Assembly (NCBI GenBank): GCA_965214095.1
Contig: OZ243938.1
Location: forward strand, 832,001-896,000
Length of the DNA stretch: 64,000 nucleotides
Direction of reading: 5' to 3'
Origin: Candidatus Poribacteria bacterium
Lineage (GTDB): Bacteria; Poribacteria; WGA-4E; WGA-3G
The notes under the pieces are model-generated. The model ran no database searches, was not told the DNA's origin, and saw only the letters and a program-made list of their open reading frames with translations. Positions 1 through 64,000 of the stretch are shown here, piece by piece (positions within the stretch are counted from its first letter, which is position 1; each line of letters starts with the position of its first letter). The translations under genes were made by a program, and so were the position numbers.

Positions 1-590
1 ACTTTGCGTCCTTCAACGGTAAGAGTTCCTTGAGCGTACCACCTTATCACTTCAGGAAAAAGTTTGTGTTCTTCAATCTGTATTCGTTGGTGCAAACTTT
101 CTTCGTCATCTGTATGATAGACAGGAACTGTCCGTTGAGCAATTATTGGTCCAGTATCCATTTCTTCGTCCACAAAATGTACTGTAACACCTGTAACTTT
201 AACCCCGTAAGCCAATGTATCTGGAACGGCATTCGCACCGGGGAATGCCGGTAGCAGACTTGGATGAACGTTTATTATCTTATCACGATATTTTTGCACG
301 AATGGAGGTTGAAACAGTTTCATAAAACCTGCAAGCACAATGAGGTCAATAGCATAGTTGTCAATATGTCTTGAAATTTCAGCATCAAAATCTATGCGAC
401 TGTTGTAGTCCTGTGCTTTAACAATTTCTGTTGGGATACCAGCCTGTTCTGCTCGGGTGAGTGCAAAAGCTTTTGTACGATCGCTAATTACAAGAGCAAT
501 TTCTATTCCGCTGGTTGTGTCTTGATGTAATTGGTTGATTAAGGTTTGCAGATTTGTTCCACTACTAGAAACGAGGACAGCAATTTTCAC
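1..590 (-). CDS. purN: Phosphoribosylglycinamide formyltransferase (3' end runs off window)
   Basis: Not in the ORF track; translated by hand from GTG at 590 with GAGG upstream: KIAVLVSSSGTNLQ...LIVLAGFMK...IINVHPSLLPAFPG...GVKVTGVTVHFVDEEMDTGPIIAQ. Confidence 0.95.
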   Translation of the reverse strand, partial: MKIAVLVSSSGTNLQTLINQLHQDTTSGIEIALVISDRTKAFALTRAEQAGIPTEIVKAQDYNSRIDFDAEISRHIDNYAIDLIVLAGFMKLFQPPFVQKYRDKIINVHPSLLPAFPGANAVPDTLAYGVKVTGVTVHFVDEEMDTGPIIAQRTVPVYHTDDEESLHQRIQIEEHKLFPEVIRWYAQGTLTVEGRK

Positions 591-734
591 TTGTGTTGTA
601 ATACCTCATAATTATCAATCACGGTAAGATAAGACTTGTAGATAATCAAATAATTGGTCATGTAATCCACTAAATATACGATGGTATTAGACATTAGATC
701 GGAAACCTAATGTCTCACCATTGATTATCAGACT

Positions 735-2513
735 TTACTGATAAGACTGGTTAATCAAATTTCCATTTGGTATAGCGACCCATTCACCACCCGTCTTTAC
801 TGTGACTTGTTGCAAAAAACCATCTATAGTTCCGACAACACTGACAATCACATGTTTCTCTGCCAAATATTGAATCACACCATCATAAGACATTTTCCTG
901 GCAAGTGGTTCATCAGTAACTATGATTAGATGAGTCTGTGCTTCTGGACGTAGTTTAATCTTTCTCATTCCCTCATTAATTGCCTGTAAAAGGTCTTCAT
1001 TGTGCTTATATGGCAGCTCAAGGATTTTGCGTGTTTGCTCAAGTGTTTGAGGCGGATTATAGACATTGACCATATTGACAGAACCACGCATCCTAAATCT
1101 GACGACACCTATCTGATAGTCTATGAGTGAATTATCCCAATCACGAAACCAAAACTCCATTTGCGTTAAGAATGCTGAAGCTTTCTCTTCCATACTATTG
1201 CTTCCATCAATATACAAAACAATATCCACAGGAGAATTCTCTGCTTTTCTCAGTACTAACTTTCCAATCTTTTGCAGGTCTGTCCATTTTGCATTCTTGA
1301 GGTATTGTGATTTTCCTTTATCAGTGATTGGTGTATTTTGTCGTGATAGTTGGGTCCTCTTTGGGTTTTCAGGGATGGCATGCCATCTTCCGTCAGTTCT
1401 TACAGCAAGCAATTGATGTTTATCATCAGGAAGACCAAGTATATTTACAAAAATACCAAATTCACGACACAGATCTATAACTCCTCGGACAGTTTTCCCT
1501 TCAATACTTGTTAATGGCTCATCCGTAACTAGAATAAGATGTTTCTGTGATGTAGGTCGAAACTTCATTTCAGAGACAGTTTTTTCAATGGCATCTAAAG
1601 CATTTTCGTCTTTACCAACCATAATGGCATTTATATTGCGTTTGTATTCATTTAGATTATTGGTCAATTGCGTGACTTCTATATTATTTACTTTTACATC
1701 TGCTTTTGTATTGAATTTTGTTAAGCCTAATTGGTAATCTATGTCTGAAGATTTGTATACATCTATCATTTCTGACAAATGATTGGCAACAGCGTTGATA
1801 TTATCTCCCATACTACCACTGGCATCAATGACAAAAACGACATCAATGGGACCACCATCACTTGTTTCAGCAATTTCCTCACCCAGTGTGTTCATTACAT
1901 TACTAAATGTTACTTTCGGTAATTCTGGTTTGGTTTCATATAGGTCACCTATATCAGTAGGTTCATCACCCTCTCCACCTATCTGACCAGCAATGTCAAG
2001 CGTTGAACGGACAGGTGTTCGTTGAACACCAAATTCACCAGTTCGTTTTGAACCGAGCGAATCTCCAAAGGTGGCCTGAGCAGATTCTACAGTTGACAAC
2101 CCTTCTTCAACTTGTCGGAGTTTATTGAGCGCAGTACTAACATTAACATCAATATCAGGCGCAGTCTTTGTATTTTCAAGACGGGGTTGTTCGGTAATAA
2201 TAGGTGCTGGATTTTCAAGTCTTTGTTTAACAGTAATTTTGGGTGTGATTGCTTCTATTTGTGACTGAGGCATTTTAGTTACTTCATATACACTGGTTTC
2301 TCGCTGTTGTAGCTTAGGTGCTTTCATCTTCGACAAAGGTTGTTTCGGCACTGTTGTTATACTTACATCAAGACGATCCTTAAATGTTAACAATGCTTGC
2401 TCATTAACCGTAAAATAAAAGAATGTAATAATTAGAAGAATATGGAGAACCATTGAGATCAATAATGCTCTATGTGTTATTGTTTTGATGTGTCGTTTGG
2501 TAAAATATTTCAT
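735..2513 (-). CDS. Membrane-anchored protein with two von Willebrand factor A domains
   Basis: N-terminal TM helix (ALLISMVLHILLIITFFYF), low-complexity stalk, two MIDAS motifs DVVFVIDASGSM and DIVLYIDGSNSM, each with a later ILVTDE/IIVTDE. Confidence 0.85.
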   Translation of the reverse strand: MKYFTKRHIKTITHRALLISMVLHILLIITFFYFTVNEQALLTFKDRLDVSITTVPKQPLSKMKAPKLQQRETSVYEVTKMPQSQIEAITPKITVKQRLENPAPIITEQPRLENTKTAPDIDVNVSTALNKLRQVEEGLSTVESAQATFGDSLGSKRTGEFGVQRTPVRSTLDIAGQIGGEGDEPTDIGDLYETKPELPKVTFSNVMNTLGEEIAETSDGGPIDVVFVIDASGSMGDNINAVANHLSEMIDVYKSSDIDYQLGLTKFNTKADVKVNNIEVTQLTNNLNEYKRNINAIMVGKDENALDAIEKTVSEMKFRPTSQKHLILVTDEPLTSIEGKTVRGVIDLCREFGIFVNILGLPDDKHQLLAVRTDGRWHAIPENPKRTQLSRQNTPITDKGKSQYLKNAKWTDLQKIGKLVLRKAENSPVDIVLYIDGSNSMEEKASAFLTQMEFWFRDWDNSLIDYQIGVVRFRMRGSVNMVNVYNPPQTLEQTRKILELPYKHNEDLLQAINEGMRKIKLRPEAQTHLIIVTDEPLARKMSYDGVIQYLAEKHVIVSVVGTIDGFLQQVTVKTGGEWVAIPNGNLINQSYQ

Positions 2514-2525
2514 AATTCCACCTCA

Positions 2526-3050
2526 TCAGCGTATTTTTAGTGTGCGTTTTGGTTCCGGCTGCAATATTACCTCGAATGCAACCAATCTTTCTTGTTCTTT
2601 TATGGATTCTGTATTGAATTGTGAAAAAAGGTTCAGTTTTTCAATCTTTGGAGAGTAGAGCGTAGCACCGACCATGGTAAATACGGCTACAAAAAATCCC
2701 AGAATATAATATGAATTGTAGGCACGGATATTCCCTCTCATCCATCCTTGACATCTGTCAACAAATGAACCGAGACGGTTGAATAGTGCCAGTCTTTTTC
2801 TGTGAACCGTATTCATTGAATTTACACGCGACATAACATTTGTTAACAGACTCTCTGAAGCCTTGACTGGTTCAACATTATGCAGGAAAGTCTGTGTCCG
2901 CTGTAGTTCAGCATAGTTTGAGTTACATACTGAGCATCGCTTCAAATGCCAGCGAATAGTGTGATTTTTCCACGGGGGGAGTTCTCTGTCATAATACGCT
3001 GACAGTTGTGCTTGAATATTATTGCATTCGTTTATTTTAACTTTTGGCAT
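2526..3050 (-). CDS. Zinc-binding (zf-HC2/ZAS) transmembrane anti-sigma factor
   Basis: C...LSAYYDREL...HLKRCSVC (HxxxCxxC), one TM helix; overlaps the stop of the sigma gene. Confidence 0.88.
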   Translation of the reverse strand: MPKVKINECNNIQAQLSAYYDRELPPWKNHTIRWHLKRCSVCNSNYAELQRTQTFLHNVEPVKASESLLTNVMSRVNSMNTVHRKRLALFNRLGSFVDRCQGWMRGNIRAYNSYYILGFFVAVFTMVGATLYSPKIEKLNLFSQFNTESIKEQERLVAFEVILQPEPKRTLKIR

Positions 3051-3636
3051 TGATGTTCTCTCCTATTCCAGCCTTCAATAGAAGTTTTTTCATATTTTGG
3101 CGTGCACGGTGAATTAAGGATTTTACTGCTCCAACAGAACAATTTAATATGACCGATATTTCATCATAACTTAACTCTTGATATGTAACTAAGGTTAACG
3201 CTAAACGTTGACTTTCTGGTAGTTGGTTCAACGTTTTCTTTATCAATAGTTGTTGTTCTTTCTTTTCATAGAGGATATCCGGTTGAAATCTTGTGTCTAT
3301 CATATATTCTGAGTGGTAGACATCTTCATTCTCATCAACCATGTCTTCCAGAAAATATGTTTTTCTTCGTCCCCGATTACGTAATTCGTTCTTTGACAGA
3401 TTGGTAGCAATTGTATATAACCAACTTTTGAAGGTAGATTTTGGTTCATAACGACTTGCACTCTTAAAGACTCGTAGGAACGTCTCCTGTGCTAAATCCT
3501 CAGCACGATGATAGTCATTTATCGTAAAGTTGATATAGTTGACAAGAGCATCTTGGTGCCTCCTGACAAGCAGTTCAAATGCACTCATATCCCCTTTACG
3601 GCATTCTAACATCAAATCTTCGTCTGTAACTATCAT
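3037..3636 (-). CDS. ECF RNA polymerase sigma factor (SigW/RpoE-like)
   Basis: Region 2 AEDLAQETFLRVF...FKSWLYTIATN; region 4 LPESQR...SYDEIS..L..SVGAVKSLIHRAR; ATG at 3636 preferred, alternative TTG at 3648. Confidence 0.93.
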   Translation of the reverse strand: MIVTDEDLMLECRKGDMSAFELLVRRHQDALVNYINFTINDYHRAEDLAQETFLRVFKSASRYEPKSTFKSWLYTIATNLSKNELRNRGRRKTYFLEDMVDENEDVYHSEYMIDTRFQPDILYEKKEQQLLIKKTLNQLPESQRLALTLVTYQELSYDEISVILNCSVGAVKSLIHRARQNMKKLLLKAGIGENINAKS

Positions 3637-3672
3637 GATATATTCCAAATATTATTTGCAGATCCATGCAAA

Positions 3673-4275
3673 CTACTCTTCGTTAGAAACATTAGTTTCA
3701 TCTGACAAATTTTGTCTTGTAGGTTTCAATTTCAGTCGCATTGCCGTCTTAAACGCTTTCACTGCCTCATTACGTTTACCTTGAAGTGAATAAACTGCAC
3801 CGAGTTCTGAATGTAATTCTGGTCTGTTTGGTATCAACCGAATAGCACGTTCATATACTTCAATTGCTTTGTCATAACGTTTTAATACCCGATAGGTTGC
3901 TGCTAAATTGATATACACATCCAGTCCCAAAGGTTCACAAACAATTGCCATTTTATAGGCATCAATTGCTTTTTCGTAGTCTTCTAACATAAAGTAAGCC
4001 AAGCCGAGATGGAAATGTGCTTCAGCGGAATCCTTATTATGTTGAATTACAGTGAGAAATTCATCAATAGCCTTGTTAAAGTTGTGTGCCTTTAATGCAT
4101 CTGCTCCCAGTTGCAAATGTTTGGCAACTGTTTCCTGAACGTGTATATCTAATCGTCCACGTTGTATAAATCTATTCTTTAATGTCTCTGAAGAAATAGC
4201 GGAATCATCGCGTGTAAGATTGGAGTTAATGGCACCATCTTGATGATTTTTCTCAATTTTACTGTCTTTCATCAT
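3673..4275 (-). CDS. Tetratricopeptide repeat protein
   Basis: Repeated AEAHFHLGLAY / VYINLAATY / LHSELGAVY TPR motifs. Confidence 0.88.
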   Translation of the reverse strand: MMKDSKIEKNHQDGAINSNLTRDDSAISSETLKNRFIQRGRLDIHVQETVAKHLQLGADALKAHNFNKAIDEFLTVIQHNKDSAEAHFHLGLAYFMLEDYEKAIDAYKMAIVCEPLGLDVYINLAATYRVLKRYDKAIEVYERAIRLIPNRPELHSELGAVYSLQGKRNEAVKAFKTAMRLKLKPTRQNLSDETNVSNEE

Positions 4276-4380
4276 AATAACCCATTAACTCGTCTACCAA
4301 TATCCTTATTGTTTTAACACCTATCTTCTAAAAAAGTAACAGTTTTCTTGACTCAACATTTAGTTTGAAAGGAAGTTAAT

Positions 4381-5265
4381 TTAGTAAGCGATACGAAAAC
4401 CAATTACAAACTCAGCATAGTTCTTACTGAAAAAATCGTAACTGATGCATGTGCTATAATCGTGACTATAATACCACGCGCCTCCACATGCAACACGAAA
4501 GATTTGATTGTCATCATAAGGTGTATCTGTCCATTCCCACACATTTCCAACTATATCAAAACAACCAAACGGACTCATTCCATCTTTAAATGTCCCAACG
4601 GGTGTTGTACCATCTGCACCGAGTTCGACTGTGTTACATCTGGGTTTGTCTATTTCGTATCCCCATGGGAATAACCTATCATCTTTTCCGCGTGCAGCAT
4701 ATTGCCATTCAGGAAACGATGGTAGTCTTCCACCAACATATTTTGCATACTCTTCTGCATCCTCACAACTCACCCAAGCAATAGGATGATCCCCTTTATG
4801 TCCATATATTTCATAATTAAGTGTCTGACTTTCTGTCCAATCCTTTGGTGGTGTGTATCCAGTGTCCTCAATAAACCGAAGATATTGAGCGTTGGTTACA
4901 GGATAAACCCCGATCTGAAAAGCATCAATTTCTATTGATTCACACTCTTCACCAATCAAGGCAGTTCCTTTAGGTATAGATACCATAGCATCTAAAACCT
5001 GTAGTGCAGCATCCCGAACTGCTGTATCAGTATGGGAAAGGGCATGTCCCAACGAAGATATTATCTCACCGATTGGAGGCGTTGTGAGTTGTGGAACATT
5101 TTCCCAACCTAAATCTATGCTCAGCAACAATCTGATTGCATCATCAAGTGAGTCGTCATAGTGCCAAGTCCAATAATCCTTAAGAAGAGTTTGAAGAGCA
5201 TCTTGTGTATTGCTTTCAAGCAGTGAAAGTCGGGATTCCTTTGGTTTTTTGACATCTAATAGCAT
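4381..5265 (-). CDS. FGE-sulfatase (SUMF1-like) domain protein with N-terminal HEAT-like helix
   Basis: YPVTNAQY..F, HPIAWVS..DA..YA...GGRLPS..EWQYAARG, FPWG, DIVGNVWEW, GFR; VRDAALQVL HEAT-like motif. Confidence 0.85.
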   Translation of the reverse strand: MLLDVKKPKESRLSLLESNTQDALQTLLKDYWTWHYDDSLDDAIRLLLSIDLGWENVPQLTTPPIGEIISSLGHALSHTDTAVRDAALQVLDAMVSIPKGTALIGEECESIEIDAFQIGVYPVTNAQYLRFIEDTGYTPPKDWTESQTLNYEIYGHKGDHPIAWVSCEDAEEYAKYVGGRLPSFPEWQYAARGKDDRLFPWGYEIDKPRCNTVELGADGTTPVGTFKDGMSPFGCFDIVGNVWEWTDTPYDDNQIFRVACGGAWYYSHDYSTCISYDFFSKNYAEFVIGFRIAY

Positions 5266-5286
5266 GTTTATTCTATCGTCTTAACG

Positions 5287-6612
5287 CTATGTCTTCTTTA
5301 ACTTTGGTATTGGAAATGGAACTTCAACCATTTGTAAATGTTGCTTCGCGAAGAATTCTTTGAGATCTTCAGTATATTCTGGCATTGAATCTTGATCAAC
5401 AATCTGAAACAATTCACGTCCAATATGCGAAAGTGCTACACCCGATACCCTGAACTCATTTGAGCTAATATTCCAATCTAGCATTGGATGTAAGACCCAA
5501 TGTTTACCTTGGTAGCGAAAAGAGATTAGTATTGTATTGTTTTGATTGACTATACACAAATTATAATCTCTCCAAGAGTTATAATCAGATATAATAAGAT
5601 CAAAAGCGTTTAGTAAATTGAGTTGGTCAAATCCAAGTCCATATTTTTGTAGTGAATTCGAACCGGCATTACCACTGAGAGAGGGGACTCTTATATCAAT
5701 TATATGATTAATGTTTGATATTCCGAGGACTAAACACACACTACACAGTTTCTTGAACAGTGATGCGATATTCTGATCCAATTCACCGAGAGCCTTCACT
5801 GTCTTAAATGAAAAAGAACCTGGTTTCTGAATTTCTCCAGCTAAGATACGAGCAAAACGACGTTGCATTTCTTCACCACTTTTTTGGCTTGCCTCTTTCT
5901 CAAAAATGTTAAACCAATCATCATCAATAGTCTTTTCTTGATTTATACTTTCTGTTTGAATTTTTGAATCTTCAGATTGTTCCTCCATGTTTTCATTGAT
6001 TGCACGATTTTTTGAATTGTTTAATTCCGTGTTTTTAAGTATATCTGCGGCAAGACCTAAGATTCTTTCAAGGTTGTACTGTTCTCTAAGTATTTTCTTA
6101 GCAAATGTGTTTGATGCTCTTTGGGGAAACTCAGGGTCAACTTTTATTTCTTTAATAATCTGTGCATTAACAACTTCAGTAATTTTTATGCGAGCTTCCG
6201 ATTCTGCGCGTTTTTCTGTTGATCTTCGTTCAAGTGCACCAACAGGAACGTCAATTAAAGCAGAACCTAATCTATCAAGAGCCTTAAACAAGTTCTTTCT
6301 AATCGGAGCAGGTATAGCTTGATCTAGAATAAGATCCGAGGTAGCACTGAGCGCAGTGTTTGTCGCACTCTCTATAGATGCAGGTATATTAGGTTTAGGT
6401 TCATCAGACACAATTATATCTTGTTTTTGCTCCGCTTTTTCAAGCTCATCAGGAGGCTGATTCTTACCTGATTTGAGATTAACTTCAAAATCAACTTCAT
6501 GAGTCTCTTCTAAATAATCGGTAAGACTATGTGTATCCCAAAACTCACCAATTTCTTCTGGCGTCGCATCAGGTGACGGCATTGGATCTCGTTTTCTACT
6601 TTTTTCTACCAT
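5287..6612 (-). CDS. CopG/BrnA-type antitoxin N-terminus fused to DUF2806-like domain
   Basis: N-terminal EEIGEFWDTHSLTDY..V.FEV; later IDDDWF..F...AS..S.EEMQ..FARILAGEI.KPGSFS; overlaps the toxin stop. Confidence 0.7.
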   Translation of the reverse strand: MVEKSRKRDPMPSPDATPEEIGEFWDTHSLTDYLEETHEVDFEVNLKSGKNQPPDELEKAEQKQDIIVSDEPKPNIPASIESATNTALSATSDLILDQAIPAPIRKNLFKALDRLGSALIDVPVGALERRSTEKRAESEARIKITEVVNAQIIKEIKVDPEFPQRASNTFAKKILREQYNLERILGLAADILKNTELNNSKNRAINENMEEQSEDSKIQTESINQEKTIDDDWFNIFEKEASQKSGEEMQRRFARILAGEIQKPGSFSFKTVKALGELDQNIASLFKKLCSVCLVLGISNINHIIDIRVPSLSGNAGSNSLQKYGLGFDQLNLLNAFDLIISDYNSWRDYNLCIVNQNNTILISFRYQGKHWVLHPMLDWNISSNEFRVSGVALSHIGRELFQIVDQDSMPEYTEDLKEFFAKQHLQMVEVPFPIPKLKKT

Positions 6613-6883
6613 AATATGTTCGTTCCTTCTTATTCATATCTCTTGCACTGATAATCAAAGCCCGATGTTTTGGTTTTAGAATAAAATAAACAACGAGATA
6701 ACGACCTTCATTCGTCTGACCCATCGCTGAATACACATCTTCACCGGATTGCTTGCCTTTGGATACAAACCGAAAATGTGGACGATTACTTAATACTTCT
6801 TCAACTTCTGTTGTTTTTACACCATGTTTGCTTGCTAATTTTTCAATAAATTGTGATAACCATATTACCTCATTAATCTGCAA
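6596..6883 (-). CDS. BrnT-family (DUF497) ribonuclease toxin
   Basis: W....EKL..KHGV...EVEEV...GQTNEGRYLVVYF...IISARDM..KER..Y; TTG start with AGGA upstream. Confidence 0.88.
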   Translation of the reverse strand: MQINEVIWLSQFIEKLASKHGVKTTEVEEVLSNRPHFRFVSKGKQSGEDVYSAMGQTNEGRYLVVYFILKPKHRALIISARDMNKKERTYYGRKK

Positions 6884-7004
6884 ATTTCGTTCCTATTTCT
6901 TGAGTTGTTAAAGATTTGATCTACTTATAATATTATATATGAATTATAACACTTTTTCCTCTATCATGCCATATAATGCAATGTTGTAATAAACAAATAT
7001 GTTA

Positions 7005-8078
7005 TTATGGAACTAACTGCACCTTTATTGAATCCGTGCCTTTCTGCACCATTTCAAAAGCAGTCTGAAAATCCTCTAACCCAAATTGATGCGTAACAAT
7101 CTGACTCACATCAATTTTCCCACTATAAATATAGTCAATAGCAAGTGGATATGTATATGGACCTAAATGAGACCCATGAATATTCAATTCTTTTGTATCG
7201 CCAATGATAGTCCAATCCACAGTTACCGGTTCACGCATCACACTAAACTCAACGAAAGTACCTGCCTTTCGTATCATGTGCAGACCTTGTTCAACAGCCA
7301 TGGGGTGTCCCGTTGCTTCAATATAGACATCACACCCATAACCTTCAGTCAAGTCTAACACTTCCTGAACAACATCTGTTTCTGTTGGGTTTAAGATTAT
7401 ATCTGCTCCTAATTTCTTGGCGACTTCTAATCGTGTATGAATTAGGTCAACTGCAATCAGTAAGCTTGGATTTTTCAACTTTGCTGCACCTATCATACCT
7501 AAACCGAGTGTGCCTGCTCCAGCAACAACGACAACGTCACCCAATTCTATGTTCCCACGCTGCACTGCGTGTATTGAACATGCAAGGGGTTCTATCATCG
7601 CTGCGTTTGATTTGGGCATATCTGATGGCACTTTGTGAACAAGGGATTGCGCAGGAAACTTCATATATTCAGACATGCCACCGTTGACAACAGGCTGGAA
7701 ACCGTAAATGTTATGAACTTGACATAACCAATACTTCCCAGTTCGGCAATATCGACAATTCCAACACGGTACGATTTGTTCAGCAATTGCAGTATCACCA
7801 AGTTTCAGACCGTGTTTTTCTCCTGCATCTTCACCGAGTTGCACTACTTGACCAATAAACTCATGTCCTGCTATGACAGGAGTTTCAACATAAGGCTTCC
7901 TATGTTCATCACCCCAGAATAGTGGGGCACCCGTGTAACACTTTATATCACTTGCACATACACCGCATGAGTCAACTTTGATAACGACTTCACCAGGACC
8001 AGCGTTAGGTGTTGGCACTTCCTGAAGTCTATAATCAAGAGGCGCATGACAGACAATGGCATGCATTGTATTTGACAT
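7005..8078 (-). CDS. Zinc-dependent polyol dehydrogenase (erythritol/L-threitol dehydrogenase-like)
   Basis: CGVCASD, GHEF, structural Zn CWNCRYC...C, GAGTLG; exact substrate is inferred. Confidence 0.85.
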   Translation of the reverse strand: MSNTMHAIVCHAPLDYRLQEVPTPNAGPGEVVIKVDSCGVCASDIKCYTGAPLFWGDEHRKPYVETPVIAGHEFIGQVVQLGEDAGEKHGLKLGDTAIAEQIVPCWNCRYCRTGKYWLCQVHNIYGFQPVVNGGMSEYMKFPAQSLVHKVPSDMPKSNAAMIEPLACSIHAVQRGNIELGDVVVVAGAGTLGLGMIGAAKLKNPSLLIAVDLIHTRLEVAKKLGADIILNPTETDVVQEVLDLTEGYGCDVYIEATGHPMAVEQGLHMIRKAGTFVEFSVMREPVTVDWTIIGDTKELNIHGSHLGPYTYPLAIDYIYSGKIDVSQIVTHQFGLEDFQTAFEMVQKGTDSIKVQLVP

Positions 8079-8105
8079 TTGAACAGATCTCTGGGTATAT
8101 GTGTT

Positions 8106-8888
8106 TTATGCAGCTTTGCTTTGAATGAGTCGTTTCCGAGCACTTGCTCGTGCAATACCAACATCAAGATTAATATGTCTTTCTTCGGTCATACCAAGAT
8201 TAATTGCATGTGCTGTATCAAGGTTGAATCCCCACTCAATCCATTCAGGCATGTCTTCTTCTGGAATATCACCTGCCACGACTACCTTCATAATGCTAAT
8301 ACCTTTTCCGAGATTGTATGCACGTTCAATGTATTCCAAATGCTTATCTAACGTGCCACCTTCTAACATTCTACCCTCTTTATTAGCAGTAGTTAGAATG
8401 ACATCAATTTCAGGATGATCTATAACTGCATCCATGACAGGACCTGTGTATACATGTGTTGAACAGCCGATGACACGAACTTTGCCTGCTGCTTTTGCCT
8501 CGCGAAAAGCGTTAAATGCGCCTTCACGTTCACGGTTCAATAAATCATCAGGTGATGAGATTGCATGAAGCAACATCACATCAATATAATCTGTTTGCAA
8601 TTCCTTTAATGCTTTGTCAATACTGGCTGCTGCACTGTCGTGTTCCTTCACAGCCGTTTTCGTCTGAATTACGATTTCGTCTCTGTTAATCTGACGTACT
8701 GCTTCACCGAGGTGAGGTTGTGTGCCATAGCCTTCGGCTGTATCCCAGAAAGTAACACCTTCGTCAAGTGCTTTCAACATCATTTTAGCACCTGCTTCAA
8801 TAGTCTTACAAGTATCCTGTAGACGACCAGCACCGTAACATAGACGTGAGATTTCCAAACCGGTTTTGCCGTAATTTAAGTATTCCAT
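8106..8888 (-). CDS. Aldo/keto reductase
   Basis: MEYLNYGKTGLEISRLCYG, FWDTAEGYG, LQTDYIDVMLLH; ATG at 8888 with GGAGG RBS. Confidence 0.9.
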   Translation of the reverse strand: MEYLNYGKTGLEISRLCYGAGRLQDTCKTIEAGAKMMLKALDEGVTFWDTAEGYGTQPHLGEAVRQINRDEIVIQTKTAVKEHDSAAASIDKALKELQTDYIDVMLLHAISSPDDLLNREREGAFNAFREAKAAGKVRVIGCSTHVYTGPVMDAVIDHPEIDVILTTANKEGRMLEGGTLDKHLEYIERAYNLGKGISIMKVVVAGDIPEEDMPEWIEWGFNLDTAHAINLGMTEERHINLDVGIARASARKRLIQSKAA

Positions 8889-9078
8889 TGATGCCTCCAC
8901 TTTTAGAAATGTTGTAGAGTGTCTTACAAAAATGTAGAAAGAGAACCATTCTAATATTCTATACATTACCCGATTTCTATGAAAAAAGCAATACATTTTT
9001 GTTGCAACCAATCAGTTTTATATGTATCATTTTACTGATGTCTAATCAGCATAATACAAGAGAGAAAACAGTTACAAA

Positions 9079-10218
9079 ATGAAGATTAATGCATACAAAA
9101 TCTTTGATCATAAACCAATTGAAATAACATTTGAAGACAACCGCATTCATTCAATTAAAAAAATAGAGTCAACTGATAGTGAGATGTGGATTGCGCCTGC
9201 GCTTGTGGACATACAGGTCAACGGTTTTGCTGGATATGACCTGAACGTCTCAACTGTAACTGCATCTGATGTGATTGAGATGGTTCATTCACTATGGCGT
9301 GTAGGCACTGGTTTTTTATGTCCCACAATTGTAACAGCATCGTTTGCGGACATAAGCAATTCTATCACGGCAATTGTGGAAGCATGTCAATCGGATTCAG
9401 CAGTTGCAAATGCAATCATTGGTATCCATCTTGAAGGTCCTTATATCTCTGCAGCGGATGGACCGAGAGGTGCACATCCGCTACAACATGTAAGAAAACC
9501 GAATTGGGATGAATTTTGTAGATTTCAAGAGATAGCAGAAGGAACAATACGTATTGTAACACTTGCACCAGAAATAACAGGTGCATTACCATTTATTGAA
9601 AAACTGGTTGCAGAAAACATTGTTGTTTCAATAGGACACACTGATGCTTCGCCGGAGCATATCAGAGAGGCAATCAGTGCAGGTGCGAAACTCTCCACAC
9701 ATCTTGGTAACGGGGCACACTCACGGATACAACGTCATCCGAACTATATTTGGGAGCAACTCGGGGCAGATGAACTATGGGCAAGTCTTATCGTTGATGG
9801 ATACCACCTTCCACCATCTGTCGTCAAGTCAATGATCCGTGCGAAAACACTGGAGCGATGCATTCTGATAAGTGATGCTACAGCTTTAGCAAGGATGCCA
9901 TCTGGAGAGTATGAGTTTGCTGGTCAAGCCGTCAAATTAACTGCTGATCGGAAAATTCATTTATTGGGAACTGAATACCTCGCGGGTTCTGCTATTGAGT
10001 TAGCAATTGGCATAGAAAACGCTGTAAGAATAGCAGGAATATCATTGTCAGAAGCGATTTCTTTAGCAACTTTACAACCACTAAAATTATTGAGGGTAGA
10101 GAAAGATGATTGTAAAATAGGTGATGATTTTATTCTGTTTGATTGGAATTCAGATAGATGTAAAATGAACTTGAAAATGACAGTAATGAATGGACAGGTG
10201 GTATTCAATGATATATAA
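9079..10218 (+). CDS. nagA: N-acetylglucosamine-6-phosphate deacetylase
   Basis: PALVDIQVNG, GIHLEGPYIS...RGAH, TLAPE, GHT, THLGNG, IVDGYH, LISDA, LAGS. Confidence 0.88.
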   Translation: MKINAYKIFDHKPIEITFEDNRIHSIKKIESTDSEMWIAPALVDIQVNGFAGYDLNVSTVTASDVIEMVHSLWRVGTGFLCPTIVTASFADISNSITAIVEACQSDSAVANAIIGIHLEGPYISAADGPRGAHPLQHVRKPNWDEFCRFQEIAEGTIRIVTLAPEITGALPFIEKLVAENIVVSIGHTDASPEHIREAISAGAKLSTHLGNGAHSRIQRHPNYIWEQLGADELWASLIVDGYHLPPSVVKSMIRAKTLERCILISDATALARMPSGEYEFAGQAVKLTADRKIHLLGTEYLAGSAIELAIGIENAVRIAGISLSEAISLATLQPLKLLRVEKDDCKIGDDFILFDWNSDRCKMNLKMTVMNGQVVFNDI

Positions 10219-10237
10219 AACGTTGAAGTTAAATATG

Positions 10238-12583
10238 TCATTTTGGTTCATCTGATTGCATTGCTTTTAGTTCACCTTTGTCATCAAAATCAAATTCAGC
10301 AGCACCCAAGTCTTTTACGGTAATTCGTAAGATGCCATCACGGGAAAACTCGAATTTTAGATTCGGTTTTATCACTGTTCCTCCTCTTGTAGAGATCATC
10401 GTTACTCTTGATTTTCCCTGTGCAATTTTACATCTGTCACCGATTTTCTGCAGTCTATATTCTTCATCTTCCAACCATTTCATAATTGCTTGAACTTCTT
10501 CCACTTTGCTTTTATATGTTGGTTTAGTTTTATCAGTTTTTGATACTTGATTTGCAATTATTCCAATGTTCTCTCTACCAATTTTGTCAAGTATCTGTTC
10601 CCAATCCCATAAGAGGATTGAACCATCCTTACCACCCGTAGCAAGCACTTTGCCATCATGTGAAAACACCATATATTCAATGCTTTCCGAATGTCCTTCA
10701 AGATTAATCAGTTTACTTTCAGCTTTTACATCCCACAGTTGTATCTGACTACCAAATTCATGATGCCATTTTGCCGTAAGTAATATCTGTCCATCAGGAG
10801 ATAAAGTTAATATGTCAACTGCCATAACTTTTTCTACAAGAGTTGAATACAGTTGTTTTCTTGTATGCATATCCCAAATACGGATGCGACCAGAATATCT
10901 GGCTACAAGGATTGATCCATCACGTGAAAACACAAAAGATGATGCCTCTCCAACGAATGGATAATCAAGCGTGTCAAGTTTTTCACCCGTTTTTACATCC
11001 CATAGAATGACTTCTCCTGGACCTCCACCAATTGCGATGGTAGTGTTGTCTGGAGAAAAGCCAACTGCGTTCCTGTCGAAAGAATGCGACCCATCAAACC
11101 GATGAAGTTCTTCCTTAGAGTCAATGTCATACAATACCGTTTCATTCTTATTACCAATTGCAATCAATTTATTGTCGTGAGATATACAGAGCGCACTTGT
11201 TCTGTGTGGTATTGAGAAGAGTTCTGTCTCAATTGGTAATTTCCATAAACGAGTTTCCTTTTGTGGTATTATAGACCTTGAGAATCCAGAACCATCAGAT
11301 TCAACGAAAGTATCTGCACCACGACCAGCGAACAGAGTTGCATCCTGTGAAAATACTGCGACATCAGTTCTATCATAATGTCTATTTAGATGAAAAGGTA
11401 GTTCTTTACCATTATTCACATCCCACATCTGAATTGTACCGTTCTCTGCTGCACTTACCAACATGTTGTTATCTTTCGTGAATGCTAATGCTTCAATAGT
11501 TTCAGTAAAACCTGATGCAAAAATTGACTGTTGTTTGCCGGTATTCACATCCCATAATCGCACTGTTCTATCTTTACTACCGCTGGCAAGTAGTCCATTT
11601 TCAGTAGGTGAAAATGCTAATGCTGTGATAGCATTCTTATGTTCAATGAGAACATTTTTCAATTTTCCTTTTTCTACATCCCATATATGAATTGTGTTGT
11701 CATAGCTGCCACTTGCTACTATTTTACTATCAGATGAGTAAGCAACCGTGTTTACTTTTTCAGTATGTCCTTGAAGTGTATAACGTTCTAGTTTAGTTGT
11801 TATATCCCATATACGGATACAGTTGTTGTTATGTGCACTGGCAATAGTATTTTTGTCAGGTGAATATGCAATTGCTTGAAAACCACCGATAACATTTTTC
11901 TTATCAGGATTTTCCACTGCGTAAGATGGAAGTGGAGCCACTGTTGCTAAATCGGTTTTCTCTTGAAAGAAATTGCCATATAAACCAGATTCAGTAATCC
12001 ACAATCGAATCTCACATTTCTCCTTGTGACCACTAACGAAGGAAGTACCATCTGGAGAAAATGCATGTACAGGTCTGTCAAAATATACTTCCTTCTGTGA
12101 GATTTCTTTACCAGTATTTACATCCCATTTGGTAATATAACGATTAGCACCAAGACCTACAATTGTCTTATCCTCTTCGGCAAAAGTTAGTTCTGCTATT
12201 CTATGAAATCTGTCTGGTAACTTGATGGTTGAGATTTTATTACCGGTTTCTGTATCCCATATCTGTATACCAGGATTGATGATGCCACCCGCAGCAAGAA
12301 TCCTACCATCGGCTGAAAATGCAAATGTATTGAAATATCTGATATTTCCAACCGGTAAAGCACTACCACTTTCGGTTTCCACATTGTAAATCCACACACC
12401 AATAGATGTTCCAATTGCGAGTCGTGTTCCATCTGGAGAAAACTTTATTATATTAACCCCGCCTTTACCGAGGTGTGCAATAGTATATTCAGGTAATTCA
12501 ACTTGCGCGTTTTCTTGCGCGAAGCTGGAAGCGATAAGTGCTATAAATATGAGATAGATCATGATGATGTGTGTTTTTTTCAT
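10238..12583 (-). CDS. Secreted WD40 beta-propeller protein with extra C-terminal domain
   Basis: Signal peptide (..SSFAQ), LPEYTIAHLGKG leader, multiple GH..V..AFS.DG..LASG..D.TI.LWD repeats. Confidence 0.9.
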   Translation of the reverse strand: MKKTHIIMIYLIFIALIASSFAQENAQVELPEYTIAHLGKGGVNIIKFSPDGTRLAIGTSIGVWIYNVETESGSALPVGNIRYFNTFAFSADGRILAAGGIINPGIQIWDTETGNKISTIKLPDRFHRIAELTFAEEDKTIVGLGANRYITKWDVNTGKEISQKEVYFDRPVHAFSPDGTSFVSGHKEKCEIRLWITESGLYGNFFQEKTDLATVAPLPSYAVENPDKKNVIGGFQAIAYSPDKNTIASAHNNNCIRIWDITTKLERYTLQGHTEKVNTVAYSSDSKIVASGSYDNTIHIWDVEKGKLKNVLIEHKNAITALAFSPTENGLLASGSKDRTVRLWDVNTGKQQSIFASGFTETIEALAFTKDNNMLVSAAENGTIQMWDVNNGKELPFHLNRHYDRTDVAVFSQDATLFAGRGADTFVESDGSGFSRSIIPQKETRLWKLPIETELFSIPHRTSALCISHDNKLIAIGNKNETVLYDIDSKEELHRFDGSHSFDRNAVGFSPDNTTIAIGGGPGEVILWDVKTGEKLDTLDYPFVGEASSFVFSRDGSILVARYSGRIRIWDMHTRKQLYSTLVEKVMAVDILTLSPDGQILLTAKWHHEFGSQIQLWDVKAESKLINLEGHSESIEYMVFSHDGKVLATGGKDGSILLWDWEQILDKIGRENIGIIANQVSKTDKTKPTYKSKVEEVQAIMKWLEDEEYRLQKIGDRCKIAQGKSRVTMISTRGGTVIKPNLKFEFSRDGILRITVKDLGAAEFDFDDKGELKAMQSDEPK

Positions 12584-14592
12584 CTATTATTCTCCTGAGT
12601 TTTCTTTATATTTTGTAAGATCCTCTCCCAATCCCATAAGAGAACGGTTCCATCTATACTCCCACTTGCGAGCATTTTGCCGTCATGTGAGAAAAGAAGT
12701 TTTGAGATTGCTTCCAAATGTCCAATCAATGTACCTGACAAATTACCTGATTCCAAATCCCATATTTGTATGTTAACACCTTTACCCGTCCCAATAACGT
12801 CAAGCAACATCTTTCCATCGGGAGAAAAAACCAAAATATGATAAAGACCCAGACTACCATTTGGTGTAAATCTCTTATGAAATTCCAAATCTGTAGATTT
12901 TATTTGAAATATGTCAATATGATCAGAATGTTTGAGTGCAAGCATACTACTATCTGGAGAAAACGATACAACGTTGAATTCCTGTATATTTGGAGGCGAG
13001 ATGTTTCGTTGTGTAACTACATCCCACACTTCAGTATCTGAAAATGCATCGTCAATAACAAGTAGTTTTCCATTAGGGGAAAACTTCACGCCTGTCGGAT
13101 GAGAAAATCCTTTATTATTACTAAATATTTCTGTTAGTGTCACAATATCCAATATTTTAACGCCAGAAAAGGGATCATAAACTGCAATCATACTGTTGTC
13201 AGGTGAAAATGCAAATATTAATGTCATTTGTGGATAGACGCTTAATCGTTCACCTAAGGGAAGTATCAACAAATTTATTCCTTTACCTTGATTATAACTT
13301 ATGTCATTTCTCTGTCCACTCACACTGTTATTTGTTACTGCACCTTTGTATGCAAGGATGGTAGCGTCATGTGATAAAGATAATACAGATCTTATATCTA
13401 AACTTTCCAATTGAGGTATTGGTATTGATTTTCCAGTTTTTATATCCCATACCTGGACTGCACCGTGTCTTGTTACACAGCTAAGTCTTTTATTGTTTTT
13501 GCTGAATGCTAAATCATGGATAGAATCTATATGACCTTGCGCAAAGATTTGCAGTTCTTCACCAGTTTGTGTATCCCAAAAACGTATAGTGCCATCTGAG
13601 CTTCCGCTTGCAAGTACACTTAAGTTAATAGGTGAGAAATCAATTGTTTTTATATCACTTGTGTGTCCTGTAAGTGTTTTGGACAGAGTTCCATTCTCAA
13701 TATCCCAAAGCCTTATTGTTTTGTCATCACTTCCAGTTGCAAGTATCTTATTGTCAGGTGAAAATGCCACGGTATTAATTGACGCTGTATGTCCTATCAG
13801 ACTGTATCGTAGTGTTTTGGTGTCAGTATCCCAAACTCGAATGATATTGTCCACATGTGCACTTACGATATAGTTGTTATCTGGAGAAATACTTAATTCT
13901 ATAATACCGTTTTGGGCATCCGTGTCCTTTTGTAATCCATTTATTGTCTCGGGAACAGTATCATCCTCTAATCCTCCACTAAATATTTCGAGTTCAACAT
14001 CCCATATCCTGAAATTTGAATCATCATTTGAATCTCTATGTACAAATATCTTTCCATCATTTCCTAATGCTGCAATTGACTGATTTTCACTGAATTGAAT
14101 TGCTGAGATTTCTTTATTTGTTTCAAGGTCCCATTTTGTAAGATAACCGTGCGGACTAAGACTAAAAAGGTTCTTTTCGTCCTTTGAGAAAACTAAATCA
14201 ACTACCTGAACAAATCTGTCGTATAATGTGAGATATGGTCTATTATTTTCAGCTGTTAAATCCCAAAATTGAATGGCTTGATTTATTCGATCTCCACATA
14301 CAAGTTTTTTCCCATCAGAAGAAAAAGCAATTGCTGTAATATCATCAGTTTCGTTTGTATGTAATAACTCACCTTTTCCATTTGAAACGTCATACATCCA
14401 CACACCGATATCTGTTGCTACGGCAAGATGTTTACCATCTGGTGAAAAGAGGATGATATTTATACTACTGCCCTTTCCAAACCTTGCGACTGTATATTCA
14501 GATATTTCAAAAGGTGTGTCTGCTTGCGCGAAACCTATAAGAATTATTGAAGTAAGAATTAGTGTTATGGATAAAATGTATTTCATTTTCAT
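12580..14592 (-). CDS. Secreted WD40 repeat protein
   Basis: Signal peptide (..IGFAQ), ARFGKG leader, WD40 repeats; 4-bp overlap with neighbour. Confidence 0.9.
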   Translation of the reverse strand: MKMKYILSITLILTSIILIGFAQADTPFEISEYTVARFGKGSSINIILFSPDGKHLAVATDIGVWMYDVSNGKGELLHTNETDDITAIAFSSDGKKLVCGDRINQAIQFWDLTAENNRPYLTLYDRFVQVVDLVFSKDEKNLFSLSPHGYLTKWDLETNKEISAIQFSENQSIAALGNDGKIFVHRDSNDDSNFRIWDVELEIFSGGLEDDTVPETINGLQKDTDAQNGIIELSISPDNNYIVSAHVDNIIRVWDTDTKTLRYSLIGHTASINTVAFSPDNKILATGSDDKTIRLWDIENGTLSKTLTGHTSDIKTIDFSPINLSVLASGSSDGTIRFWDTQTGEELQIFAQGHIDSIHDLAFSKNNKRLSCVTRHGAVQVWDIKTGKSIPIPQLESLDIRSVLSLSHDATILAYKGAVTNNSVSGQRNDISYNQGKGINLLILPLGERLSVYPQMTLIFAFSPDNSMIAVYDPFSGVKILDIVTLTEIFSNNKGFSHPTGVKFSPNGKLLVIDDAFSDTEVWDVVTQRNISPPNIQEFNVVSFSPDSSMLALKHSDHIDIFQIKSTDLEFHKRFTPNGSLGLYHILVFSPDGKMLLDVIGTGKGVNIQIWDLESGNLSGTLIGHLEAISKLLFSHDGKMLASGSIDGTVLLWDWERILQNIKKTQENNR

Positions 14593-16613
14593 TTCTTTAT
14601 TGCCTTAGAAGGAATTATATTTGAAATAAGCAGCTCCCAATCCCATAGGAGGATTGTCCCATCTAAACTTCCACTTGCCAAAATCTTGCCGTCATGTGAA
14701 AATGTAAGTGTTTCAATAACACCTGTATGTCCAGAAAGGAATGTTCCAAGTTCTCTCTTATTGTGTATCTCCCACACTCTTATACCAGATTGGGGACCAA
14801 TTCTTGTTCGTCCAAGAAGATATTTTCCATCTATACAGAAGATAATTAATCTATCATTTATTGGGTAATCTTTTTTAGATATTGTTTCAAATTTCTGCAA
14901 TTTCTTAGTGGTTATCATCCACATGTCAATACCATCAGAATGTTTCAGAGCAATCTTGGAGTTATCAGGTGAAAATGCTATGACACTTGCTTCTTTGATC
15001 TCAGAAGGCGTGATTTCGCGTTTCGTTTTTACATTCCACACTTGTGTAGGGATTCCATAACCATAGGCGGCAAGTAGTTTTGAATCGTTTGAGAAAATTA
15101 ACTTTCTCGAAACCGAATCTGCTACGATCCAACCGAACATCTTTTTTCTCGTTTTTATATTCCATAATTCTACACCGTTTAACCTTGTATCTGCTGCGAG
15201 AATAGTATTATCAGGTGATACTGTTACTGCCAACGCATATTGTGGAAATGTCGCAAGTACATCACCGGTAGGAAGACTAAGTAACTTAGTTTTCTTATCA
15301 TTATCCCATTCTATCACTGAGTAATACCCATCCCAATAAACAGTACTATCCGCCCCGTGACTGATAAAAAGTGATGCATCTTTTGAAAAGTCAAATTCAT
15401 AGAACATATTTTCTTGAACCACTATAGGTGAATATTTCTCTTCACCTGTCTGGACATTCCAACCATGAATTGTACCATTTGATATTGCGCTATAAATCGT
15501 GGTGTTATCAGAATTAAATGCGATTGCTTCAACAGACTCCGGATGACCAGTTGTAATAATAGTCTGTTCTTTCCGATTTTTAATGTTCCATAATCGCACA
15601 GTTCCGTCAGCACCTCCACTTGCCAGTATATTATCATCAGTAGGTGAGAAGGCAAGCGTTTTGATATTCCCTTGATGTCCAGTTAATGTTCCGCGCTTAC
15701 GACCTTTACGGACATCCCACAACATTATTTTGCTATCCTCTCCTCCACTTGCAAGCATAGTGTTGTCTTTGGAAAACGTAATTACATTAATCATCTGAGT
15801 ATGTCCCTTAAGATCGATACGTTGAACGCCAGTAGTAGTATTCCATAATCTGATTTTGTTATCACCGTGTGCACTTGCGACTGTTTTACCATCAGATGAT
15901 AATGCAATTACATTTAAATGCATACCCTTATTATCATCTTGTCTACGCCCAAACAGTTCTGATAGAAACCTTTCAAAACCTGATTGTTGTTTTTTCGAAT
16001 AAACTAATCCTAAACTCTCTGTATCCGGATTCCATTGACGAATTTTCCCATTTCTCATATCACCGATGACAAAAGTACTTCCATACTTTTCTAAAGCGAA
16101 TACAGACAAAGTCGGATCCTCTATATTCCTAATGCTACTAATACCAGTTTCAATGTTCCATTCAATCATTCCATTCATATTCAAACCGATGAGTTTTTTA
16201 TTATCTTCGGAGAAAACAATTTCCTCAGGACTATAATTCTTAGGTATTTTTAGAACTGACAGTTTGGTGAGAGTTTCTAAATTCCATAATAGGACGAATT
16301 TGTCTAATGCAACATGGACAGCAAGAATTTTTCCATTGGAAGAATATACAAGTGCATCAATATATCTTACTGAATCTGATTGAAGTACTTTACCATTACC
16401 ATCTTCAACATCATATAACCACACACCGATTGATGTTCCGATAACAAGTTGCGTCCCATCAGGTGAAAACTGCATTGCGTTTATACCACCTTTACCAAAC
16501 CTTGCAATTGCACCTTCAGGTAATTCAATAGATGTGTTGACTTGTGCATTTATGTTTGTGGTAAACGCAATTACGAGAAATGCCAATAAAAGATAAAAGT
16601 ACTTTCTTTTCAT
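14589..16613 (-). CDS. Secreted WD40 repeat protein
   Basis: Signal peptide (..NINAQ), LPEGAIARFGKG leader, WD40 repeats. Confidence 0.9.
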   Translation of the reverse strand: MKRKYFYLLLAFLVIAFTTNINAQVNTSIELPEGAIARFGKGGINAMQFSPDGTQLVIGTSIGVWLYDVEDGNGKVLQSDSVRYIDALVYSSNGKILAVHVALDKFVLLWNLETLTKLSVLKIPKNYSPEEIVFSEDNKKLIGLNMNGMIEWNIETGISSIRNIEDPTLSVFALEKYGSTFVIGDMRNGKIRQWNPDTESLGLVYSKKQQSGFERFLSELFGRRQDDNKGMHLNVIALSSDGKTVASAHGDNKIRLWNTTTGVQRIDLKGHTQMINVITFSKDNTMLASGGEDSKIMLWDVRKGRKRGTLTGHQGNIKTLAFSPTDDNILASGGADGTVRLWNIKNRKEQTIITTGHPESVEAIAFNSDNTTIYSAISNGTIHGWNVQTGEEKYSPIVVQENMFYEFDFSKDASLFISHGADSTVYWDGYYSVIEWDNDKKTKLLSLPTGDVLATFPQYALAVTVSPDNTILAADTRLNGVELWNIKTRKKMFGWIVADSVSRKLIFSNDSKLLAAYGYGIPTQVWNVKTKREITPSEIKEASVIAFSPDNSKIALKHSDGIDMWMITTKKLQKFETISKKDYPINDRLIIFCIDGKYLLGRTRIGPQSGIRVWEIHNKRELGTFLSGHTGVIETLTFSHDGKILASGSLDGTILLWDWELLISNIIPSKAIKK

Positions 16614-16627
16614 TTATTAATCTCCAT

Positions 16628-18628
16628 TTACTTTCGTGCTTTTGATAGTACTTTTTCCCAGTCCCACAGAAGTACTGTGCCATCACTAGCACCACTTGCA
16701 AGTGTCTTTCCATCATGTGAAAAAACAAGAGAATAGATTTTCCATGCGTGTCCGGGTAATGAACCTAAGTCATTGCCAGTCTCCACTTCCCAAAGTTGTA
16801 TGATATCTTTCTCTTTTGATGTCGCATGTAGCAGTATTTTACTATCTGGAGAAAACAGAAGAACTTCACCTAACCCCCAGTGTGCATCAATGTGAGTTTT
16901 ATGTCTGTGAATTCCCTCAGGTGATATATCCCATAATACAATGCCTTCATTGTTGCTACTTGCCATCAATTTGTTATCTGGAGAGAATGCTAAAGCGTTT
17001 CCATCTTTAATACCATCAGGTGTAATCTCCTGTTCAGTGGACATATCCCAGATTCGTTTTTTTCTGAACGTTCCATACGTGGCAAACATCTCCCCATTTG
17101 AAGAAAACATTAGTTTCTCATCAAACGTATTTCTAATTTGTAAATTCCACTTTGCTTCCCAAGTCTCTGTATTTATAAATCTTAGTTCCTTCCTCGTCCA
17201 TGATGCAAGAATACTATTATCTGGTGAGAATGCGAGTGATCCCGCTTCCTGCTGGAGTGTGACCAGTTTGTCACCTGTGGATAATACCCAAACATTAGTA
17301 TCGCTATATGATCTCCAAGATGTACTAACACCACCTTCATTAGAACGAACAGTAGACTCTGATCCTCGACTTGCATACATCGTTGCATCATGTGATAAAG
17401 CCAATGCGATCGTTTTGTCATAAGACTGAACTGATGGAGATGGATGCAGTTTTTTTGTTTCTAAATCCCATATTTGTACAGAACCGTTATCTGTCGCAGC
17501 CGCAATCTTTGTGTTATCCTCAGTGAACGCTACTGACTTGATTCCAACTGTATGTCCTGTTGCAAAGATTGCCTTTTCCTGTCTTGTATTGACATCCCAA
17601 AACCGAATAGAACCATCTGAACACCCACTTGCAAGTATATGACCATCTGGTGAAAATGTTAAAGCATTGACACCATCAAAACGTCCTGAAAGAGTATCCA
17701 ATAAACTTTTCTTAGATAAATCCCAGAATTTAATGGTTTCATCCTCACTACCACTTACAAGTAGTTTTCCATCAGGTGAATAAGCAATTGTGTTTATTCT
17801 TTCTGTATGACCTATAAATGTAGCAGATTCGGAACTTTCTGATATATCCCATAATCGGATATTACTGTCATCATGTGCGCTTGCAACCGTTTTCAAATCT
17901 GGTGAATAGGCAAGTCTATATACGCCGCTCTTTGGTTCAGCTTCAAAATCCGTAAGTAACCGTCCATCCGTTGCATTCCATAATCGTATCTCACCATCCT
18001 TCGGATCACCGCTTACATAGGTTTTCCCGTCCTGTGTTATTTCAACCTTTTCGTAAGGATGATCATTGTAGGTTTTCAAGAATTTGATTATCTTTCCTGT
18101 TGCAACATCCCAATGGATTATTTCTCCAAAATAGTGTGGTGTAATGAGTGTTTTATTGTCCTCTGAAAATGCTATTGCATAAGCTTTATCCTGCTTATAA
18201 GTTGCAGGGAGCATTGATAATTCTTTTCCAGAGTCAACATCCCACAGTTGAGTAACGAAGTTAGCTGCTTCAGAAACCGCCAGAATCTTGCTGTCATGTG
18301 AAAATGCAAGGCATCTGATGTAAGAGATGGAATCAACAGTCCATTCTTTTGCTAACGGTTTGTTGTAAACCTTTAGGTCTACTGTTCTCGCTTCAGATCT
18401 GAACAATGCTTTGGCACTACCAGTGCTGATATCATATAGCCAGACACCGACTGAAGTTCCTACAGCGAGATGTTTCCCATTTGGAGAAAAACGCATCACT
18501 GAAATACGTCCTTTGCCAAGCCGCGCGGTTGCTCCTTCAGGTAATCCTACTTGGGTGTTGTCTTGCGCAAAACAAGCTGAAATTATTACCGTGATTAATA
18601 GAATTGTGCTGAATAAATTGATTTTCAT
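16628..18628 (-). CDS. Secreted WD40 repeat protein
   Basis: Signal peptide (..ACFAQ), LPEGATARLGKG leader, WD40 repeats. Confidence 0.9.
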   Translation of the reverse strand: MKINLFSTILLITVIISACFAQDNTQVGLPEGATARLGKGRISVMRFSPNGKHLAVGTSVGVWLYDISTGSAKALFRSEARTVDLKVYNKPLAKEWTVDSISYIRCLAFSHDSKILAVSEAANFVTQLWDVDSGKELSMLPATYKQDKAYAIAFSEDNKTLITPHYFGEIIHWDVATGKIIKFLKTYNDHPYEKVEITQDGKTYVSGDPKDGEIRLWNATDGRLLTDFEAEPKSGVYRLAYSPDLKTVASAHDDSNIRLWDISESSESATFIGHTERINTIAYSPDGKLLVSGSEDETIKFWDLSKKSLLDTLSGRFDGVNALTFSPDGHILASGCSDGSIRFWDVNTRQEKAIFATGHTVGIKSVAFTEDNTKIAAATDNGSVQIWDLETKKLHPSPSVQSYDKTIALALSHDATMYASRGSESTVRSNEGGVSTSWRSYSDTNVWVLSTGDKLVTLQQEAGSLAFSPDNSILASWTRKELRFINTETWEAKWNLQIRNTFDEKLMFSSNGEMFATYGTFRKKRIWDMSTEQEITPDGIKDGNALAFSPDNKLMASSNNEGIVLWDISPEGIHRHKTHIDAHWGLGEVLLFSPDSKILLHATSKEKDIIQLWEVETGNDLGSLPGHAWKIYSLVFSHDGKTLASGASDGTVLLWDWEKVLSKARK

Positions 18629-18653
18629 TTGATTAAATCCTTCATTTTATATT

Positions 18654-20957
18654 CTACTCATTTTCTGCTGGTTTATATTTTAGATTGCCTTTCTCATCAA
18701 ATATAAAGGTTGACGAACCTACTTCTGTACGAATATTAAGCACTCCATTCCTGTCAACAATTACAGTGACATTTCTTACTCTCATTGTTCCTCCACCACC
18801 ACCAGAGATTGTAGAAGTACTTCCATTGTGTTTAACCCTATATCCATTATTGAGTTTTATAATTTGATAACCATTGTCATTCAACCAGTTTAAAACTGCT
18901 GCAGCTTCCTCCACCTTTCCATTATACTTTATTGGATCAGGTATAGTTATCAAGTTGTTACTAACGTCTTTACCTAAATGCTCTGTCTTCAACTTCGTTG
19001 AGATTCTATCCCAATCCCAGAGTAAGACTGTTCCATCTTGGCTACCACTTGCCAGTGTTTTCCCATCGTGTGAAAATACAAGTGATTCTATAAATTCGGT
19101 ATGACCAGACAGTTCACCCAGATATGTACCTGTATCCACATGCCATAATTTCATCGTTGTTGTCCATATATCCATTCCTGACCCAATGAGTATTGTACCA
19201 TCAGTGGAGAAGGTTATTTCATTTTTAAATCCGCCTAATTTTCCTTGAATTAAGCTATGTTTTTTCTCTTGGTCATTGTCTAATCTCCACAAATAAATAC
19301 CTTCCTTACTTAATGCAGCAAGTGTTGAACTGTCTGGAGAGAATGCTACTGCTCTTGACCCTTTTAGGTTTGTTGGCGTGATGTCACGTTGTGTAGAAAT
19401 TTCCCACACTTGTGGATAACCCTGATCGCTCGTAACAGCAAGTTTTTGTCCATCAGGAGAAAACCTGATTTTTTCATGATGTAAAGTCTGTTTCATATTA
19501 AGTCTGAATAGTTCTGTTCCAGTCGTGAAGTGCAACCCAAGAATGTCTTTATTTCTTAGAAAGGCAATGATGTTGTTGTCTGAAGACATAGCTACCGATG
19601 AACCTCTAAGTAGACCAACTTGCCATAGGGGATTGAGCCGTTCATAAGTGTTTAAATTCCATACCTGAATATTAAAAGTTCCTCTTGTTGAACTACGTAT
19701 TCCAAATCCATCAGGTTTAAACCAAATCATACCTGCACTACCATGAAATATGTAATACTTTGCATCGTTGGATAGGAAAACTGTTTCGGATGTGTCACTT
19801 TGAGCTTCTGCAAAAGTAGATAGTTTTTGATTGGTCGTGAGGTCCCATATTTCTACAGTTCCATTAAACGCAGCAGTTGTGAGTGTAGAATCATCTTCAG
19901 AAAATGCTATTGATTTTATGAATTCTGTGTGACCAGTCGTAAATAAAGCAAGTTCCTTTCCGTTGTGAGGATTCCAAAAACGAATAGTACCATCTGCACT
20001 TCCACTTGCCAGACACATACCGTAAAGCGGTGTTCCTTTTGGGGCAAAAGTTAATACACTGACAATACTATTATGACCCGTAATAGTTACCCGTTCTTTT
20101 TGTGATTCTAAATCCCAGATTTTGATAACCTTTCCTGCATCACCACTTGCAAGTGTTTTTCTATCTTCTGAGAATGCCAGAGCGGTAACCCATGCATTAT
20201 GTCCTGAAAACGTTGTAAGTTCAGTGTCTTTATTTTTATTCCATAACTGTATTGTTTTGTTTTCTCCGCCACTTGCAATTATTGTTTCATCTGGTGAGAG
20301 TGCTAACGTATAGATATCGTTGTCATCATCCTGCCATTTTCTCGGCAATGTAGTATCTATACTCATCGTTGTGGTATCCCATAAGTGAAGTGTACCGTCC
20401 CTTCCTGCAACTGCAAATTTACTTCCATCTTCAGAAAACGTAGATAAGTCACAGGGATTATCAAATCTTGTACTTGACAATCTATTACCTGTGTCTATAT
20501 TCCAATATGAGAATCCTCCTGCTCCATCTATGCTAACAAGCGTCCTGCCATAGAAAGCTAAGTTTGAAATTACAACATGACCTTGTGAGATAGTGATTGA
20601 AGAGTGTTTTCTTTTAGTTTCTATGTCCCATACTTGTATAATTGGGTTATTAAATCCTCCGCTTGCAAGGAATCTTCCATCATGTGAGAATGCGAGTGCA
20701 TTGACATGTTCAGTATGTCCTGTAAACAAAGCTGTTTCATTTGCATGCGGCACTTCGTATAACCAGACCCCAACATCTGTGCCAACAGCAAGATATGTAC
20801 CATCAGGTGAAAATCGCATAATATTAATCCCACCTTTACCGAGACGCGCGATTGCCCCTTCAGGCAAGCCTAATTGTGTGCTGTCCTGTGCAATTATTGA
20901 TATATTTGTTATGAAAATTAGGAATATTATTAGAATAGTGGTGTTAACTTGTTTCAT
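18654..20957 (-). CDS. Secreted WD40 protein with extra C-terminal domain
   Basis: Signal peptide (..SIIAQ), LPEGAIARLGKG leader, WD40 repeats, GGAG RBS. Confidence 0.9.
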   Translation of the reverse strand: MKQVNTTILIIFLIFITNISIIAQDSTQLGLPEGAIARLGKGGINIMRFSPDGTYLAVGTDVGVWLYEVPHANETALFTGHTEHVNALAFSHDGRFLASGGFNNPIIQVWDIETKRKHSSITISQGHVVISNLAFYGRTLVSIDGAGGFSYWNIDTGNRLSSTRFDNPCDLSTFSEDGSKFAVAGRDGTLHLWDTTTMSIDTTLPRKWQDDDNDIYTLALSPDETIIASGGENKTIQLWNKNKDTELTTFSGHNAWVTALAFSEDRKTLASGDAGKVIKIWDLESQKERVTITGHNSIVSVLTFAPKGTPLYGMCLASGSADGTIRFWNPHNGKELALFTTGHTEFIKSIAFSEDDSTLTTAAFNGTVEIWDLTTNQKLSTFAEAQSDTSETVFLSNDAKYYIFHGSAGMIWFKPDGFGIRSSTRGTFNIQVWNLNTYERLNPLWQVGLLRGSSVAMSSDNNIIAFLRNKDILGLHFTTGTELFRLNMKQTLHHEKIRFSPDGQKLAVTSDQGYPQVWEISTQRDITPTNLKGSRAVAFSPDSSTLAALSKEGIYLWRLDNDQEKKHSLIQGKLGGFKNEITFSTDGTILIGSGMDIWTTTMKLWHVDTGTYLGELSGHTEFIESLVFSHDGKTLASGSQDGTVLLWDWDRISTKLKTEHLGKDVSNNLITIPDPIKYNGKVEEAAAVLNWLNDNGYQIIKLNNGYRVKHNGSTSTISGGGGGTMRVRNVTVIVDRNGVLNIRTEVGSSTFIFDEKGNLKYKPAENE

Positions 20958-21130
20958 TGTTTCTCCCTACTTATGTGTAGAAGCTGCAGGATGTATAGGT
21001 AAGTTTGAGAACCAAAGAAAAATCTTGAGAAAATACAAAACTTGTGTAATACTATTAGTATATATCATCTCACGGTTCTTATTCCACCCAAAATCTATCA
21101 AAAGAAAACACGCAATTGGAGACACTATCT

Positions 21131-21430
21131 ATGGTTGAACACATCGTCCTACTAAAATTGAAGTCGGATGTTACCTCAGCACAATTGGATGCATTACCTG
21201 ATGCATTGATGAAAATGAAGGATGAAATACCCGGAATTGAATCCATCACAGCTGGTACGAACAACAGTCCTGAAGGAAAAAGCCAAGATTATTCCTACGG
21301 ATTTATCGTCAGATTTACAGATGAAGCAGCACGTGATGCATATCTACCTCATCCCTTTCACCGTCAAGTCGCAGGAGAGCATATTCGGCCACTTGTTGAG
21401 GATGTACTCGTTTTTGATTATACTGTCTAA
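21131..21430 (+). CDS. Dabb-family stress-responsive alpha/beta barrel protein
   Basis: MVEHIVLLKLK...IPGI...G.NNSPE...F....ARDAYLPHP.H...VFDY; GGAG RBS. Confidence 0.9.
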   Translation: MVEHIVLLKLKSDVTSAQLDALPDALMKMKDEIPGIESITAGTNNSPEGKSQDYSYGFIVRFTDEAARDAYLPHPFHRQVAGEHIRPLVEDVLVFDYTV

Positions 21431-21489
21431 TATTGATTAAATTTATAAGAATATTATTTGATTTATCTAAATCTCTTTGGAGGAAATAT

Positions 21490-22878
21490 ATGAGTTTGAA
21501 CATTGTCGTTGTCGTCTCTGATACACTTCGCACAGCATATCTGAGTCCTTATGGTAATGATTGGGTGAAAACACCGAATTTGGCACGGTTTGCAGAACAA
21601 GGTGTTACATTTACCAATGCACACCCTGAAATATTGCCAACAATCCCAACTCGACGCACGCTACATACAGGTAGACGAGTCTATCCAATTAGTTCTTACA
21701 ACCCAGTTCCTTGGGATAATGTCTACACACCAGGGTGGCAGCCGATGTCATCAGATGAACCAGCAATCGCTGAGTCACTTGTCCGAAACGGATACCACAC
21801 AGGTTTCTTCGCTGATGTCCCACACTATTTCGTGCCGGGAATGAACTTTACGAGAGGATTCCAACAGTGGCAATATGTCAGAGGACAAGCAGAGGATAGA
21901 TATAGAGGGGGTGCCCATGCGGATCCAAAACAGGTGGCGAGATACAGAGGGAACCCAGGTCGCATCCGTTCACATATAGTCAACGTTCAACCTGAACGAG
22001 AAGAGGAAAACTGGCCAACAGCAAGATTGTTCCGTGCAGGTATTGAATTCGTCGAACATAATCACAATAATACACCTTTCTATCTATATATTGACGGTTT
22101 TACACCACATGAAACATGGGAAGCACCCATACACTATTACGATCTATACGGTAGCAGAGAAGATCGCGAGCCGATATGTCTAAACCTACCTTACGGTTCT
22201 CTCAAAAATGAAGAACTTGAAGAAAGGTTGCCAAGTGTTAAAGCAAACTACGCAGGTCTGGTAACGCTTGTGGATACCTGGTTTGGTAGATTAGTTGATA
22301 CTATTGACCGACTCGGATTGCGAGAGAACACATTGATTATGTTCTTAAGCGATCACGGCACAAACTTTGCAGAGAATCCTGATAAAGCAACAGGAAAACC
22401 CGCAACCTTCATGTATCCAGGTACAATGGACATACCGTTATTAGTCCGACATCCCTCCGGTGTGAATGCTGGTACTACTTGCGATGAATTCGTCTACACA
22501 CTTGATGTTCCTGCTACAGTTATGGATGCAAGTCAAGTTGAACCTGCAGGTGAAATTCAAGGGCAAAGTCTTTTACCTCTTGTTGAAGGAAAAAGCGGAT
22601 TCACTTCACGTGAATATCTTACCTGCCGTTATGTTAACTCTGTCTGGTATAAAGACAAGAAAAGTTGGTATTTTTCAAGTGTTGATCTTAACAGTGGCAC
22701 ACGTCTGTTTGATCTTGAAGCGGATCCGACTTGTCAGAACGATATAACTGATAAAGGCGCAGACCGAATTGCGCTTGCACATGAGCGACTCTTAGCAGAT
22801 GCAGGTGGAAATCTACCTCAGTACAAACGTCAAGGTAGAACAGATGCCCTCGGCAGACCACAGTTCGCTGAAGAATAG
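21490..22878 (+). CDS. Sulfatase-like alkaline phosphatase superfamily hydrolase (Thr at nucleophile position)
   Basis: NIVVVVSDTLR, TPNL, TIPTRR.LHTG, PHE.W, FLSDHG; GGAGG RBS. Confidence 0.85.
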   Translation: MSLNIVVVVSDTLRTAYLSPYGNDWVKTPNLARFAEQGVTFTNAHPEILPTIPTRRTLHTGRRVYPISSYNPVPWDNVYTPGWQPMSSDEPAIAESLVRNGYHTGFFADVPHYFVPGMNFTRGFQQWQYVRGQAEDRYRGGAHADPKQVARYRGNPGRIRSHIVNVQPEREEENWPTARLFRAGIEFVEHNHNNTPFYLYIDGFTPHETWEAPIHYYDLYGSREDREPICLNLPYGSLKNEELEERLPSVKANYAGLVTLVDTWFGRLVDTIDRLGLRENTLIMFLSDHGTNFAENPDKATGKPATFMYPGTMDIPLLVRHPSGVNAGTTCDEFVYTLDVPATVMDASQVEPAGEIQGQSLLPLVEGKSGFTSREYLTCRYVNSVWYKDKKSWYFSSVDLNSGTRLFDLEADPTCQNDITDKGADRIALAHERLLADAGGNLPQYKRQGRTDALGRPQFAEE

Positions 22879-22910
22879 TCTATAAAATGAGTGGGTGCAC
22901 AGGAGGATTC

Positions 22911-23306
22911 ATGGCTTATTTCAATAATGATAAAAGTGCAAATCCTGATGTGCCTCCACTAATTTCAATTCGTAATGAAACCGAATATGATAATGCTGTC
23001 CAAACACTAAATGCCTTGATTGATGAAGTAGGTACCAATGAAGAACATCCATTATATGAACTTCTTGATATACTTGGAACACTGATACATGCCTATGAAG
23101 AAAAACATCATCCAATTCCTGATTGTAGTGGAATTGATATGTTGAAATACTTAATGGAAGAACATCAATGCGATACCTCAGACTTACATGAGTTGGGTTC
23201 ACAAGAAACCGTATTGGAAATCCTGAATGAGAAAAGAGATTTAACAATTAAACAGATCCATGCTTTAGCGAACCGTTTTCATGTTAACCCTTCGGTATTT
23301 TTATGA
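22911..23306 (+). CDS. HigA-like antitoxin / HTH regulator (orphan)
   Basis: IRNE.EYD.A...L..L...L..LI.AYEE.H.PIP...LKYLMEEH...EILN.KR.LT..QI..LA.RF.V.PSVF. Confidence 0.8.
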   Translation: MAYFNNDKSANPDVPPLISIRNETEYDNAVQTLNALIDEVGTNEEHPLYELLDILGTLIHAYEEKHHPIPDCSGIDMLKYLMEEHQCDTSDLHELGSQETVLEILNEKRDLTIKQIHALANRFHVNPSVFL

Positions 23307-23382
23307 ATTGATACTTCTTCATACAATAATTCTCTGTTCACATAGTAACATCATCATAACCTGAATAATAAGGGATATAATT

Positions 23383-24603
23383 ATGAACCGTTCAAATAGA
23401 AGAATTATCTTAATTACTATAATTGTAGCAACATTGTTATCTGTTCTCAATTTTACATTACAATCAAACGCACAAAACTCCACCACTAAATTCTCTGGAC
23501 GCGTAGTAAATGAACATGGACAACCTGTACCCGATATTCATATTGCTATAAAGCCAGTCCAAATCGGTGAGCATGTAGAATTAAAACAACGTATCCATTT
23601 CCTTATATGGCCAAGAGTCGTGACTGGTAGTGATGGGAGTTTTTCATTCAAAAACATTGATCCTGTTTCTTCACAACTTGTCATATTTCCTGAACACGGT
23701 TCCGATCTTGAGATTCAGTCCATAGAAATCGGTAACCTTACTTTTTATTCTATTGCCTTTCGACAAGCCATGCCAACCTGGTTTGGGAAATTAACGTTTG
23801 CCGTTGAACCGGGGGAACACCTTGAGGATGTAATTGTCCATGTCAAAGAACCACGCATGCGAATTCGGGGTCGTGTTCTGTACGAAGACGGAACGCCGCT
23901 TATAAATGAAGAGATAAGTTTAACAATAAATTCAGAGCGGGTTCAAAGATTCAATGGTGGAGAAAGTAGAAGTGGCGGTAGAATGTCACGCAATTTTGAG
24001 ACAGATAACGAAGGTTATTTTGTTGTATATTATAGGGGAAGACCTGCTACCTATGTCGTACAAATGACATATCAAAGTTTTACTGCTGCATCAGAACCAA
24101 TTATCCTTGAGGAAAGTGAAAGGTACGACGATCTTGTCTTTAAACTAAAAAACATGTCAAAAACAATCAAACAAGATTCTGTATGGATAGTAAATCCAGC
24201 TACCGGCAATGCATATAGGAGAATTCAATGTCTCAACTTACAAGATGCCAGAGACCAAGCAGCAAGTGAAAACGCATATCTTGTTGCTATAAATGACGAA
24301 GCAGAACAGAAATGGTTAGAAGGTCTATTCAAGCACAGAGCATTTTTCTGGATTGGTCTAAGTGTTCCAAATAATGATGCGCAATGGCAATGGGACAATG
24401 GACAACCGTTGACGTACACAAATTGGAGAAAAGGACAGCAACCAAACAAAACAGAAAACGATAGTACAACAGGAGTTGCATTAGACTTCTACACAAAAAA
24501 GTGGGTTGCAATAAAGCAGAAAAGTCTATTCCAATCGGCAGTCAACATGGCAATCATTGAGAAAGACAAGAAGAATTTAGACCCACCTGAAGAAAACGAA
24601 TAA
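23383..24603 (+). CDS. Secreted protein with carboxypeptidase-regulatory-like beta domains and C-terminal C-type lectin domain
   Basis: Signal peptide; SGRVVNEHGQPV...TGSDGSFSF; AYLVAINDEAEQKWL...FWIGL...WQWDNGQPLTYTNW..GQQPN. Confidence 0.8.
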   Translation: MNRSNRRIILITIIVATLLSVLNFTLQSNAQNSTTKFSGRVVNEHGQPVPDIHIAIKPVQIGEHVELKQRIHFLIWPRVVTGSDGSFSFKNIDPVSSQLVIFPEHGSDLEIQSIEIGNLTFYSIAFRQAMPTWFGKLTFAVEPGEHLEDVIVHVKEPRMRIRGRVLYEDGTPLINEEISLTINSERVQRFNGGESRSGGRMSRNFETDNEGYFVVYYRGRPATYVVQMTYQSFTAASEPIILEESERYDDLVFKLKNMSKTIKQDSVWIVNPATGNAYRRIQCLNLQDARDQAASENAYLVAINDEAEQKWLEGLFKHRAFFWIGLSVPNNDAQWQWDNGQPLTYTNWRKGQQPNKTENDSTTGVALDFYTKKWVAIKQKSLFQSAVNMAIIEKDKKNLDPPEENE

Positions 24604-24639
24604 CTAAAATCAGATCCATCCCACAAGGAGATATTCGTC

Positions 24640-26043
24640 ATGATGCATTTGAAAAACACACAAAAGACCATATCAATCCTTATATCTCTGAGTATGTTGC
24701 TCATTGTGATTCCATTCAATAGTTTAGCAGAGGAAAAGCCGCCAACATTAGTCGGACGACTCATCAACGAAAACGGAGAACCCATTGTAGATTCAACTGT
24801 TATCCTTCTTTATGTGAAACTACGCGAATATGCTGGTTTGGACCCGCTATACGACAGTTCCTTATACCCCTTTTTAAGACAACGACCTCCAAGACATAGA
24901 CCCGGTATGGAAAATCCTCCTCCAGATGAACAAGTGCTACGAGAACATCCCCCATATCAAACATCTGTAAAGGATGAGGAAGGTAACTTTGTATTTACAG
25001 GAATTGTTCCAGGAATCGTTCAACTAATGGTTATTCCGGATGAGCGACTGAAACAAAATGTTCCACCTGAAAATCCTGATCAACGGAGATTTATACCATT
25101 ACCAGAAATTCACGCAATAAAGTTTGGTAAGTTCCAGTTTTATCCACACTCCTTTTCAATCTCGCCTTATACCGGGGGAGTCACATTTACCATAAAGCCT
25201 GGTGCAGACATCTCAAATGTTGAAGTGATTATGAAATCTGAAGGTGGAAAACACCAGAAAATACACGGAAGAATAGAATTCAAGAACGGACAACCACTCA
25301 TTGAAAAAAACGTTGAAATAGCTATATTCCAACTTGATATGGATGGTAGAGATGGTTCTGTTGAAGATTTTTCACAAATGACAGATACAAACGGTAACTT
25401 TGAGCTCTCTGTCCGCAATTACGGAATTCATACAATTAAACTTGGCTATATGGGATTGTCAACTATATCAGATCTGTTTATTGTAAAAGACAGAATACCC
25501 TATAAAGGTTTAGTTTTGACACTAAACGGTGATTCATCCGACATTTCTGATACAAAAACTTTCCATATCAATGAATCATATATTCCTTTTAAAAGCATTA
25601 TTAACTTCCCAGACGTATGGGTTATCAATCCTGAAAATGGGCATGTCTACAAAGCAATTCGGTGTGATGGCACAAGAAATGATGCCGAAACTAAAGCTGA
25701 AGCAGAAGATGCACATCTTGTTTCTATTACCAGTGAAGCAGAACAGGTATGGCTTGATGTTGTGTATGAAGGTATGGAGTATTGGATAGGATTAAAATAT
25801 GATCAAGATGATAGCAGATGGGAATGGGACTCTGGTGAACCATTCTCTTTTATGAACTGGGACATGAGCGACATATCCACACCGGGTTTTGCTGTTCCTC
25901 GCGATATTCCAAACCAGACAAATGATTTTGTCACCATGTCAAGAAAAGGAAAGTGGGAACGAACCCAACCAGTCGGTCCAACACGAATGGCAATCATTGA
26001 AAAGAATAAATTTAGCACAGAACCTAATCCACAAGTTAAGTAA
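24640..26043 (+). CDS. Paralogous secreted C-type lectin domain protein
   Basis: Signal peptide; GRLINENGEPI; AHLVSITSEAEQVWL...YWIGL...WEWDSGEPFSFMNW; shared MAIIEK terminus. Confidence 0.8.
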   Translation: MMHLKNTQKTISILISLSMLLIVIPFNSLAEEKPPTLVGRLINENGEPIVDSTVILLYVKLREYAGLDPLYDSSLYPFLRQRPPRHRPGMENPPPDEQVLREHPPYQTSVKDEEGNFVFTGIVPGIVQLMVIPDERLKQNVPPENPDQRRFIPLPEIHAIKFGKFQFYPHSFSISPYTGGVTFTIKPGADISNVEVIMKSEGGKHQKIHGRIEFKNGQPLIEKNVEIAIFQLDMDGRDGSVEDFSQMTDTNGNFELSVRNYGIHTIKLGYMGLSTISDLFIVKDRIPYKGLVLTLNGDSSDISDTKTFHINESYIPFKSIINFPDVWVINPENGHVYKAIRCDGTRNDAETKAEAEDAHLVSITSEAEQVWLDVVYEGMEYWIGLKYDQDDSRWEWDSGEPFSFMNWDMSDISTPGFAVPRDIPNQTNDFVTMSRKGKWERTQPVGPTRMAIIEKNKFSTEPNPQVK

Positions 26044-26066
26044 TTCATGCTGTTATATTTCATACT

Positions 26067-27896
26067 ATGAAAGCAAAATATACCCGCCTAAGCGAAAACC
26101 TATACATTCATCACGGACATGTCAACACTGGTATCCTTCGGGATGGACAACGTGCGCTGCTCATTGACCCAAGTGGAACTTCCCTTCAAACAACTCTCAA
26201 CGAAATCGGTATTACGCAGATAGATCAGATTATATATACCCATCACCATCGCGATAGTACATCTGGTTTTCCATTTCCAGAAAATGTCAAAATCGGTGTA
26301 CCAAAGGCTGAAGAACAGTGGTTCACAAATGTTGAATCATTCTGGAACGACTCAAAATACCGATGGCATCTTTACAACTGCCATCCACATAATCTTATGC
26401 TTGCTGACTCTATTCTTGTTACAGACACTTACACTGATGGCACAAAGATTAACTGGGGTTCTGCATCTATATCAGTTCTTGAAACACCAGGACATACCGA
26501 TGGAAGCATAACATATCTCGTAGATATTGATGGCAAACGTATAGCATTCACTGGTGATCTCATCTATGATGAAGGTAAAATTTGGGAACTGTACAGTCTG
26601 CAAAAAGGACAACAAACAACTGATTATCACGGATTTCTTGGCGCGCGAGACGAATTACGAGAGAGCTTAGAAAAAGTCCGTCGGGCATCTCCATCAACAC
26701 TTGTTCCGACACACGGCGTTGTGATGCCCAATCCTGATACTGCGATTGACAAACTTTTTGATCAATTAGATTATTGCTACGATAAATATGTGTCAATCTC
26801 TGCCTTACGCCATTACTTTCCAAATATCTTTACTGAGTTTGAAGGAAAGTCAGACCACATGAAAATCAGAGCAGGCAAACCAGCACCTGATTTTTTGCGA
26901 CACTTCGGCACGACATGGATTATAATATCTGAAAACAGAGAAGCGTTTGTTATGGACTGCGGTTCACCAAACGTGATAAAACAGATTCAACAGATGCAGG
27001 AAGACAACGAAATATCTGAAGTTACCCAGTTTTGGGTAACACACTATCATGATGATCATGTCAATGCTATCCCAGAATTTCAGGAGATCTTCTCATGTGA
27101 GACTATCACCGATTCTGTTGTCGCTGATGTTATCACAAATCCACTTGCCTACAGACTACCCTGTATTTCTCCTTCAATTACACATGTAGATCGCGCTACA
27201 ACTGATGGAGATAGTTGGACTTGGAATGAATTTGAAATGACTGCATACCATTTCCCCGGACAGACATATTATCATGGAGGTCTACTTGTTGAGGGACGTG
27301 GTGTGCGTATGTTTTTTTCTGGCGATTCCTTCACAATGGCTGGGATTGATGACTACTGTTCAGGTAATCGGAATCTACTTGGTAATGGTGTCGGTTACAA
27401 TCAGTGTCTTCAACTCATTAAAGAACTAAATCCCACTCACATTTTCAACTGTCATGTAGATCCTGCTTTTGACTTTTCAGATGAAGAAATCAACTTTATG
27501 TTAGACACACTCTCTGAACGTGAAAAATGCTATACCGACCTTTTTCCATGGGATCATGCAAACTATGGAATGGATGACCAATGGGTGCGATGTCACCCCT
27601 ATGAACAGGAAGTGCTGCATGGAGAAACTGTTCAGTTGGGTGTAGAGATAACAAACCATTCTGATCAACCACGTAAAGCAACTGTTAGACCGATTCTACC
27701 TTCAAATTGGAGAGAGGATACTGACCCAACAGAAACAACTATTGAACCAAAATCTACTGGAAACATCCAATTTTCTATTCAAATTCCTCAACAATGTGAT
27801 AGAATAGGTAGAGTAGTAATTCCTTTTGAAATCATATATAATGACATTTCATTAGGACAATTCCGGGAAGCGATCTTTGTTCTCAATGAAGGATAA
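26067..27896 (+). CDS. Tandem metallo-beta-lactamase-fold hydrolase with C-terminal Ig-like domain
   Basis: THHHRD...TPGHT...FTGD and a second THYHDDH...FPGQT...FSGD. Confidence 0.82.
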   Translation: MKAKYTRLSENLYIHHGHVNTGILRDGQRALLIDPSGTSLQTTLNEIGITQIDQIIYTHHHRDSTSGFPFPENVKIGVPKAEEQWFTNVESFWNDSKYRWHLYNCHPHNLMLADSILVTDTYTDGTKINWGSASISVLETPGHTDGSITYLVDIDGKRIAFTGDLIYDEGKIWELYSLQKGQQTTDYHGFLGARDELRESLEKVRRASPSTLVPTHGVVMPNPDTAIDKLFDQLDYCYDKYVSISALRHYFPNIFTEFEGKSDHMKIRAGKPAPDFLRHFGTTWIIISENREAFVMDCGSPNVIKQIQQMQEDNEISEVTQFWVTHYHDDHVNAIPEFQEIFSCETITDSVVADVITNPLAYRLPCISPSITHVDRATTDGDSWTWNEFEMTAYHFPGQTYYHGGLLVEGRGVRMFFSGDSFTMAGIDDYCSGNRNLLGNGVGYNQCLQLIKELNPTHIFNCHVDPAFDFSDEEINFMLDTLSEREKCYTDLFPWDHANYGMDDQWVRCHPYEQEVLHGETVQLGVEITNHSDQPRKATVRPILPSNWREDTDPTETTIEPKSTGNIQFSIQIPQQCDRIGRVVIPFEIIYNDISLGQFREAIFVLNEG

Positions 27897-27900
27897 ATCA

Positions 27901-28320
27901 ATGCTAAAGTTATCACACCCCACAGTAGATATAGCAATCACATGTAGCAATTTTGAAAAGTCATTAGACTTCTATCACAACAAATTAGGATTTGAGATTG
28001 TGTTGGATTTAGAGATTCCAGATAATCTTGCACAGGATATAGGACTTGCACCAACAGGATTTCGGCAAGTCCGTCTCAAGGCTGGAAATACACTTATCAA
28101 ACTCATGGATATTGAATCTCCTCCACCCACACCACCAGACCAGTTTTCTGCCGGTGTCCGATGGCTTACCTTCTTTGTTGATGATATTGATGAGAGTGTC
28201 AAGAACTTAAAACAAAATGGTGTTGAATTTCTGTCTGAACCTATAAGTGCTCCGGATGCAGCAGGTGTTGTTTGTGCAAAAGACCCTGATGGCATCCTAA
28301 TTGAACTGGTCCAAATATAA
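27901..28320 (+). CDS. VOC/glyoxalase family protein
   Basis: IAITCSNFEKSLDFY...LGF...LTFFVDDID...KDPDGILIELV. Confidence 0.88.
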   Translation: MLKLSHPTVDIAITCSNFEKSLDFYHNKLGFEIVLDLEIPDNLAQDIGLAPTGFRQVRLKAGNTLIKLMDIESPPPTPPDQFSAGVRWLTFFVDDIDESVKNLKQNGVEFLSEPISAPDAAGVVCAKDPDGILIELVQI

Positions 28321-28328
28321 GAAACATT

Positions 28329-29201
28329 ATGAACAAATTAACTGATTCACAAGTACAATCTTTTGAAGAAAACGGATATCTCTTAATAGAGAATGCGCTT
28401 ACACCAGATGATTTAAACCCACTTATTTCTGAATTTGAGGAAATAGTAGACGCAGGGGCATCACAACTATACAAAGATGGATTGATTGACTCTGAATTTA
28501 AAACTGAAGGATTTGATACACGTTTAGCAAAAATAACAGATCAATCTCCTACAGTTTTCCAGCAAGTGTTTAGTGGGACACACACAGGACCCGCACTTTT
28601 TCATCTACTCATTAACTCAAAACTACTTGACATCGCTGAGTCACTCGTCGGTCCTGAGATTATGTGCCACCCTGCATACCGTGTGCGTCCAAAACTGCCT
28701 GACCATGATAGGACTTTAGTGCCTTGGCATCAAGATGCTGGTTATATGGAACCAAAATGTGATTCTGTTCTACAACTCACAATATGGATTCCATTGATAG
28801 ACGCTACCATTGAAAACGGATGTCTTGAAGTCATACCACATGCACATCGCGAAGGTGTATTCAGACACCGTCACTCTGAAACTTTCTATCTTGAAATCCC
28901 TGATGATGCATTGCCAGATGTTGAACCTGTGGTCGTTCCAGTAGATTTTGGAAGTGTGATGCTATTTACTAATCTCACACCACACCGTTCTATTCCCAAT
29001 GTTAGCAATCAAGTGCGATGGAGTGTTGATTCACGTTATCAGGACGCTGCAAAACCGACTGGATATCAACCAGAAGCAGGTTTCCTTGCGCGTAGCAGCT
29101 TGCAACCAAATGATGTTGTCCAAACTCCTGAAGAATTCAAAAGAATACGCGAAGAACATCAACCAGGACCAGGTCCAAACCGATGGGGAAAGAAGGAGTA
29201 G
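28329..29201 (+). CDS. Phytanoyl-CoA dioxygenase (PhyH) family Fe/2OG oxygenase
   Basis: F.ENGYL, PWHQD, WIPL.DAT.ENGCLEVIP, PHRS..N.S..VRWS.D.RY. Confidence 0.9.
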   Translation: MNKLTDSQVQSFEENGYLLIENALTPDDLNPLISEFEEIVDAGASQLYKDGLIDSEFKTEGFDTRLAKITDQSPTVFQQVFSGTHTGPALFHLLINSKLLDIAESLVGPEIMCHPAYRVRPKLPDHDRTLVPWHQDAGYMEPKCDSVLQLTIWIPLIDATIENGCLEVIPHAHREGVFRHRHSETFYLEIPDDALPDVEPVVVPVDFGSVMLFTNLTPHRSIPNVSNQVRWSVDSRYQDAAKPTGYQPEAGFLARSSLQPNDVVQTPEEFKRIREEHQPGPGPNRWGKKE

Positions 29202-29205
29202 ACTA

Positions 29206-29697
29206 ATGCGTAGGTTCAAAATGCTTACTCCAATGTTCATTGTTTTCATATTATGCATAAGCGGTGCAAAAACTACTAAGGAAACACCAAAGCCTAAGGA
29301 TGTTGAACTAACGGGCAAAATCGTTTGTTTAGCAGAAGCAATGCATAAACAATATAAGGTTGAACTCTCTGCAGAACATGAGCATCTCTATGGTGTCAAA
29401 ACGAAGGATGATAAATATTTCACACTTTTACGGACATCGTTATCAGAAGCACTTTTCGTTGATAGACGATTACATGAGAAAGACCTGATTATCAAAGGTC
29501 GTGTCTTTCCAAATACACATTTGTTAGAAGTAATACGGATACAATCTTTAATAGATGGAATTGTGCATGAACTCTATTACTATTGTGATACATGTTATAT
29601 CCGTGCAGTTGCACCGGGAAACTGCGATTGCTGTCAGGCACCAGTTGAGTTAATTGAGAAACCGTTAAATGTAGACTCTGTGATTCCATCACCGTAA
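29206..29697 (+). CDS. Exported hypothetical protein with Cys-rich putative metal-binding C-terminus
   Basis: Signal-like N-terminus; GKIVCL; YYYCDTC......GNCDCCQAP; AAGGAG RBS before ATG at 29206. Confidence 0.7.
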   Translation: MRRFKMLTPMFIVFILCISGAKTTKETPKPKDVELTGKIVCLAEAMHKQYKVELSAEHEHLYGVKTKDDKYFTLLRTSLSEALFVDRRLHEKDLIIKGRVFPNTHLLEVIRIQSLIDGIVHELYYYCDTCYIRAVAPGNCDCCQAPVELIEKPLNVDSVIPSP

Positions 29698-29716
29698 GAG
29701 ATAAAAGGATTTGATT

Positions 29717-30910
29717 ATGGAAAAACGACCCAAAATCGCTGCAATCACTACCATATACCACAAATACTCACATACTCAGCATATTGTAGATAGGTTTTTA
29801 GAGGGATATGGGTGGAACAGTCGACACCATTATCCCCCAATAGACCTCGTCTCACTCTATGTTGAACAGGTCAAAGATAACGACATAAGTAAAGACAGAT
29901 TAGACCGTTTTCCATCAATGAAAGGATATCCCACAATTGCTGATGCGCTCACTCTCGGTGGTGAAGATTTAGCGGTTGATGGTGTGCTTCTCATTGGAGA
30001 ACACGGTGAATATCCAAGCAACGACAAAGGTCAACGTCTCTATCCACGGTATGAACACTTCATGCAAATGGCGGAAGTGTTTGAAAAGAGCGGACGTGGC
30101 GTGCCTATATTCAACGACAAACATCTTTCATGGAATTGGGAGTGGGCACAGGAAATGTATGACATTTCTCAAAAGATGGATTTTGCATTTATGGCAGGCT
30201 CATCGCTACCAGTAACATGGAGAACTCCATCAATAGACATGCCGCTCAGGACACCGGTATCAGAAGCAGTATGCGTCGGCTATGGTGGTGTGGACAGTTA
30301 TGATTTCCATGCTTTAGAGACCTTACAATGCATGGTTGAACGACGAAAAGGTGGAGAATCTGGTGTAAGATGGTTGCAGGCATACCGTGGCGATGCATTT
30401 TGGAATGCACATCACGAAAAACTCTGGTCACGTGAACTTTTTGAATCTGCATTGTGTAGAAGTCATACATTGACACCCTCGCGTCCAGGATTTAACAATC
30501 CATTTTCCACTATAGATGAGATGAAAGAAATTGCAAAAGACCCGATAGCATATCAATATGAACATAACGATGGACTCAAATCAACGATGATTCTGATGAA
30601 CGGACTGGTACAGGATTTTAACTTCGCTGCCTATATCGGATCAGATGACGAAGTGCTATCAACGCAAATGTATCTCCCAATGCCTCCTGCACGGACGAGT
30701 TTAGCAAACTTCTTTTCTCCACTGGTGAACAATATTGAGAAGATGTTTCTAACAGGAGAACCGACCTATCCTGTTGAGCGGACATTACTAACAACTGGTC
30801 TTGTCGCAGCAGGTGTTGATAGTCTACATGATGGTGGTACAAAACAGGAGACACCGCATCTGAACATTGCATATCAACCAACCAAAGAATCAACTTTTTG
30901 GAGAACATAA
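29717..30910 (+). CDS. Conserved hypothetical protein (Gfo/Idh/MocA-like oxidoreductase fold suspected)
   Basis: Long ORF; LAVDGVLLIGEHG, IFNDKHLS, AGSSLPVTWR, YDFHALE; paralogue of the next gene. Confidence 0.65.
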   Translation: MEKRPKIAAITTIYHKYSHTQHIVDRFLEGYGWNSRHHYPPIDLVSLYVEQVKDNDISKDRLDRFPSMKGYPTIADALTLGGEDLAVDGVLLIGEHGEYPSNDKGQRLYPRYEHFMQMAEVFEKSGRGVPIFNDKHLSWNWEWAQEMYDISQKMDFAFMAGSSLPVTWRTPSIDMPLRTPVSEAVCVGYGGVDSYDFHALETLQCMVERRKGGESGVRWLQAYRGDAFWNAHHEKLWSRELFESALCRSHTLTPSRPGFNNPFSTIDEMKEIAKDPIAYQYEHNDGLKSTMILMNGLVQDFNFAAYIGSDDEVLSTQMYLPMPPARTSLANFFSPLVNNIEKMFLTGEPTYPVERTLLTTGLVAAGVDSLHDGGTKQETPHLNIAYQPTKESTFWRT

Positions 30911-30913
30911 GAT

Positions 30914-32089
30914 ATGAAACGAATTGCAGTTATAACAACAATCTATCGTTACCTAACGCATGCACAACATATTGGCGATAGGTTTCTCGTCGGATATCCA
31001 AAAGAAGGAAAATGGCATCATCCTAATATGAAAGTCGTTTCTCTATATGTTGATCAAAAACCTGAAGGTGAACAAAGTCAAGACCGCGCAAGAGAATTCG
31101 GTTTTTCTGTCTATCCTACTATATCCGAAGCCCTTCGATGTGGTGGTGACAAACTTGCTGTGGATGCAGTTCTATTGATTGGTGAACATGGACAATACCC
31201 TAATAATGAATTGAGTCAAGTTTTATATCCTCGTTATGAATTTTTCAAAGAATGTGTGAAAGTATTTGAAGAGGATGGTCGTGCAGTTCCCATATTCAAC
31301 GACAAACATCTATCCTATAGTTTTGAAAAAGCAAAAGAGATGGTGGATGATGGACACCGACTCGGTTTTGGACTACTTGCAGGTTCATCATTACCTGTCA
31401 CTTGGCGATTGCCTGATGTAGAATTAACGTTGGAATGTGACCTTGAAGATGCACTCATGGTTGGTGTTGGTGGCTCAGACCCTATGGATTACCATGCGTT
31501 AGAAGCCATGCAATGTATGGTTGAACGGCGTAAAGGTGGTGAAACAGGTGTTGCTGCAGTGCAACTGATAGATGGTCAGGAGGTATGGCAAGCTGGTGAA
31601 GATGGACGTTGGTCCTTGGAATTACTTGAGGCTGCACTCTCTCGTAGTGATACGCCGTGCGGGTTAACTGATGAAGATGGTAGAACACAAAATCTTATCG
31701 GTACAGGTGAACTTCACAGACTCGTTGACAATCCATCTGCCTATTTTATTGAATACAACGATGGTTTTAGGGCAACACTACTGATGCTTAACGGTGCTGT
31801 CCGTGATTACTGTTTTGCGGGGAAACTTAAGGATGAATCCATACCCGTATCCACACAATTCTTCTTAACACCTGTACCGAATGTAACCTATTCTGCATGC
31901 CTTGTCGCCAAAATTGAAGAACTTTTTGAGACAGGTGTTGCACCCTATCCTGCAGAACGAACCTTGTTGGTGAGTGGAACTTTGGAAAGTTGTTTGATCT
32001 CACGTCATCAAGGTAATGTTCGCTTAGAAACACCTCATCTAAATGTCCAATATCAAGCACCAACAGAGTCGCAGCACGCACATAAATAA
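30914..32089 (+). CDS. Conserved hypothetical protein, paralogue of upstream gene
   Basis: Same motifs: LAVDAVLLIGEHG, IFNDKHLS, AGSSLPVTWR, QCMVERRKGGE.GV, PYP.ERTLL. Confidence 0.65.
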   Translation: MKRIAVITTIYRYLTHAQHIGDRFLVGYPKEGKWHHPNMKVVSLYVDQKPEGEQSQDRAREFGFSVYPTISEALRCGGDKLAVDAVLLIGEHGQYPNNELSQVLYPRYEFFKECVKVFEEDGRAVPIFNDKHLSYSFEKAKEMVDDGHRLGFGLLAGSSLPVTWRLPDVELTLECDLEDALMVGVGGSDPMDYHALEAMQCMVERRKGGETGVAAVQLIDGQEVWQAGEDGRWSLELLEAALSRSDTPCGLTDEDGRTQNLIGTGELHRLVDNPSAYFIEYNDGFRATLLMLNGAVRDYCFAGKLKDESIPVSTQFFLTPVPNVTYSACLVAKIEELFETGVAPYPAERTLLVSGTLESCLISRHQGNVRLETPHLNVQYQAPTESQHAHK

Positions 32090-32129
32090 ACTCACACATT
32101 AGAGGGTAGATTCACCATTCTAACCATTA

Positions 32130-32426
32130 CTATAGTTTGGACAGTTTCTTGAGGACTTGAACAGTGCTCTGGACAAGGAGCAGCACAGTCATCATACCTA
32201 TTTCTTCAATAATACACCTCATGCAGCATGCCACACGCGCATGCTGCCCCGCTGGGGCTTGGATTGGTCGGGACATATTTTTCTATACACATTCCGCCCC
32301 GCTGGGGCTGCTCATTTTGATGTTTTCACACTTTTTCATCAAAGTATTATCCTATCCAAAACTCACAATATATTGCAAATGCCAGCAATATCAGTATGTA
32401 ACCAAGAGAAATTGTCCAAACTATAG
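32130..32426. mobile_element. MITE (297 bp), family 1
   Basis: 20-bp TIRs CTATAGTTTGGACA(G/A)TTTCT with 1 mismatch; perfect 9-bp TSD TAACCATTA at 32121-32129 and 32427-32435; two internal GCCCCGCTGGGGC palindromes. Confidence 0.88.
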
Positions 32427-32452
32427 TAACCATTACATAAATGAAATTAACT

Positions 32453-32641
32453 GAGGGGTGTGTATAAATATATTATGTGCCAACATTGGCTGCGTCTCTC
32501 ATCAAGTATTTTTTATATGGAATTGTCCCCGTTGTGGTAGTATAATCTATTGAGATGCTTTGATCTTGTGGACGGCACGCGGAGCGTGCCTACTACTTTT
32601 AAGACTATATTTGAGATTCCTTTTCTTTATGCACACTCCTC
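32453..32641. mobile_element. MITE (189 bp), family 2, IS256-like ends
   Basis: TIRs GAGGGGTGTGTATAAA / TTTATGCACACTCCTC; close copy at 61793-61982; TSD degenerate here. Confidence 0.8.
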
Positions 32642-32704
32642 AGTTATTTTATATACGACTCCATTAAATTCTATTTACCACACAAACTATACCGAAATAA
32701 TCCA

Positions 32705-32733
32705 TTGACGAATTCAATTAGTTATGATAAGGT
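32705..32733 (+). promoter_or_regulatory. Putative sigma70 promoter for the dehydrogenase gene
   Basis: TTGACG-N17-TAAGGT with TGn extension; pattern match only. Confidence 0.4.
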
Positions 32734-32820
32734 GTTGATATATTATTCAAGGAGGAATGCCTTTATCTCTAAATGAAATCCACTTTCTCAATAATTAGAG
32801 AATATGGCACAGAGACAAAT

Positions 32821-33837
32821 ATGAAAGTAGCAGCAATGTTTGGTGATGGAAAAGGTGGCGTAGTTGATAAACCTGATCCAAAAGCAGGTGGAGATGTTGT
32901 CGTTGTAAAAATCCGTGCTGTTCCGATGTGTACAGAGTACAAGGGATTTAAATCTGGCGGGACAGGAGAACGTTTCGGACACGAAGCAGCAGGAGAGGTC
33001 GTTGAAGTTGCACAACCTGGACGCGTAAAGGTTGGGGATCGCGTCGTCGTTCAACCACAAAACTCATGTGGTAAGTGTAATATGTGCGTAATTGGTGAAC
33101 ATATACATTGCACAGGTGGCCGTAACATTCGTGAAATGGTTGGATCGGATGTAGCGGGTGCAACTTATGCACAATATATGCATAAAATGGAGGACCTTCT
33201 TTTCCCCATTCCTGATGATATGAGTTTTGCTCACGGGGGTATGGCATGTTGTGGACTTGGACCCACGTTTGGTGCAATGGAACAGATGGAAGTTGATGCG
33301 TTGGATACTGTGATGGTAACAGGATTGGGGCCTGTGGGTCTTGGTGGCATTATCAATGCGAGTTATCGTGGCGCACGTGTGTTTGGAGTAGAAAGTCATC
33401 CCTATCGTGCAGAACTTGCTAAAAAGTTGGGTGCTGAAGTAGTTCTAAATCCGAATGATGAAGATATACTTGATCAAATCCGTGAGTTGACAGGTGGGAA
33501 CGGGATTGACAAGGCTGTTGATTGCTCAGGAGCATCTGCAGCACATAGGTTGATGGTGGATGCCGCGCGTAGAAAAGGACAAGTCACCTTCGTTGGTGAA
33601 GGTGGAGAATTTCCACTTGCAGCAAGCCGGGATATGATTCGTAAAGGTCTGGTTTTACGTGGGAATTGGCACTATAACCTTGGATTCTATCCAAAACTTA
33701 TGAAGGTTATCAAGGAATCTAAAGATAAAATAGATACCTACATCACGCACACATTCCCGATGAGTGAAGTTCAAAAGGCTTGGGAATTACAAGCTACAGG
33801 TGAATGTGGTAAGGTTATTTTGGATCCCTGGGAATAG
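32821..33837 (+). CDS. Zinc-binding (MDR family) dehydrogenase
   Basis: GHEAAGEV, CGKCNMC...C, GLGPVG; start MKVAAM preferred over 32773. Confidence 0.88.
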   Translation: MKVAAMFGDGKGGVVDKPDPKAGGDVVVVKIRAVPMCTEYKGFKSGGTGERFGHEAAGEVVEVAQPGRVKVGDRVVVQPQNSCGKCNMCVIGEHIHCTGGRNIREMVGSDVAGATYAQYMHKMEDLLFPIPDDMSFAHGGMACCGLGPTFGAMEQMEVDALDTVMVTGLGPVGLGGIINASYRGARVFGVESHPYRAELAKKLGAEVVLNPNDEDILDQIRELTGGNGIDKAVDCSGASAAHRLMVDAARRKGQVTFVGEGGEFPLAASRDMIRKGLVLRGNWHYNLGFYPKLMKVIKESKDKIDTYITHTFPMSEVQKAWELQATGECGKVILDPWE

Positions 33838-33853
33838 CAAATACTTCAAAATG

Positions 33854-33882
33854 TGCGGGCGCGGTAGAGAACCGCGCCCGCA
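33854..33882. terminator. GC-rich hairpin between convergent genes (terminator or REP-like)
   Basis: Perfect 12-bp stem TGCGGGCGCGGT-agaga-ACCGCGCCCGCA, A-rich on the right side. Confidence 0.6.
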
Positions 33883-33948
33883 ATAATAAACAGAGTCAAA
33901 CGGAAACAATTAGACAATGGCACCGCCACTGTATTAGCATCCGCAGCC

Positions 33949-34431
33949 TCAGCCACCTGACTGTTTCACAGGTTCTCGGATTTCTGGTTCAGGAGGCGCG
34001 CCTTTACCTTCAATATCTCCGATACAAAGGGCATATCCACCTTCACCGAACCATGAACCCAGTGTTACATGATAATCATCTATTTCGTCGTGTGGCAAAA
34101 AATCTGCGCGTTTTGTATGATCATGTCGCGCAAAGAAATAGTGACGATTCCCACGCCAATGCAGTTCACCATTCATTGATATACGATAAGATGTATTTGG
34201 TATCGGATCCATATCTTCAGGATTGACATATTCAAGCGGAATCTTCAGTGCCTCTATGAAGTCTACTAATGAACCGCCTGCTTCTTGGTAGGCGACAATG
34301 TCGTTCCAATCAGCAAGTCGAACACCTTCCCCCAATTGCTTCTTACACTCAACTTTAAGGTCTCCTGTTTCGTCCAGATTATGTTTAATGACATGGAACT
34401 GTTTGTAACTCGCAGCGATTTGTTTTTTCAT
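33949..34431 (-). CDS. Hypothetical protein
   Basis: 160-aa ORF with AAGGAG RBS; no family recognised. Confidence 0.7.
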   Translation of the reverse strand: MKKQIAASYKQFHVIKHNLDETGDLKVECKKQLGEGVRLADWNDIVAYQEAGGSLVDFIEALKIPLEYVNPEDMDPIPNTSYRISMNGELHWRGNRHYFFARHDHTKRADFLPHDEIDDYHVTLGSWFGEGGYALCIGDIEGKGAPPEPEIREPVKQSGG

Positions 34432-34603
34432 GATTGAAACTCCTTATTTTGATTGATGTGGTGTTTAGAATCCTACTATGGTAATAGGATAATTTTTGAA
34501 AATAGGCAAAGATTCACCTATACACGTTTATGGATGCACTTTTTTCAGTACATATCAACACCGTCATATTTTAGTGAAATGTAAAAATATATGCACATTC
34601 TCT

Positions 34604-34772
34604 GGTAGATGCGGTTTCCTAACCGCATTTATGAGACTGAACAAACACCGGTTCGGTTAGGAAACCGAACCTACCTTAGTGTGTAAATAATTATGGTTTT
34701 TACTATATGGTGAAGCATAGAAGTATATCTACACTTTCTATCAACGGTAGGCGAGGTTTCCTAACCTCGCCG
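34604..34772. repeat. Cluster of three GTAG-type REP palindromes
   Basis: GTAGATGCGGTTTCCTAACCGCAT, GGTTCGGTTAGGAAACCGAACCTAC, GTAGGCGAGGTTTCCTAACCTCGCC; same GGTTTCCTAACC core, also at 51797-51818. Confidence 0.75.
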
Positions 34773-34847
34773 ATGCAGAGTGTTCAAGTAATTTCAAAAT
34801 AAACTATAACAACAAAAATATTGGAATTATATCAAACGTGAATGAAT

Positions 34848-36413
34848 TTACTGTATACGGAAGGAAAATAGTCGCGAATGATTCAATTTGAAACGGAATC
34901 GCAACGGTTGTTTCGCATTTACTAACTGAACTGATTTCCATTTTACCTGATGATGTATACAATCTTCTGTCAAAGGAATACAATCGTCAAGTGAAAAACC
35001 GGGTTGAACTTGTCCATCAGCAGTTAACACCTCAACGCTAATCTGACCAGCACTTGCATCAGCATTGATTTCAAGTGTGCCGTTGTGAATTTGTAGGGGA
35101 ACAGTTTCAACAATACCTTCCTCTGCATCAAGAGATACAAACCCATCTAATCTCCATTTAGCAAGTCCAATTGCCTTGTGTCTATCCTTCATTTCAGCAC
35201 CGTGTGTATGCTCTGTACCAGTATAATACCAATGGATTTCATCATCCTTGATGATGGGTTGGGTATTTGTTCCCATAATCATACCGGTGTCATAAGTGCC
35301 AGGTTCACCTCTTGGAATAATAGGTGTTCGATCAGAATCTATGTAATCCCAGTTGAATCCATCTCTACTATATACAAGCTGTGCATCAATCGGTCCATCA
35401 ACAGGTATCTCATGCTCCGCTGCACCCGGTCCAGTTACATACAACACACCCGCAATTCCTATGTATATATTATGATAAAGGAAGCCAGACATATTGTGTA
35501 TTTCAGCGCGATCTGCGCCGTATCTTTCGATTCCAACTTCATCGTCCTGTTCCGTTGCCCTGAACATCGGTTCAAGTGGTTCCCAAGGTCCTTCTAACTT
35601 CGGACTTTCTGTGTATTCAATCATGCGGCGTGCATCTTTATCCTTATCACGTGTAAGTGCATAGGCACGAAACAGAGATGTTTTGTTATCATAGATAACA
35701 TTGAAACATCCTTCGTTGTTCCGTTCAGCAACAGGTTCCAGATAATCAGAGTCGTCCCATCGTATTCCATCAGGAGAAGTGAGAAAGAACACATTACGAT
35801 AACGTCTACAAAACCCGATTATTTTATACCGTTTCTGTGAATCCGATTCGTCATCATCACGGAAGACATTTGCCCCGTGCAAATCCCATACGATATTATT
35901 GTTAGGATTACCGTTGAATTCAAAGATACCCAGATTTGGTTTTGTCCATGTTAGTCCATCAACACTTTCTGCATAACATGTGAGGTCTCCACGATCATTC
36001 TCAACAAACTTGCGTCCGTATTTATCTTGTGTTTTACCTCTATATGTTGATGGATTTCTATCAGGGCGTGGAACATAGAGTCCTGGAATCTCGTTTGCTT
36101 TGAATCGCCAATGGGGTCCCATACGACACATATACCACATACGGTATTTACCATAAGCAGCATCATACATCGTGGTACCATAGAGATGCACACGTCTGGA
36201 TTGATCTGGTCCACCGTGTTCCCAAGGATTGTTGGGGTCAGGTTCAAGAACCGGGACTTCATGCTTCACACATGGATGAAGAACTCGTTTCACACCTTGT
36301 TTAGAAGCGATTAGTGCATCATCTATAAAAAGGTGTGTTCCAGAGTTAAGTATATGAAAGTTGGTGATACTCACTACGAAGACCAAAGCCGTGTGCTTCT
36401 TTGAAACACACAA
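34848..36413 (-). CDS. Putative glycoside hydrolase-like five-bladed beta-propeller protein
   Basis: HLFIDD, YRMWY, CYAES.DGLTW.KP.LG, S.DG..W (Asp-box-like) repeats, RLDGFVSL C-terminal beta-sandwich; start uncertain (alternative GTG at 36374). Confidence 0.65.
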   Translation of the reverse strand: MCVSKKHTALVFVVSITNFHILNSGTHLFIDDALIASKQGVKRVLHPCVKHEVPVLEPDPNNPWEHGGPDQSRRVHLYGTTMYDAAYGKYRMWYMCRMGPHWRFKANEIPGLYVPRPDRNPSTYRGKTQDKYGRKFVENDRGDLTCYAESVDGLTWTKPNLGIFEFNGNPNNNIVWDLHGANVFRDDDESDSQKRYKIIGFCRRYRNVFFLTSPDGIRWDDSDYLEPVAERNNEGCFNVIYDNKTSLFRAYALTRDKDKDARRMIEYTESPKLEGPWEPLEPMFRATEQDDEVGIERYGADRAEIHNMSGFLYHNIYIGIAGVLYVTGPGAAEHEIPVDGPIDAQLVYSRDGFNWDYIDSDRTPIIPRGEPGTYDTGMIMGTNTQPIIKDDEIHWYYTGTEHTHGAEMKDRHKAIGLAKWRLDGFVSLDAEEGIVETVPLQIHNGTLEINADASAGQISVEVLTADGQVQPGFSLDDCIPLTEDCIHHQVKWKSVQLVNAKQPLRFRFKLNHSRLFSFRIQ

Positions 36414-36506
36414 CTCTCCTATGTGATTCCTGCTTCCGTCTCTCGTGCCACCTTCCTGAACCGCATAAGGTCTTAACTGGACTCCACAGGTGTAGCAGGG
36501 GTGTTG

Positions 36507-38561
36507 TTATGACAACGTATTTAGTTTTTCTCTGCCACATTCTAATGTTTTGAGTGATTTCGCACCAGTCAAATCCCAGATAACCACAGTGCTATCTCTA
36601 CAACCACTTGCAAGCGTCTGACCATCAGGAGAATATGCAACTGAATAGACAGGATCAATATGTCCGGTAAATGTCTTCAAGACCTCACCAGTGGCAACAT
36701 CCCATAAAGAAAGTTCACCCATACCGCCACTGGCAATAGTTCTACCATCAGGAGAATAAACAACAGAATATGCACCAGCATCAACATCAATAGAACGGAG
36801 CAGTTCTCCTGTTGAAACATCCCAAAAACGGATGCCTATATCACCGTTGTCACCCGTGCATGCAAGTGTCAAACCATCTGGTGAAAACGCGACAGAATCT
36901 ATACTATCATTAGGATCCGTTTCAATAGTTTTGAGGAGTTTTCCAGTGGCAACATCCCAAAACCGTATTGTGCCATCCGAACCACCACTTGCCAAGGTAG
37001 AACTATCTGGAGAAAACGCTATATCATCAACACTATCGGTATGTCCTTTGAGTTTATATATCTGTTCACCAGTCATTGGATTCCATAAACGTGTTGTATT
37101 ATCACAGGCACCACTGGCTAATGTCTTTCCATCTGGACTGAAAACTACCGTTATTACCGATTCTTTATGTCCTTCAAACGTTATGCTACTTTGCCAAGTA
37201 TCAGTCTCAAACAGATGAATTGTGTTGTCATAAGTGCCACAAGCAAGTTTTGAACCATCTGGTGAATAAGCAACAGATGCAATAGATATTTTTTTCGAAA
37301 GTGTATTAAGGAGTTTGTGTGTAGTTACATCCCAAATGCGAGCAGTATTGTCTAAACTAACCAACGTTTTCCCATCTGGTGAAAATACAACATCACCAAC
37401 AACTTCTGCATATCCAGAAAGTGAACTTACATGTTCACCAGATTTGACATTCCAAATGTTTATCTCTAAACCGCTGGAAATTACGAGTGATTTTCCGCAC
37501 GGGGAATACCTATAACTATTGACACTATGCCTATCAGGTGTTTTGAATGTATGAAGGAACGTTTCACTTTCGGTATCCAATAAGTGTATAGTATCTCTGT
37601 CATCATAACAAGCAATTGTCCTATTATTAGGAGAATAAAAAACAGAGCCTAACTTTGTATCAGGGTTTGTTCCACACTGGCAACCACGGAGAGGATAGGT
37701 GGTCGCGACAGCATCTAACTTCATTCCAAGGTTAATTGTCCTTACGACATCACCCGTCTGTGAATTACATAACTGAATGGTACCGCAGGAACTCGCGACT
37801 GCAATAGTGCTACCGTCATCCGAAATGTCACAAGAATACTTTGTATTGTCACTAATTTCCTGTATTAATTCACCAGAATTGGCATTCCAGATACAAACTT
37901 TATTGTCCGATCCTTGACTGAAAATCGTATTTCCATCATGAGAGAACTCCACTGAATCCACAGAACTAACGTGGGCAGCAAATGTTAACACAGGATTACC
38001 AGTTTGCACATCATAAACACGGATAACCTCCTCATTACCACCACTGGCAAGTTTACTGCCATCCGGACTATAGGTTAACGTATTCACTTGGTCCTTATGT
38101 TCATCTAAAGTTCTTTTCAGTTCACCAGTTGCAACATCCCATAATCTGATAGTTTGATCTTTTCCTGCACTTGCAAGGGTATCGCCATTTGGATTGAAAA
38201 CCATGGAATAGATGTCGTCAGTATGTTCAGTGAGGATAGACTTAGAATCACCCGTTGCAACATCCCACAAACGGATAGTATAGTCACCCCAACTACTGAT
38301 ACTAGCAAGTGTCTTACCATCAGGACTGAATTCAACACCACTGACATAATACGTATGTCCTGTCAAAAGATTGTGTTCTTCCCATGTCTGCGTATCGTAT
38401 ATCCAGATGCCGATTGTGCTTGCAACGGCAAGTTTAGAACCATCAGGAGCAAATTGCATATCAAACGCATAGCCTTTACCGAACCTTGCTATAGCACCTT
38501 CTGGCAGATAGTTTTCAAATTGATTTATATCAGGATATGGTTGCGTGTAATCTGATTTCAT
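36507..38561 (-). CDS. WD40 repeat protein (no signal peptide)
   Basis: LPEGAIARFGKG leader; many canonical WD40 repeats; AGGAG RBS. Confidence 0.92.
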   Translation of the reverse strand: MKSDYTQPYPDINQFENYLPEGAIARFGKGYAFDMQFAPDGSKLAVASTIGIWIYDTQTWEEHNLLTGHTYYVSGVEFSPDGKTLASISSWGDYTIRLWDVATGDSKSILTEHTDDIYSMVFNPNGDTLASAGKDQTIRLWDVATGELKRTLDEHKDQVNTLTYSPDGSKLASGGNEEVIRVYDVQTGNPVLTFAAHVSSVDSVEFSHDGNTIFSQGSDNKVCIWNANSGELIQEISDNTKYSCDISDDGSTIAVASSCGTIQLCNSQTGDVVRTINLGMKLDAVATTYPLRGCQCGTNPDTKLGSVFYSPNNRTIACYDDRDTIHLLDTESETFLHTFKTPDRHSVNSYRYSPCGKSLVISSGLEINIWNVKSGEHVSSLSGYAEVVGDVVFSPDGKTLVSLDNTARIWDVTTHKLLNTLSKKISIASVAYSPDGSKLACGTYDNTIHLFETDTWQSSITFEGHKESVITVVFSPDGKTLASGACDNTTRLWNPMTGEQIYKLKGHTDSVDDIAFSPDSSTLASGGSDGTIRFWDVATGKLLKTIETDPNDSIDSVAFSPDGLTLACTGDNGDIGIRFWDVSTGELLRSIDVDAGAYSVVYSPDGRTIASGGMGELSLWDVATGEVLKTFTGHIDPVYSVAYSPDGQTLASGCRDSTVVIWDLTGAKSLKTLECGREKLNTLS

Positions 38562-38582
38562 GGATTCTCCTACATTGTTATT

Positions 38583-39368
38583 CTATTTTCGCGGAGGTTT
38601 GACATTCATCCAATGTCCATCTTGTCTGTTATCTTCAACAAACCTTACCTTTGACCACCACGTGTTCGCACGTGTCCTGGCATGCCCACGATCAAAGTTA
38701 ATCCCGATATTTATAGGTTTATCTGTATCCGGATAATCCAGCATCGTCCATGGAATTTCCATCTCAACAATCCACCCATCATCAACGATGCTTGCAGCGA
38801 CATCCCACATATCCGATAGTTCTTCAGGCGTTGCAAATGGTGGTGGGTGACTAACCCATTTGCTACCAAGCGGATTTGCCATAAAGAAAATGCGATCCAT
38901 AAATTGATGTGTATGGAAAGGATCTATCGTAAACGATACCCAATCCTCACCCGATGGACGAATCTGATCCATTGCCTGAATTCCAACAATTCCATCAGGA
39001 ACACTATCAAATAGATACCAAGCAAGATAAATTGCTTCATCAGAATATACCAACATAATTGTTGTTTGATCTTGTGCCTGGATATTCCCAGCATTTCTGT
39101 CAAAGAAATCCGTGCCTTGAGGTGCATTGCGCCAAGCTTCATCGGTAAGTTTCCCATCAATCACTGGTGGAGTGTCTATCTTCACTCCAGGAAGCCTTTT
39201 GCCATCACCCAGATCCACTTCACCATCCTGCTTTGGCACATTGTCCAATAATTCTCCAAGTTCTTTTGGTTTCTTTAATCCAAATAATTCACATCCTGTC
39301 ATAAAAAGTAAAATACACATCAAATTGATAGAAAGTGCTGTCTTCAAGAGTTTGTTCCTCCAATACAT
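38583..39368 (-). CDS. Lipoprotein with CBM9-like sugar-binding domain
   Basis: Lipobox FMTGC; PPVIDGKLTDEAW, YSDEAIYL, DWVSFTIDP, GWIVEMEIPW..L, IGINF. Confidence 0.78.
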   Translation of the reverse strand: MYWRNKLLKTALSINLMCILLFMTGCELFGLKKPKELGELLDNVPKQDGEVDLGDGKRLPGVKIDTPPVIDGKLTDEAWRNAPQGTDFFDRNAGNIQAQDQTTIMLVYSDEAIYLAWYLFDSVPDGIVGIQAMDQIRPSGEDWVSFTIDPFHTHQFMDRIFFMANPLGSKWVSHPPPFATPEELSDMWDVAASIVDDGWIVEMEIPWTMLDYPDTDKPINIGINFDRGHARTRANTWWSKVRFVEDNRQDGHWMNVKPPRK

Positions 39369-39558
39369 GTATATTGTGTTCGTAGTCGTGCAATTTATTG
39401 TGCCTCTTTTTTTTAAAATTCAAATGGGTAAATCATTTATAGAATTGGTAGACATTTGCAGTAATTAATACTCTCAGTATACCACAATTACATTGACAGA
39501 TGCACTTTTCTCCACTTTGTATAACTTTGTATAAAAGGCACTTCGTATATTGATATGC

Positions 39559-41508
39559 CTAAAGCTTACTTACATCCCACAAAAGGACAGTCCCATCAGA
39601 ACTCACACTTGCAACCGTTTCCCCATCAGGCGTAAACGCAACATCATTGATAATCTGTGTATGTCCAGTAAACTTCTGTAGGAGTTCTCCAGATTGTGCA
39701 TCCCAAATGTGTACAACTTTTTTATTCTCAGAACTATTCGCCAGTAATCTACCATCAGGAGAACATGCAAGATGCGTTACAACTCCCGCATCTGATATCA
39801 ATGGACGTGTCAACTCACCTGTGGCAACATCCCAAAAACGGAGTGTTTCATCTGCACTACCACTTACAACCGTTTTCCCATCAGAAGAAAACACAACGTT
39901 ATTAACTTCCTTTTCATGTCCCGTTAACGTTGTAAGGAGAGTCTGACCGTCCACATCCCATATCATGATTGTCTTGTCATTGCTTCCACTTGCGAGCGTT
40001 TTTCCATCAGGTGAAAAAGCAACGGAATTGACTTCATCCGTATGTTCACTGAAAGTCATCAAGCAATCTCCAATGAGATAAAGTTGTCCCTTACAAATCT
40101 CCCATAAACAAACCTGATTGTCTGTGTCGCTAGTCGCCAGTATGTTACCATCGGACGAGAAACAAACAGAAGTGAGTTTTTCTTTATCACTATTAACACT
40201 ATAAAAATCCTTCTCATGATTTCCTATAAAACTACCAAGGAACCTTCCTGTTTGTCCATTCCACAAACGCGCTTTCATTGATGTGCCTACTGTAGCAAAG
40301 ATTTTCCCATCAGGAGAATATTCTATGTCAACAACATTACATCGCGGTTCAGTAGTTGTTTTAAGATGTTCGTAGGTGTGTGGATTCCAGAATAAGACTT
40401 CGGTATTTGCACCACATGTAAGGTTATTGCCATCAGGTGAAAAAGCAGCTGAGAAGATTGATGCATCTAAATGTCCTTTGATTGTGTTTTGAAGTTTTCG
40501 CGTAGAAGTATCCCATATTTGTATTGTTCCATCGTCAATACCAATAACTATTGTGTTACCATCTGGAGCATAAGCCACAGAATTAATCGGTTCACCATGT
40601 GCCATGCTGAATAATTGATCTAACGTATTAACATCCCAAAGACTCACATATTCCCAAGTACCACCAGTAACGAGTCTACTGCCATCGGGTGAAAACGCAA
40701 TATACTCATAACTCACATCCTGCTTTTCAGGACTTCTGAGATGCTTACCTGTGTTAACATCCCAAAATTGTAGAGGGTGCATATTGTTTCCAACGACAGC
40801 AAGTATTTTATTATCTGGAGAAAACGCAGCCTCAGTAATATTTGTTTCTATCAATATATCTCTTATCGGTTCACCTGTTCCTGTATCCCAATATTCAATA
40901 TATGAATATGATGTGTTGCTATCACAATATCCAACATTGATAAGTATGTCTTCATCAGGAGGAGCAAATACCATTGCGGATATTTCTGTATTATCAGTTT
41001 GACTAATTGTTCTTTTTAGTTTTCCAGTTCTTGTTTCCCATATCCTTATATTCCAGTGCTCACTTGTAGATGCGATTGTCTCACCGGAAGGACTAAATGC
41101 CAATAAGTTGAGATTTCTTTTACATCCAACACATCTCATCCTGATTTTACGTGTTTCAGTGTCCCAGATAATGATAATATTATCCTCACATCCCGAGGCT
41201 AATGTCTGTCCATCCGAACTAAATGCGATTGATGTAACAGGTGCGTCATGACCTGTGAGTAAGTCTATCGCTTGTAATGTATCAGCGTTATATAGCCAGA
41301 TGCCTATGGACGTTGCTACTGCAAGATACTTACCATCAGGGGAATATTTTATTTGGTTTATTCTACCCTTTCCCATACGAGCTTTTGCCCTCTCTGGTAA
41401 TCCTAATTGATTATGTATTTGAGAAAATGCTGTTATTGAGTAAAAAGTGAAAAAGAAGACAATAGAAATCAATGGTAATGTATTTAGTATAAGATTTAAT
41501 GAATTCAT
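39559..41508 (-). CDS. WD40 protein, array type A4 (signal peptide; C-terminus shared with A1-A3)
   Basis: Signal peptide ..TAFSQ; LPERAKARMGKG leader; WD40 repeats. Confidence 0.9.
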   Translation of the reverse strand: MNSLNLILNTLPLISIVFFFTFYSITAFSQIHNQLGLPERAKARMGKGRINQIKYSPDGKYLAVATSIGIWLYNADTLQAIDLLTGHDAPVTSIAFSSDGQTLASGCEDNIIIIWDTETRKIRMRCVGCKRNLNLLAFSPSGETIASTSEHWNIRIWETRTGKLKRTISQTDNTEISAMVFAPPDEDILINVGYCDSNTSYSYIEYWDTGTGEPIRDILIETNITEAAFSPDNKILAVVGNNMHPLQFWDVNTGKHLRSPEKQDVSYEYIAFSPDGSRLVTGGTWEYVSLWDVNTLDQLFSMAHGEPINSVAYAPDGNTIVIGIDDGTIQIWDTSTRKLQNTIKGHLDASIFSAAFSPDGNNLTCGANTEVLFWNPHTYEHLKTTTEPRCNVVDIEYSPDGKIFATVGTSMKARLWNGQTGRFLGSFIGNHEKDFYSVNSDKEKLTSVCFSSDGNILATSDTDNQVCLWEICKGQLYLIGDCLMTFSEHTDEVNSVAFSPDGKTLASGSNDKTIMIWDVDGQTLLTTLTGHEKEVNNVVFSSDGKTVVSGSADETLRFWDVATGELTRPLISDAGVVTHLACSPDGRLLANSSENKKVVHIWDAQSGELLQKFTGHTQIINDVAFTPDGETVASVSSDGTVLLWDVSKL

Positions 41509-41553
41509 TTCAATGTCGGCTCCTTAGGGTTTGTGCTGCCTTAGAGTATGAAA

Positions 41554-43383
41554 TTAACGTGGAGCATCCCATAGCAGCACAGTGCTGTCCCATCCTGCGG
41601 TCGCTATGGTGTGTCCATCTGGTGAATACCTAACAAAATATGTACGTTCATGCCTTGAACTTTTTTTGTGTTTATCAGTAATCGTATGAATTACCTCATA
41701 AGTATTAGCATCCCAAATTGATATAGTTTCTCTGGGACCGGTTCCCACAATTGTTTTACCATCTGGAGAGTATCCCTGAAAATAAGTTTTTTCCTCAGTT
41801 GTGATGGTCTTAACTGGTTCGTCATCGTCCATATTCCAAAACTGCATAGTGCCACCTTTTATCCAATTAACACATACAAACTTATCCCATCCTGGTGAGA
41901 TTGCTATTGAAGTCGCAGAAATTGTTTTTACTACCTTGCTTGTGTTTATATTCCAAAAACAGATTTCTGAATCATTCGTACTGACAAGGGATTCACCATT
42001 TGGTGAAAATGCCACCGTTCTAACATGACCTTGTCCGCAATCAATGACTTTTATAGTTTCCCCCGAATCAACATCCCACAAATAGATGTTACCATTGTTA
42101 TCTCCACCTGCAAGCATCTGTCCATCAGGACTAAATGCTACTGATTCAAAACCTTCATAGTCACCTTGGAAGGTGCGTCCCAATTTACCAGTTTTAGTAT
42201 TCAGGAGAAATATTGTGTCATATCGATTTGGACCAGGACCACATGCAAGTGTCACACCATCTGGTGCATAAGCGATACAAGCGATGTTAGTCTTACCTGG
42301 ATAGTAGGTTTTTTTTAGTTTGCCAGTGATGGCGTTCCATAATCGAAGACTGGGACCGCTACTTAAAGTAACAAGGGTACTTCCATCAGGTGAATAAGTC
42401 ATATCCCGAAACATCTCTGCATATCCAGTTAAAGTGCGAATTGATTTAGAAGTAGCAACATCCCAGAACTGAATTGTGCCGTCACCCCCGGCGTTTACAA
42501 GCGTATTTCCATCTGGTGAAAATGAAATATGATAGGTTGTATCAGCCGGACTATCAATAGTTTTGGATAGGTTGCAAGTGGCAACATCCCAAAACTGAAT
42601 TGTATCATCTCCGTAATTAGAACTGACAAGTATGTTATTAGTTGGACTGAATACTATTGTATGAACACCGTGTAGTGCTGAAGTGGCTTCTATTTCTATG
42701 TTTCGCTTCTTATGACTTGTATGCAGTTCCCACAACCGAATTGTCCCATCAGCACTACAACTTGCTAAATACTTACCATCATAAGAAAAAGCAATACCAG
42801 ATATATCACCTTTATGGCCGTTAAAGGATTGCAGGAATTCTCCAGAGTAAGCATTCCACATGTAGATCATTTTATCCCTTCCATAACTAACAAGAACTTT
42901 CCCATCTAGGGAATAGAGAACTTCAATCACAGCACCTGCGTGCCCTGCAAAGGTTTGTAGAAGTTCCTCAGATTCAACATTCCACAACCGAATTGTTTCG
43001 TCATTACCTCCACTTGCGAGTGTTTTTCCATCAGGACTAAACACAACTGAATAAACACTATCTTGATGTCCAATTAGTTTAGCCATATTCTCACCGGTTT
43101 GCAGATTCCATAGTAGTATTGTGCCGTCACAGCCATCGGAAGCAAGTAGTTGGTTGTCTGGACTGAAGGCAATAGTTGTACAACTTTCCATGTGTTCTAC
43201 AAATAGATTAAGTTCTTTACCAGTGTTTGCATCATACAACCAAATTCCAATTGTCCCTGCGGCAGCAAGCAGTTTGCCATCCGGGGAATGTGCCATATCA
43301 AATATGTGTCCCTTCCCTAAGCGTGCTTTTGCTCCTTCGGGTAATTTCCATTTTGTAACATCTTGATGAAGATTGTTTTGCAT
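41554..43383 (-). CDS. WD40 protein, array type B4
   Basis: MQNNLHQDVTKWKLPEGAKARLGKG; WD40 repeats. Confidence 0.9.
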   Translation of the reverse strand: MQNNLHQDVTKWKLPEGAKARLGKGHIFDMAHSPDGKLLAAAGTIGIWLYDANTGKELNLFVEHMESCTTIAFSPDNQLLASDGCDGTILLWNLQTGENMAKLIGHQDSVYSVVFSPDGKTLASGGNDETIRLWNVESEELLQTFAGHAGAVIEVLYSLDGKVLVSYGRDKMIYMWNAYSGEFLQSFNGHKGDISGIAFSYDGKYLASCSADGTIRLWELHTSHKKRNIEIEATSALHGVHTIVFSPTNNILVSSNYGDDTIQFWDVATCNLSKTIDSPADTTYHISFSPDGNTLVNAGGDGTIQFWDVATSKSIRTLTGYAEMFRDMTYSPDGSTLVTLSSGPSLRLWNAITGKLKKTYYPGKTNIACIAYAPDGVTLACGPGPNRYDTIFLLNTKTGKLGRTFQGDYEGFESVAFSPDGQMLAGGDNNGNIYLWDVDSGETIKVIDCGQGHVRTVAFSPNGESLVSTNDSEICFWNINTSKVVKTISATSIAISPGWDKFVCVNWIKGGTMQFWNMDDDEPVKTITTEEKTYFQGYSPDGKTIVGTGPRETISIWDANTYEVIHTITDKHKKSSRHERTYFVRYSPDGHTIATAGWDSTVLLWDAPR

Positions 43384-43651
43384 AGGAGTTTCTCCATTTT
43401 GTTAATTGATGATAAATGGCTGCATGTCGGGTTTCGTGCCTCTACCCGACCTACAAGATTCGTGTAGATAGAACGGTAGTCGCGCAATTCATTGCGCCTC
43501 TTATATTCAAATTCAAATGGGTAAATCATTTATGGAATTGGTAGACATTTGCAGTAATTGATACTCTCAGTATACCACAATTACATTGACAGATGCACTC
43601 TTCTCCACTTTGTATAACATTGTATAAAAGGCACTTCGTATATTGATATGC
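43320..43651. repeat. Duplicated B-leader plus intergenic segment with two REPs (copy at ~47345-47676; partial copy at 39382-39558)
   Basis: Near-identical sequence by eye, 4025 bp apart; contains GTCGGG..CCCGACCTAC and GTAGTCGCGCAATTCATTGCGC. Confidence 0.9.
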
Positions 43652-45490
43652 CTAAAACTTACTCATATCCCACAAAAGGACAGTTCCATCAGAACTGACA
43701 CTTGCAACCGTTTCCCCATCCGGAGAAAACGCAACATCATTGATAATCTGTGTATGTCCAGTAAACTTCTGTAGGAGTTCTCCAGATTGTGCATTCCAAA
43801 TGTGTACAACTTTTTCATTCTCAGAACTATTCGCCAGCAATCTACCATCAGGAGAACATGCAAGATGCGTTACAACTCCGGCATCTGATATTGATGGACG
43901 TGTCAACTCACCTGTGGCAACATCCCAAGAACGGATCGTTCCATCCGCACTACCACTTACAACCGTTTTCCCATCAGAAGAAAACACCAAGGTATTAACT
44001 TCCTTTTCGTGTCCAGTTAACGTTGTAAGGAGAGTCTGACTGTCAACATCCCATATCATGATTGTTTTGTCATTGCTACCACTTGCAAGCTTTCTTCCAT
44101 CTGGAGAAAATGCAACAGAATTGACTTCATCCGTATGTTCACTGAAAGTCATCAAGCATTCTCCAATCAGATAAAGTTCCCCCTTACAAATCTCCCATAT
44201 ACATACTTTGTTACCTCTGGTACCGGTCGCGAGCATACATCCATCAGGTGAAATTGCTATAGAAGAAAATGTTGTTCCATCTCCTCTGAAACTTCCGAGA
44301 AACCGACCAGTTGCTACATCCCACAAACGTGCTTTGTTAGAAGAATCTCTTGTCACAAGCATCTTTCCATCTCTTGAAAATTTGATTGAATGGACATCCG
44401 ATTGCCGAACAAAGGTAGTATTTATCTGTTTGCTATTTTGTAAATCCCACCACTGGACTTCGTTTTCTCCACCACAAGTCAACGTTTTCCCGTCAGGAGA
44501 AAATGTTACAGAATAGAGTTCCATTGGTCTGTGATCGAGTATGGTAATCCTTAATTCACCTGTGTTTGCATCCCACATTCGGACCGTGCCATCATCACTG
44601 CCACTGGCAATTGTCTCTCCATCAGGTGAATAAGAAACCGAAAGCACCTCGTCTCCGTGTGCCATACTATTCAGTAGTTCTGCTGTATCAACATCCCATA
44701 TATCAACTCTGTACCAACGGCTACCTGTCACAAGTTTGCTTCCATCCGGTGAAAACTCCATTGACTTAAACTCACCTACCCACTCAGTATTATTACTGAG
44801 TCGTTTACCAGTTTCTAACTCCCAAAACTGCAAAGGACCATCTCCTGTAGCAAGAATTTTCTGATCAGGTGAAATGGCAGCAGCATTAAAGTTAGTTTCA
44901 AGGTATATCTCTTTCACAATTTCATAGTCTTGTGTATCCCAATATGCAATTTGTGACTCCTTATTTTCGGTATTGCCTACGGTAAGAAGATGTGTACTAT
45001 CAGAAGTATATGTCATAATTGCGTACGGCGATAAATCTGTTAAACAAGATTTTAAAAGCTCACAAGTATCAACATCCCAAATCTTGATTGTCCAATATGC
45101 ACTTGCACTTGCAAGTTTATCTCCTGTCACATTGAATGTTAAATACTCATCTTCATCTTTATGTCCAACACAAGTGCCTTTTAGCCGACACGTCTTTGTA
45201 TCCCAAATATGGATCGCTTTGTTTTCACCACTCGTAGCGAAGAATTTTCCATCTGCGCTGAAGGCAATAGTCGTAACAGGTGTAGTATCCTCTGTCAGTA
45301 AGTCAAGTGCTTCTCCTGTTTCTGAATCATAGACCCAGACACCGATGGATGAAACGACAGCCAATCGTTTTCCATCAGGGAAAAATTTGACTTGATTTAT
45401 TTTTCCTCTCCCAAGACGGGTCTTTGCACCATCTGGTAATCCTACCTGATCGAGTTTATGAGAAATGGTTGCATCGTCGTTTATTAACAT
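43652..45490 (-). CDS. WD40 protein, array type A3
   Basis: QVGLPDGAKTRLGRG leader; WD40 repeats; AAGGAG RBS. Confidence 0.9.
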   Translation of the reverse strand: MLINDDATISHKLDQVGLPDGAKTRLGRGKINQVKFFPDGKRLAVVSSIGVWVYDSETGEALDLLTEDTTPVTTIAFSADGKFFATSGENKAIHIWDTKTCRLKGTCVGHKDEDEYLTFNVTGDKLASASAYWTIKIWDVDTCELLKSCLTDLSPYAIMTYTSDSTHLLTVGNTENKESQIAYWDTQDYEIVKEIYLETNFNAAAISPDQKILATGDGPLQFWELETGKRLSNNTEWVGEFKSMEFSPDGSKLVTGSRWYRVDIWDVDTAELLNSMAHGDEVLSVSYSPDGETIASGSDDGTVRMWDANTGELRITILDHRPMELYSVTFSPDGKTLTCGGENEVQWWDLQNSKQINTTFVRQSDVHSIKFSRDGKMLVTRDSSNKARLWDVATGRFLGSFRGDGTTFSSIAISPDGCMLATGTRGNKVCIWEICKGELYLIGECLMTFSEHTDEVNSVAFSPDGRKLASGSNDKTIMIWDVDSQTLLTTLTGHEKEVNTLVFSSDGKTVVSGSADGTIRSWDVATGELTRPSISDAGVVTHLACSPDGRLLANSSENEKVVHIWNAQSGELLQKFTGHTQIINDVAFSPDGETVASVSSDGTVLLWDMSKF

Positions 45491-45611
45491 AGCTTGAATT
45501 CTCCTTTAACAATACACTTTACTATAACAAAATCTGTTCGTAGTCGCGCAATTCATTGCGCCTCGGACATTTCTTTTCCATAGTGAATTTATTTATAGAA
45601 ATGTGATTAGA
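45491..45611. repeat. Duplicated intergenic segment with REP (copy at 49519-49640)
   Basis: Near-identical sequence; REP GTAGTCGCGCAATTCATTGCGC at 45540-45561. Confidence 0.88.
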
Positions 45612-47408
45612 TCATTCTACTTCTGGAACATTCCACAACTTCACCGTACTATCCCATCCAGCAGTCGCAAGTGTGCGTCCATCCGGAGAATAGGACAGAA
45701 ACCATATCCCTTCAATATGTCCATGCGTATAAGAAGCAATTAATTTACCAGTATTTGCATCACAAAAACAGATCTGATCCTTTTCCCAATATGTATAAGC
45801 GAATGTCTCTCCATTAGGAGAATAAACTACATTACTTGCTTTCTTATCAATTGTCTTTATCGGCTCATCACCATCAACATTCCAAAATTGAAGTTCAATG
45901 TCATTAATACATAGAAAGGTTTTGAAATCTGGAGAAGGTGCAACCGTGTGTCCCTGTACCTTTTTGATGGTTTCTCCAGTAGTTAAATCCCAAAATCGAA
46001 TTTCTCCATCAGTTGAACTGAAAAGTAATTGATCGTCCTGCAAAAATACAAGGTCTTTTATTTCATCTGATTCGGATTCAAGTATCTTCGTGTTTTTACC
46101 AGAAGTAACATCCCACAGATAAACGTTACCATGTTCATCACCACTTGCAAGCATCTTTCCATCAACGGAAAACGCAACAGATGTTATATCATTCAGTTGT
46201 CCTACAAAAGTCTGTTCAATCTCATTTCTTTCAGGATTTAGAATATTTATAGCGTTCTTTCTATCATCTTCATACGCTAATCTTATCCCATCTGGTGCAT
46301 AAGCTATACACCCAACTCTCTGTTTATATAGATGAATTGTTTTTAAGTGCTCACACGTTTGTGTATCCCACAAACGGAGTCTACGAGCACCATCCAATAC
46401 TGCAAGCGTGTTAGAAACAGGTGAATGTGTCATTCGCATAAACATCTGTGCGTATCCATCAAGTGTCCTTGTAGGTGAACCTAATGCAACATCCCAAAAT
46501 CGGATAGTGCCGTCACTGTGTGTATTTGCCAAAGTGTTTCCATCTGGAGAAAATATGACAAAGTAAGTTGTATCTGGTGGACTTTGTATAGTTTTTATTC
46601 GTTCTCCTTTAGTAACATCCCAAAACTGAATCACATCATCATCATAGTTGTTGCTAACGAGTGTTTTCCCATCTGGACTGAAAACAACTGCATTTACTCC
46701 ATCGGCATCCGTAGTAGCAGTTATTGTATTACGTAAGTTTCCTGTATCAGTATCCCAAATCCTGATCTTAGCATCCTGATTTCCACTTGCAAGCCTTCTA
46801 CTATCGTGTGAAAAGGAAATTGATGAAATTGTACCTGTATGTCCTTTAAGTGTGTGCAGGAACTCTCCTGTGTGTGCGTTCCAAAGGTGTATCATTTCAT
46901 CCGTACCATAACTTGCCAGTAACTCTCCGTTTGGTGAACACATCACTTCGGATACATGACCAGCATGTCCAGCAATAGTCAAAATCTGTTTACCTGATGC
47001 AACGTCCCAAAAACGAATTAATTCGTCATTTCCACCGCTAATAAGTATCTGTCTGTCTTGACTAAAAGTTACAGTTCTGACTCTATCATTATGTCCTGAG
47101 AGTGTCAACTGATGTTCGCCCGTTTGGACATCCCATATTATTATTGAGTTATCATTACTCCCGCTTGCCAAGAGTGAATTATCTGGACTAATAGCAACGC
47201 TACTCACACCATCCGTATGTCCTAAAAACAGATTGAGTTCTTTCCCAGTATGTGCATCATAAAGCCAAACACCGATAGTGCTACCCACTGCAAATAGCGA
47301 ACCATCTTTAGAATATGTAATATCAAAAGGATAACCTTTTCCAAGTCGTGCTTTTGCTCCTTCGGGTAATTTCCATTTTGTAACATCTTGATGAAGATTG
47401 TTTTGCAT
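45612..47408 (-). CDS. WD40 protein, array type B3
   Basis: N-terminus identical to B4; body closely matches the WD40 part of 53939-56335. Confidence 0.9.
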   Translation of the reverse strand: MQNNLHQDVTKWKLPEGAKARLGKGYPFDITYSKDGSLFAVGSTIGVWLYDAHTGKELNLFLGHTDGVSSVAISPDNSLLASGSNDNSIIIWDVQTGEHQLTLSGHNDRVRTVTFSQDRQILISGGNDELIRFWDVASGKQILTIAGHAGHVSEVMCSPNGELLASYGTDEMIHLWNAHTGEFLHTLKGHTGTISSISFSHDSRRLASGNQDAKIRIWDTDTGNLRNTITATTDADGVNAVVFSPDGKTLVSNNYDDDVIQFWDVTKGERIKTIQSPPDTTYFVIFSPDGNTLANTHSDGTIRFWDVALGSPTRTLDGYAQMFMRMTHSPVSNTLAVLDGARRLRLWDTQTCEHLKTIHLYKQRVGCIAYAPDGIRLAYEDDRKNAINILNPERNEIEQTFVGQLNDITSVAFSVDGKMLASGDEHGNVYLWDVTSGKNTKILESESDEIKDLVFLQDDQLLFSSTDGEIRFWDLTTGETIKKVQGHTVAPSPDFKTFLCINDIELQFWNVDGDEPIKTIDKKASNVVYSPNGETFAYTYWEKDQICFCDANTGKLIASYTHGHIEGIWFLSYSPDGRTLATAGWDSTVKLWNVPEVE

Positions 47409-47676
47409 AGGAGTTTCTCCATTTTGTTAATTGATGATAAATGGCTGCATGTCGGGTTTCGTGCCTCTACCCGACCTACAAGATTCGTGTGGACAGAACA
47501 GTAGTCGCGCAATTCATTGCGCTTCTTATATTCAAATTCAAATGGGTAAATCATTTATAGAATTGGTAGACATTTGCGGTAAATGATACTCTCAGTATAC
47601 CACAATTACATTGACAGATGCACTCTTCTCCACTTTGTATAACATTGTATAAAAGGCACTTCGTATATTGATATGC

Positions 47677-49518
47677 CTAAAACTTACTCATATCCCACAA
47701 AAGGACAGTTCCATCAGAACTGACACTTGCAACCGTTTCCCCATCAGGCGTATACGTAAGATCATTGATAATCTGTGTATGTCCAGTAAACTTCTGTAGG
47801 AGTTCTCCAGATTGTGCATTCCAAATGTGTACAACTTTTTCATTCTCAGAACTATTCGCCAGCAATCTACCATCAGGAGAACATGCAAGATGCGTTACAA
47901 CTCCGGCATCTGATATTGATGGACGTGTCAATTCACCTGTGGCAACATCCCAAAAACGGATCGTTCCATCCGCACTACCACTTACAACCGTATCCCCATC
48001 AGAAGAAAACACCACGGTATTAACTTCCTTTTCGTGTCCCGTTAACGTTGTAAGGAGAGTCTGACTGTCAACATCCCATATCATGATTGTCATATCATCG
48101 CTTCCACTTGCAACCTTTCTTCCATCAGGAGAAAACGCAACTGAATTGACTTCATCCGTATGTTCATTGAAAGTCATCAAGCAATCTCCTATGAGATAAA
48201 GTTGCCCCTTACAAATCTCCCATAAACATACTTTGTTATCTCTGGTACCGGTCGCGAGCATACATCCATCAGGTGAAATTGCTATAGAAGAAAATTTTGT
48301 TCCATCTCCTCTAAAACTTCCGAGAAACCGACCGGTTGCTACATCCCATAAACGTGCCATGTGCGACCCATTGGAAGGGTACAATGTAACCAGAATTGCA
48401 CAATCATCGGAGAATCTAATTGAATGAACATTATTTCTCTCAAGATACGTGTTCCTTACACTCTTTCCACTCTGTAAATCCCACCACTGTATTCCATCTT
48501 CACTACCACATGTCAGCATACTGCCATCAGGCGAATAAGCAACAGAATAATTTTCTTTTGGACTGTGACCAGCAATATTAATTTTTTGTTCACCTGTCTC
48601 GGCATCCCACATTCGGACCGTGCCATCATCACTCCCACTGGCAATTGTCTCTCCATCAGGTGAATAAGACACCGAAAGCACCTCGTCTCCGTGTGCCATC
48701 CTATTCAGCAGTTCGGTTGTATCAACATTCCATAATTCGACTCTGTCCGAACGGCTGCCTGTCACAAGTCTACGTCCATCTGGTGAAAACTCCATTGACT
48801 TAAACTCACCTACCCACTCTGTATTATTACTGAGTCGTTTACCAGTTTCTAACTCCCAAAACTGCAAAGGCCCATCTCCTGTAGCAAGAATTTTCTGATC
48901 AGGTGAAATGGCAGCAGCATTAAAGTTAGTTTCAAGGTATATCTCTTTCACAATTTCATAGTCTTGTGTATCCCAATAGGCAATTTGTGACTCCTTATTT
49001 TCGGTATTGCCTACGGTAAGAAGATGAGTACTATCAGAAGTATATGTCATAATTGCGTATGACGCAAAATCTGTTAAACAAGATTTTAAAAGCTCACAGG
49101 TACCAACATCCCATACCATGATTTCACCATCTGTACTTGCAAGTTTATCTCCTCTTACATTGAATGTTAAATACTCAACATCATTTTTATGTCCAACACA
49201 AGTGCCTTTTAGCCGACACGTCTTTGTATCCCAAATATGGATTGCTTTGTTTTCACCACTCGTAGCGAAGAATTTTCCATCTGCGCTGAAGGCAATAGTC
49301 GTAACAGGTGTAGTATCCTCTGTCAGTAAGTCAAGTGCTTCTCCTGTTTCTGAATCATAGACCCAGACACCGATGGATGAAACGACAGCCAATCGTTTTC
49401 CATCAGGGAAGAATTTGACTTGATTTATTTTTCCTCTCCCAAAACGGGTTTTTGCACCATCTGGTAATCCTACCTGATCGAGTTTATGAGAAATGGTTGC
49501 ATCGTCGTCTATTAACAT
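47677..49518 (-). CDS. WD40 protein, array type A2
   Basis: QVGLPDGAKTRFGRG leader; WD40 repeats. Confidence 0.9.
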   Translation of the reverse strand: MLIDDDATISHKLDQVGLPDGAKTRFGRGKINQVKFFPDGKRLAVVSSIGVWVYDSETGEALDLLTEDTTPVTTIAFSADGKFFATSGENKAIHIWDTKTCRLKGTCVGHKNDVEYLTFNVRGDKLASTDGEIMVWDVGTCELLKSCLTDFASYAIMTYTSDSTHLLTVGNTENKESQIAYWDTQDYEIVKEIYLETNFNAAAISPDQKILATGDGPLQFWELETGKRLSNNTEWVGEFKSMEFSPDGRRLVTGSRSDRVELWNVDTTELLNRMAHGDEVLSVSYSPDGETIASGSDDGTVRMWDAETGEQKINIAGHSPKENYSVAYSPDGSMLTCGSEDGIQWWDLQSGKSVRNTYLERNNVHSIRFSDDCAILVTLYPSNGSHMARLWDVATGRFLGSFRGDGTKFSSIAISPDGCMLATGTRDNKVCLWEICKGQLYLIGDCLMTFNEHTDEVNSVAFSPDGRKVASGSDDMTIMIWDVDSQTLLTTLTGHEKEVNTVVFSSDGDTVVSGSADGTIRFWDVATGELTRPSISDAGVVTHLACSPDGRLLANSSENEKVVHIWNAQSGELLQKFTGHTQIINDLTYTPDGETVASVSSDGTVLLWDMSKF

Positions 49519-49640
49519 AGCTTGAATTCTCCTTTAACAATACACTTTACTATAACAAAAATCTGTTTGTAGTCGCGCAATTCATTCCGCCTCGGACATT
49601 TCTTCTCCATAGTGAATTTATTTATAGAAATGTGATTAGA

Positions 49641-51452
49641 TCATTCTACTGCTGGAACATTCCACAACTTCACCGTACTATCCCATCCAGCAGTCGCAAG
49701 TGTTTGTCCATCAGGAGAATAGCACAAAAACCATATTTCTTGAATATTTTCATGGGTAAATGCTTCTATTACTACACCGGTGTGAGCATCACAAAAACAG
49801 ATCTGATCTCCTTCAAAAATTGCATACGCGAAAGTCTCTCCATTTGGAGAAAAGGCTATTTCACTTGCCATTTTATCAATTTCAAAAGACTTTATAGGTT
49901 TTTCACCATCTATTTTCCAATATTGAATTTCACCTTGACTTAAACATACAAAAGTATGTGAATCTGGTGAAGATGAGACAAAGCGTCCAGATAACTTTTT
50001 GATGGTTTCTTCAGAAGTTAAATCCCAAATTCTTATCTCTCCACCAATTGAACCGACAAGTAATTGTCCATCAGGCAAAAATGCAAGATTTCTTATATCC
50101 TGCGATTTGGATTCAAGAATCTTCGTGTTTTTGCCAGAAGTAACATCCCAGAGATAAACGTTACCATGTTCATCGCCGCCTGCAAGCGTCTTTCCATCAA
50201 CTGAAAACGCAACGGATGTAATGTCATTCAGAAGTCCTTCAAAAACCTGTTCCTTTTCTCCTGTTTCAGTATTCAAAATATAAACCCAGTTGTTTCTATC
50301 ATCGCCACAAGCCAATCTTATTCCATCTGGTGCAAAAGCACAACAAGTAACTATATGGGGATGTATATAGATATTTTTCATAAGTTTAAATGTCTTTGTA
50401 TCCCACAAATGGAGTCTGGCGAAACCACACAGTACAGCGAGAACATCTTCAACCGGTGAATATGTCATACACCTAAATATTTCTGCGTATCCATCAATTG
50501 CACGTAGTTGTGAACCCTTTGCAACATCCCAAAATCGGATTGGTCCGTCGTCGCTATCTGTAGTAGCTAATGTTTTTCCATCAGGTAAAAAAACGATATT
50601 GCACGTGGAATCTTGTGGACTCTGGATGGATTTTGTGCGTTCACCTTTAGTAACATCCCAGAACTGAATCACATCGTCACGCAAGTTGTTACTGACAAGT
50701 ATATTCTCTGTTGGACTAAACAAAACTGTATTCACCCAATCGTCATTTGTGGTAGCAGTTATTGTATTAAGTAAGTTGCCTGTATCGGTATCCCAAATCC
50801 TGATTTTTCCACCACGTTCTCCAATTGCGAACATTTTACTATCCGTAGAAAAGGAAATGTCAGAAATATAATCTTGATTACCTTTAAGTGTACGGATATA
50901 TTCGCCTGTGTGTGCGTTCCAAAGATGTATCATATTATCACCGCCATAACTTGCAAGTAACTCACCATTTGGTGAACACAGCACTTCGGATACATAGCCA
51001 GCATGTCCGGCAATAGTAAGAATTTGTTGACCTGTAGGAATATCCCAAAAACGAATTAATTCGTCATTTCCACCACTGATAAGTTTCTGTCCATCATGAC
51101 TAAAGGTTACAGATGCGACTCCATCAGTATGTTCTGAGAGTATCATCTTAAGGTTTCCCGATTGGATATCCCATAATCTGATTGTTTTGTCGCTGCTCCC
51201 ACTTGCCAAAAGTGAATTATCCGGACTAAAAGCAACACTGTGTACCCCAGCCGTGTGTTCCAAGAACAGATTGAGTTCCTTGCAAGTATGTGTATCATAA
51301 AGCCATATACCGTAAGTGCCACATGTAGCAAATAGTGAACCATCTTTGGAATATACCATATCAAAAGTACAACCTTTTCCAAGACGTGCTTTTGCTCCTT
51401 CGGGTAATTTCCATTTTGTAACATCTTGTGATTGTAAAGATTCTGCTGTCAT
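49641..51452 (-). CDS. WD40 protein, array type B2 (starts at copy of the sigma-fusion linker)
   Basis: AGAGGAG-N5-ATG at 51452 (MTAESLQSQD); the ORF-track extension to 51530 runs into a REP. Confidence 0.88.
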   Translation of the reverse strand: MTAESLQSQDVTKWKLPEGAKARLGKGCTFDMVYSKDGSLFATCGTYGIWLYDTHTCKELNLFLEHTAGVHSVAFSPDNSLLASGSSDKTIRLWDIQSGNLKMILSEHTDGVASVTFSHDGQKLISGGNDELIRFWDIPTGQQILTIAGHAGYVSEVLCSPNGELLASYGGDNMIHLWNAHTGEYIRTLKGNQDYISDISFSTDSKMFAIGERGGKIRIWDTDTGNLLNTITATTNDDWVNTVLFSPTENILVSNNLRDDVIQFWDVTKGERTKSIQSPQDSTCNIVFLPDGKTLATTDSDDGPIRFWDVAKGSQLRAIDGYAEIFRCMTYSPVEDVLAVLCGFARLHLWDTKTFKLMKNIYIHPHIVTCCAFAPDGIRLACGDDRNNWVYILNTETGEKEQVFEGLLNDITSVAFSVDGKTLAGGDEHGNVYLWDVTSGKNTKILESKSQDIRNLAFLPDGQLLVGSIGGEIRIWDLTSEETIKKLSGRFVSSSPDSHTFVCLSQGEIQYWKIDGEKPIKSFEIDKMASEIAFSPNGETFAYAIFEGDQICFCDAHTGVVIEAFTHENIQEIWFLCYSPDGQTLATAGWDSTVKLWNVPAVE

Positions 51453-51506
51453 AACTTCTCCTCTTTCTGTTTTTACTTCAAATCCGGTAGGTACCCCTCG
51501 TTGTTC

Positions 51507-51880
51507 GTAGTCGCTCAATTCATTGCGCATCTTGCATTAATGGAGAGGTCTCAATCCTTGAGTGCATAGTAGTAGGCACACTCCGTGTGCCGTTCCTTCT
51601 CTTGTTGGAGGGGTTTCCAACCCCAATAGATACCATAAGCGTCATCAGTGTTGATTTGGATTGATTGTTTTTTCAACATCGGTGCAGCTAATCATATCAA
51701 TAGCACGCTGAAACTTCAGACTCATAATCCTGAAAATCTCATAATCCTGAAAATCCTGGTTCAGACAAAAATGAATTACACAAACTTGACATCAATTGTG
51801 CGGTTAGGAAACCGCACATAGACATCAATTTAGTGGTTTATAGTTTGCATGTTTTCTTTAGTCCCGTAGGTACTGAGGAC
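51507..51880. repeat. Mosaic of REP-like palindromes and short repeats
   Basis: GTAGTCGCTCAATTCATTGCGC (51507), GTAGTAGGCACACTCCGTGTGCC (51569), tandem 17-mer CTCATAATCCTGAAAAT x2 (51721-51754), TGTGCGGTTAGGAAACCGCACA (51797). Confidence 0.75.
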
Positions 51881-51908
51881 ACGCTTAGAATCGCATTTAT
51901 TAATATGC

Positions 51909-53741
51909 CTAAAGCTTACTTACATCCCACAAAAGGACAGTCCCATCAGAACTCACACTTGCAACCGTTTCCCCATCCGGAGAAAACGCAACATCATTGA
52001 TGTTTTGTGTATGTCCAGCAAACGTCTCTAGGCGTTTGCCAGAATGTACATCCCAAATGTGTACAACTTTCTCATTCTCAGAACTATTTGCAAGCAACCT
52101 GCCATCAGGAGAACATGCAAGATGCGTTACAACTCCCGCATCTGATATCGGTGTCCGTGTCAACTCACCTGTGGTAACATCCCAAAAACGGAGTGTTCCA
52201 TCTGCACTACCACTTACAAGTGTATCGCCATAAGAAGAAAACACCACGTTATTAACTTCCTTTTCGTGTCCAGTTAACGTTCTAAGGTGAGTCTGACTGC
52301 CAACATCCCATATCATGATTGTCTTGTCATCGCTGCTACTTGCAAGCATTTTTCCATCTGGAGAAAACGCAACTGAATTGACTTTATCCGTATGTTCACT
52401 GAAAGTCATCAAGCGATCTCCAATGAGATAAAGTTGCCCCTTACAAATCTCCCATATACATACTTTGTTATCTCTGGTACCAGTCGCGAGCATACATCCA
52501 TCAGGTGAAATTGCTATAGAAGAAAATTTTGTTCCATCTCCTCTAAAACTTCCGAGAAACCGACCAGTTGCTACATCCCACAAACGCGCTTTGTTAGAAG
52601 AATCTCTTGTCACAAGCATGTTTCCATCTGCTGAAAATATGATTGAATGGACATCCGATTGCCGAACAAAGGTAGTATTTATCTGTTTGCTATTTTGTAA
52701 ATCCCACCACTGGACTTCGTTTTCTCCACCACAAGTCAACGTTTTCCCGTCAGGAGAAAATGCTACAGAATAGAGTTCCATTGGTCTGTGATCAAGTATG
52801 GTAATATTTACTTCACCTGTGTTTGCATCCCACATTCGGACCGTGCCATCATCACTGCCACTGGCAATTGTCTCTCCATCAGGTGAATACGATATTGAAA
52901 CCACCTCGTCTCCGTGTGCCATACTGATCAGTAGTTCTGCTGTATCAACATCCCAAACATCGACTCTGTCCCAACGGCTACCAGTCACAAGTTTTCTTCC
53001 GTCAGGTGAAAATTCCATAGATTTAAACTCACCAACCCACTCCGTATTATTACTGAGTCGTTTACCGGTTTCTAATGCCCAAAACTGCAGAGGACCATCT
53101 CCTGTTGCAAGTATTTTCTGGTCTGTTGAAATGGCAGCAGCATTAAAGTTAGTTTCAAGGGACATCTCTTTCACAATTTCATAGTCTTGTGTATCCCAAT
53201 ATGCAATTTGTGACTCCTTATTAGCGGTATTGCCTACGGTAAGAAGATGTGTACTATCAGAAGTATATGTCATAATTGCATCTGACGAAAAATCTGTTAA
53301 ACATGTCTTTAGAAGTTGACAGGTACCAACATCCCATATCATGATTCCCCCACTTGTACTTGCCAGTTTATCTCCTCTCCCATTGAATGTTAAATACTCA
53401 ACATCATCTTTATTTCCAACACAAGTACCTTTGAGCAGACACGTCTTAGTATCCCAAATTTGGATTGCTTTGTTCTCACCACTCGTAGCGAAGAATTTTC
53501 CATCTGAGCTGAAGGCAATAGTCGTAACAGGTGCAGTATCCTCTGTTAGTAAGTCAAGTGCTTCTCCTGTTTCTGAATCATAGATCCAGACACCGATGGA
53601 TGAAACAACAGCCAATCGTTTTCCATCGGGGAAAAACTTTACTTGACTTATTTTTCCTCTCCCAAAACGGGTTTTTGCACCATCTGGTAATCCTACCTGT
53701 GCATTTTTATGAGTGAAAGTAGTGTCTTCGTTTATTTCCAT
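51909..53741 (-). CDS. WD40 protein, array type A1
   Basis: QVGLPDGAKTRFGRG leader; WD40 repeats. Confidence 0.9.
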   Translation of the reverse strand: MEINEDTTFTHKNAQVGLPDGAKTRFGRGKISQVKFFPDGKRLAVVSSIGVWIYDSETGEALDLLTEDTAPVTTIAFSSDGKFFATSGENKAIQIWDTKTCLLKGTCVGNKDDVEYLTFNGRGDKLASTSGGIMIWDVGTCQLLKTCLTDFSSDAIMTYTSDSTHLLTVGNTANKESQIAYWDTQDYEIVKEMSLETNFNAAAISTDQKILATGDGPLQFWALETGKRLSNNTEWVGEFKSMEFSPDGRKLVTGSRWDRVDVWDVDTAELLISMAHGDEVVSISYSPDGETIASGSDDGTVRMWDANTGEVNITILDHRPMELYSVAFSPDGKTLTCGGENEVQWWDLQNSKQINTTFVRQSDVHSIIFSADGNMLVTRDSSNKARLWDVATGRFLGSFRGDGTKFSSIAISPDGCMLATGTRDNKVCIWEICKGQLYLIGDRLMTFSEHTDKVNSVAFSPDGKMLASSSDDKTIMIWDVGSQTHLRTLTGHEKEVNNVVFSSYGDTLVSGSADGTLRFWDVTTGELTRTPISDAGVVTHLACSPDGRLLANSSENEKVVHIWDVHSGKRLETFAGHTQNINDVAFSPDGETVASVSSDGTVLLWDVSKL

Positions 53742-53825
53742 CTAATAGGATCTCCTTTTTGTAGTTTGAATATTAGTCGTGTGTTGGTGTCTTTAGTCTC
53801 ATAGGAATGATATGTTAATTGTACT

Positions 53826-53897
53826 ATGTCGTTCCTACGGAACTCAAAGTTGTTGGGGACAAATGTATTCTATAGACATATCGTCCCTACGGGACTA
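53826..53897. repeat. Pair of REP-like palindromes
   Basis: ATGTCGTTCCTACGGAACT and ATATCGTCCCTACGGGACT, about 50 bp apart. Confidence 0.6.
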
Positions 53898-53938
53898 AAG
53901 AGTGTTTTCAGACCAAAATTGCTTATACCTAACTCACG

Positions 53939-56335
53939 TTATATTACATCATATTCTACTTCTGGAACATTCCACAACTTCACCGTACTATCCCATCCAG
54001 CAGTCGCAAGTGTGCGTCCATCTGGAGAATAGGACAGAAACCATATTCCTTCTATATGTCCATGTGTATAAGAAGCAATTACTTTACCAGTATTTGCATT
54101 ACAAAAACAGATCTGATCCTCTTCCCAATGCGTATAAGCGAAAGTCTCTCCATTAGGAGAATAGACTACATTACTCGCTTTCTTATCAATTGTCTTTATC
54201 GGCTTATCACCATCAACATTCCAAAATTGAAGTTCAAAGTCATTAATACATAGAAAAGTTTTGAAATCTGGAGAAGGTGCAACCGTGTGTCCCTGTGCCT
54301 TTTTGATGGTTTCTCCAGTAGTCAAATCCCAGAATCGAACCTCTCCATCAGTTGAACCGGCAAGCAATTGTCCATCCTTTGAAAACACAAGATTTCTTAT
54401 TTCAAGCGACATGGATTCGAGCATCTTCGTGCTTTTGCCAGAAGTAACATCCCACAGACAAACGTTTCCATGTTCATCGCCACTTGCAAGCATCTTTCCA
54501 TCAGCTGAAAACACAACTGATGTAATGCCATTCAAATGTTCTATAAAAGTCCGTTCTATCTCATTTTTTTCAGGATTTAGAATATTTATAGTGTTGTTTC
54601 GTTCATCTCTATAAGCTAACCTTATTCCATCTGGTGCATAGGCTATACAACCGACTCTCTGTTTATATAGATGAATTGTTTTCAAGTGCTCACACGTTTG
54701 TGTATCCCACAAACGGAGTCTACGATCACCATCCAATACTGCAAGCGTGTTGGAAACAGGTGAATGCGTCATAAATACATACATCTGTGCGTATCCATCA
54801 AGCGTCCTTGTAGGTGAACCTGATGCAACATCCCAAAATCGGATAGTGCCGTCAGAGTGACTGTTTGCCAAAGTGTTTCCATCTGGAGAAAATGCAATGT
54901 AGTAAGTTGTATCTGGTGGACTTTGAATAGTTTTTGTTTGTTCTGCTTTAGTAACATCCCAAAACTGTATCACATCATCATTGTAGTTGTTGCTAACGAG
55001 TGTATTCCCATCTGGACTGAAAACAACTGCATTTACGCCATCGGCATCCGTAGTAGCAGTTATTGTATTGCGTATGTTTCCTGTATCAGTATTCCAAATT
55101 CTGATCTTACCATCCTGATTTCCACTTGCAAGCCTTCTACTATCGGGTGAAAAAGAAATTGATGAAACTGAACCTGAATGTTTTGTAAGTGTGTGCAGGA
55201 ATTCTCCCGTGTGTGCGTTCCACAGATGTATCATTTTATCTGTCCCATAACTTGCAAGTAACTCTCCGTTTGACGAACACATTACTTCGGATACACCTCC
55301 AGCATGTCCAGCAATAGTCAACATCTGTTTGCCTGATGCAACGTCCCAAAAATAAATCAATTCATCATCTCCGCCGCTAATAAGTATCTGTCCATCTTGA
55401 CTAAAAGTTAAAGATCTTACACCATCAGTATGTCCTGAGAGTGTCAACTTAAGGTCACCCGTTTGGAGATCCCTTAATGTAATTTTATTGTCTTCACCAT
55501 CATTCGCCAAGAGTGAATTATCAGGACTAATTGCAACACTGTGAACCCCTTCCGTGTGTTCCAAAAACAGATTGAGTTCTTTCCCAGTATGTGCATCATA
55601 AAGCCAAACACCGATAGTGCTTGCTGCTGCAAATAGCGAACCATCTTTGGAATATGTAATATCAAAAGGATAACCTTTTCCAAGTCGTGCTTTTGCACCA
55701 TCAGGTAATTTCCAACTTGTAACATCTTGTGATTGTAAAGATTCTGCTGTCATAACTTCTCCTCTTTCTGTTTCTACGCCAAACTCCTGTCGTAGCAGTG
55801 TGCGAATATCTCTTAATCTACTCTTTACTGTACCTGCAGGCATCTTGAATTTCTCAGCAATTTCTCTGATATTCCATAATTCCAAGTAGTATAATTCCGC
55901 AACAGAACGCACTTTCTTTGGCAACTGATGTATCGCTTCTTTAACATCGGTGATTAGTTGCGTATTGTAATATCGCCTTGTAGCGTCTTGATCAATATGT
56001 TCCACCAATACGGACTCCTGATGAGGTATTTCACTATATCTATGATGTGTTGTTTTATAATACCGTTTGCATGCGTTGAGTGCGATGCGGTGTAGCCACG
56101 GTCCAAAACTATCAACATTTCTCAATCCAGTGATATTTTGCCACACAGACATCCAAATGTCATTACTAATCTCTTCGGCATCTTGGAGATGTCTTGAATT
56201 AGCGACAATGACACGCCAAATCCGAGGTGTATAACGGGTCATGAGTTCTGCAAAGGCTGCTTCATCCCTGTCTTGAACGAGTTGAATCAGTTCTGTATCT
56301 GCAAGGTCACTGAACACCAGAAACTCATTGGTCAT
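53939..56335 (-). CDS. ECF sigma factor-WD40 fusion (array type B1)
   Basis: Region 2 DAEEI..DIW...SFGPWLHRIALN; region 4 LPKKVR...EIA.....GTVKSRL; then LPDGAKARLGKG and WD40 repeats; no TM segment. Confidence 0.92.
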   Translation of the reverse strand: MTNEFLVFSDLADTELIQLVQDRDEAAFAELMTRYTPRIWRVIVANSRHLQDAEEISNDIWMSVWQNITGLRNVDSFGPWLHRIALNACKRYYKTTHHRYSEIPHQESVLVEHIDQDATRRYYNTQLITDVKEAIHQLPKKVRSVAELYYLELWNIREIAEKFKMPAGTVKSRLRDIRTLLRQEFGVETERGEVMTAESLQSQDVTSWKLPDGAKARLGKGYPFDITYSKDGSLFAAASTIGVWLYDAHTGKELNLFLEHTEGVHSVAISPDNSLLANDGEDNKITLRDLQTGDLKLTLSGHTDGVRSLTFSQDGQILISGGDDELIYFWDVASGKQMLTIAGHAGGVSEVMCSSNGELLASYGTDKMIHLWNAHTGEFLHTLTKHSGSVSSISFSPDSRRLASGNQDGKIRIWNTDTGNIRNTITATTDADGVNAVVFSPDGNTLVSNNYNDDVIQFWDVTKAEQTKTIQSPPDTTYYIAFSPDGNTLANSHSDGTIRFWDVASGSPTRTLDGYAQMYVFMTHSPVSNTLAVLDGDRRLRLWDTQTCEHLKTIHLYKQRVGCIAYAPDGIRLAYRDERNNTINILNPEKNEIERTFIEHLNGITSVVFSADGKMLASGDEHGNVCLWDVTSGKSTKMLESMSLEIRNLVFSKDGQLLAGSTDGEVRFWDLTTGETIKKAQGHTVAPSPDFKTFLCINDFELQFWNVDGDKPIKTIDKKASNVVYSPNGETFAYTHWEEDQICFCNANTGKVIASYTHGHIEGIWFLSYSPDGRTLATAGWDSTVKLWNVPEVEYDVI

Positions 56336-56380
56336 AAACAGATATCCAATTAGACAAATAATGTAATTTGAGAAGGATGA

Positions 56381-59064
56381 CTATAGATACGGTTTACAAT
56401 CCCATACAAGAATTGTACCGTTCCTACAACCTGTAGCAAGCATTGTGCCATTTGGTGAGAAAGCCATTGAATGCACGAACGAATTATGTCCATTAAATGC
56501 ATGAATTTGTTTGCCTGAAGATATATCCCATATCCGTATTGTCAAATTCTCTCGGTCCTTATTCCGCCAAGTTGCTCCTGCAAGATACTTACTGCACGCT
56601 GAAAACACTAATGGACATGTCTTTCGGTAGCCTTCATTTTGAGGAATTACGCGAACTGTTTTATACTCCTTAGCACACCACAAACGGAATTCTTGGTTTA
56701 ATTCTCCAGCAATCAGATTACCACATGGAGAAAGACAATATCTAATGGATCGCTTGGTGTTTCCATAACTAATTCTGCAATCTCCTTACCCAAATCAACA
56801 TCCCATACTCTTGCAGTGTTATCCTTTGATCCACTCACTATTCGTTTCCCATCAGGTGAAAATGCTAATGACAATATTTCATCAGAATGACCAGTAAAAT
56901 GCATCGGACTCTCAGGATTTTCAAAATGCCACACATACACTGTCCAATCTTTGCCTCCAACAGCGAGTTGATCTCCAGACGGTGCAAAAACCTTAGGATG
57001 ATACCGTTCTCTCAGTACAGATGCTGTTTTGATCTTTACCTTAAGTTTTTCTGGATTATTGACATCCCATATCTTCGTCTCATCATCATAATTCATTGCA
57101 AGTATTTCTCCAGAAGGTAAAAGGGTCATAGCACTTATCCATTCACCTTTGAGAAATACATCTTGGACACATTTCTTGTCAACATCCCATAATGCGAAAC
57201 CTAGTCTTAGATTGCTTGCCAGTGTGTGATCATCAACCCACATCACCTTCGGTTCTGACCACGGGAGCTGTGGCTCTTGTCCTAAAGTGATAGTAGGTAT
57301 TCCATCATCTATATGATTGATAGGCGAGTTATTTGTGAAGTGTTTTGCTTGGGCAATGGCTATAGATTTTGCAAAGCCATAACCTCCTATACCTACAGAT
57401 ATCTCAAGTAACTTTTCTCTATTTTCAACATTCCACACTTCTATAGGCTTGGATGAACTATAATACACTAATGCAAATAACCTGCCATCTTCTGTGTAAA
57501 ACGGATCGTCAAAATTTGGGAATTCCGTTTTCTGTGTTCCTGATGCGAGATCCCATACCCGTAATGTTCCATCACTGGATGCAACGAATTGTCCACAAGG
57601 TGAAATAGTGACTGCATCTACCCAATCCTCATGACCTGAAAAGTGTGCTATTTGTTCTCCAGATGTTATATCCCACACTGATACACAACGGTCAATACGT
57701 TTATCATCTTTCAAAGTTTCGTCGGAAACTGCTCCAGCTATCAGGTGACTATCTGAAGAAAAAACAAATTCTCTACCCACAAATTTGATAATTTGCTTAC
57801 CTGTTTTGGGATCCCAAACGTAAGTCTGAGTTCCCTCTGTATCAGGATTCAGGCATACATTATCGTCATTGTACACTTTTGAATTCCCAGCAGTCGCTGC
57901 GAGTAAGTTGCCATCTGGTGAAAACTCAAGCTGCACTATATCATTTGATTTCCATTCATGATTTCCGCGATCCATCTGTGCGATACGTGTCCCATTCTGA
58001 ATATCTAAAACTGTAACAATACCGTCACCTTCAGCAGCAGCAACCCATTTGCCATTGGAAGAACAAGCGAGTTCAGCAAAAGCATCTTGATCCTCTATTT
58101 GTAGAACACACTTTCCACTCTGGACATCATATACCTTGAGGATGTTGTCAAGAGTATCTGCCACAATCCATTTGCTGTCATGAGAAAACGCAATAGAAAA
58201 GATACCGTGTTGTGGTTCCCATAACGAAATCGGTAACATTGTTGACGTATCATACCACCACAACCCCATTCCAGTACCTACTGCAATACACGTTCCATCG
58301 GGTGAGAGTTTGATATCATCTATACTACCCTTACCGAATCGGACAATTACGTCCTCTGGTAGAGCCCAAGTATTTCCAGATGGATCGTCTGCTATTGCGT
58401 TTAGCATTTTAGGTTTTAGGTTATGTGTCACTTCGCCATTTGACTTACTTGATTGATGTGTACGATCGGTAATTTTTTCCTTGTTTCTTCCTCTTGATGG
58501 ATCGACACCAAATTCCTTTCGCAAAAGTTCGCGTGTTTCCCTTAACTTTGTTTTCACTGTGCCTTCGGTCAGTGTGAACTCAGCTGCAATGTCCTTAACA
58601 CTCCACGACTCTAAGTAATACAATTCTGCCACTGAACGCACCTTTTGTGGAAGGTGATGAACCGCTTCCTTGGCATCAGCAATTAACTGCATGTTTCTAA
58701 ACCGTGCAGTAGCTGCTTGATCTATATGTTCAATTATCTCAGAATGTAGATGTGGGATTTCACTTCGTGCTTGTCTTGCCAAGGTGTAATAACGTTTGCA
58801 TGCGTTGAGTGCGATGCGGTGTAGCCACGGTCCAAAACTATCAACATTTCTCAATCCAGTGATGTTTTGCCAAACAGATATCCAGATGTCAGCATGTATT
58901 TCTTCTGCATCTTGCCGTTGTCTTGAATTAGAAGAGATTATCCCCCAAATTCTATGCGAATAACGTGACATCAGTTCCGCAAGAGCTGATTCATTTCTAT
59001 TCTGTACAAGCTGAATAAGTTCTGCATCTGTTAGGTCACTCAAAGCAAGAAAATTGTTGGACAT
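56381..59064 (-). pseudogene. ECF sigma-WD40 fusion with a 1-bp frameshift near the 3' end
   Basis: Restoring one base in the run at 56731-56733 turns DIVFLHVVI* into DIVFSPCGNLIAG and joins ORF 56381-56683 (about 894 aa); may be a sequencing error. Confidence 0.8.
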
Positions 59065-59097
59065 AAAAACAGATTCCTGAGCCAGTTTTAATGTATA

Positions 59098-59124
59098 GAG
59101 GAGAGTTTTATAGTAAAAGGTTTA
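59098..59124 (-). promoter_or_regulatory. Putative ECF-type promoter
   Basis: TAAACC(TTT)-N17-CCTC(TATA), with the same spacing as the motif at 62004-62031. Confidence 0.35.
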
Positions 59125-59160
59125 AAAAAATAAAAATCGTATTTTGTAATTTTATGACAA

Positions 59161-61767
59161 TCACAGATAAGGTGTTAGGTCCCAAAGCAGGATAGTGCCT
59201 TCATGGCTTGCACTGGCTAAGAGTTTGTTGTCTGGAGAGAAGGCGAGTGCATGTATATCTGTCGTATGTCCCCGAAATGTGGCAAGATGCTTACCACTCG
59301 CGACTTCCCACAAACAGATTGGAAAGTTCTTTGTCTTGTTGTTCCAAGATGCTTCATTTACAATGTACTGTCCGCACGAAGAAAACACAGGAGAATCAAC
59401 ATGTGCACATTCTTCGGGCAGCGACAACATCTTCTCAAGCAGAAAGCGTTTCATTCCGTACAAGTTTTCGTCATCTTTGCAGGCCTTACGAGATCTGATA
59501 TCCCAAATTAGCATGTTTTCTTTTCCACTACAACTAAGGTACCGCTCACACGGAGAAAATTCGATGATTCCCGTTACGTTATCACTTGGAAACGTTTCTA
59601 CCTTTTCACCAAGTTCCATATCCCACAGTCTGACATTATTAGACTTTGATTCACTTGCGAGTAATTTTCCATCATGACTGAATTTCAAGGTATCAACAAA
59701 ATCACCATCATCTTCGTCATCGTTGTTATCACTTGGTTCAAGGGGATGTGTTAGTTCGTACATTTTTTTTTCATTTTGCACATCCCAAACATGTAAATTG
59801 CCATCTCCGTCTGCATAGGCGAATAGTGTGCCTGTTGGTGCTAATGCAGGATGTGCACTCCAATATTCTCGTCCCGTTGCTTCAATAAGTGGTATTCCAT
59901 TGCATTCAGTTTCCCAAAGATTAACAGTCTCGTCTTGGATACTTGCGACATAGAGTTTACCGCTATTGGTTTTATATACAAACTGATTTTTTCCAGCAGA
60001 TACCTCTTTAATTGCTGGACGCGAACGTTTACTTTCAATATCCCACAATACGACACCTTCTTGATAGTGTTTCACTGCTAACGTCTTTCCATCTCCGGAG
60101 AATATCATTGAATCAGGGAAGGAGATAGGAGAATGTATGAATTGGCGTTTGACAGGATTGTCAGTAGTCCATACATTTACATATTCATGTCTACGTTCGT
60201 AGGCAAGTTGTGAGCCGTTTGAAAATATGACATTATTTCCCCATTCAAATATTGAGCAGAATTCTGTTGCAGTCTGTCCCCATACTTCGTCGATGTATAA
60301 CATCTCATTACTTTCAAGATCACGGACTGAGATAGTAGTTGGACCTGTATCGTCATAATGGACAACCGCTGCGCGTAAAACGCCGTCTGGTGTATAGGAA
60401 GGCACAATACGATACACGTGACCATAATCAGTATATGTCTCAGCTTTTTGCCACGTATTGACATCCCAGACGTACACTGTGCCATCTTCACCACCAGAAG
60501 CGAGGAACTGTCCACACGGTGAAAAGCAGAGAGTCGTGACCCAATATTTATGTGCTGATAGGCACGCAATTTGTTCGCTACTTTCCATACTCCACACTAC
60601 TATTGACTCTGCATCGTCAGAGGTAGCGGAACTACACGTAGACGCTATCAATCGAGCATCGGGTGAGAAACAAATAGGACGGTAGTAGCCGCCTTTTTCA
60701 ATGTCTGCAGTCAATCTGGCAAAAGGTTTACCGGTTTCTACATGCCAAACTTCAACAACAGAAGTATTCCAATATGCAACGGCAATATATCGATTATCGT
60801 GGGAAAAGGTCATTCCTTCTAAGAAAGTCTCTGATTTGACCTGTGTCAAGCATGTGCCATCCTGGACATTCAAAATCTTAAGTATTCGATCTGAAAAACT
60901 AGCAGCTATCCATTTTCCGTTAGGTGAAAAAGTAACAGATTCAACTACTCCCCGTTCTACCTCATAAAGTGCGACAGGTGAAAGCGTTGCGAGGTCATAT
61001 ATCCAAAGTCCTATGCAGGTGCCAATAGCAAGATACTGTCCATCAGGTGAGAACGCCATTTTAGGTTCACTTCCGCGTCCTAATCTTGCAATCGCACCTT
61101 CAGGGAGTGCCCAGGTTGTTACATCACCTTCAAATGAACCTACCGGCACGGGAGTTGAAGTGTCTTGGTTTTCCATAAAACTGTCTCCTTGTCCTTGATA
61201 AAGGTCATCTTGCAATATAAGTTCTTCCTGTTTTAGACGATTTCGCGCTCGGTTGAGCCGACTTTTTACCGTGTTCAGAGATACACCTAAAGCCTCACTA
61301 ATGGCTTTACAAGACATTTCTCCGAGATAGTGGAGGATCATCGTTGTGCATTCTGTCCCCGGCAACATTTCCAGAAGGTTATAAACGATTTCGCTACGAC
61401 GTTCTGCGGATGCTTTTTCACGTTGTTCTGCTACATAAGAGACATAAGCAGTTTTTTCCAATATTTCTTCACTGGTAATATCCAGCGATTGCATCACAAT
61501 TCTTTTCTTTCGCAGACATGCTATACACTGCCGATTTGCAATCGTAAAGAGCCATCCAGAAAACCGATTCGGATCTTGTAGGGTAGGTAGTTTTTTGTAT
61601 ACTTGAAGGAATGTATCTTGAGTTATTTCCTCTGCAATATGATAATCACCGACTTTACGCCATGCAAACGTATGTACACTATGACGATATCTGTTAACTA
61701 AATCACTAAATGCCCCTTCGTCACCTGACAATATATCATAAATCAATTGAACGTCATCTTTTACCAT
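59161..61767 (-). CDS. ECF sigma factor-WD40 fusion
   Basis: AEEITQDTFLQVY...FSGWLFTIANR; LP......ILHYL..MS...IS..LGVSLNTVKSRLNRAR; LPEGAIARLGRG; WD40 repeats; AGGAG RBS. Confidence 0.92.
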   Translation of the reverse strand: MVKDDVQLIYDILSGDEGAFSDLVNRYRHSVHTFAWRKVGDYHIAEEITQDTFLQVYKKLPTLQDPNRFSGWLFTIANRQCIACLRKKRIVMQSLDITSEEILEKTAYVSYVAEQREKASAERRSEIVYNLLEMLPGTECTTMILHYLGEMSCKAISEALGVSLNTVKSRLNRARNRLKQEELILQDDLYQGQGDSFMENQDTSTPVPVGSFEGDVTTWALPEGAIARLGRGSEPKMAFSPDGQYLAIGTCIGLWIYDLATLSPVALYEVERGVVESVTFSPNGKWIAASFSDRILKILNVQDGTCLTQVKSETFLEGMTFSHDNRYIAVAYWNTSVVEVWHVETGKPFARLTADIEKGGYYRPICFSPDARLIASTCSSATSDDAESIVVWSMESSEQIACLSAHKYWVTTLCFSPCGQFLASGGEDGTVYVWDVNTWQKAETYTDYGHVYRIVPSYTPDGVLRAAVVHYDDTGPTTISVRDLESNEMLYIDEVWGQTATEFCSIFEWGNNVIFSNGSQLAYERRHEYVNVWTTDNPVKRQFIHSPISFPDSMIFSGDGKTLAVKHYQEGVVLWDIESKRSRPAIKEVSAGKNQFVYKTNSGKLYVASIQDETVNLWETECNGIPLIEATGREYWSAHPALAPTGTLFAYADGDGNLHVWDVQNEKKMYELTHPLEPSDNNDDEDDGDFVDTLKFSHDGKLLASESKSNNVRLWDMELGEKVETFPSDNVTGIIEFSPCERYLSCSGKENMLIWDIRSRKACKDDENLYGMKRFLLEKMLSLPEECAHVDSPVFSSCGQYIVNEASWNNKTKNFPICLWEVASGKHLATFRGHTTDIHALAFSPDNKLLASASHEGTILLWDLTPYL

Positions 61768-61792
61768 CAGAGACTCCTAATACAATCTATTT

Positions 61793-61982
61793 GAGGGGTG
61801 TGCATAAATAAATTATGTGCCTACATTGGCTGCGTCTTTCATCAAGTATTTCTTTATATGTAATTGTCCTCTTTGTAGCAGTATAATCTATTGAGACGTT
61901 TTGATCTTGTGGACGGCACGCGGAGCGTGCCTACTACTTTTAAGACTATATTTGAGATTGCTTTTCTTTATGCACACTTCTC
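61793..61982. mobile_element. MITE (190 bp), family 2, IS256-like ends
   Basis: TIRs GAGGGGTGTGCATAAA / TTTATGCACACTTCTC; perfect 8-bp TSD ATCTATTT at 61785-61792 and 61983-61990. Confidence 0.9.
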
Positions 61983-62003
61983 ATCTATTTACTCATATAT
62001 CAT

Positions 62004-62031
62004 GACGCGATTATTTCTTGGAAAGGTTGCA
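62004..62031 (-). promoter_or_regulatory. Putative ECF-type promoter for the sigma-WD40 gene
   Basis: TGCAACC(TTT)-N17-CGTC fits the general ECF AAC/CGT consensus. Confidence 0.5.
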
Positions 62032-62200
62032 GAGTTGACATATATTCAAAGATTATTTGCGTGAGTTCGGTATCAGTAGTTTTAGTAGCGGTAACTTTAT
62101 GAAGTTAATTTATTAATAATGAGACAAAATAGAAATGGGTGTTCCATTATACGAACCCAGATCACGTCTTACGCAATGTATTCACGTAGCACTGTTTAAT

Positions 62201-64000
62201 CTACTGTAGAGAGATGAGTTCCCACAGCAAAACGACCCCTCCACTGGCACTCGCGATTGTCCTACCATCCGGACTAAAAGTTACGGCTCCAACCGCACCC
62301 GGGTGTTCTCCAAAAGTCATAATTGATGCATGTGTGCCTACATCCCACAGACGAACGGTTTTATCCCAACTCGTGCTTGCTACCATTTTGCCATCCGGAC
62401 TGAACACAACACTATAAATAATACCTGTGTGCCCATTCATAATTCCAAGTTGATCTCCTGTATGTACATCCCACAAACGCACAGTGAAATCATCACCCGC
62501 ACTCACGATTGTCTCCCCATCTGGACTAATTGCAACACCGTTGATCACTTTTGTATGTCCTCTCATAGTTTGAAGGGGATTTCCTGTATGCACATCCCAT
62601 AAACGAACGATACTATCCCTTCCGCCACCTACGATCATTTTACCATCTGGACTGAAAACGATTTGGTTGAAACCTTCCTTCCCTCCTATAAAGGTTTGAA
62701 GTTGATTTCCTGTCTGAGCATCCCAAATACGAATGGTATGCCAATCCGCGCTTGCTAACTTCTTTCCATCCGGACTATACACGACATCTGCAAATCTGGT
62801 AATTGGGGGTCTGACTCTACTATCAGTCGGAATTAGACGATGGGTGCCTGTTTGTACATTCCATATAGGAAAGGAGTCATCGCCATTTGCAATTGCCAGG
62901 GTCTTTCCATCCGGACTGAACTTAACACTATGTACAAGATTAAGTACACTCTTAGTAGACCCTTTGAAGGTATGAAGAGACATGCCTGTTTGCACATCCC
63001 ATAGTTGAACATTTCCACTTCTACTCCCACATGCCAAGGTCTTTCCATCCGGACTGAACTCAATGCTATATATAGTATCCATGTGCCCGGTAATTGTCTT
63101 AAGAGTTGTGCCATTTTGCACATCCCATAGACGAATAGTTTCACCCCAACTGCTTCCACTCACCAGTGTCTTCCCATCCGGACTAAACACAATGACATTG
63201 ACCATACTACTATGTCCAGTCAACGTCCGAATAGATGTGCTGGTTTGTACATCCCATAGCCGTATAGTTTCATCATAGCTTCCACTTGCTAACATTTTAC
63301 CATCTGGACTAAATACAACATTTGAGATAAACTTTGTATGTCCCTTGAGTGTTGCAAGAGGTTCGCCAGTTCTTACCGTCCAAAGATGGATATTTTCGTC
63401 CAAGTAACATCCACTTGCTAATGTCTTCCCATCTGGACTAAATGATATACTTCTAACATCGCCATTATGTTCTCTCAATATCTGTAACGGTCTACCGGTT
63501 TGCACATCCCAAAGATGTACGGTCTTGTCCATGCCGCCACTTGCGATTATATTACCATCCGGACTAAATGATACACATCTGACTCCACCTATATGCCCTT
63601 TGAATGTTCGTAGAGATTTGCCGGTATGCGCATCCCACACCCGCACAGTTTCGTCATAGCTCCCACTTGCTAACTTTGAACCGTCAGTATTGAATACTAC
63701 GTTTGAGATATGTGCTGTGTGTCCTGTTAGTGTCTGAAGATGTGTCCCTGTGCGCGCATCCCAAATACGTATGGTCTTGTCACCACATCCACCAGCCAAC
63801 GTCTGTCCGTTTGGACTGAAGACGACACTACTGACGTAAGATGTGTGACCAGCGAATAGATTGAGTTCTTTCCCTGTCTGCGCGTCATAGATCCAAATAC
63901 CAATGCTTCCCGAGACCGCAAATATCTTCCCATCAGGATCAGGAGAGTATGCTATCCCATCTATTGTCCCCTTAGCAAGACGAGCTTCTGCACCTACAGG
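62201..64000 (-). CDS. WD40 repeat protein (5' end beyond window)
   Basis: Frame is open to the window edge: PVGAEARLAKG...SPDPDG..; highly regular GH..V..V.FSPDG..LASG..D.TVRLWD repeats. Confidence 0.9.
   Translation of the reverse strand, partial: PVGAEARLAKGTIDGIAYSPDPDGKIFAVSGSIGIWIYDAQTGKELNLFAGHTSYVSSVVFSPNGQTLAGGCGDKTIRIWDARTGTHLQTLTGHTAHISNVVFNTDGSKLASGSYDETVRVWDAHTGKSLRTFKGHIGGVRCVSFSPDGNIIASGGMDKTVHLWDVQTGRPLQILREHNGDVRSISFSPDGKTLASGCYLDENIHLWTVRTGEPLATLKGHTKFISNVVFSPDGKMLASGSYDETIRLWDVQTSTSIRTLTGHSSMVNVIVFSPDGKTLVSGSSWGETIRLWDVQNGTTLKTITGHMDTIYSIEFSPDGKTLACGSRSGNVQLWDVQTGMSLHTFKGSTKSVLNLVHSVKFSPDGKTLAIANGDDSFPIWNVQTGTHRLIPTDSRVRPPITRFADVVYSPDGKKLASADWHTIRIWDAQTGNQLQTFIGGKEGFNQIVFSPDGKMIVGGGRDSIVRLWDVHTGNPLQTMRGHTKVINGVAISPDGETIVSAGDDFTVRLWDVHTGDQLGIMNGHTGIIYSVVFSPDGKMVASTSWDKTVRLWDVGTHASIMTFGEHPGAVGAVTFSPDGRTIASASGGVVLLWELISLQ

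What the first reader, a model, noticed from the sequence alone, without database searches (positions are those of the whole stretch)
39559..61767. Candidate new system: ECF sigma-WD40 one-component regulators heading a recombining array of sigma-less WD40 modules
Seen: three consecutive sigma-WD40 fusions with no TM helix are followed, on the same strand, by alternating B/A WD40 genes. B3 closely matches the propeller of fusion B1, and B2 begins with B1's linker. Known: ECF sigmas with WD40 C-terminal extensions are described mainly in Planctomycetes, often membrane-linked, and WD40 propellers are binding scaffolds. Inference: these are soluble sensor-sigmas whose propeller could be varied by recombination with the downstream copies, or titrated by them, giving a diversifiable signalling or recognition repertoire.
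Basis: partly seen in the sequence, partly recalled or inferred. Interest (0 to 1): 0.85.

Follow-up and report, generated by a model that had tools for sequence, protein, structure and literature searches.

The report
Recombining sigma-WD40 gene array, Poribacteria
A sponge-symbiont genome carries a row of ten genes in which a transcription sigma factor is fused to, or has lost its link to, large WD40 propeller domains, and related genomes show that recombination has repeatedly reshuffled which propeller sits on the sigma factor.

Summary
Ten same-strand genes lie at 39559-61767: three ECF sigma/double-WD40 fusions without a membrane helix (G1-G3), then alternating A and B propeller genes (G4-G10).

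Three amendments:
- G2 is frameshifted.
- G5's first 26 codons are a REP-like hairpin.
- G10 carries a signal sequence.

The array is four tandem copies of a two-gene unit (sigma-B plus A, about 4 kb). Three copies have lost the sigma part.

Evidence for homologous recombination among units:
- Identity along the units is a mosaic.
- Five related Poribacteria loci differ in unit number and in sigma presence.
- A sigma at orthologue-level divergence (dS 0.16-0.17) carries three different propellers in three genomes.
- Sigma and propeller trees disagree (AU p 4.6e-4 and 1.7e-6).

Sigma-less copies are intact (dN/dS 0.25-0.35). They start at a Shine-Dalgarno+ATG that also lies inside the fusion linker.

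Nothing indicates programmed switching. The genome holds 144 WD40 ORFs in many arrays, and ECF-WD40 fusions are already described (ECF57, Planctomycetes). This scan noted similar Poribacteria arrays before on other DNA.

Verdict: a new variant of a known kind, of moderate interest.

The parts
59161..61767 (-). G1: soluble ECF sigma (aa 1-190) fused to a WD40 double propeller, 868 aa. An in-frame SD+ATG lies in the linker at codon 198 (about 61174-61176).
56381..59064 (-). G2: ECF sigma/WD40 fusion, frameshifted near 56735. The ORF stops at 56713 and the last ~121 aa continue in another frame to 56381.
   Evidence: orthologues of 895 and 937 aa are intact in L002 and L001
53939..56335 (-). G3: ECF sigma (aa 1-185), disordered linker (186-202), and a 14-blade WD40 region of B type. 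This is unit 1 of the tandem repeat.
55751..55770 (-). In-frame Shine-Dalgarno (agaggag) plus ATG at codon 195, inside the G3 sigma-propeller linker. The sigma-less G5 and L002_G5 start at the homologous ATG.
51909..53741 (-). G4: free double propeller of A type, partner gene of unit 1.
49641..51530 (-). G5: sigma-less B gene of unit 2. The likely true start is the ATG at 51452. Bases 51453-51530 are a linker remnant plus a REP-like hairpin.
47677..49518 (-). G6: A-type propeller of unit 2.
45612..47408 (-). G7: sigma-less B gene of unit 3. It is a recombinant: G9-type upstream region and first 13 codons, G3-type body.
43652..45490 (-). G8: A-type propeller of unit 3.
41554..43383 (-). G9: sigma-less, divergent B gene of unit 4. 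Its orthologue in L005 is fused to a G1-type sigma through a membrane helix.
39559..41508 (-). G10: divergent A-type propeller with an N-terminal signal or anchor (aa 2-31). Its last ~570 nt plus ~180 nt downstream are 90-96% identical to G6 and G8.
47409..47676 (-). 268-bp spacer upstream of G7, 95-100% identical to the spacer upstream of G9 (43384-43651). It holds REP-like hairpins.
43384..43651 (-). 268-bp spacer upstream of G9, twin of 47409-47676.
51531..51908 (-). 378-bp G4-G5 spacer with REP-like hairpins. It is 95-99% identical to the A-G5 spacer of L002.
38583..39368 (-). Flanking conserved gene of 261 aa with a lipoprotein-like signal (..LFMTGC..). It is 98% identical in L004 and marks the downstream end of the array.
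62201..64000 (-). Upstream flanking WD40 gene with a signal peptide. It runs off the window and is 631 aa in the genome.

Best explanation
The region is a lineage-specific, tandemly amplified cluster of a two-gene signalling module in a Poribacteria (sponge-symbiont type) genome.

The module has two genes. The first is an ECF sigma factor fused, without a membrane helix, to a 14-blade double WD40 propeller (B). The second is a free double propeller (A).

Shown here:
- The window holds four copies of the ~4-kb B-A unit. Only the first (G3-G4) keeps the sigma part.
- G5, G7 and G9 are the same kind of gene with the sigma part deleted. G5 begins at an ATG with a Shine-Dalgarno site that also lies in frame inside the fusion linker.
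- The units exchange sequence by ordinary homologous recombination (unequal crossing-over and gene conversion). Breakpoints fall in conserved stretches: the linker and first-strand motif W.LP.GA.ARLGKG, the last blades of A, and the REP-bearing spacers.
- As a result, related genomes differ in unit number, in sigma presence, and in which propeller the same sigma carries.

Inferred:
- Each sigma-B protein is a cytoplasmic one-component regulator. Its propeller is a protein-binding regulatory domain that controls sigma availability.
- A is its cognate partner.
- The sigma-free B proteins either compete for the same partners or ligands, or are retained spare modules.
- Paralogue divergence sits mainly on the top (binding) face of the blades.
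- Recombination acts on evolutionary or population time, not as a programmed switch.
For: Architecture. Sigma2 and sigma4 pass the Pfam and TIGR02937 cut-offs in G1-G3. No membrane helix is found. The AlphaFold model of G3 has mean pLDDT 83.9, 56 strands arranged as 14 blades, and a linker (186-202) below pLDDT 50. The best solved matches are tandem double propellers: 2ymu_A at E 7.9e-49, and 1nr0.

Tandem unit. A 5039-bp alignment with a period of 4038 bp joins G5-G6-G7' to G7-G8-G9'.

Mosaic identity:
- U1/U3 are closest in the B body and in mid-A (up to 96-99%).
- U2/U3 reach 97-100% at the B 3' end, the spacer, the A 5' half and the A 3' end.
- U3/U4 are 95-100% in the 268-bp upstream spacer.
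- The U4 core is only 50-65% identical, but its A 3' end is 90-96%.

Comparative loci:
- L004 = G3-type sigma, then a G5-type propeller, then a G6-type A, then the flank that follows G10 in the window.
- L002 = G3 sigma, a G7-like propeller, A, and a sigma-less G5.
- L003 = two sigma-B genes in tandem.

Synonymous divergence. Sigma(G3) against sigma(L004) is dS 0.160 and against sigma(L002) 0.173. The window-L004 baseline is 0.11-0.18 (N38583, N36507, G5, G6). The propellers on those sigmas differ far more: G3-G5 0.60, G3-G7 0.27.

Trees. The sigma tree groups by lineage and the propeller tree by type (G5-type 100/100, G3-type 96/94). AU tests reject congruence at p 4.6e-4 and 1.7e-6.

Sigma families. 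The G9-type propeller is fused in L005 to a G1-type sigma (62% to G1, 26-30% to G3).

Functional maintenance. dN/dS is 0.26-0.28 for G5, 0.35 for G7, 0.25 for G9 and 0.29-0.39 among the A copies.

Internal start. agaggagaagttATG is present in G3, G5, L002, L004 and L001, and L003_sG5 carries the close variant agaggagatgttATG. Of 31 sigma-fusion ORFs of at least 700 aa in the genome, 18 have an in-frame SD+ATG at codons 183-207. That accounts for 18 of all 35 such sites in those ORFs.

Top-face variability. Mean column entropy across 21 B propellers is 0.88 in the D-A and B-C loops, 0.61 in the bottom loops and 0.59 in strands (MWU p 0.0014 and 7e-5). The first strand and blade 14 are the most conserved, at 0.13 and 0.20.

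Assembly. Unique parts of G1, G2, G3, G5, G7 and G9 appear in contigs of two runs with 0 mismatches and even depth, about 35-42 and 125-156.
Against: - No experiment or expression data for this genome. RNA-library contigs come from related strains and may contain DNA.
- No ECF-type promoter motif was identified. The sigma-70 consensus scan is at background: 68 sites against 58.6 +/- 7.2 expected.
- The A-B and sigma-propeller contacts are inferred from conserved adjacency only.
- Overall dN/dS is well below 1, so there is no sign of gene-wide diversifying selection. Greater variability in loops may partly reflect relaxed constraint.
- G2 is frameshifted. G9 has lost the sigma/membrane part that its L005 orthologue has, while its neighbour G10 keeps an export signal. 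Some copies may therefore be decaying.
- The SD+ATG sites are not independent. 16 of the 18 share one paralogous context (KEE.M), and the SD may be a by-product of the coding sequence.
- The AU groups were defined from the other partition's tree, after seeing it.
- The order of the four units rests on the assembly alone. Short-read contigs break in the repeats.
Confidence: 0.6

Rival explanations
1. Programmed cassette-type diversification. G3 would be an expression site, and the downstream sigma-less propellers would be donor cassettes that are frequently copied onto the sigma within a population. This would give phase-variable sensing in the manner of pilE/pilS or vlsE.
For: The same sigma carries different propellers in different genomes. 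Breakpoints sit at the conserved linker motif. Termini are conserved and the central blades variable. Spacers upstream of G7 and G9 are near-identical.
Against: The 'donors' are complete genes with their own SD and ATG, and their dN/dS is 0.25-0.35. G5 has stable orthologues at 94% in two other genomes, one fused and one not. Divergence between copies (dS 0.19-0.6) shows that exchange is rare. No recombinase or reverse transcriptase was identified next to the array: neighbours 33949-34431, 34848-36413 and 38583-39368 matched no Pfam or NCBIfam family, and the rest are WD40 genes. No well-supported alternative junction was seen in the contigs of two DNA runs; all listed joints have sides of 20-31 nt and most lie in the REP-bearing spacers.
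Confidence: 0.07
2. Neutral birth-and-death turnover. The sigma-less B genes and some A genes would be relics of duplication and deletion on their way to loss, with no role in sigma signalling.
For: G2 is frameshifted. G9 lost its sigma/membrane part while G10 keeps a signal sequence, so their compartments are mismatched. A REP-like element sits at the G5 deletion junction. Unit number varies from one to four among related genomes.
Against: All seven sigma-less ORFs are intact over about 600 codons. dN/dS is 0.25-0.39, similar to the fused copies. Sigma-less G5 is kept in both the window and L002 at dS ~0.10. Starts keep SD sites in G4 and G6-G10, and at G5's inner ATG.
Confidence: 0.15
3. The WD40 proteins are chiefly eukaryote-like repeat proteins acting on the sponge host or the cell envelope. 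The sigma fusions would be a side branch, and the free propellers would work independently of sigma.
For: WD40 domains are reported as highly abundant in Poribacteria single-cell genomes among eukaryote-like repeat proteins (PMC3909097, passages read). G10 and the upstream neighbour 62201-64000+ carry signal sequences. The genome holds 144 WD40-like ORFs, most of them not next to a sigma.
Against: G4-G9 have no export signal. The B genes are demonstrably the same genes as sigma-fused ones. The sigma-B/A pairing recurs in the window and all five related loci.
Confidence: 0.13
4. Assembly artefact: the alternating array is a mis-joined or over-expanded repeat.
For: Units share stretches of 95-100% identity that are hundreds of bases long. 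Short-read contigs break there.
Against: Unique segments of each paralogue occur with 0 mismatches at even single-copy depth in two runs. Independent chromosome-level assemblies of relatives (L001, L002) show arrays of the same kind. The genome is 5.2 Mb in 4 contigs.
Confidence: 0.03

Closest known systems
ECF57 group of ECF sigma factors (planctomycetal; formerly ECF01-Gob by my recall)
   Same: An ECF sigma with only sigma2 and sigma4, a long C-terminal extension of WD40-like repeats, and many paralogues per genome. Regulation through protein interaction of the extension has been proposed (PMC8999054 passage; PMC7826278 passage: 5.3 copies per planctomycetal genome; PMC8567305 passages on Gemmataceae).
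   Different: This is Poribacteria, not Planctomycetes. G1-G3 have no membrane helix. Only one invariant Cys (C89) is present in 86 aligned homologues, instead of the two conserved Cys described for ECF57. Tandem sigma-B/A units with sigma-less copies and sigma/propeller reshuffling are not mentioned in the passages I read. Group membership could not be tested because no ECF group HMMs were available.
Sigma/anti-sigma hybrid ECFs (for example IutY, ECF243; ECF48/52/53)
   Same: The partner or regulator is fused in frame behind sigma4. The fusion keeps what looks like the partner gene's own ribosome-binding site and start, and unfused versions exist.
   Different: The known hybrids are membrane proteins activated by proteolysis (PMC8999054 passage). 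Here the fused domain is a soluble double propeller. No anti-sigma domain was detected.
Fungal NWD/HNWD NLR genes with WD40 sensor repeats (Podospora)
   Same: WD40 sensor domains are reshuffled between paralogues by unequal crossing-over or ectopic gene conversion. Variation is concentrated at ligand-facing positions (PMC13449251, abstract and passages).
   Different: There is no NACHT or NB-ARC domain; the output domain is a sigma factor. Blades within one gene are not nearly identical: no intragenic DNA repeats were found in G1-G10 at E<=1e-10. Exchange is of gene segments between tandem genes, not of single repeats.
Gene-conversion antigenic variation loci (pilE/pilS, vlsE; recalled, not read here)
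   Same: One complete 'headed' gene lies next to same-strand partial relatives that can donate sequence.
   Different: The downstream copies here are complete, translatable and selectively maintained genes. No evidence of high-frequency unidirectional conversion was found.
Nostoc punctiforme 14-blade WD40 propeller (PDB 2ymu)
   Same: It is the best structural match of the C-terminal region, at E 7.9e-49 and 31% identity over 590 columns.
   Different: It has no sigma domain, and its function is unrelated or unknown.

Membership tests
ECF (group IV) sigma-70 factors | Sigma2 and sigma4 domains present, matching the family models above curated cut-offs | tested here: met
   Sigma70_r2 scores 57.7, 37.1 and 39.2 bits (cut-off 24). 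Sigma70_r4_2 scores 46.9, 37.3 and 35.2 bits (cut-off 25.7), for G1, G2 and G3. TIGR02937 scores 91.7, 72.2 and 76.5 bits (cut-off 42.9).
ECF (group IV) sigma-70 factors | No region 1.1 or region 3; compact ~190-aa sigma part | tested here: met
   Only r2, r4 and ECF-type models match the first 210-230 residues. The model shows helices at 13-96 and 118-185 joined by a low-confidence linker.
ECF57 (WD40-extended ECFs) | C-terminal extension rich in WD40-like repeats | tested here: met
   PF00400 E-values are 5e-41, 3e-36 and 7e-76 for G1-G3. The G3 model has 14 blades.
ECF57 (WD40-extended ECFs) | Two conserved cysteines proposed to link sigma2 and sigma4 (PMC8999054 passage) | tested here: not met
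   In alignment A1 (86 G3/G2-type homologues) C89 is the only Cys among the invariant columns, and no Cys column is listed among those conserved at 90% or more. G1 has further Cys residues, but its group was not aligned.
ECF57 (WD40-extended ECFs) | Assignment by the ECF group or subgroup HMMs of the 2021 classification | not testable with these tools
   No ECF group HMM library is available. No NCBIfam subfamily model reaches its cut-off.
Cassette-type gene-conversion variation systems | Silent, promoterless or truncated donor copies that cannot be expressed on their own | tested here: not met
   G4-G10 are complete ORFs of about 600 aa. G4 and G6-G10 have an SD before their ATG, and G5 has one before its inner ATG at 51452. 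dN/dS is 0.25-0.39.
Cassette-type gene-conversion variation systems | Frequent variant junctions within one population | tested here: inconclusive
   Only assembled contigs of short-read runs could be laid. All listed joints have sides of 20-31 nt and most lie in the REP-bearing spacers. Raw long reads were not available.
HIC-repeat WD40 NLRs | NACHT or NB-ARC NTPase domain | tested here: not met
   No such Pfam match appears among the best 25 families listed for each of the ten proteins. The N-termini are sigma domains or absent.
HIC-repeat WD40 NLRs | Near-identical (80-100%) repeats within one gene | tested here: not met
   The self-BLASTN of 36000-64000 shows no intragenic repeats in G1-G10. 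Only the flanking gene 62201-64000 has internal repeats, at 64-70%.

The most novel reading that the evidence does not exclude
The sigma-WD40 genes would be 'two-in-one' genes. The Shine-Dalgarno+ATG kept in the linker would let the cell make both the sigma-propeller fusion and the free propeller. Free propellers, whether from internal starts or from the sigma-less genes G5, G7 and G9, would act as soluble WD40 anti-sigma or titrator proteins. Homologous recombination at the conserved first-strand motif would swap propellers onto the sigma often enough, within sponge-symbiont populations, to act as a mix-and-match sensory repertoire. That would be a WD40-based soluble sigma/anti-sigma system with exchangeable input modules.
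Probability: 0.15. Interest if true: 0.8.

Novelty: new variant of a known kind. Interest (0 to 1): 0.55.

Why it matters
ECF sigma factors with WD40 extensions are abundant in Planctomycetes and, as shown here, in Poribacteria. By my reading of the review passages, none has been characterised experimentally.

This locus offers natural 'domain-swap' and 'sigma-deletion' variants of one module across closely related genomes. It also has a conserved start site exactly at the domain boundary. Together these give concrete constructs for testing how a propeller controls a sigma factor: fusion, sigma alone, free propeller, and the A partner.

The locus also documents how a large signalling repertoire in an uncultured animal symbiont is built by tandem duplication and homologous recombination at structurally conserved gene ends.

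Tried and rejected
(1) Complex prediction of the G3 sigma domain (1-205) against its own propeller (206-798) with alignment A1. The queue was full, and the job was accepted. Result: no verdict (score 0.01, mark 0.32), so it counts neither for nor against binding.

(2) Laying contigs of two DNA and two RNA runs on 41800-61790.
- The listed joints have sides of only 20-31 nt. Most lie in REP-bearing spacers where depth rises about 5- to 20-fold, so I treat them as repeat artefacts.
- Uncovered bins in the RNA runs mean nothing.
- One RNA-library contig (X19, 1044 nt, about 96% identical) joins a G3-like sigma directly to a G5-type propeller, as in L004. It comes from a related strain and may be DNA carry-over.

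(3) Sigma-70 promoter and terminator consensus scan. Promoter-like sites are at background (68 against 58.6 +/- 7.2). I found no ECF-type promoter motif and did not search further.

(4) Rfam scan of the window: no match.

(5) Pfam and NCBIfam on the flanking genes 38583-39368, 34848-36413 and 33949-34431: no family. An ESM Atlas look-up of 38583-39368 was unavailable.

(6) Jogler 2012 (PMC3497475) and Wiegand 2020 (PMC7286433) are not held. The original ECF01-Gob description is therefore recalled, not read.

(7) Single-linkage clustering of the genome's WD40 ORFs at 38% identity lumps 74 into one cluster. It does not resolve families.

(8) Literature searches for this arrangement:
- 'ECF + sigma factor + WD40 + C-terminal extension'
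- 'Poribacteria + WD40'
- 'ECF57'
- 'ECF + WD40 + Planctomycetes + sigma'
- 'Poribacteria + sigma factor'
- 'anti-sigma factor + WD40 + ECF'
- 'WD40 + gene conversion + paralogs + bacterial + concerted evolution'
None of the listings or passages I read describes tandem sigma-WD40/WD40 arrays with sigma loss or swapping. Supplements were not examined.

Full report
WHAT IS THERE

The stretch 39559-61767 holds ten minus-strand ORFs of 598-868 aa. All ten match Pfam WD40 far above cut-off. The first ~200 residues of G1 (59161-61767), G2 (56713-59064) and G3 (53939-56335) match Sigma70_r2 and Sigma70_r4_2 above the Pfam cut-offs. They also match the ECF superfamily model TIGR02937 above its cut-off. 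No narrower NCBIfam model reaches its cut-off.

A hydropathy scan finds no membrane-helix-like segment in G1-G9 (maximum 1.31). A membrane-type fusion of the same genome scores 2.34.

The seven downstream genes fall into two families that alternate:
- A = G4, G6, G8 (82-87% identical) and G10 (56-58%).
- B = the G3 propeller and G7 (86%), G5 (66-68%) and G9 (46-50%).

- G2 is frameshifted near 56735, and its last ~121 residues lie in another frame.
- G5's annotated first 26 codons are a REP-like hairpin plus linker remnant with no ribosome-binding site. The likely start is the ATG at 51452.
- G10 has an N-terminal signal or anchor.
- WD40 genes continue on both sides. The 64-kb window holds 17 of them.

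CONTEXT

The window lies in a 5.2-Mb, 4-contig genome. Its closest relatives in public records are titled Candidatus Poribacteria.

The genome has 58 Sigma70_r2 matches, 31 of them in open frames of 800 aa or more. My own ORF census found 144 WD40-like ORFs among 5874 ORFs of at least 100 aa, and 12 ORFs with both sigma and WD40. These lie in some 25 tandem arrays.

A second large class of sigma fusions (~1000 aa) has a membrane helix and a BNR/Sortilin-type propeller. G3-type sigma domains at E<=1e-40 occur in 56 of 61 genomes sampled from the same family, mostly in open frames of 800-940 aa. A search of 5.8 billion proteins with G3 residues 1-230 gave 125 hits at E<=1e-10 among 1295 candidates. 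Every one that carries a name is from Poribacteria.

This scan had already noted related arrays: e1-1257127 in this genome, and e1-1110545 and e1-4875266 in others.

THE ARRAY IS A TANDEM REPEAT OF A TWO-GENE UNIT

A 5039-bp alignment (81.3% identity, period 4038 bp) joins G5-G6-G7[1-991] to G7-G8-G9[1-997]. I aligned the four units: U1 = G3-G4, U2 = G5-G6, U3 = G7-G8, U4 = G9-G10. The closest pair changes along the unit:
- U1/U3 are closest in most of the B body (77-97%) and in mid-A (96-99%, where U2 is only 62-78%).
- U2/U3 reach 97-100% at the 3' end of B, the B-A spacer, the 5' half of A and the 3' end of A.
- U3/U4 are 95-100% in the 268-bp spacer upstream of B and in the first codons.
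- The core of U4 is only 50-65% identical to the others. Yet the last ~570 nt of G10 plus ~180 nt downstream are 90-96% identical to G6 and G8.

This mosaic is the signature of repeated unequal crossing-over and gene conversion.

The spacers carry REP-like hairpins. The GCGCAAT..ATTGCGC pattern gives 234 matches on the two strands of the main contig. This explains the 5- to 20-fold depth spikes in the spacers when contigs are laid.

COMPARISON WITH RELATED GENOMES

Five loci from other Poribacteria MAGs hold the same gene families in different numbers:
- L004: G1, then a sigma-fused G5-type propeller (94% to G5), a G6-type A (90%), and directly the flank that follows G10 in the window.
- L002: G1, a G1-like free propeller, G2 (intact, 895 aa), sigma-B, A, and a sigma-less G5 (94%). 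The spacers are 95-99% identical to the window's G4-G5 spacer.
- L003: two sigma-B genes in tandem (G5-type and G3-type), then A.
- L001: G1, a free propeller, G2, G3, A, plus another sigma-propeller/A-like pair.
- L005: a G9-type propeller (79%) fused through a membrane helix (residues 217-244) to a G1-type sigma (62% to G1). A signal-bearing G10 orthologue (68%) follows.

The sigma-less B genes of the window are thus the same genes as sigma-fused ones elsewhere.

SAME SIGMA, DIFFERENT PROPELLERS

The G3 sigma is 96% identical to that of L002 and 94% to that of L004. Synonymous divergence is 0.173 and 0.160, the same as flanking orthologues (N38583 0.135, N36507 0.149, G5 0.112, G6 0.181).

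The propeller on that sigma differs between genomes:
- G3-type in the window.
- G5-type in L004. G3-G5 dS is 0.60, and the breakpoint lies near nt 560-620 of G3, in the linker and first-strand motif.
- G7-like in L002. dS to G7 is 0.129, against 0.285 to the G3 propeller.

L003's two sigmas are 94% identical (dS 0.168) while their propellers have dS 0.654.

I built ML trees of 21 sigma domains and 24 propellers. The sigma tree groups by lineage. The propeller tree groups by type (G5-type clade 100/100, G3-type 96/94). AU tests reject a clade of the sigmas attached to G5-type propellers (p 4.6e-4). They also reject, on the propeller data, a clade taken from the sigma tree (p 1.7e-6). The groups were named from the other partition's tree.

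It does not tell whether sigma domains were homogenised between tandem paralogues or propellers were swapped. Both require recombination at the domain boundary.

THE DOMAIN BOUNDARY

The AlphaFold model of G3 (86-row alignment, mean pLDDT 83.9, pTM 0.70) has these features:
- Sigma2 spans 13-96 and sigma4 spans 118-185.
- A low-confidence linker spans 186-202.
- 56 strands form 14 blades.
- The conserved N-terminal motif (..LPDGAKARLGKG) supplies a first lone strand before blade 1.

The best solved matches are tandem double propellers (2ymu_A at E 7.9e-49; axonemal 600-aa WD proteins with TM 0.77; Aip1 1nr0).

The linker DNA of G3 reads agaggagaagttATG, an in-frame Shine-Dalgarno plus ATG at codon 195. 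The same string precedes the likely start of G5 and the ORF start of L002_G5. It is also kept in L002, L004 and L001, and L003_sG5 has the close variant agaggagatgttATG. G1 has caaggagacagttttATG at codon 198. G2 has none.

Of the 31 sigma-fusion ORFs of at least 700 aa in the genome, 18 have an in-frame SD+ATG at codons 183-207. That is 18 of the 35 such sites in those ORFs. Sixteen of the 18 share one paralogous context (..KEE[PTNL]|M[IL][RK]E..).

I read this as follows. The fusions arose by in-frame joining of a sigma gene with the partner gene behind it. The partner's start is retained, so deleting the sigma part leaves a translatable gene. Whether the internal start is used in the fusions is unknown.

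G7 and G9 start at MQNNLHQD.., which lies inside the L005 fusion just after its membrane and linker part. G7 combines this G9-type 5' end with a G3-type body.

ARE THE SIGMA-LESS COPIES ALIVE?

All are intact. Nei-Gojobori dN/dS values are:
- 0.26-0.28 for G5 against its orthologues.
- 0.35 for G7 against the L002 propeller.
- 0.25 for G9 against L005.
- 0.29-0.39 among the A copies.
- 0.13-0.20 for the sigma domains.

Among 21 B propellers, variability is higher in the D-A and B-C loops (the top face, by the usual WD40 geometry, which I recall rather than tested). Those loops have mean entropy 0.88, against 0.61 in the bottom loops and 0.59 in strands (MWU p 0.0014 and 7e-5). The first strand and blade 14 are the most conserved.

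This fits divergence of binding specificity on a conserved scaffold. It is not evidence of positive selection. Signs of decay also exist: G2 is frameshifted, and G9 has lost the sigma/membrane part while G10 keeps its export signal.

ASSEMBLY AND READS

Contigs of two DNA runs of one study cover unique parts of G1, G2, G3, G5, G7 and G9 with 0 mismatches at even depth, 35-42 and 125-156. All paralogues therefore exist at single-copy level. These runs may be the assembly's own source.

Contigs break in the repeats, so the unit order rests on the assembly and on the analogous arrays in independent chromosome-level MAGs. I found no credible alternative junctions.

INTERPRETATION

Most likely this is a tandemly amplified sigma-propeller/partner-propeller signalling module whose copies recombine by ordinary homologous recombination. 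The result is loss, gain and exchange of sigma and propeller parts over evolutionary time.

Its closest described relatives are the WD40-extended ECF sigma factors of Planctomycetes (ECF57). I could not test membership, and one reported hallmark, two conserved cysteines, is not met in the G3/G2 group.

It works partly like sigma/anti-sigma hybrids, in that a partner is fused behind sigma4. In evolutionary dynamics it resembles the WD40 sensor genes of fungal NLRs. It is not a cassette system in the pilS or vls sense.

I rate it a new variant of a known kind, of moderate interest. The natural fused, unfused and swapped variants and the boundary start site make the regulatory role of the propeller directly testable.

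Noticed in passing
window 55751-55770 and 61174-61195; genome-wide in G000: An in-frame Shine-Dalgarno+ATG sits right after sigma4 in 18 of 31 long sigma-fusion ORFs of the genome. It is usually the only such site, or one of very few, in ORFs of 800-1100 codons. This suggests that the fusions keep the start of a once-separate partner gene, and possibly make a sigma-free isoform.
   Followed up: partly
window 56381-56760: G2 carries a frameshift. Orthologues in L001 and L002 are intact (937 and 895 aa). Short-read contigs of two runs agree with the window sequence across 56105-58822.
   Followed up: yes
window 51453-51530: The sigma deletion junction of G5 is occupied by a REP-like hairpin (gcgcaatgaattgAgcgactac, one mismatch to the spacer copies). 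L002 has the same junction.
   Followed up: partly
window 39559-41508 (G10) and L005:4864-9617: In L005 the G9-type propeller is behind a sigma plus membrane helix, and its partner has a signal sequence, so both face outward. In the window G9 has lost sigma and helix, and so any export signal, while G10 keeps its signal. The pair's predicted compartments no longer match.
   Followed up: partly
window 10238-20957: A second array of five same-strand WD40 genes (666-781 aa), with overlapping or nearly abutting ends, lies in the same window. I did not analyse it.
   Followed up: no
G000:C1:3228977-3285826 (L006 = one member): An array of about 15 sigma fusions of ~1000 aa. Each has a conserved MIREAL..NLTENIMQE segment, one membrane helix and a BNR/Sortilin-type propeller. 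One sigma-less truncated member lies at 3232687.
   Followed up: partly
window 38583-39368: A conserved 261-aa protein with a lipoprotein-like signal (LFMTGC) and no Pfam or NCBIfam family. It is 98% identical in L004 with dN/dS 0.08, and it sits between WD40 genes.
   Followed up: no
protein P0094: A 660-aa relative that starts inside sigma4 (MHQLPKKVR..) and continues into a G3-type propeller. It may be a partial sigma deletion or a mis-called start.
   Followed up: no
window 21433-29201: A sulfatase, two C-type-lectin-domain proteins, a metallo-beta-lactamase-fold protein and a PhyH dioxygenase lie between the two WD40 arrays. This gene content is typical of sponge symbionts.
   Followed up: no

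Follow-up and report, generated by a model that had tools for sequence, protein, structure and literature searches.

Does a gene that joins an ECF sigma factor to a WD40 propeller also produce the propeller alone? The question arises from three neighbouring fusion ORFs, all on the minus strand, in a 64,000-nucleotide window (the whole stretch of DNA analysed here) from the genome of an uncultivated Poribacteria sponge symbiont. An earlier note on this DNA had pointed to an SD sequence and ATG lying in frame at the sigma/WD40 junction. It offered two readings: that each gene may make both a sigma-propeller and a free propeller, the latter a possible trans anti-sigma or decoy, or that the site is a relic of a sigma-stop-WD40 operon that fused.

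Soluble ECF sigma-WD40 fusions

P0001 (53939..56335, minus strand, 798 aa) joins an ECF sigma factor (residues 1 to ~186) in frame to a WD40 double-propeller region. P0002 (56713..59064, minus strand, 783 aa) and P0003 (59161..61767, minus strand, 868 aa) are likewise ECF sigma-WD40 fusions; the sigma domain of P0003 is of a different subfamily, with 24–28% identity to those of P0001 and P0002. In each protein the Pfam hits to Sigma70_r2 and r4 fall within residues ~23–185 (in P0001, Sigma70_r2 at 31–95 and r4_2 at 131–178), and PF04542 with PF08281/PF04545 are the sole sigma domains in residues 1 to ~185. From residue ~225 onwards (~227 in P0001) the sequences match PF00400 and numerous other beta-propeller families up to their C-terminal ends. 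All three have regions 2 and 4 and neither region 1.1 nor region 3, as group 4 (ECF) factors do. TIGR02937 (sigma70-ECF), whose cut-off is 42.9 bits, scored P0001, P0002 and P0003 at 77, 73 and 92 bits; no more specific NCBIfam model passed its own cut-off for any of them.

Many paralogues in this genome carry a single transmembrane (TM) segment 35–45 residues past sigma region 4, followed by a propeller outside. No such segment was found in P0001–P0003 when one was defined as a 19-residue window with a Kyte-Doolittle mean of at least 1.6, and domain searches of the fusions detected no anti-sigma or zinc-finger domain. P0001–P0003 are soluble proteins in which an ECF sigma factor continues in frame into WD40 propellers, and their family is greatly expanded in one Poribacteria family.

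An SD and ATG between sigma and propeller

In P0001 the SD-like sequence AGAGGAG (55759..55765, minus strand) stands 5 nt upstream, across the spacer AAGTT, of an in-frame ATG (55751..55753, minus strand; Met195), the proposed internal start of a protein beginning MTAESLQ. P0003 has AAGGAG (61185..61190, minus strand) separated by the 8-nt spacer ACAGTTTT from its own in-frame ATG (61174..61176, minus strand; Met198; MENQDT). The site of P0002 is degenerate (58480..58494, minus strand): AGAGGA (58494–58489) is followed by AGA AAC AAG, leaving AAG at codon 195 (58482–58480) where ATG would be expected. The earlier note's account of the three sites was correct to the base. The sites lie 10–17 codons past ECF sigma region 4 and directly before the propeller; they fall in the linker, because Pfam puts sigma at ~23–185 and WD40 after ~225.

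The 3' end of the 16S rRNA, ...GGATCACCTCCTTTCT, is the canonical anti-SD. Energies of the SD:anti-SD duplex were −9.4 kcal/mol for P0001, −9.6 for P0003 and −6.3 for P0002. A value of −8 or below occurs at 3.8% of 19,689 internal in-frame ATGs in long ORFs, compared with 26% of 3,118 first ATGs. P0001 and P0003 both have an in-frame start codon with an SD at working distance.

Initiation at these codons would yield free propellers of 604 aa from P0001 (53939..55753, minus strand) and 671 aa from P0003 (59161..61176, minus strand). Their predicted N-termini, (M)TAESLQSQDVTSWK after Val194 and (M)ENQDTSTPVPVGSFEGDVTTWALPEGAIAR after Phe197, are both non-tryptic. The predicted P0001 product would start 9 residues ahead of the motif DVTxWKLPxGAKARLGKG, which lies 7–9 residues from the start in the closest free-standing propeller paralogues.

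Free-standing propellers start at the same ATG

Eight free-standing genes of ~600–680 aa form a tandem array downstream of the fusions (36507..53741, minus strand); their products have the propeller motif LP(E/D)GAxxRxGxG at their N-termini, and the genes have their own SD and ATG. Three array genes were compared with P0001 residues 183–795 and are 50–84% identical to them. One free-standing paralogue (49641..51452, minus strand), which has no sigma domain and whose likely start is the ATG at 51452, carries junction SD+ATG DNA identical to that of P0001 (AAACAGAAAGAGGAGAAGTTATGACAGCAGAATC). It is 92% identical to P0001 in the junction window and 64–86% in the body, and is therefore a mosaic; P0001 and its neighbouring paralogues are mosaics as well, and gene conversion between paralogues occurs. 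In another genome a free-standing propeller (L005) has the same ATG as its start, behind a 330-nt intergenic region. Free-standing homologues of P0003 in other genomes (~680 aa) begin at this ATG in 20 of 30 rows with fewer than 60 open codons ahead of it.

The note's alternative, a relic of a junction between sigma and a downstream gene, is probably how the site arose and is compatible with its present use. A search of 37 P0001-type and 59 P0003-type junctions turned up no sigma-stop-WD40 intermediate in which the sigma gene was intact. Stop codons in the spacer numbered 0/37 and 0/59, respectively; the one stop seen, a TGA in L048, falls inside sigma region 4.

Metatranscriptome contigs matching the junction region were a small share (0.07) and only 90–95% alike, and therefore come from relatives. 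Some of these RNA-library contigs span the junction; starts, strand, ends and levels are not readable from them, DNA carry-over is possible, and a stretch lacking contigs carries no meaning. A complex prediction for the free propeller with the sigma domain scored 0.01, which is evidence neither for nor against interaction.

Conservation across Poribacteria

The earlier note had named conservation of SD and ATG in homologous linkers as a check, and in the P0001/P0002-type sigma subfamily both are conserved. The ATG is present in all but one of 37 distinct junction DNAs (36/37), the sole exception being P0002 of this genome, and 32 keep an SD of −8 kcal/mol or below (GGAG core). P0002 orthologues in other genomes have AGAGGAGG-N4-ATG at the junction (agaggaggagttATG at the equivalent codon, duplex −12.3 kcal/mol); P0002 in this genome has therefore lost the site. 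The claim that each gene makes both products was accordingly too broad, P0002 having no ATG and a weakened SD; what finds support in it is that the site behaves like a selected initiation site.

The residues ahead of the Met vary (RGEV, RGGV, YGGN, KGVS, EGGI, QGDI, KENT), yet the GGAG core persists through the changes, and in an FtsZ-like fusion it is read in a different register. Across 14 non-redundant sequences, SD and ATG stand out as an island of conserved nucleotides within a variable linker. A Met at +8 to +11 past residue 186 is present in 89 of 97 database cluster representatives. In the sigma-DnaN-like fusion, GGAGG-N7-ATG is found in 8/8 genomes while the upstream linker varies, including an in-frame 4-codon deletion, with the frame maintained.

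Synonymous variation drops to ~0.3 of expectation at the junction in two separate orthologue sets, as estimated with our own simplified script (not Synplot2) without tree correction. For the 18 sequences of the P0002-orthologue group, 326 windows were ranked, and the lowest 11 all fell at codons 183–204. Start codon and SD are conserved among orthologues, and synonymous variability is reduced at the site itself.

Two further ideas were rejected. An ATGA overlap or frameshift is not conserved: the base after the ATG varies (codons ACA, CCA, TCT, GCA, CAA), so there is no conserved overlapping TGA. The argument that an essential gene downstream demands a working internal start also fails, because canonical dnaN (2 copies) and ftsZ (2 copies) are present elsewhere, making the sigma-fused DnaN-like and FtsZ-like genes extra paralogues.

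P0003-type and membrane-type junctions

P0003 orthologues have the ATG in 13/13 and, in a second set, 19/19. Their SD is less constant: the GGAG core is present in 13 of the 19 orthologous junctions, and the duplex is weaker than −8 kcal/mol in 5 of the 13, at −1.8 in one. Synonymous variation among the 13 is 0.30–0.43 of expectation across residues 186–203, these windows ranking 2–6, 9 and 11 of 875. A second synonymous dip in P0003, at residues 690–701, has no ATG and lies on the WD40 motif FSxDGKLL. Across genomes, only 24 of 59 P0003-type junctions have the site; for the sister genus the figure is 2 of 8.

The site is missing from many membrane-anchored paralogues of other genomes, and in membrane-type sequences matching EExLIRETLG the position of the Met is taken by Leu or Ile. 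Where membrane-type paralogues do have K-E-E-x-M, it is encoded by AAGGAGGAAnnnATG, with AAG for the Lys in 22/23 cases compared with a genome average of 30%; adjacent synonymous sites vary.

This uneven distribution bears on the best-surviving alternative, that the SD and ATG are purely a relic: a fossil start, or an arrival by gene conversion, that is unused in the fused genes and persists only because fusion and conversion happened recently. In its favour, the neighbourhood is rich in free-standing paralogues with this start, P0001 and the genes beside it are mosaic, the site has decayed in P0002 and some P0003 orthologues, and many membrane-type relatives do without it. Against this, the 36/37 ATGs and 89/97 Mets span sigma domains only 50–70% identical and four kinds of fusion partner. 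An unused fossil also sits poorly with an SD core that survives changes of residue and reading register, with synonymous variation depressed exactly at the junction in two gene sets, and with the frame kept through an indel in the sigma-DnaN-like fusion while the site is still 8/8. On balance we consider a relic unlikely to be the whole story.

Linker composition, pausing and chance

Local mRNA folding is weaker at this genome's junction sites than at other internal ATGs (mean −6.0 kcal/mol at 25 sites vs −9.7 at 501). Gly, Glu, Arg and Lys are encoded in the linker by purine-rich codons, a composition that favours both SD-like strings and weak folding.

The weak folding invites a second alternative, in which the site is an elongation pause or low-structure spacer that helps the sigma domain fold, the Met being merely a conserved residue at which no initiation occurs. 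The sites do lie exactly between two folding units, and Gly/Glu/Arg-rich linkers naturally hold GGAG. A pause needs no ATG at a fixed 4–8 nt, however, yet the ATG is the best conserved feature, and the same ATG is the only plausible start of the free-standing homologues. SD-induced pausing inside genes is itself disputed. We give this explanation little credence.

Of the 37 sigma-fusion ORFs in this genome, 25 have a strong SD+ATG in the junction window, against 22 of 589 control windows (3.7%) in the same genes and 241 of 7,107 genome-wide; the 37 include non-independent paralogues, and recent tandem copies inflate such within-genome counts. Several different sequence solutions produce the SD+ATG among the 25. 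That the site arose by chance, or simply from amino-acid and codon composition, is very improbable: an 800-codon gene has ~10–15 internal ATGs and ~4% of internal ATGs have an SD this strong, so one site somewhere per gene is common, but chance does not place it at the same structural position in 25/37 genes, bias the membrane-type Lys so heavily to AAG, or give cross-genome conservation with synonymous constraint.

A promoter/terminator consensus scan of 51500–62300 gave 40 promoter-like sites vs 28.7±6.2 in shuffles, with no convincing minus-strand promoter just upstream of either internal ATG, a result that speaks neither for nor against a separate transcript for the propeller.

One gene, probably two proteins

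A conserved ribosome-binding site and start codon come right after the sigma part, and therefore one gene probably makes both the fusion and the free propeller. We put at about 60% the probability that selection maintains the SD and ATG as an in-frame site of internal initiation, derived from a downstream gene that used to be separate, and that a sigma-propeller and a free propeller are the outcome; this estimate draws on sequence comparison. The junction SD and ATG would originally have been the ribosome-binding site and start of that downstream gene, which is still separate in paralogues, and after fusion selection would have kept them for internal initiation. One mRNA would then give two proteins, the sigma-propeller from codon 1 and the propeller alone from Met195 (P0001) or Met198 (P0003), with the internal site lost from P0002 of this genome. 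The step we infer is that ribosomes initiate at the internal ATG of the fused genes. More speculatively, the free propeller may act as a competitor, decoy or mixed-oligomer partner that sets the ratio of sigma-tethered to untethered propeller, and that ratio may tune sigma activity.

Besides the linker composition and the inflated counts, several points weigh against an internal start. The Met could be conserved for a reason at the protein level; gene conversion between paralogues could homogenise the junction; and the site is not universal, as P0002, the weak-SD P0003 orthologues and the membrane-type genes attest.

A broader form of the internal-start reading, which we advance tentatively and regard as doubtful, is that "one ORF, two proteins" is a general ECF wiring in Poribacteria. 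The sigma factor would be produced solely in fusion with a partner that oligomerises or resembles a scaffold (a WD40 propeller, or a paralogue of the beta clamp or of FtsZ), and the internal start would supply an excess of free partner, the ratio setting sigma activity. Each gene might then be a single-gene switch of the sigma/anti-sigma kind that needs no separate anti-sigma gene, with dozens of modules per genome reshuffled by recombination at the junction.

An ECF sigma factor that carries a C-terminal extension is viewed as a one-component regulator whose extension acts in cis on sigma. The portion of PMC8999054 that deals with extended ECF sigma factors does not consider a second, sigma-less product. 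If internal initiation occurs, it would add a translational layer through which the proportions of tethered and free regulatory domain could be adjusted by the cell. It would also explain how, in the large WD40 arrays of sponge symbionts, propeller modules shift from fused to free-standing and back: with its own SD and ATG, a module could work in either setting. For annotation, the warning is that sigma-fusion ORFs of ~800 aa may stand for two proteins.

Comparison with known systems

We found no literature uniting Poribacteria, WD40 and sigma factors and, judging by titles, no prior description of an internal start in sigma/anti-sigma fusions. The nearest parallels come from three kinds of system, each compared here with the relevant part of its source.

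In the sigma/anti-sigma fusions IutY/ECF243, ECF48, ECF52 and ECF53, as described in the relevant section of PMC8999054, activation is by regulated proteolysis. The Poribacteria genes resemble these in placing a sigma factor and a regulatory or sensor partner in one ORF, and the membrane-type paralogues also carry a TM segment between sigma and propeller. P0001–P0003 differ in having no TM segment for tethering and no anti-sigma or zinc-finger match, and their proposed second product would come from translation, not cleavage.

Closer in architecture is ECF57, for which the same section of PMC8999054 describes a C-terminal extension of WD40-like repeats with a proposed regulation by protein-protein contacts, and a conserved pair of cysteines for which a sigma2–sigma4 link is proposed. 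P0001–P0003 share the sigma2+sigma4 core followed, in one polypeptide, by a long extension of WD40-type repeats. They do not share the cysteine pair: the P0001-type alignment (30 sequences) has a single invariant Cys, C89, and among the 33 paralogues of the P0003-type alignment one Cys column is conserved at 33/33 and no second reaches 60%. They differ further in their Poribacteria lineage and in the candidate internal start, which that section's account of ECF57 does not mention. We would call P0001–P0003 ECF57-like by architecture, a likeness that lies in the sigma core and WD40 extension and does not reach the cysteines.

The internal start itself is best matched by E. coli arcB, where, in the part of 10.1101/520783 that concerns it, initiation at a domain boundary releases ArcB-C. 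The same part gives infB, clpB and mrcB as further in-frame internal initiation sites, and Meydan et al. (10.1101/520783) note there that the short product of rpnE is mirrored by an independent gene, ypaA. As in the arcB type, the ORF contains an in-frame start codon and an SD-like sequence placed exactly where two domains meet; they are conserved in orthologues with reduced synonymous variation; and a separate gene elsewhere encodes the short form too. Unlike there, the Poribacteria short product is predicted, the omitted N-terminal part is a complete ECF sigma factor, and the feature recurs in dozens of paralogues with several partners in one lineage. Internal starts of the arcB type and sigma-WD40 fusions like ECF57 are known kinds; what is new here is a candidate internal start within ECF sigma fusions.

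Internal sites in three sigma-propeller fusion genes

The window lies at C1:832001–896000 of a 5.2-Mb genome of 41% G+C; a second contig of the assembly, C2 (32,066 bases), is at 64% G+C and is probably foreign or contaminant DNA. Three consecutive long ORFs on the minus strand, P0001 (53939–56335, 798 aa), P0002 (56713–59064, 783 aa) and P0003 (59161–61767, 868 aa), begin with an ECF-type sigma factor, with Pfam matches to Sigma70_r2 and Sigma70_r4_2 in residues ∼23–185; the only NCBIfam model above cut-off was the general sigma70-ECF model TIGR02937. WD40 beta-propeller repeats continue the sigma part with no stop between, and no transmembrane (TM) segment was predicted in any of the three.

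The earlier note had described an in-frame SD and ATG at the sigma/propeller junction, a description that proved exact to the base for all three genes. In P0001, AGAGGAG (55765–55759, minus strand) is followed by the spacer AAGTT and the ATG of Met195 (55753–55751). In P0003, AAGGAG (61190–61185, minus strand) precedes the ATG of Met198 (61176–61174) by an 8-nt spacer. P0002 has AGAGGA (58494–58489, minus strand), and its codon 195 is AAG.

The 16S rRNA of this organism ends in ...GGATCACCTCCTTTCT, so a canonical SD is meaningful here, and the genome really uses SDs: in 3,118 long ORFs, 37% of first ATGs follow a consensus match of at least 5 nt, vs 5.9% of 19,689 internal in-frame ATGs, and 26% vs 3.8% have duplex energies of −8 kcal/mol or stronger. 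Duplex energies at the internal sites were −9.4 (P0001) and −9.6 kcal/mol (P0003); those at the annotated starts of the three fusion genes were −3.1, −4.3 and −6.8. Sigma-domain starts have moderate SDs (mean −7.7 kcal/mol), which the internal SDs equal or surpass in strength. Folding of the mRNA from −30 to +33 averaged −6.0 kcal/mol at the 25 junction sites with a strong SD (next section) and −9.7 for 501 internal ATGs elsewhere in these genes, a difference due partly to the purine-rich composition of the linkers.

Enrichment at sigma-fusion junctions

We surveyed the 37 ORFs of at least 450 codons in this genome that start with a related ECF sigma domain, scoring each for an ATG whose SD reached −8 or beyond in a stretch that opened 5 codons ahead of the region 4 end and closed 45 codons past it. 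Such sites were present in 25/37 junction windows. Control frequencies were 3.7% within these ORFs (22/589 further windows of 50 codons) and 3.4% in long ORFs outside the set (241/7,107 windows). Because the 37 are paralogues and many belong to tandem clusters of recent origin, 25/37 is not a tally of independent events. The solutions vary in sequence and position. In membrane-type paralogues region 4 closes with K-E-E-x-M, encoded AAGGAGGAAnnnATG; the P0001 type has R-G-E-V-M 10 codons further on, P0003 has Q-G-D-x-x-M 13 codons further on, and a DnaN-like fusion has G-G-I-G-M 24 codons further on. Within the membrane-type motif Lys is AAG in 22/23 sequences and the first Glu is GAG in 22/29, compared with genome usage of 30% AAG and 25% GAG. 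The AAG share in that alignment's other Lys columns ranges from 1/28 to 16/27, and codon choice is free at the neighbouring Leu, Ile and Arg positions. Lys gives the clearer signal, because two further Glu columns are also GAG-rich.

The sigma-fusion expansion in this genome includes clusters at C1:3228962–3285826, 4865862–4890392 and 5145199–5150847. In a search of 61 genomes, those of g1 and g9, the two genera in the window's family, mostly gave about 20–50 matches each; genomes of other families gave far fewer. Most sigma fusions carry one TM segment about 35–45 residues past region 4, then WD40, BNR/Sortilin-type or CarboxypepD_reg domains. Other partners were also seen. L081 (C1:2353658–2355505; orthologues L094–L100) joins an ECF sigma in frame to a complete three-domain beta-clamp (DNA polymerase III, DnaN-like); this junction occurs in eight genomes of the genus, with intact full-length fused ORFs in about four and truncated or split ones in the others, and its SD and ATG fall where the DnaN part begins. 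The genome also has two canonical dnaN genes elsewhere (C1:5142298 and C1:5143517), adjacent to two sigma-WD40 fusions. In L078 (C1:4552337–4554121; relative L067) a P0001-type ECF sigma runs in frame into an FtsZ-like protein with Tubulin GTPase and FtsZ_C domains, and the junction reads AAAGGAG-N6-ATG; two canonical ftsZ genes lie elsewhere in the genome, and an FtsZ fragment (C1:1883481–1884073) lies beside another sigma-fusion cluster.

Conservation and synonymous constraint

The earlier note had proposed conservation of the SD and ATG in homologous linkers as a test, and within subfamilies they are largely conserved. The P0001/P0002 type was represented by 37 distinct junction DNAs, drawn from many genomes of this genus and including three of the window's own genome. 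An ATG lies 9–10 codons past residue 186, approximately the end of the sigma domain, in 36 of them; the SD reaches −8 or better in 32, and the spacer is free of stops in all 37. Residues before the Met vary (TERGEV, PIRGGV, YIYGGN, VTKGVS, PIEGGI, PQQGDI, PTKENT) while the GGAG core is retained, and the FtsZ-like fusion has this core in another reading register, AAG GAG. In 14 non-redundant sequences the SD (−13 to −6) and ATG form a conservation island within a variable linker. Of the 37, only the P0002 junction in this genome lacks the ATG. P0002 orthologues have agaggaggagttATG there (−12.3 kcal/mol), so what had been noted as "one base from ATG" is a real, lineage-specific loss.

In a protein search, 89 of 97 cluster representatives of the P0001/P0002-type subfamily have Met at the junction position (68 at +9 after residue 186, 20 at +10, and one at +8 or +11), and the other eight comprise four with an indel-shifted G-x-x-M pattern and four with Leu or Val. 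Few representatives come with a source name; these are entered as "sigma-70 family RNA polymerase sigma factor" or as Candidatus Poribacteria hypothetical proteins. Orthologues of P0003 have the ATG in 13/13 cases (19/19 in a wider sample, with the GGAG core in 13/19) and an SD of −8 or stronger in 8/13, the other five being at −7.0, −6.5, −6.5, −5.3 and −1.8. The DnaN-like fusion has GGAGG-N7-ATG in 8/8 genomes, behind a variable upstream linker with an in-frame 4-codon deletion in one. Universality, however, did not hold: strong sites occur in only 24/59 P0003-type junctions across genomes (controls, 20/560) and in 2/8 of those from the sister genus, and where membrane-type sequences read EExLIRETLG, the Met is replaced by Leu or Ile.

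Synonymous variation was scanned by a simplified Synplot-like method in 12-codon windows, taking codon differences per sequence pair at identical-residue columns with the pair's own rate per amino acid as expectation. The scan is uncorrected for the tree of these related sequences, and its result is where a dip falls, not a p-value. For 13 full-length P0003 orthologues (mean synonymous difference 0.33), residues 186–203 showed 0.30–0.43 of expected variation, taking ranks 2–6, 9 and 11 of 875 windows. The P0002-orthologue group (18 members) was scanned over its first 330 codons; each of the 11 lowest-scoring windows, out of 326, fell at codons 183–204, at 0.32–0.61 of expectation. The only comparable second dip in the 13 P0003 orthologues (59662–59697, residues 690–701, 0.29 of expectation) falls on the WD40 motif FSxDGKLL, with no ATG or SD there; intragenic or inter-paralogue conversion is a possible source.

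Free-standing propeller genes

Downstream of the fusions lie eight free-standing genes of about 600–680 aa (36507–53741, minus strand), all with the propeller N-terminal motif LP(E/D)GAxxRxGxG; three matched the P0001 propeller at 50–84% identity. One, orf 49641–51530, has no sigma domain, yet it contains a stretch identical to the P0001 junction, AAACAGAAAGAGGAGAAGTTATGACAGCAGAATC. Its homology to P0001 starts about 30 nt 5′ of the ATG, and a further-upstream in-frame ATG has no SD (+0.3 kcal/mol). In L005, from a different genome of the genus, a 76% identical homologue sits 330 nt past a nuoF-like gene. It begins cagaaaaaggagaagtaATG, and its leader is still recognisable as a sigma tail, Q-K-F-R-I-E-T-E-K-G-E-V. 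For P0003 homologues of about 680 aa the equivalent ATG is the start in 20/30 rows with <60 open codons upstream, and some free-standing homologues keep a sigma-tail relic (IKQEEPILQD...) without the sigma domain. By these comparisons the junction ATG is evidently a real gene start in free-standing homologues. In L048 (genome G019), a P0003 orthologue, sigma region 4 is interrupted by a TGA (SRLNRA*NRLKQEEP), with the propeller ORF open from the conserved ATG; the sigma domain may be decaying while the propeller could still be expressed, or the stop may be a sequencing error.

P0001 and orf 49641 are 92% identical in the junction window and 64–86% in the body, while P0001 and orf 45612 are 83–96% identical in the body and 75% at the junction, a mosaic pattern showing that modules are exchanged by recombination near the start. 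At 41400–49650 a two-gene propeller unit is in recent tandem duplication (blastn, 2.4-kb match, 90.6% identity); the 60 nt upstream are identical between orfs 41554 and 45612 and nearly identical between orfs 43652 and 47677.

Interpretation

We favour, at a probability of roughly 0.6, the reading that the SD and ATG originated as the start of a once-separate downstream gene and that purifying selection now maintains them for in-frame internal initiation, such that P0001 and P0003 would each yield a sigma-propeller and a free propeller (604 and 671 aa). The earlier note had offered dual products and a fusion relic as alternatives; comparative evidence supports this in part, pointing to a selected internal start inherited from a separate gene, at a site that is not universal and was lost in P0002. 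A pure relic of the ancestral start is unlikely: it would suit the free-standing homologues and the P0002 loss, and it sits poorly with the conservation island and the depressed synonymous variation. A pause or spacer element, which would suit the weak local mRNA folding, is less probable still, the ATG being kept as well. Chance origin is very improbable, given the excess of junction sites over both control sets and their differing sequence solutions.

With a selected internal start, both products appear to matter, since the fused frame is kept (it has no stops, and the one indel seen in a linker, that of the DnaN-like fusion, preserves the frame) and the sigma domain, with a mean column identity of 77%, is conserved. 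Our preferred guess, a tentative one, is that the free propeller might compete or assemble with the sigma-tethered propeller, setting sigma held vs released. The other fusion partners are paralogues of normally oligomerising proteins (beta-clamp, FtsZ), which would fit a stoichiometry role.

Comparison with known systems

Literature searches found no paper combining Poribacteria, WD40 and sigma factor, and none with a title on sigma fusions for sigma factor, anti-sigma, internal start codon and fusion together. If true, the internal start would add a translational layer to sigma-factor regulation, one that is directly testable. IutY-type proteolysis-activated sigma/anti-sigma fusions share the single-ORF design, but they need a membrane segment, which P0001–P0003 lack. 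The closest known architecture is found among ECF sigma factors that carry a C-terminal extension, above all ECF57 and its WD40-like repeats (PMC8999054); the two conserved cysteines given there for ECF57 were not found in alignments of window-type sigma domains, and we would say that the window fusions may work like ECF57 rather than that they are ECF57. For the mechanism, the closest precedent is the in-frame internal starts of E. coli (10.1101/520783). In that study, the internal start of arcB coincides with a domain boundary and yields ArcB-C, the short product of rpnE is 98% identical to the independent gene ypaA, and conservation and Synplot2 served as evidence for internal starts.
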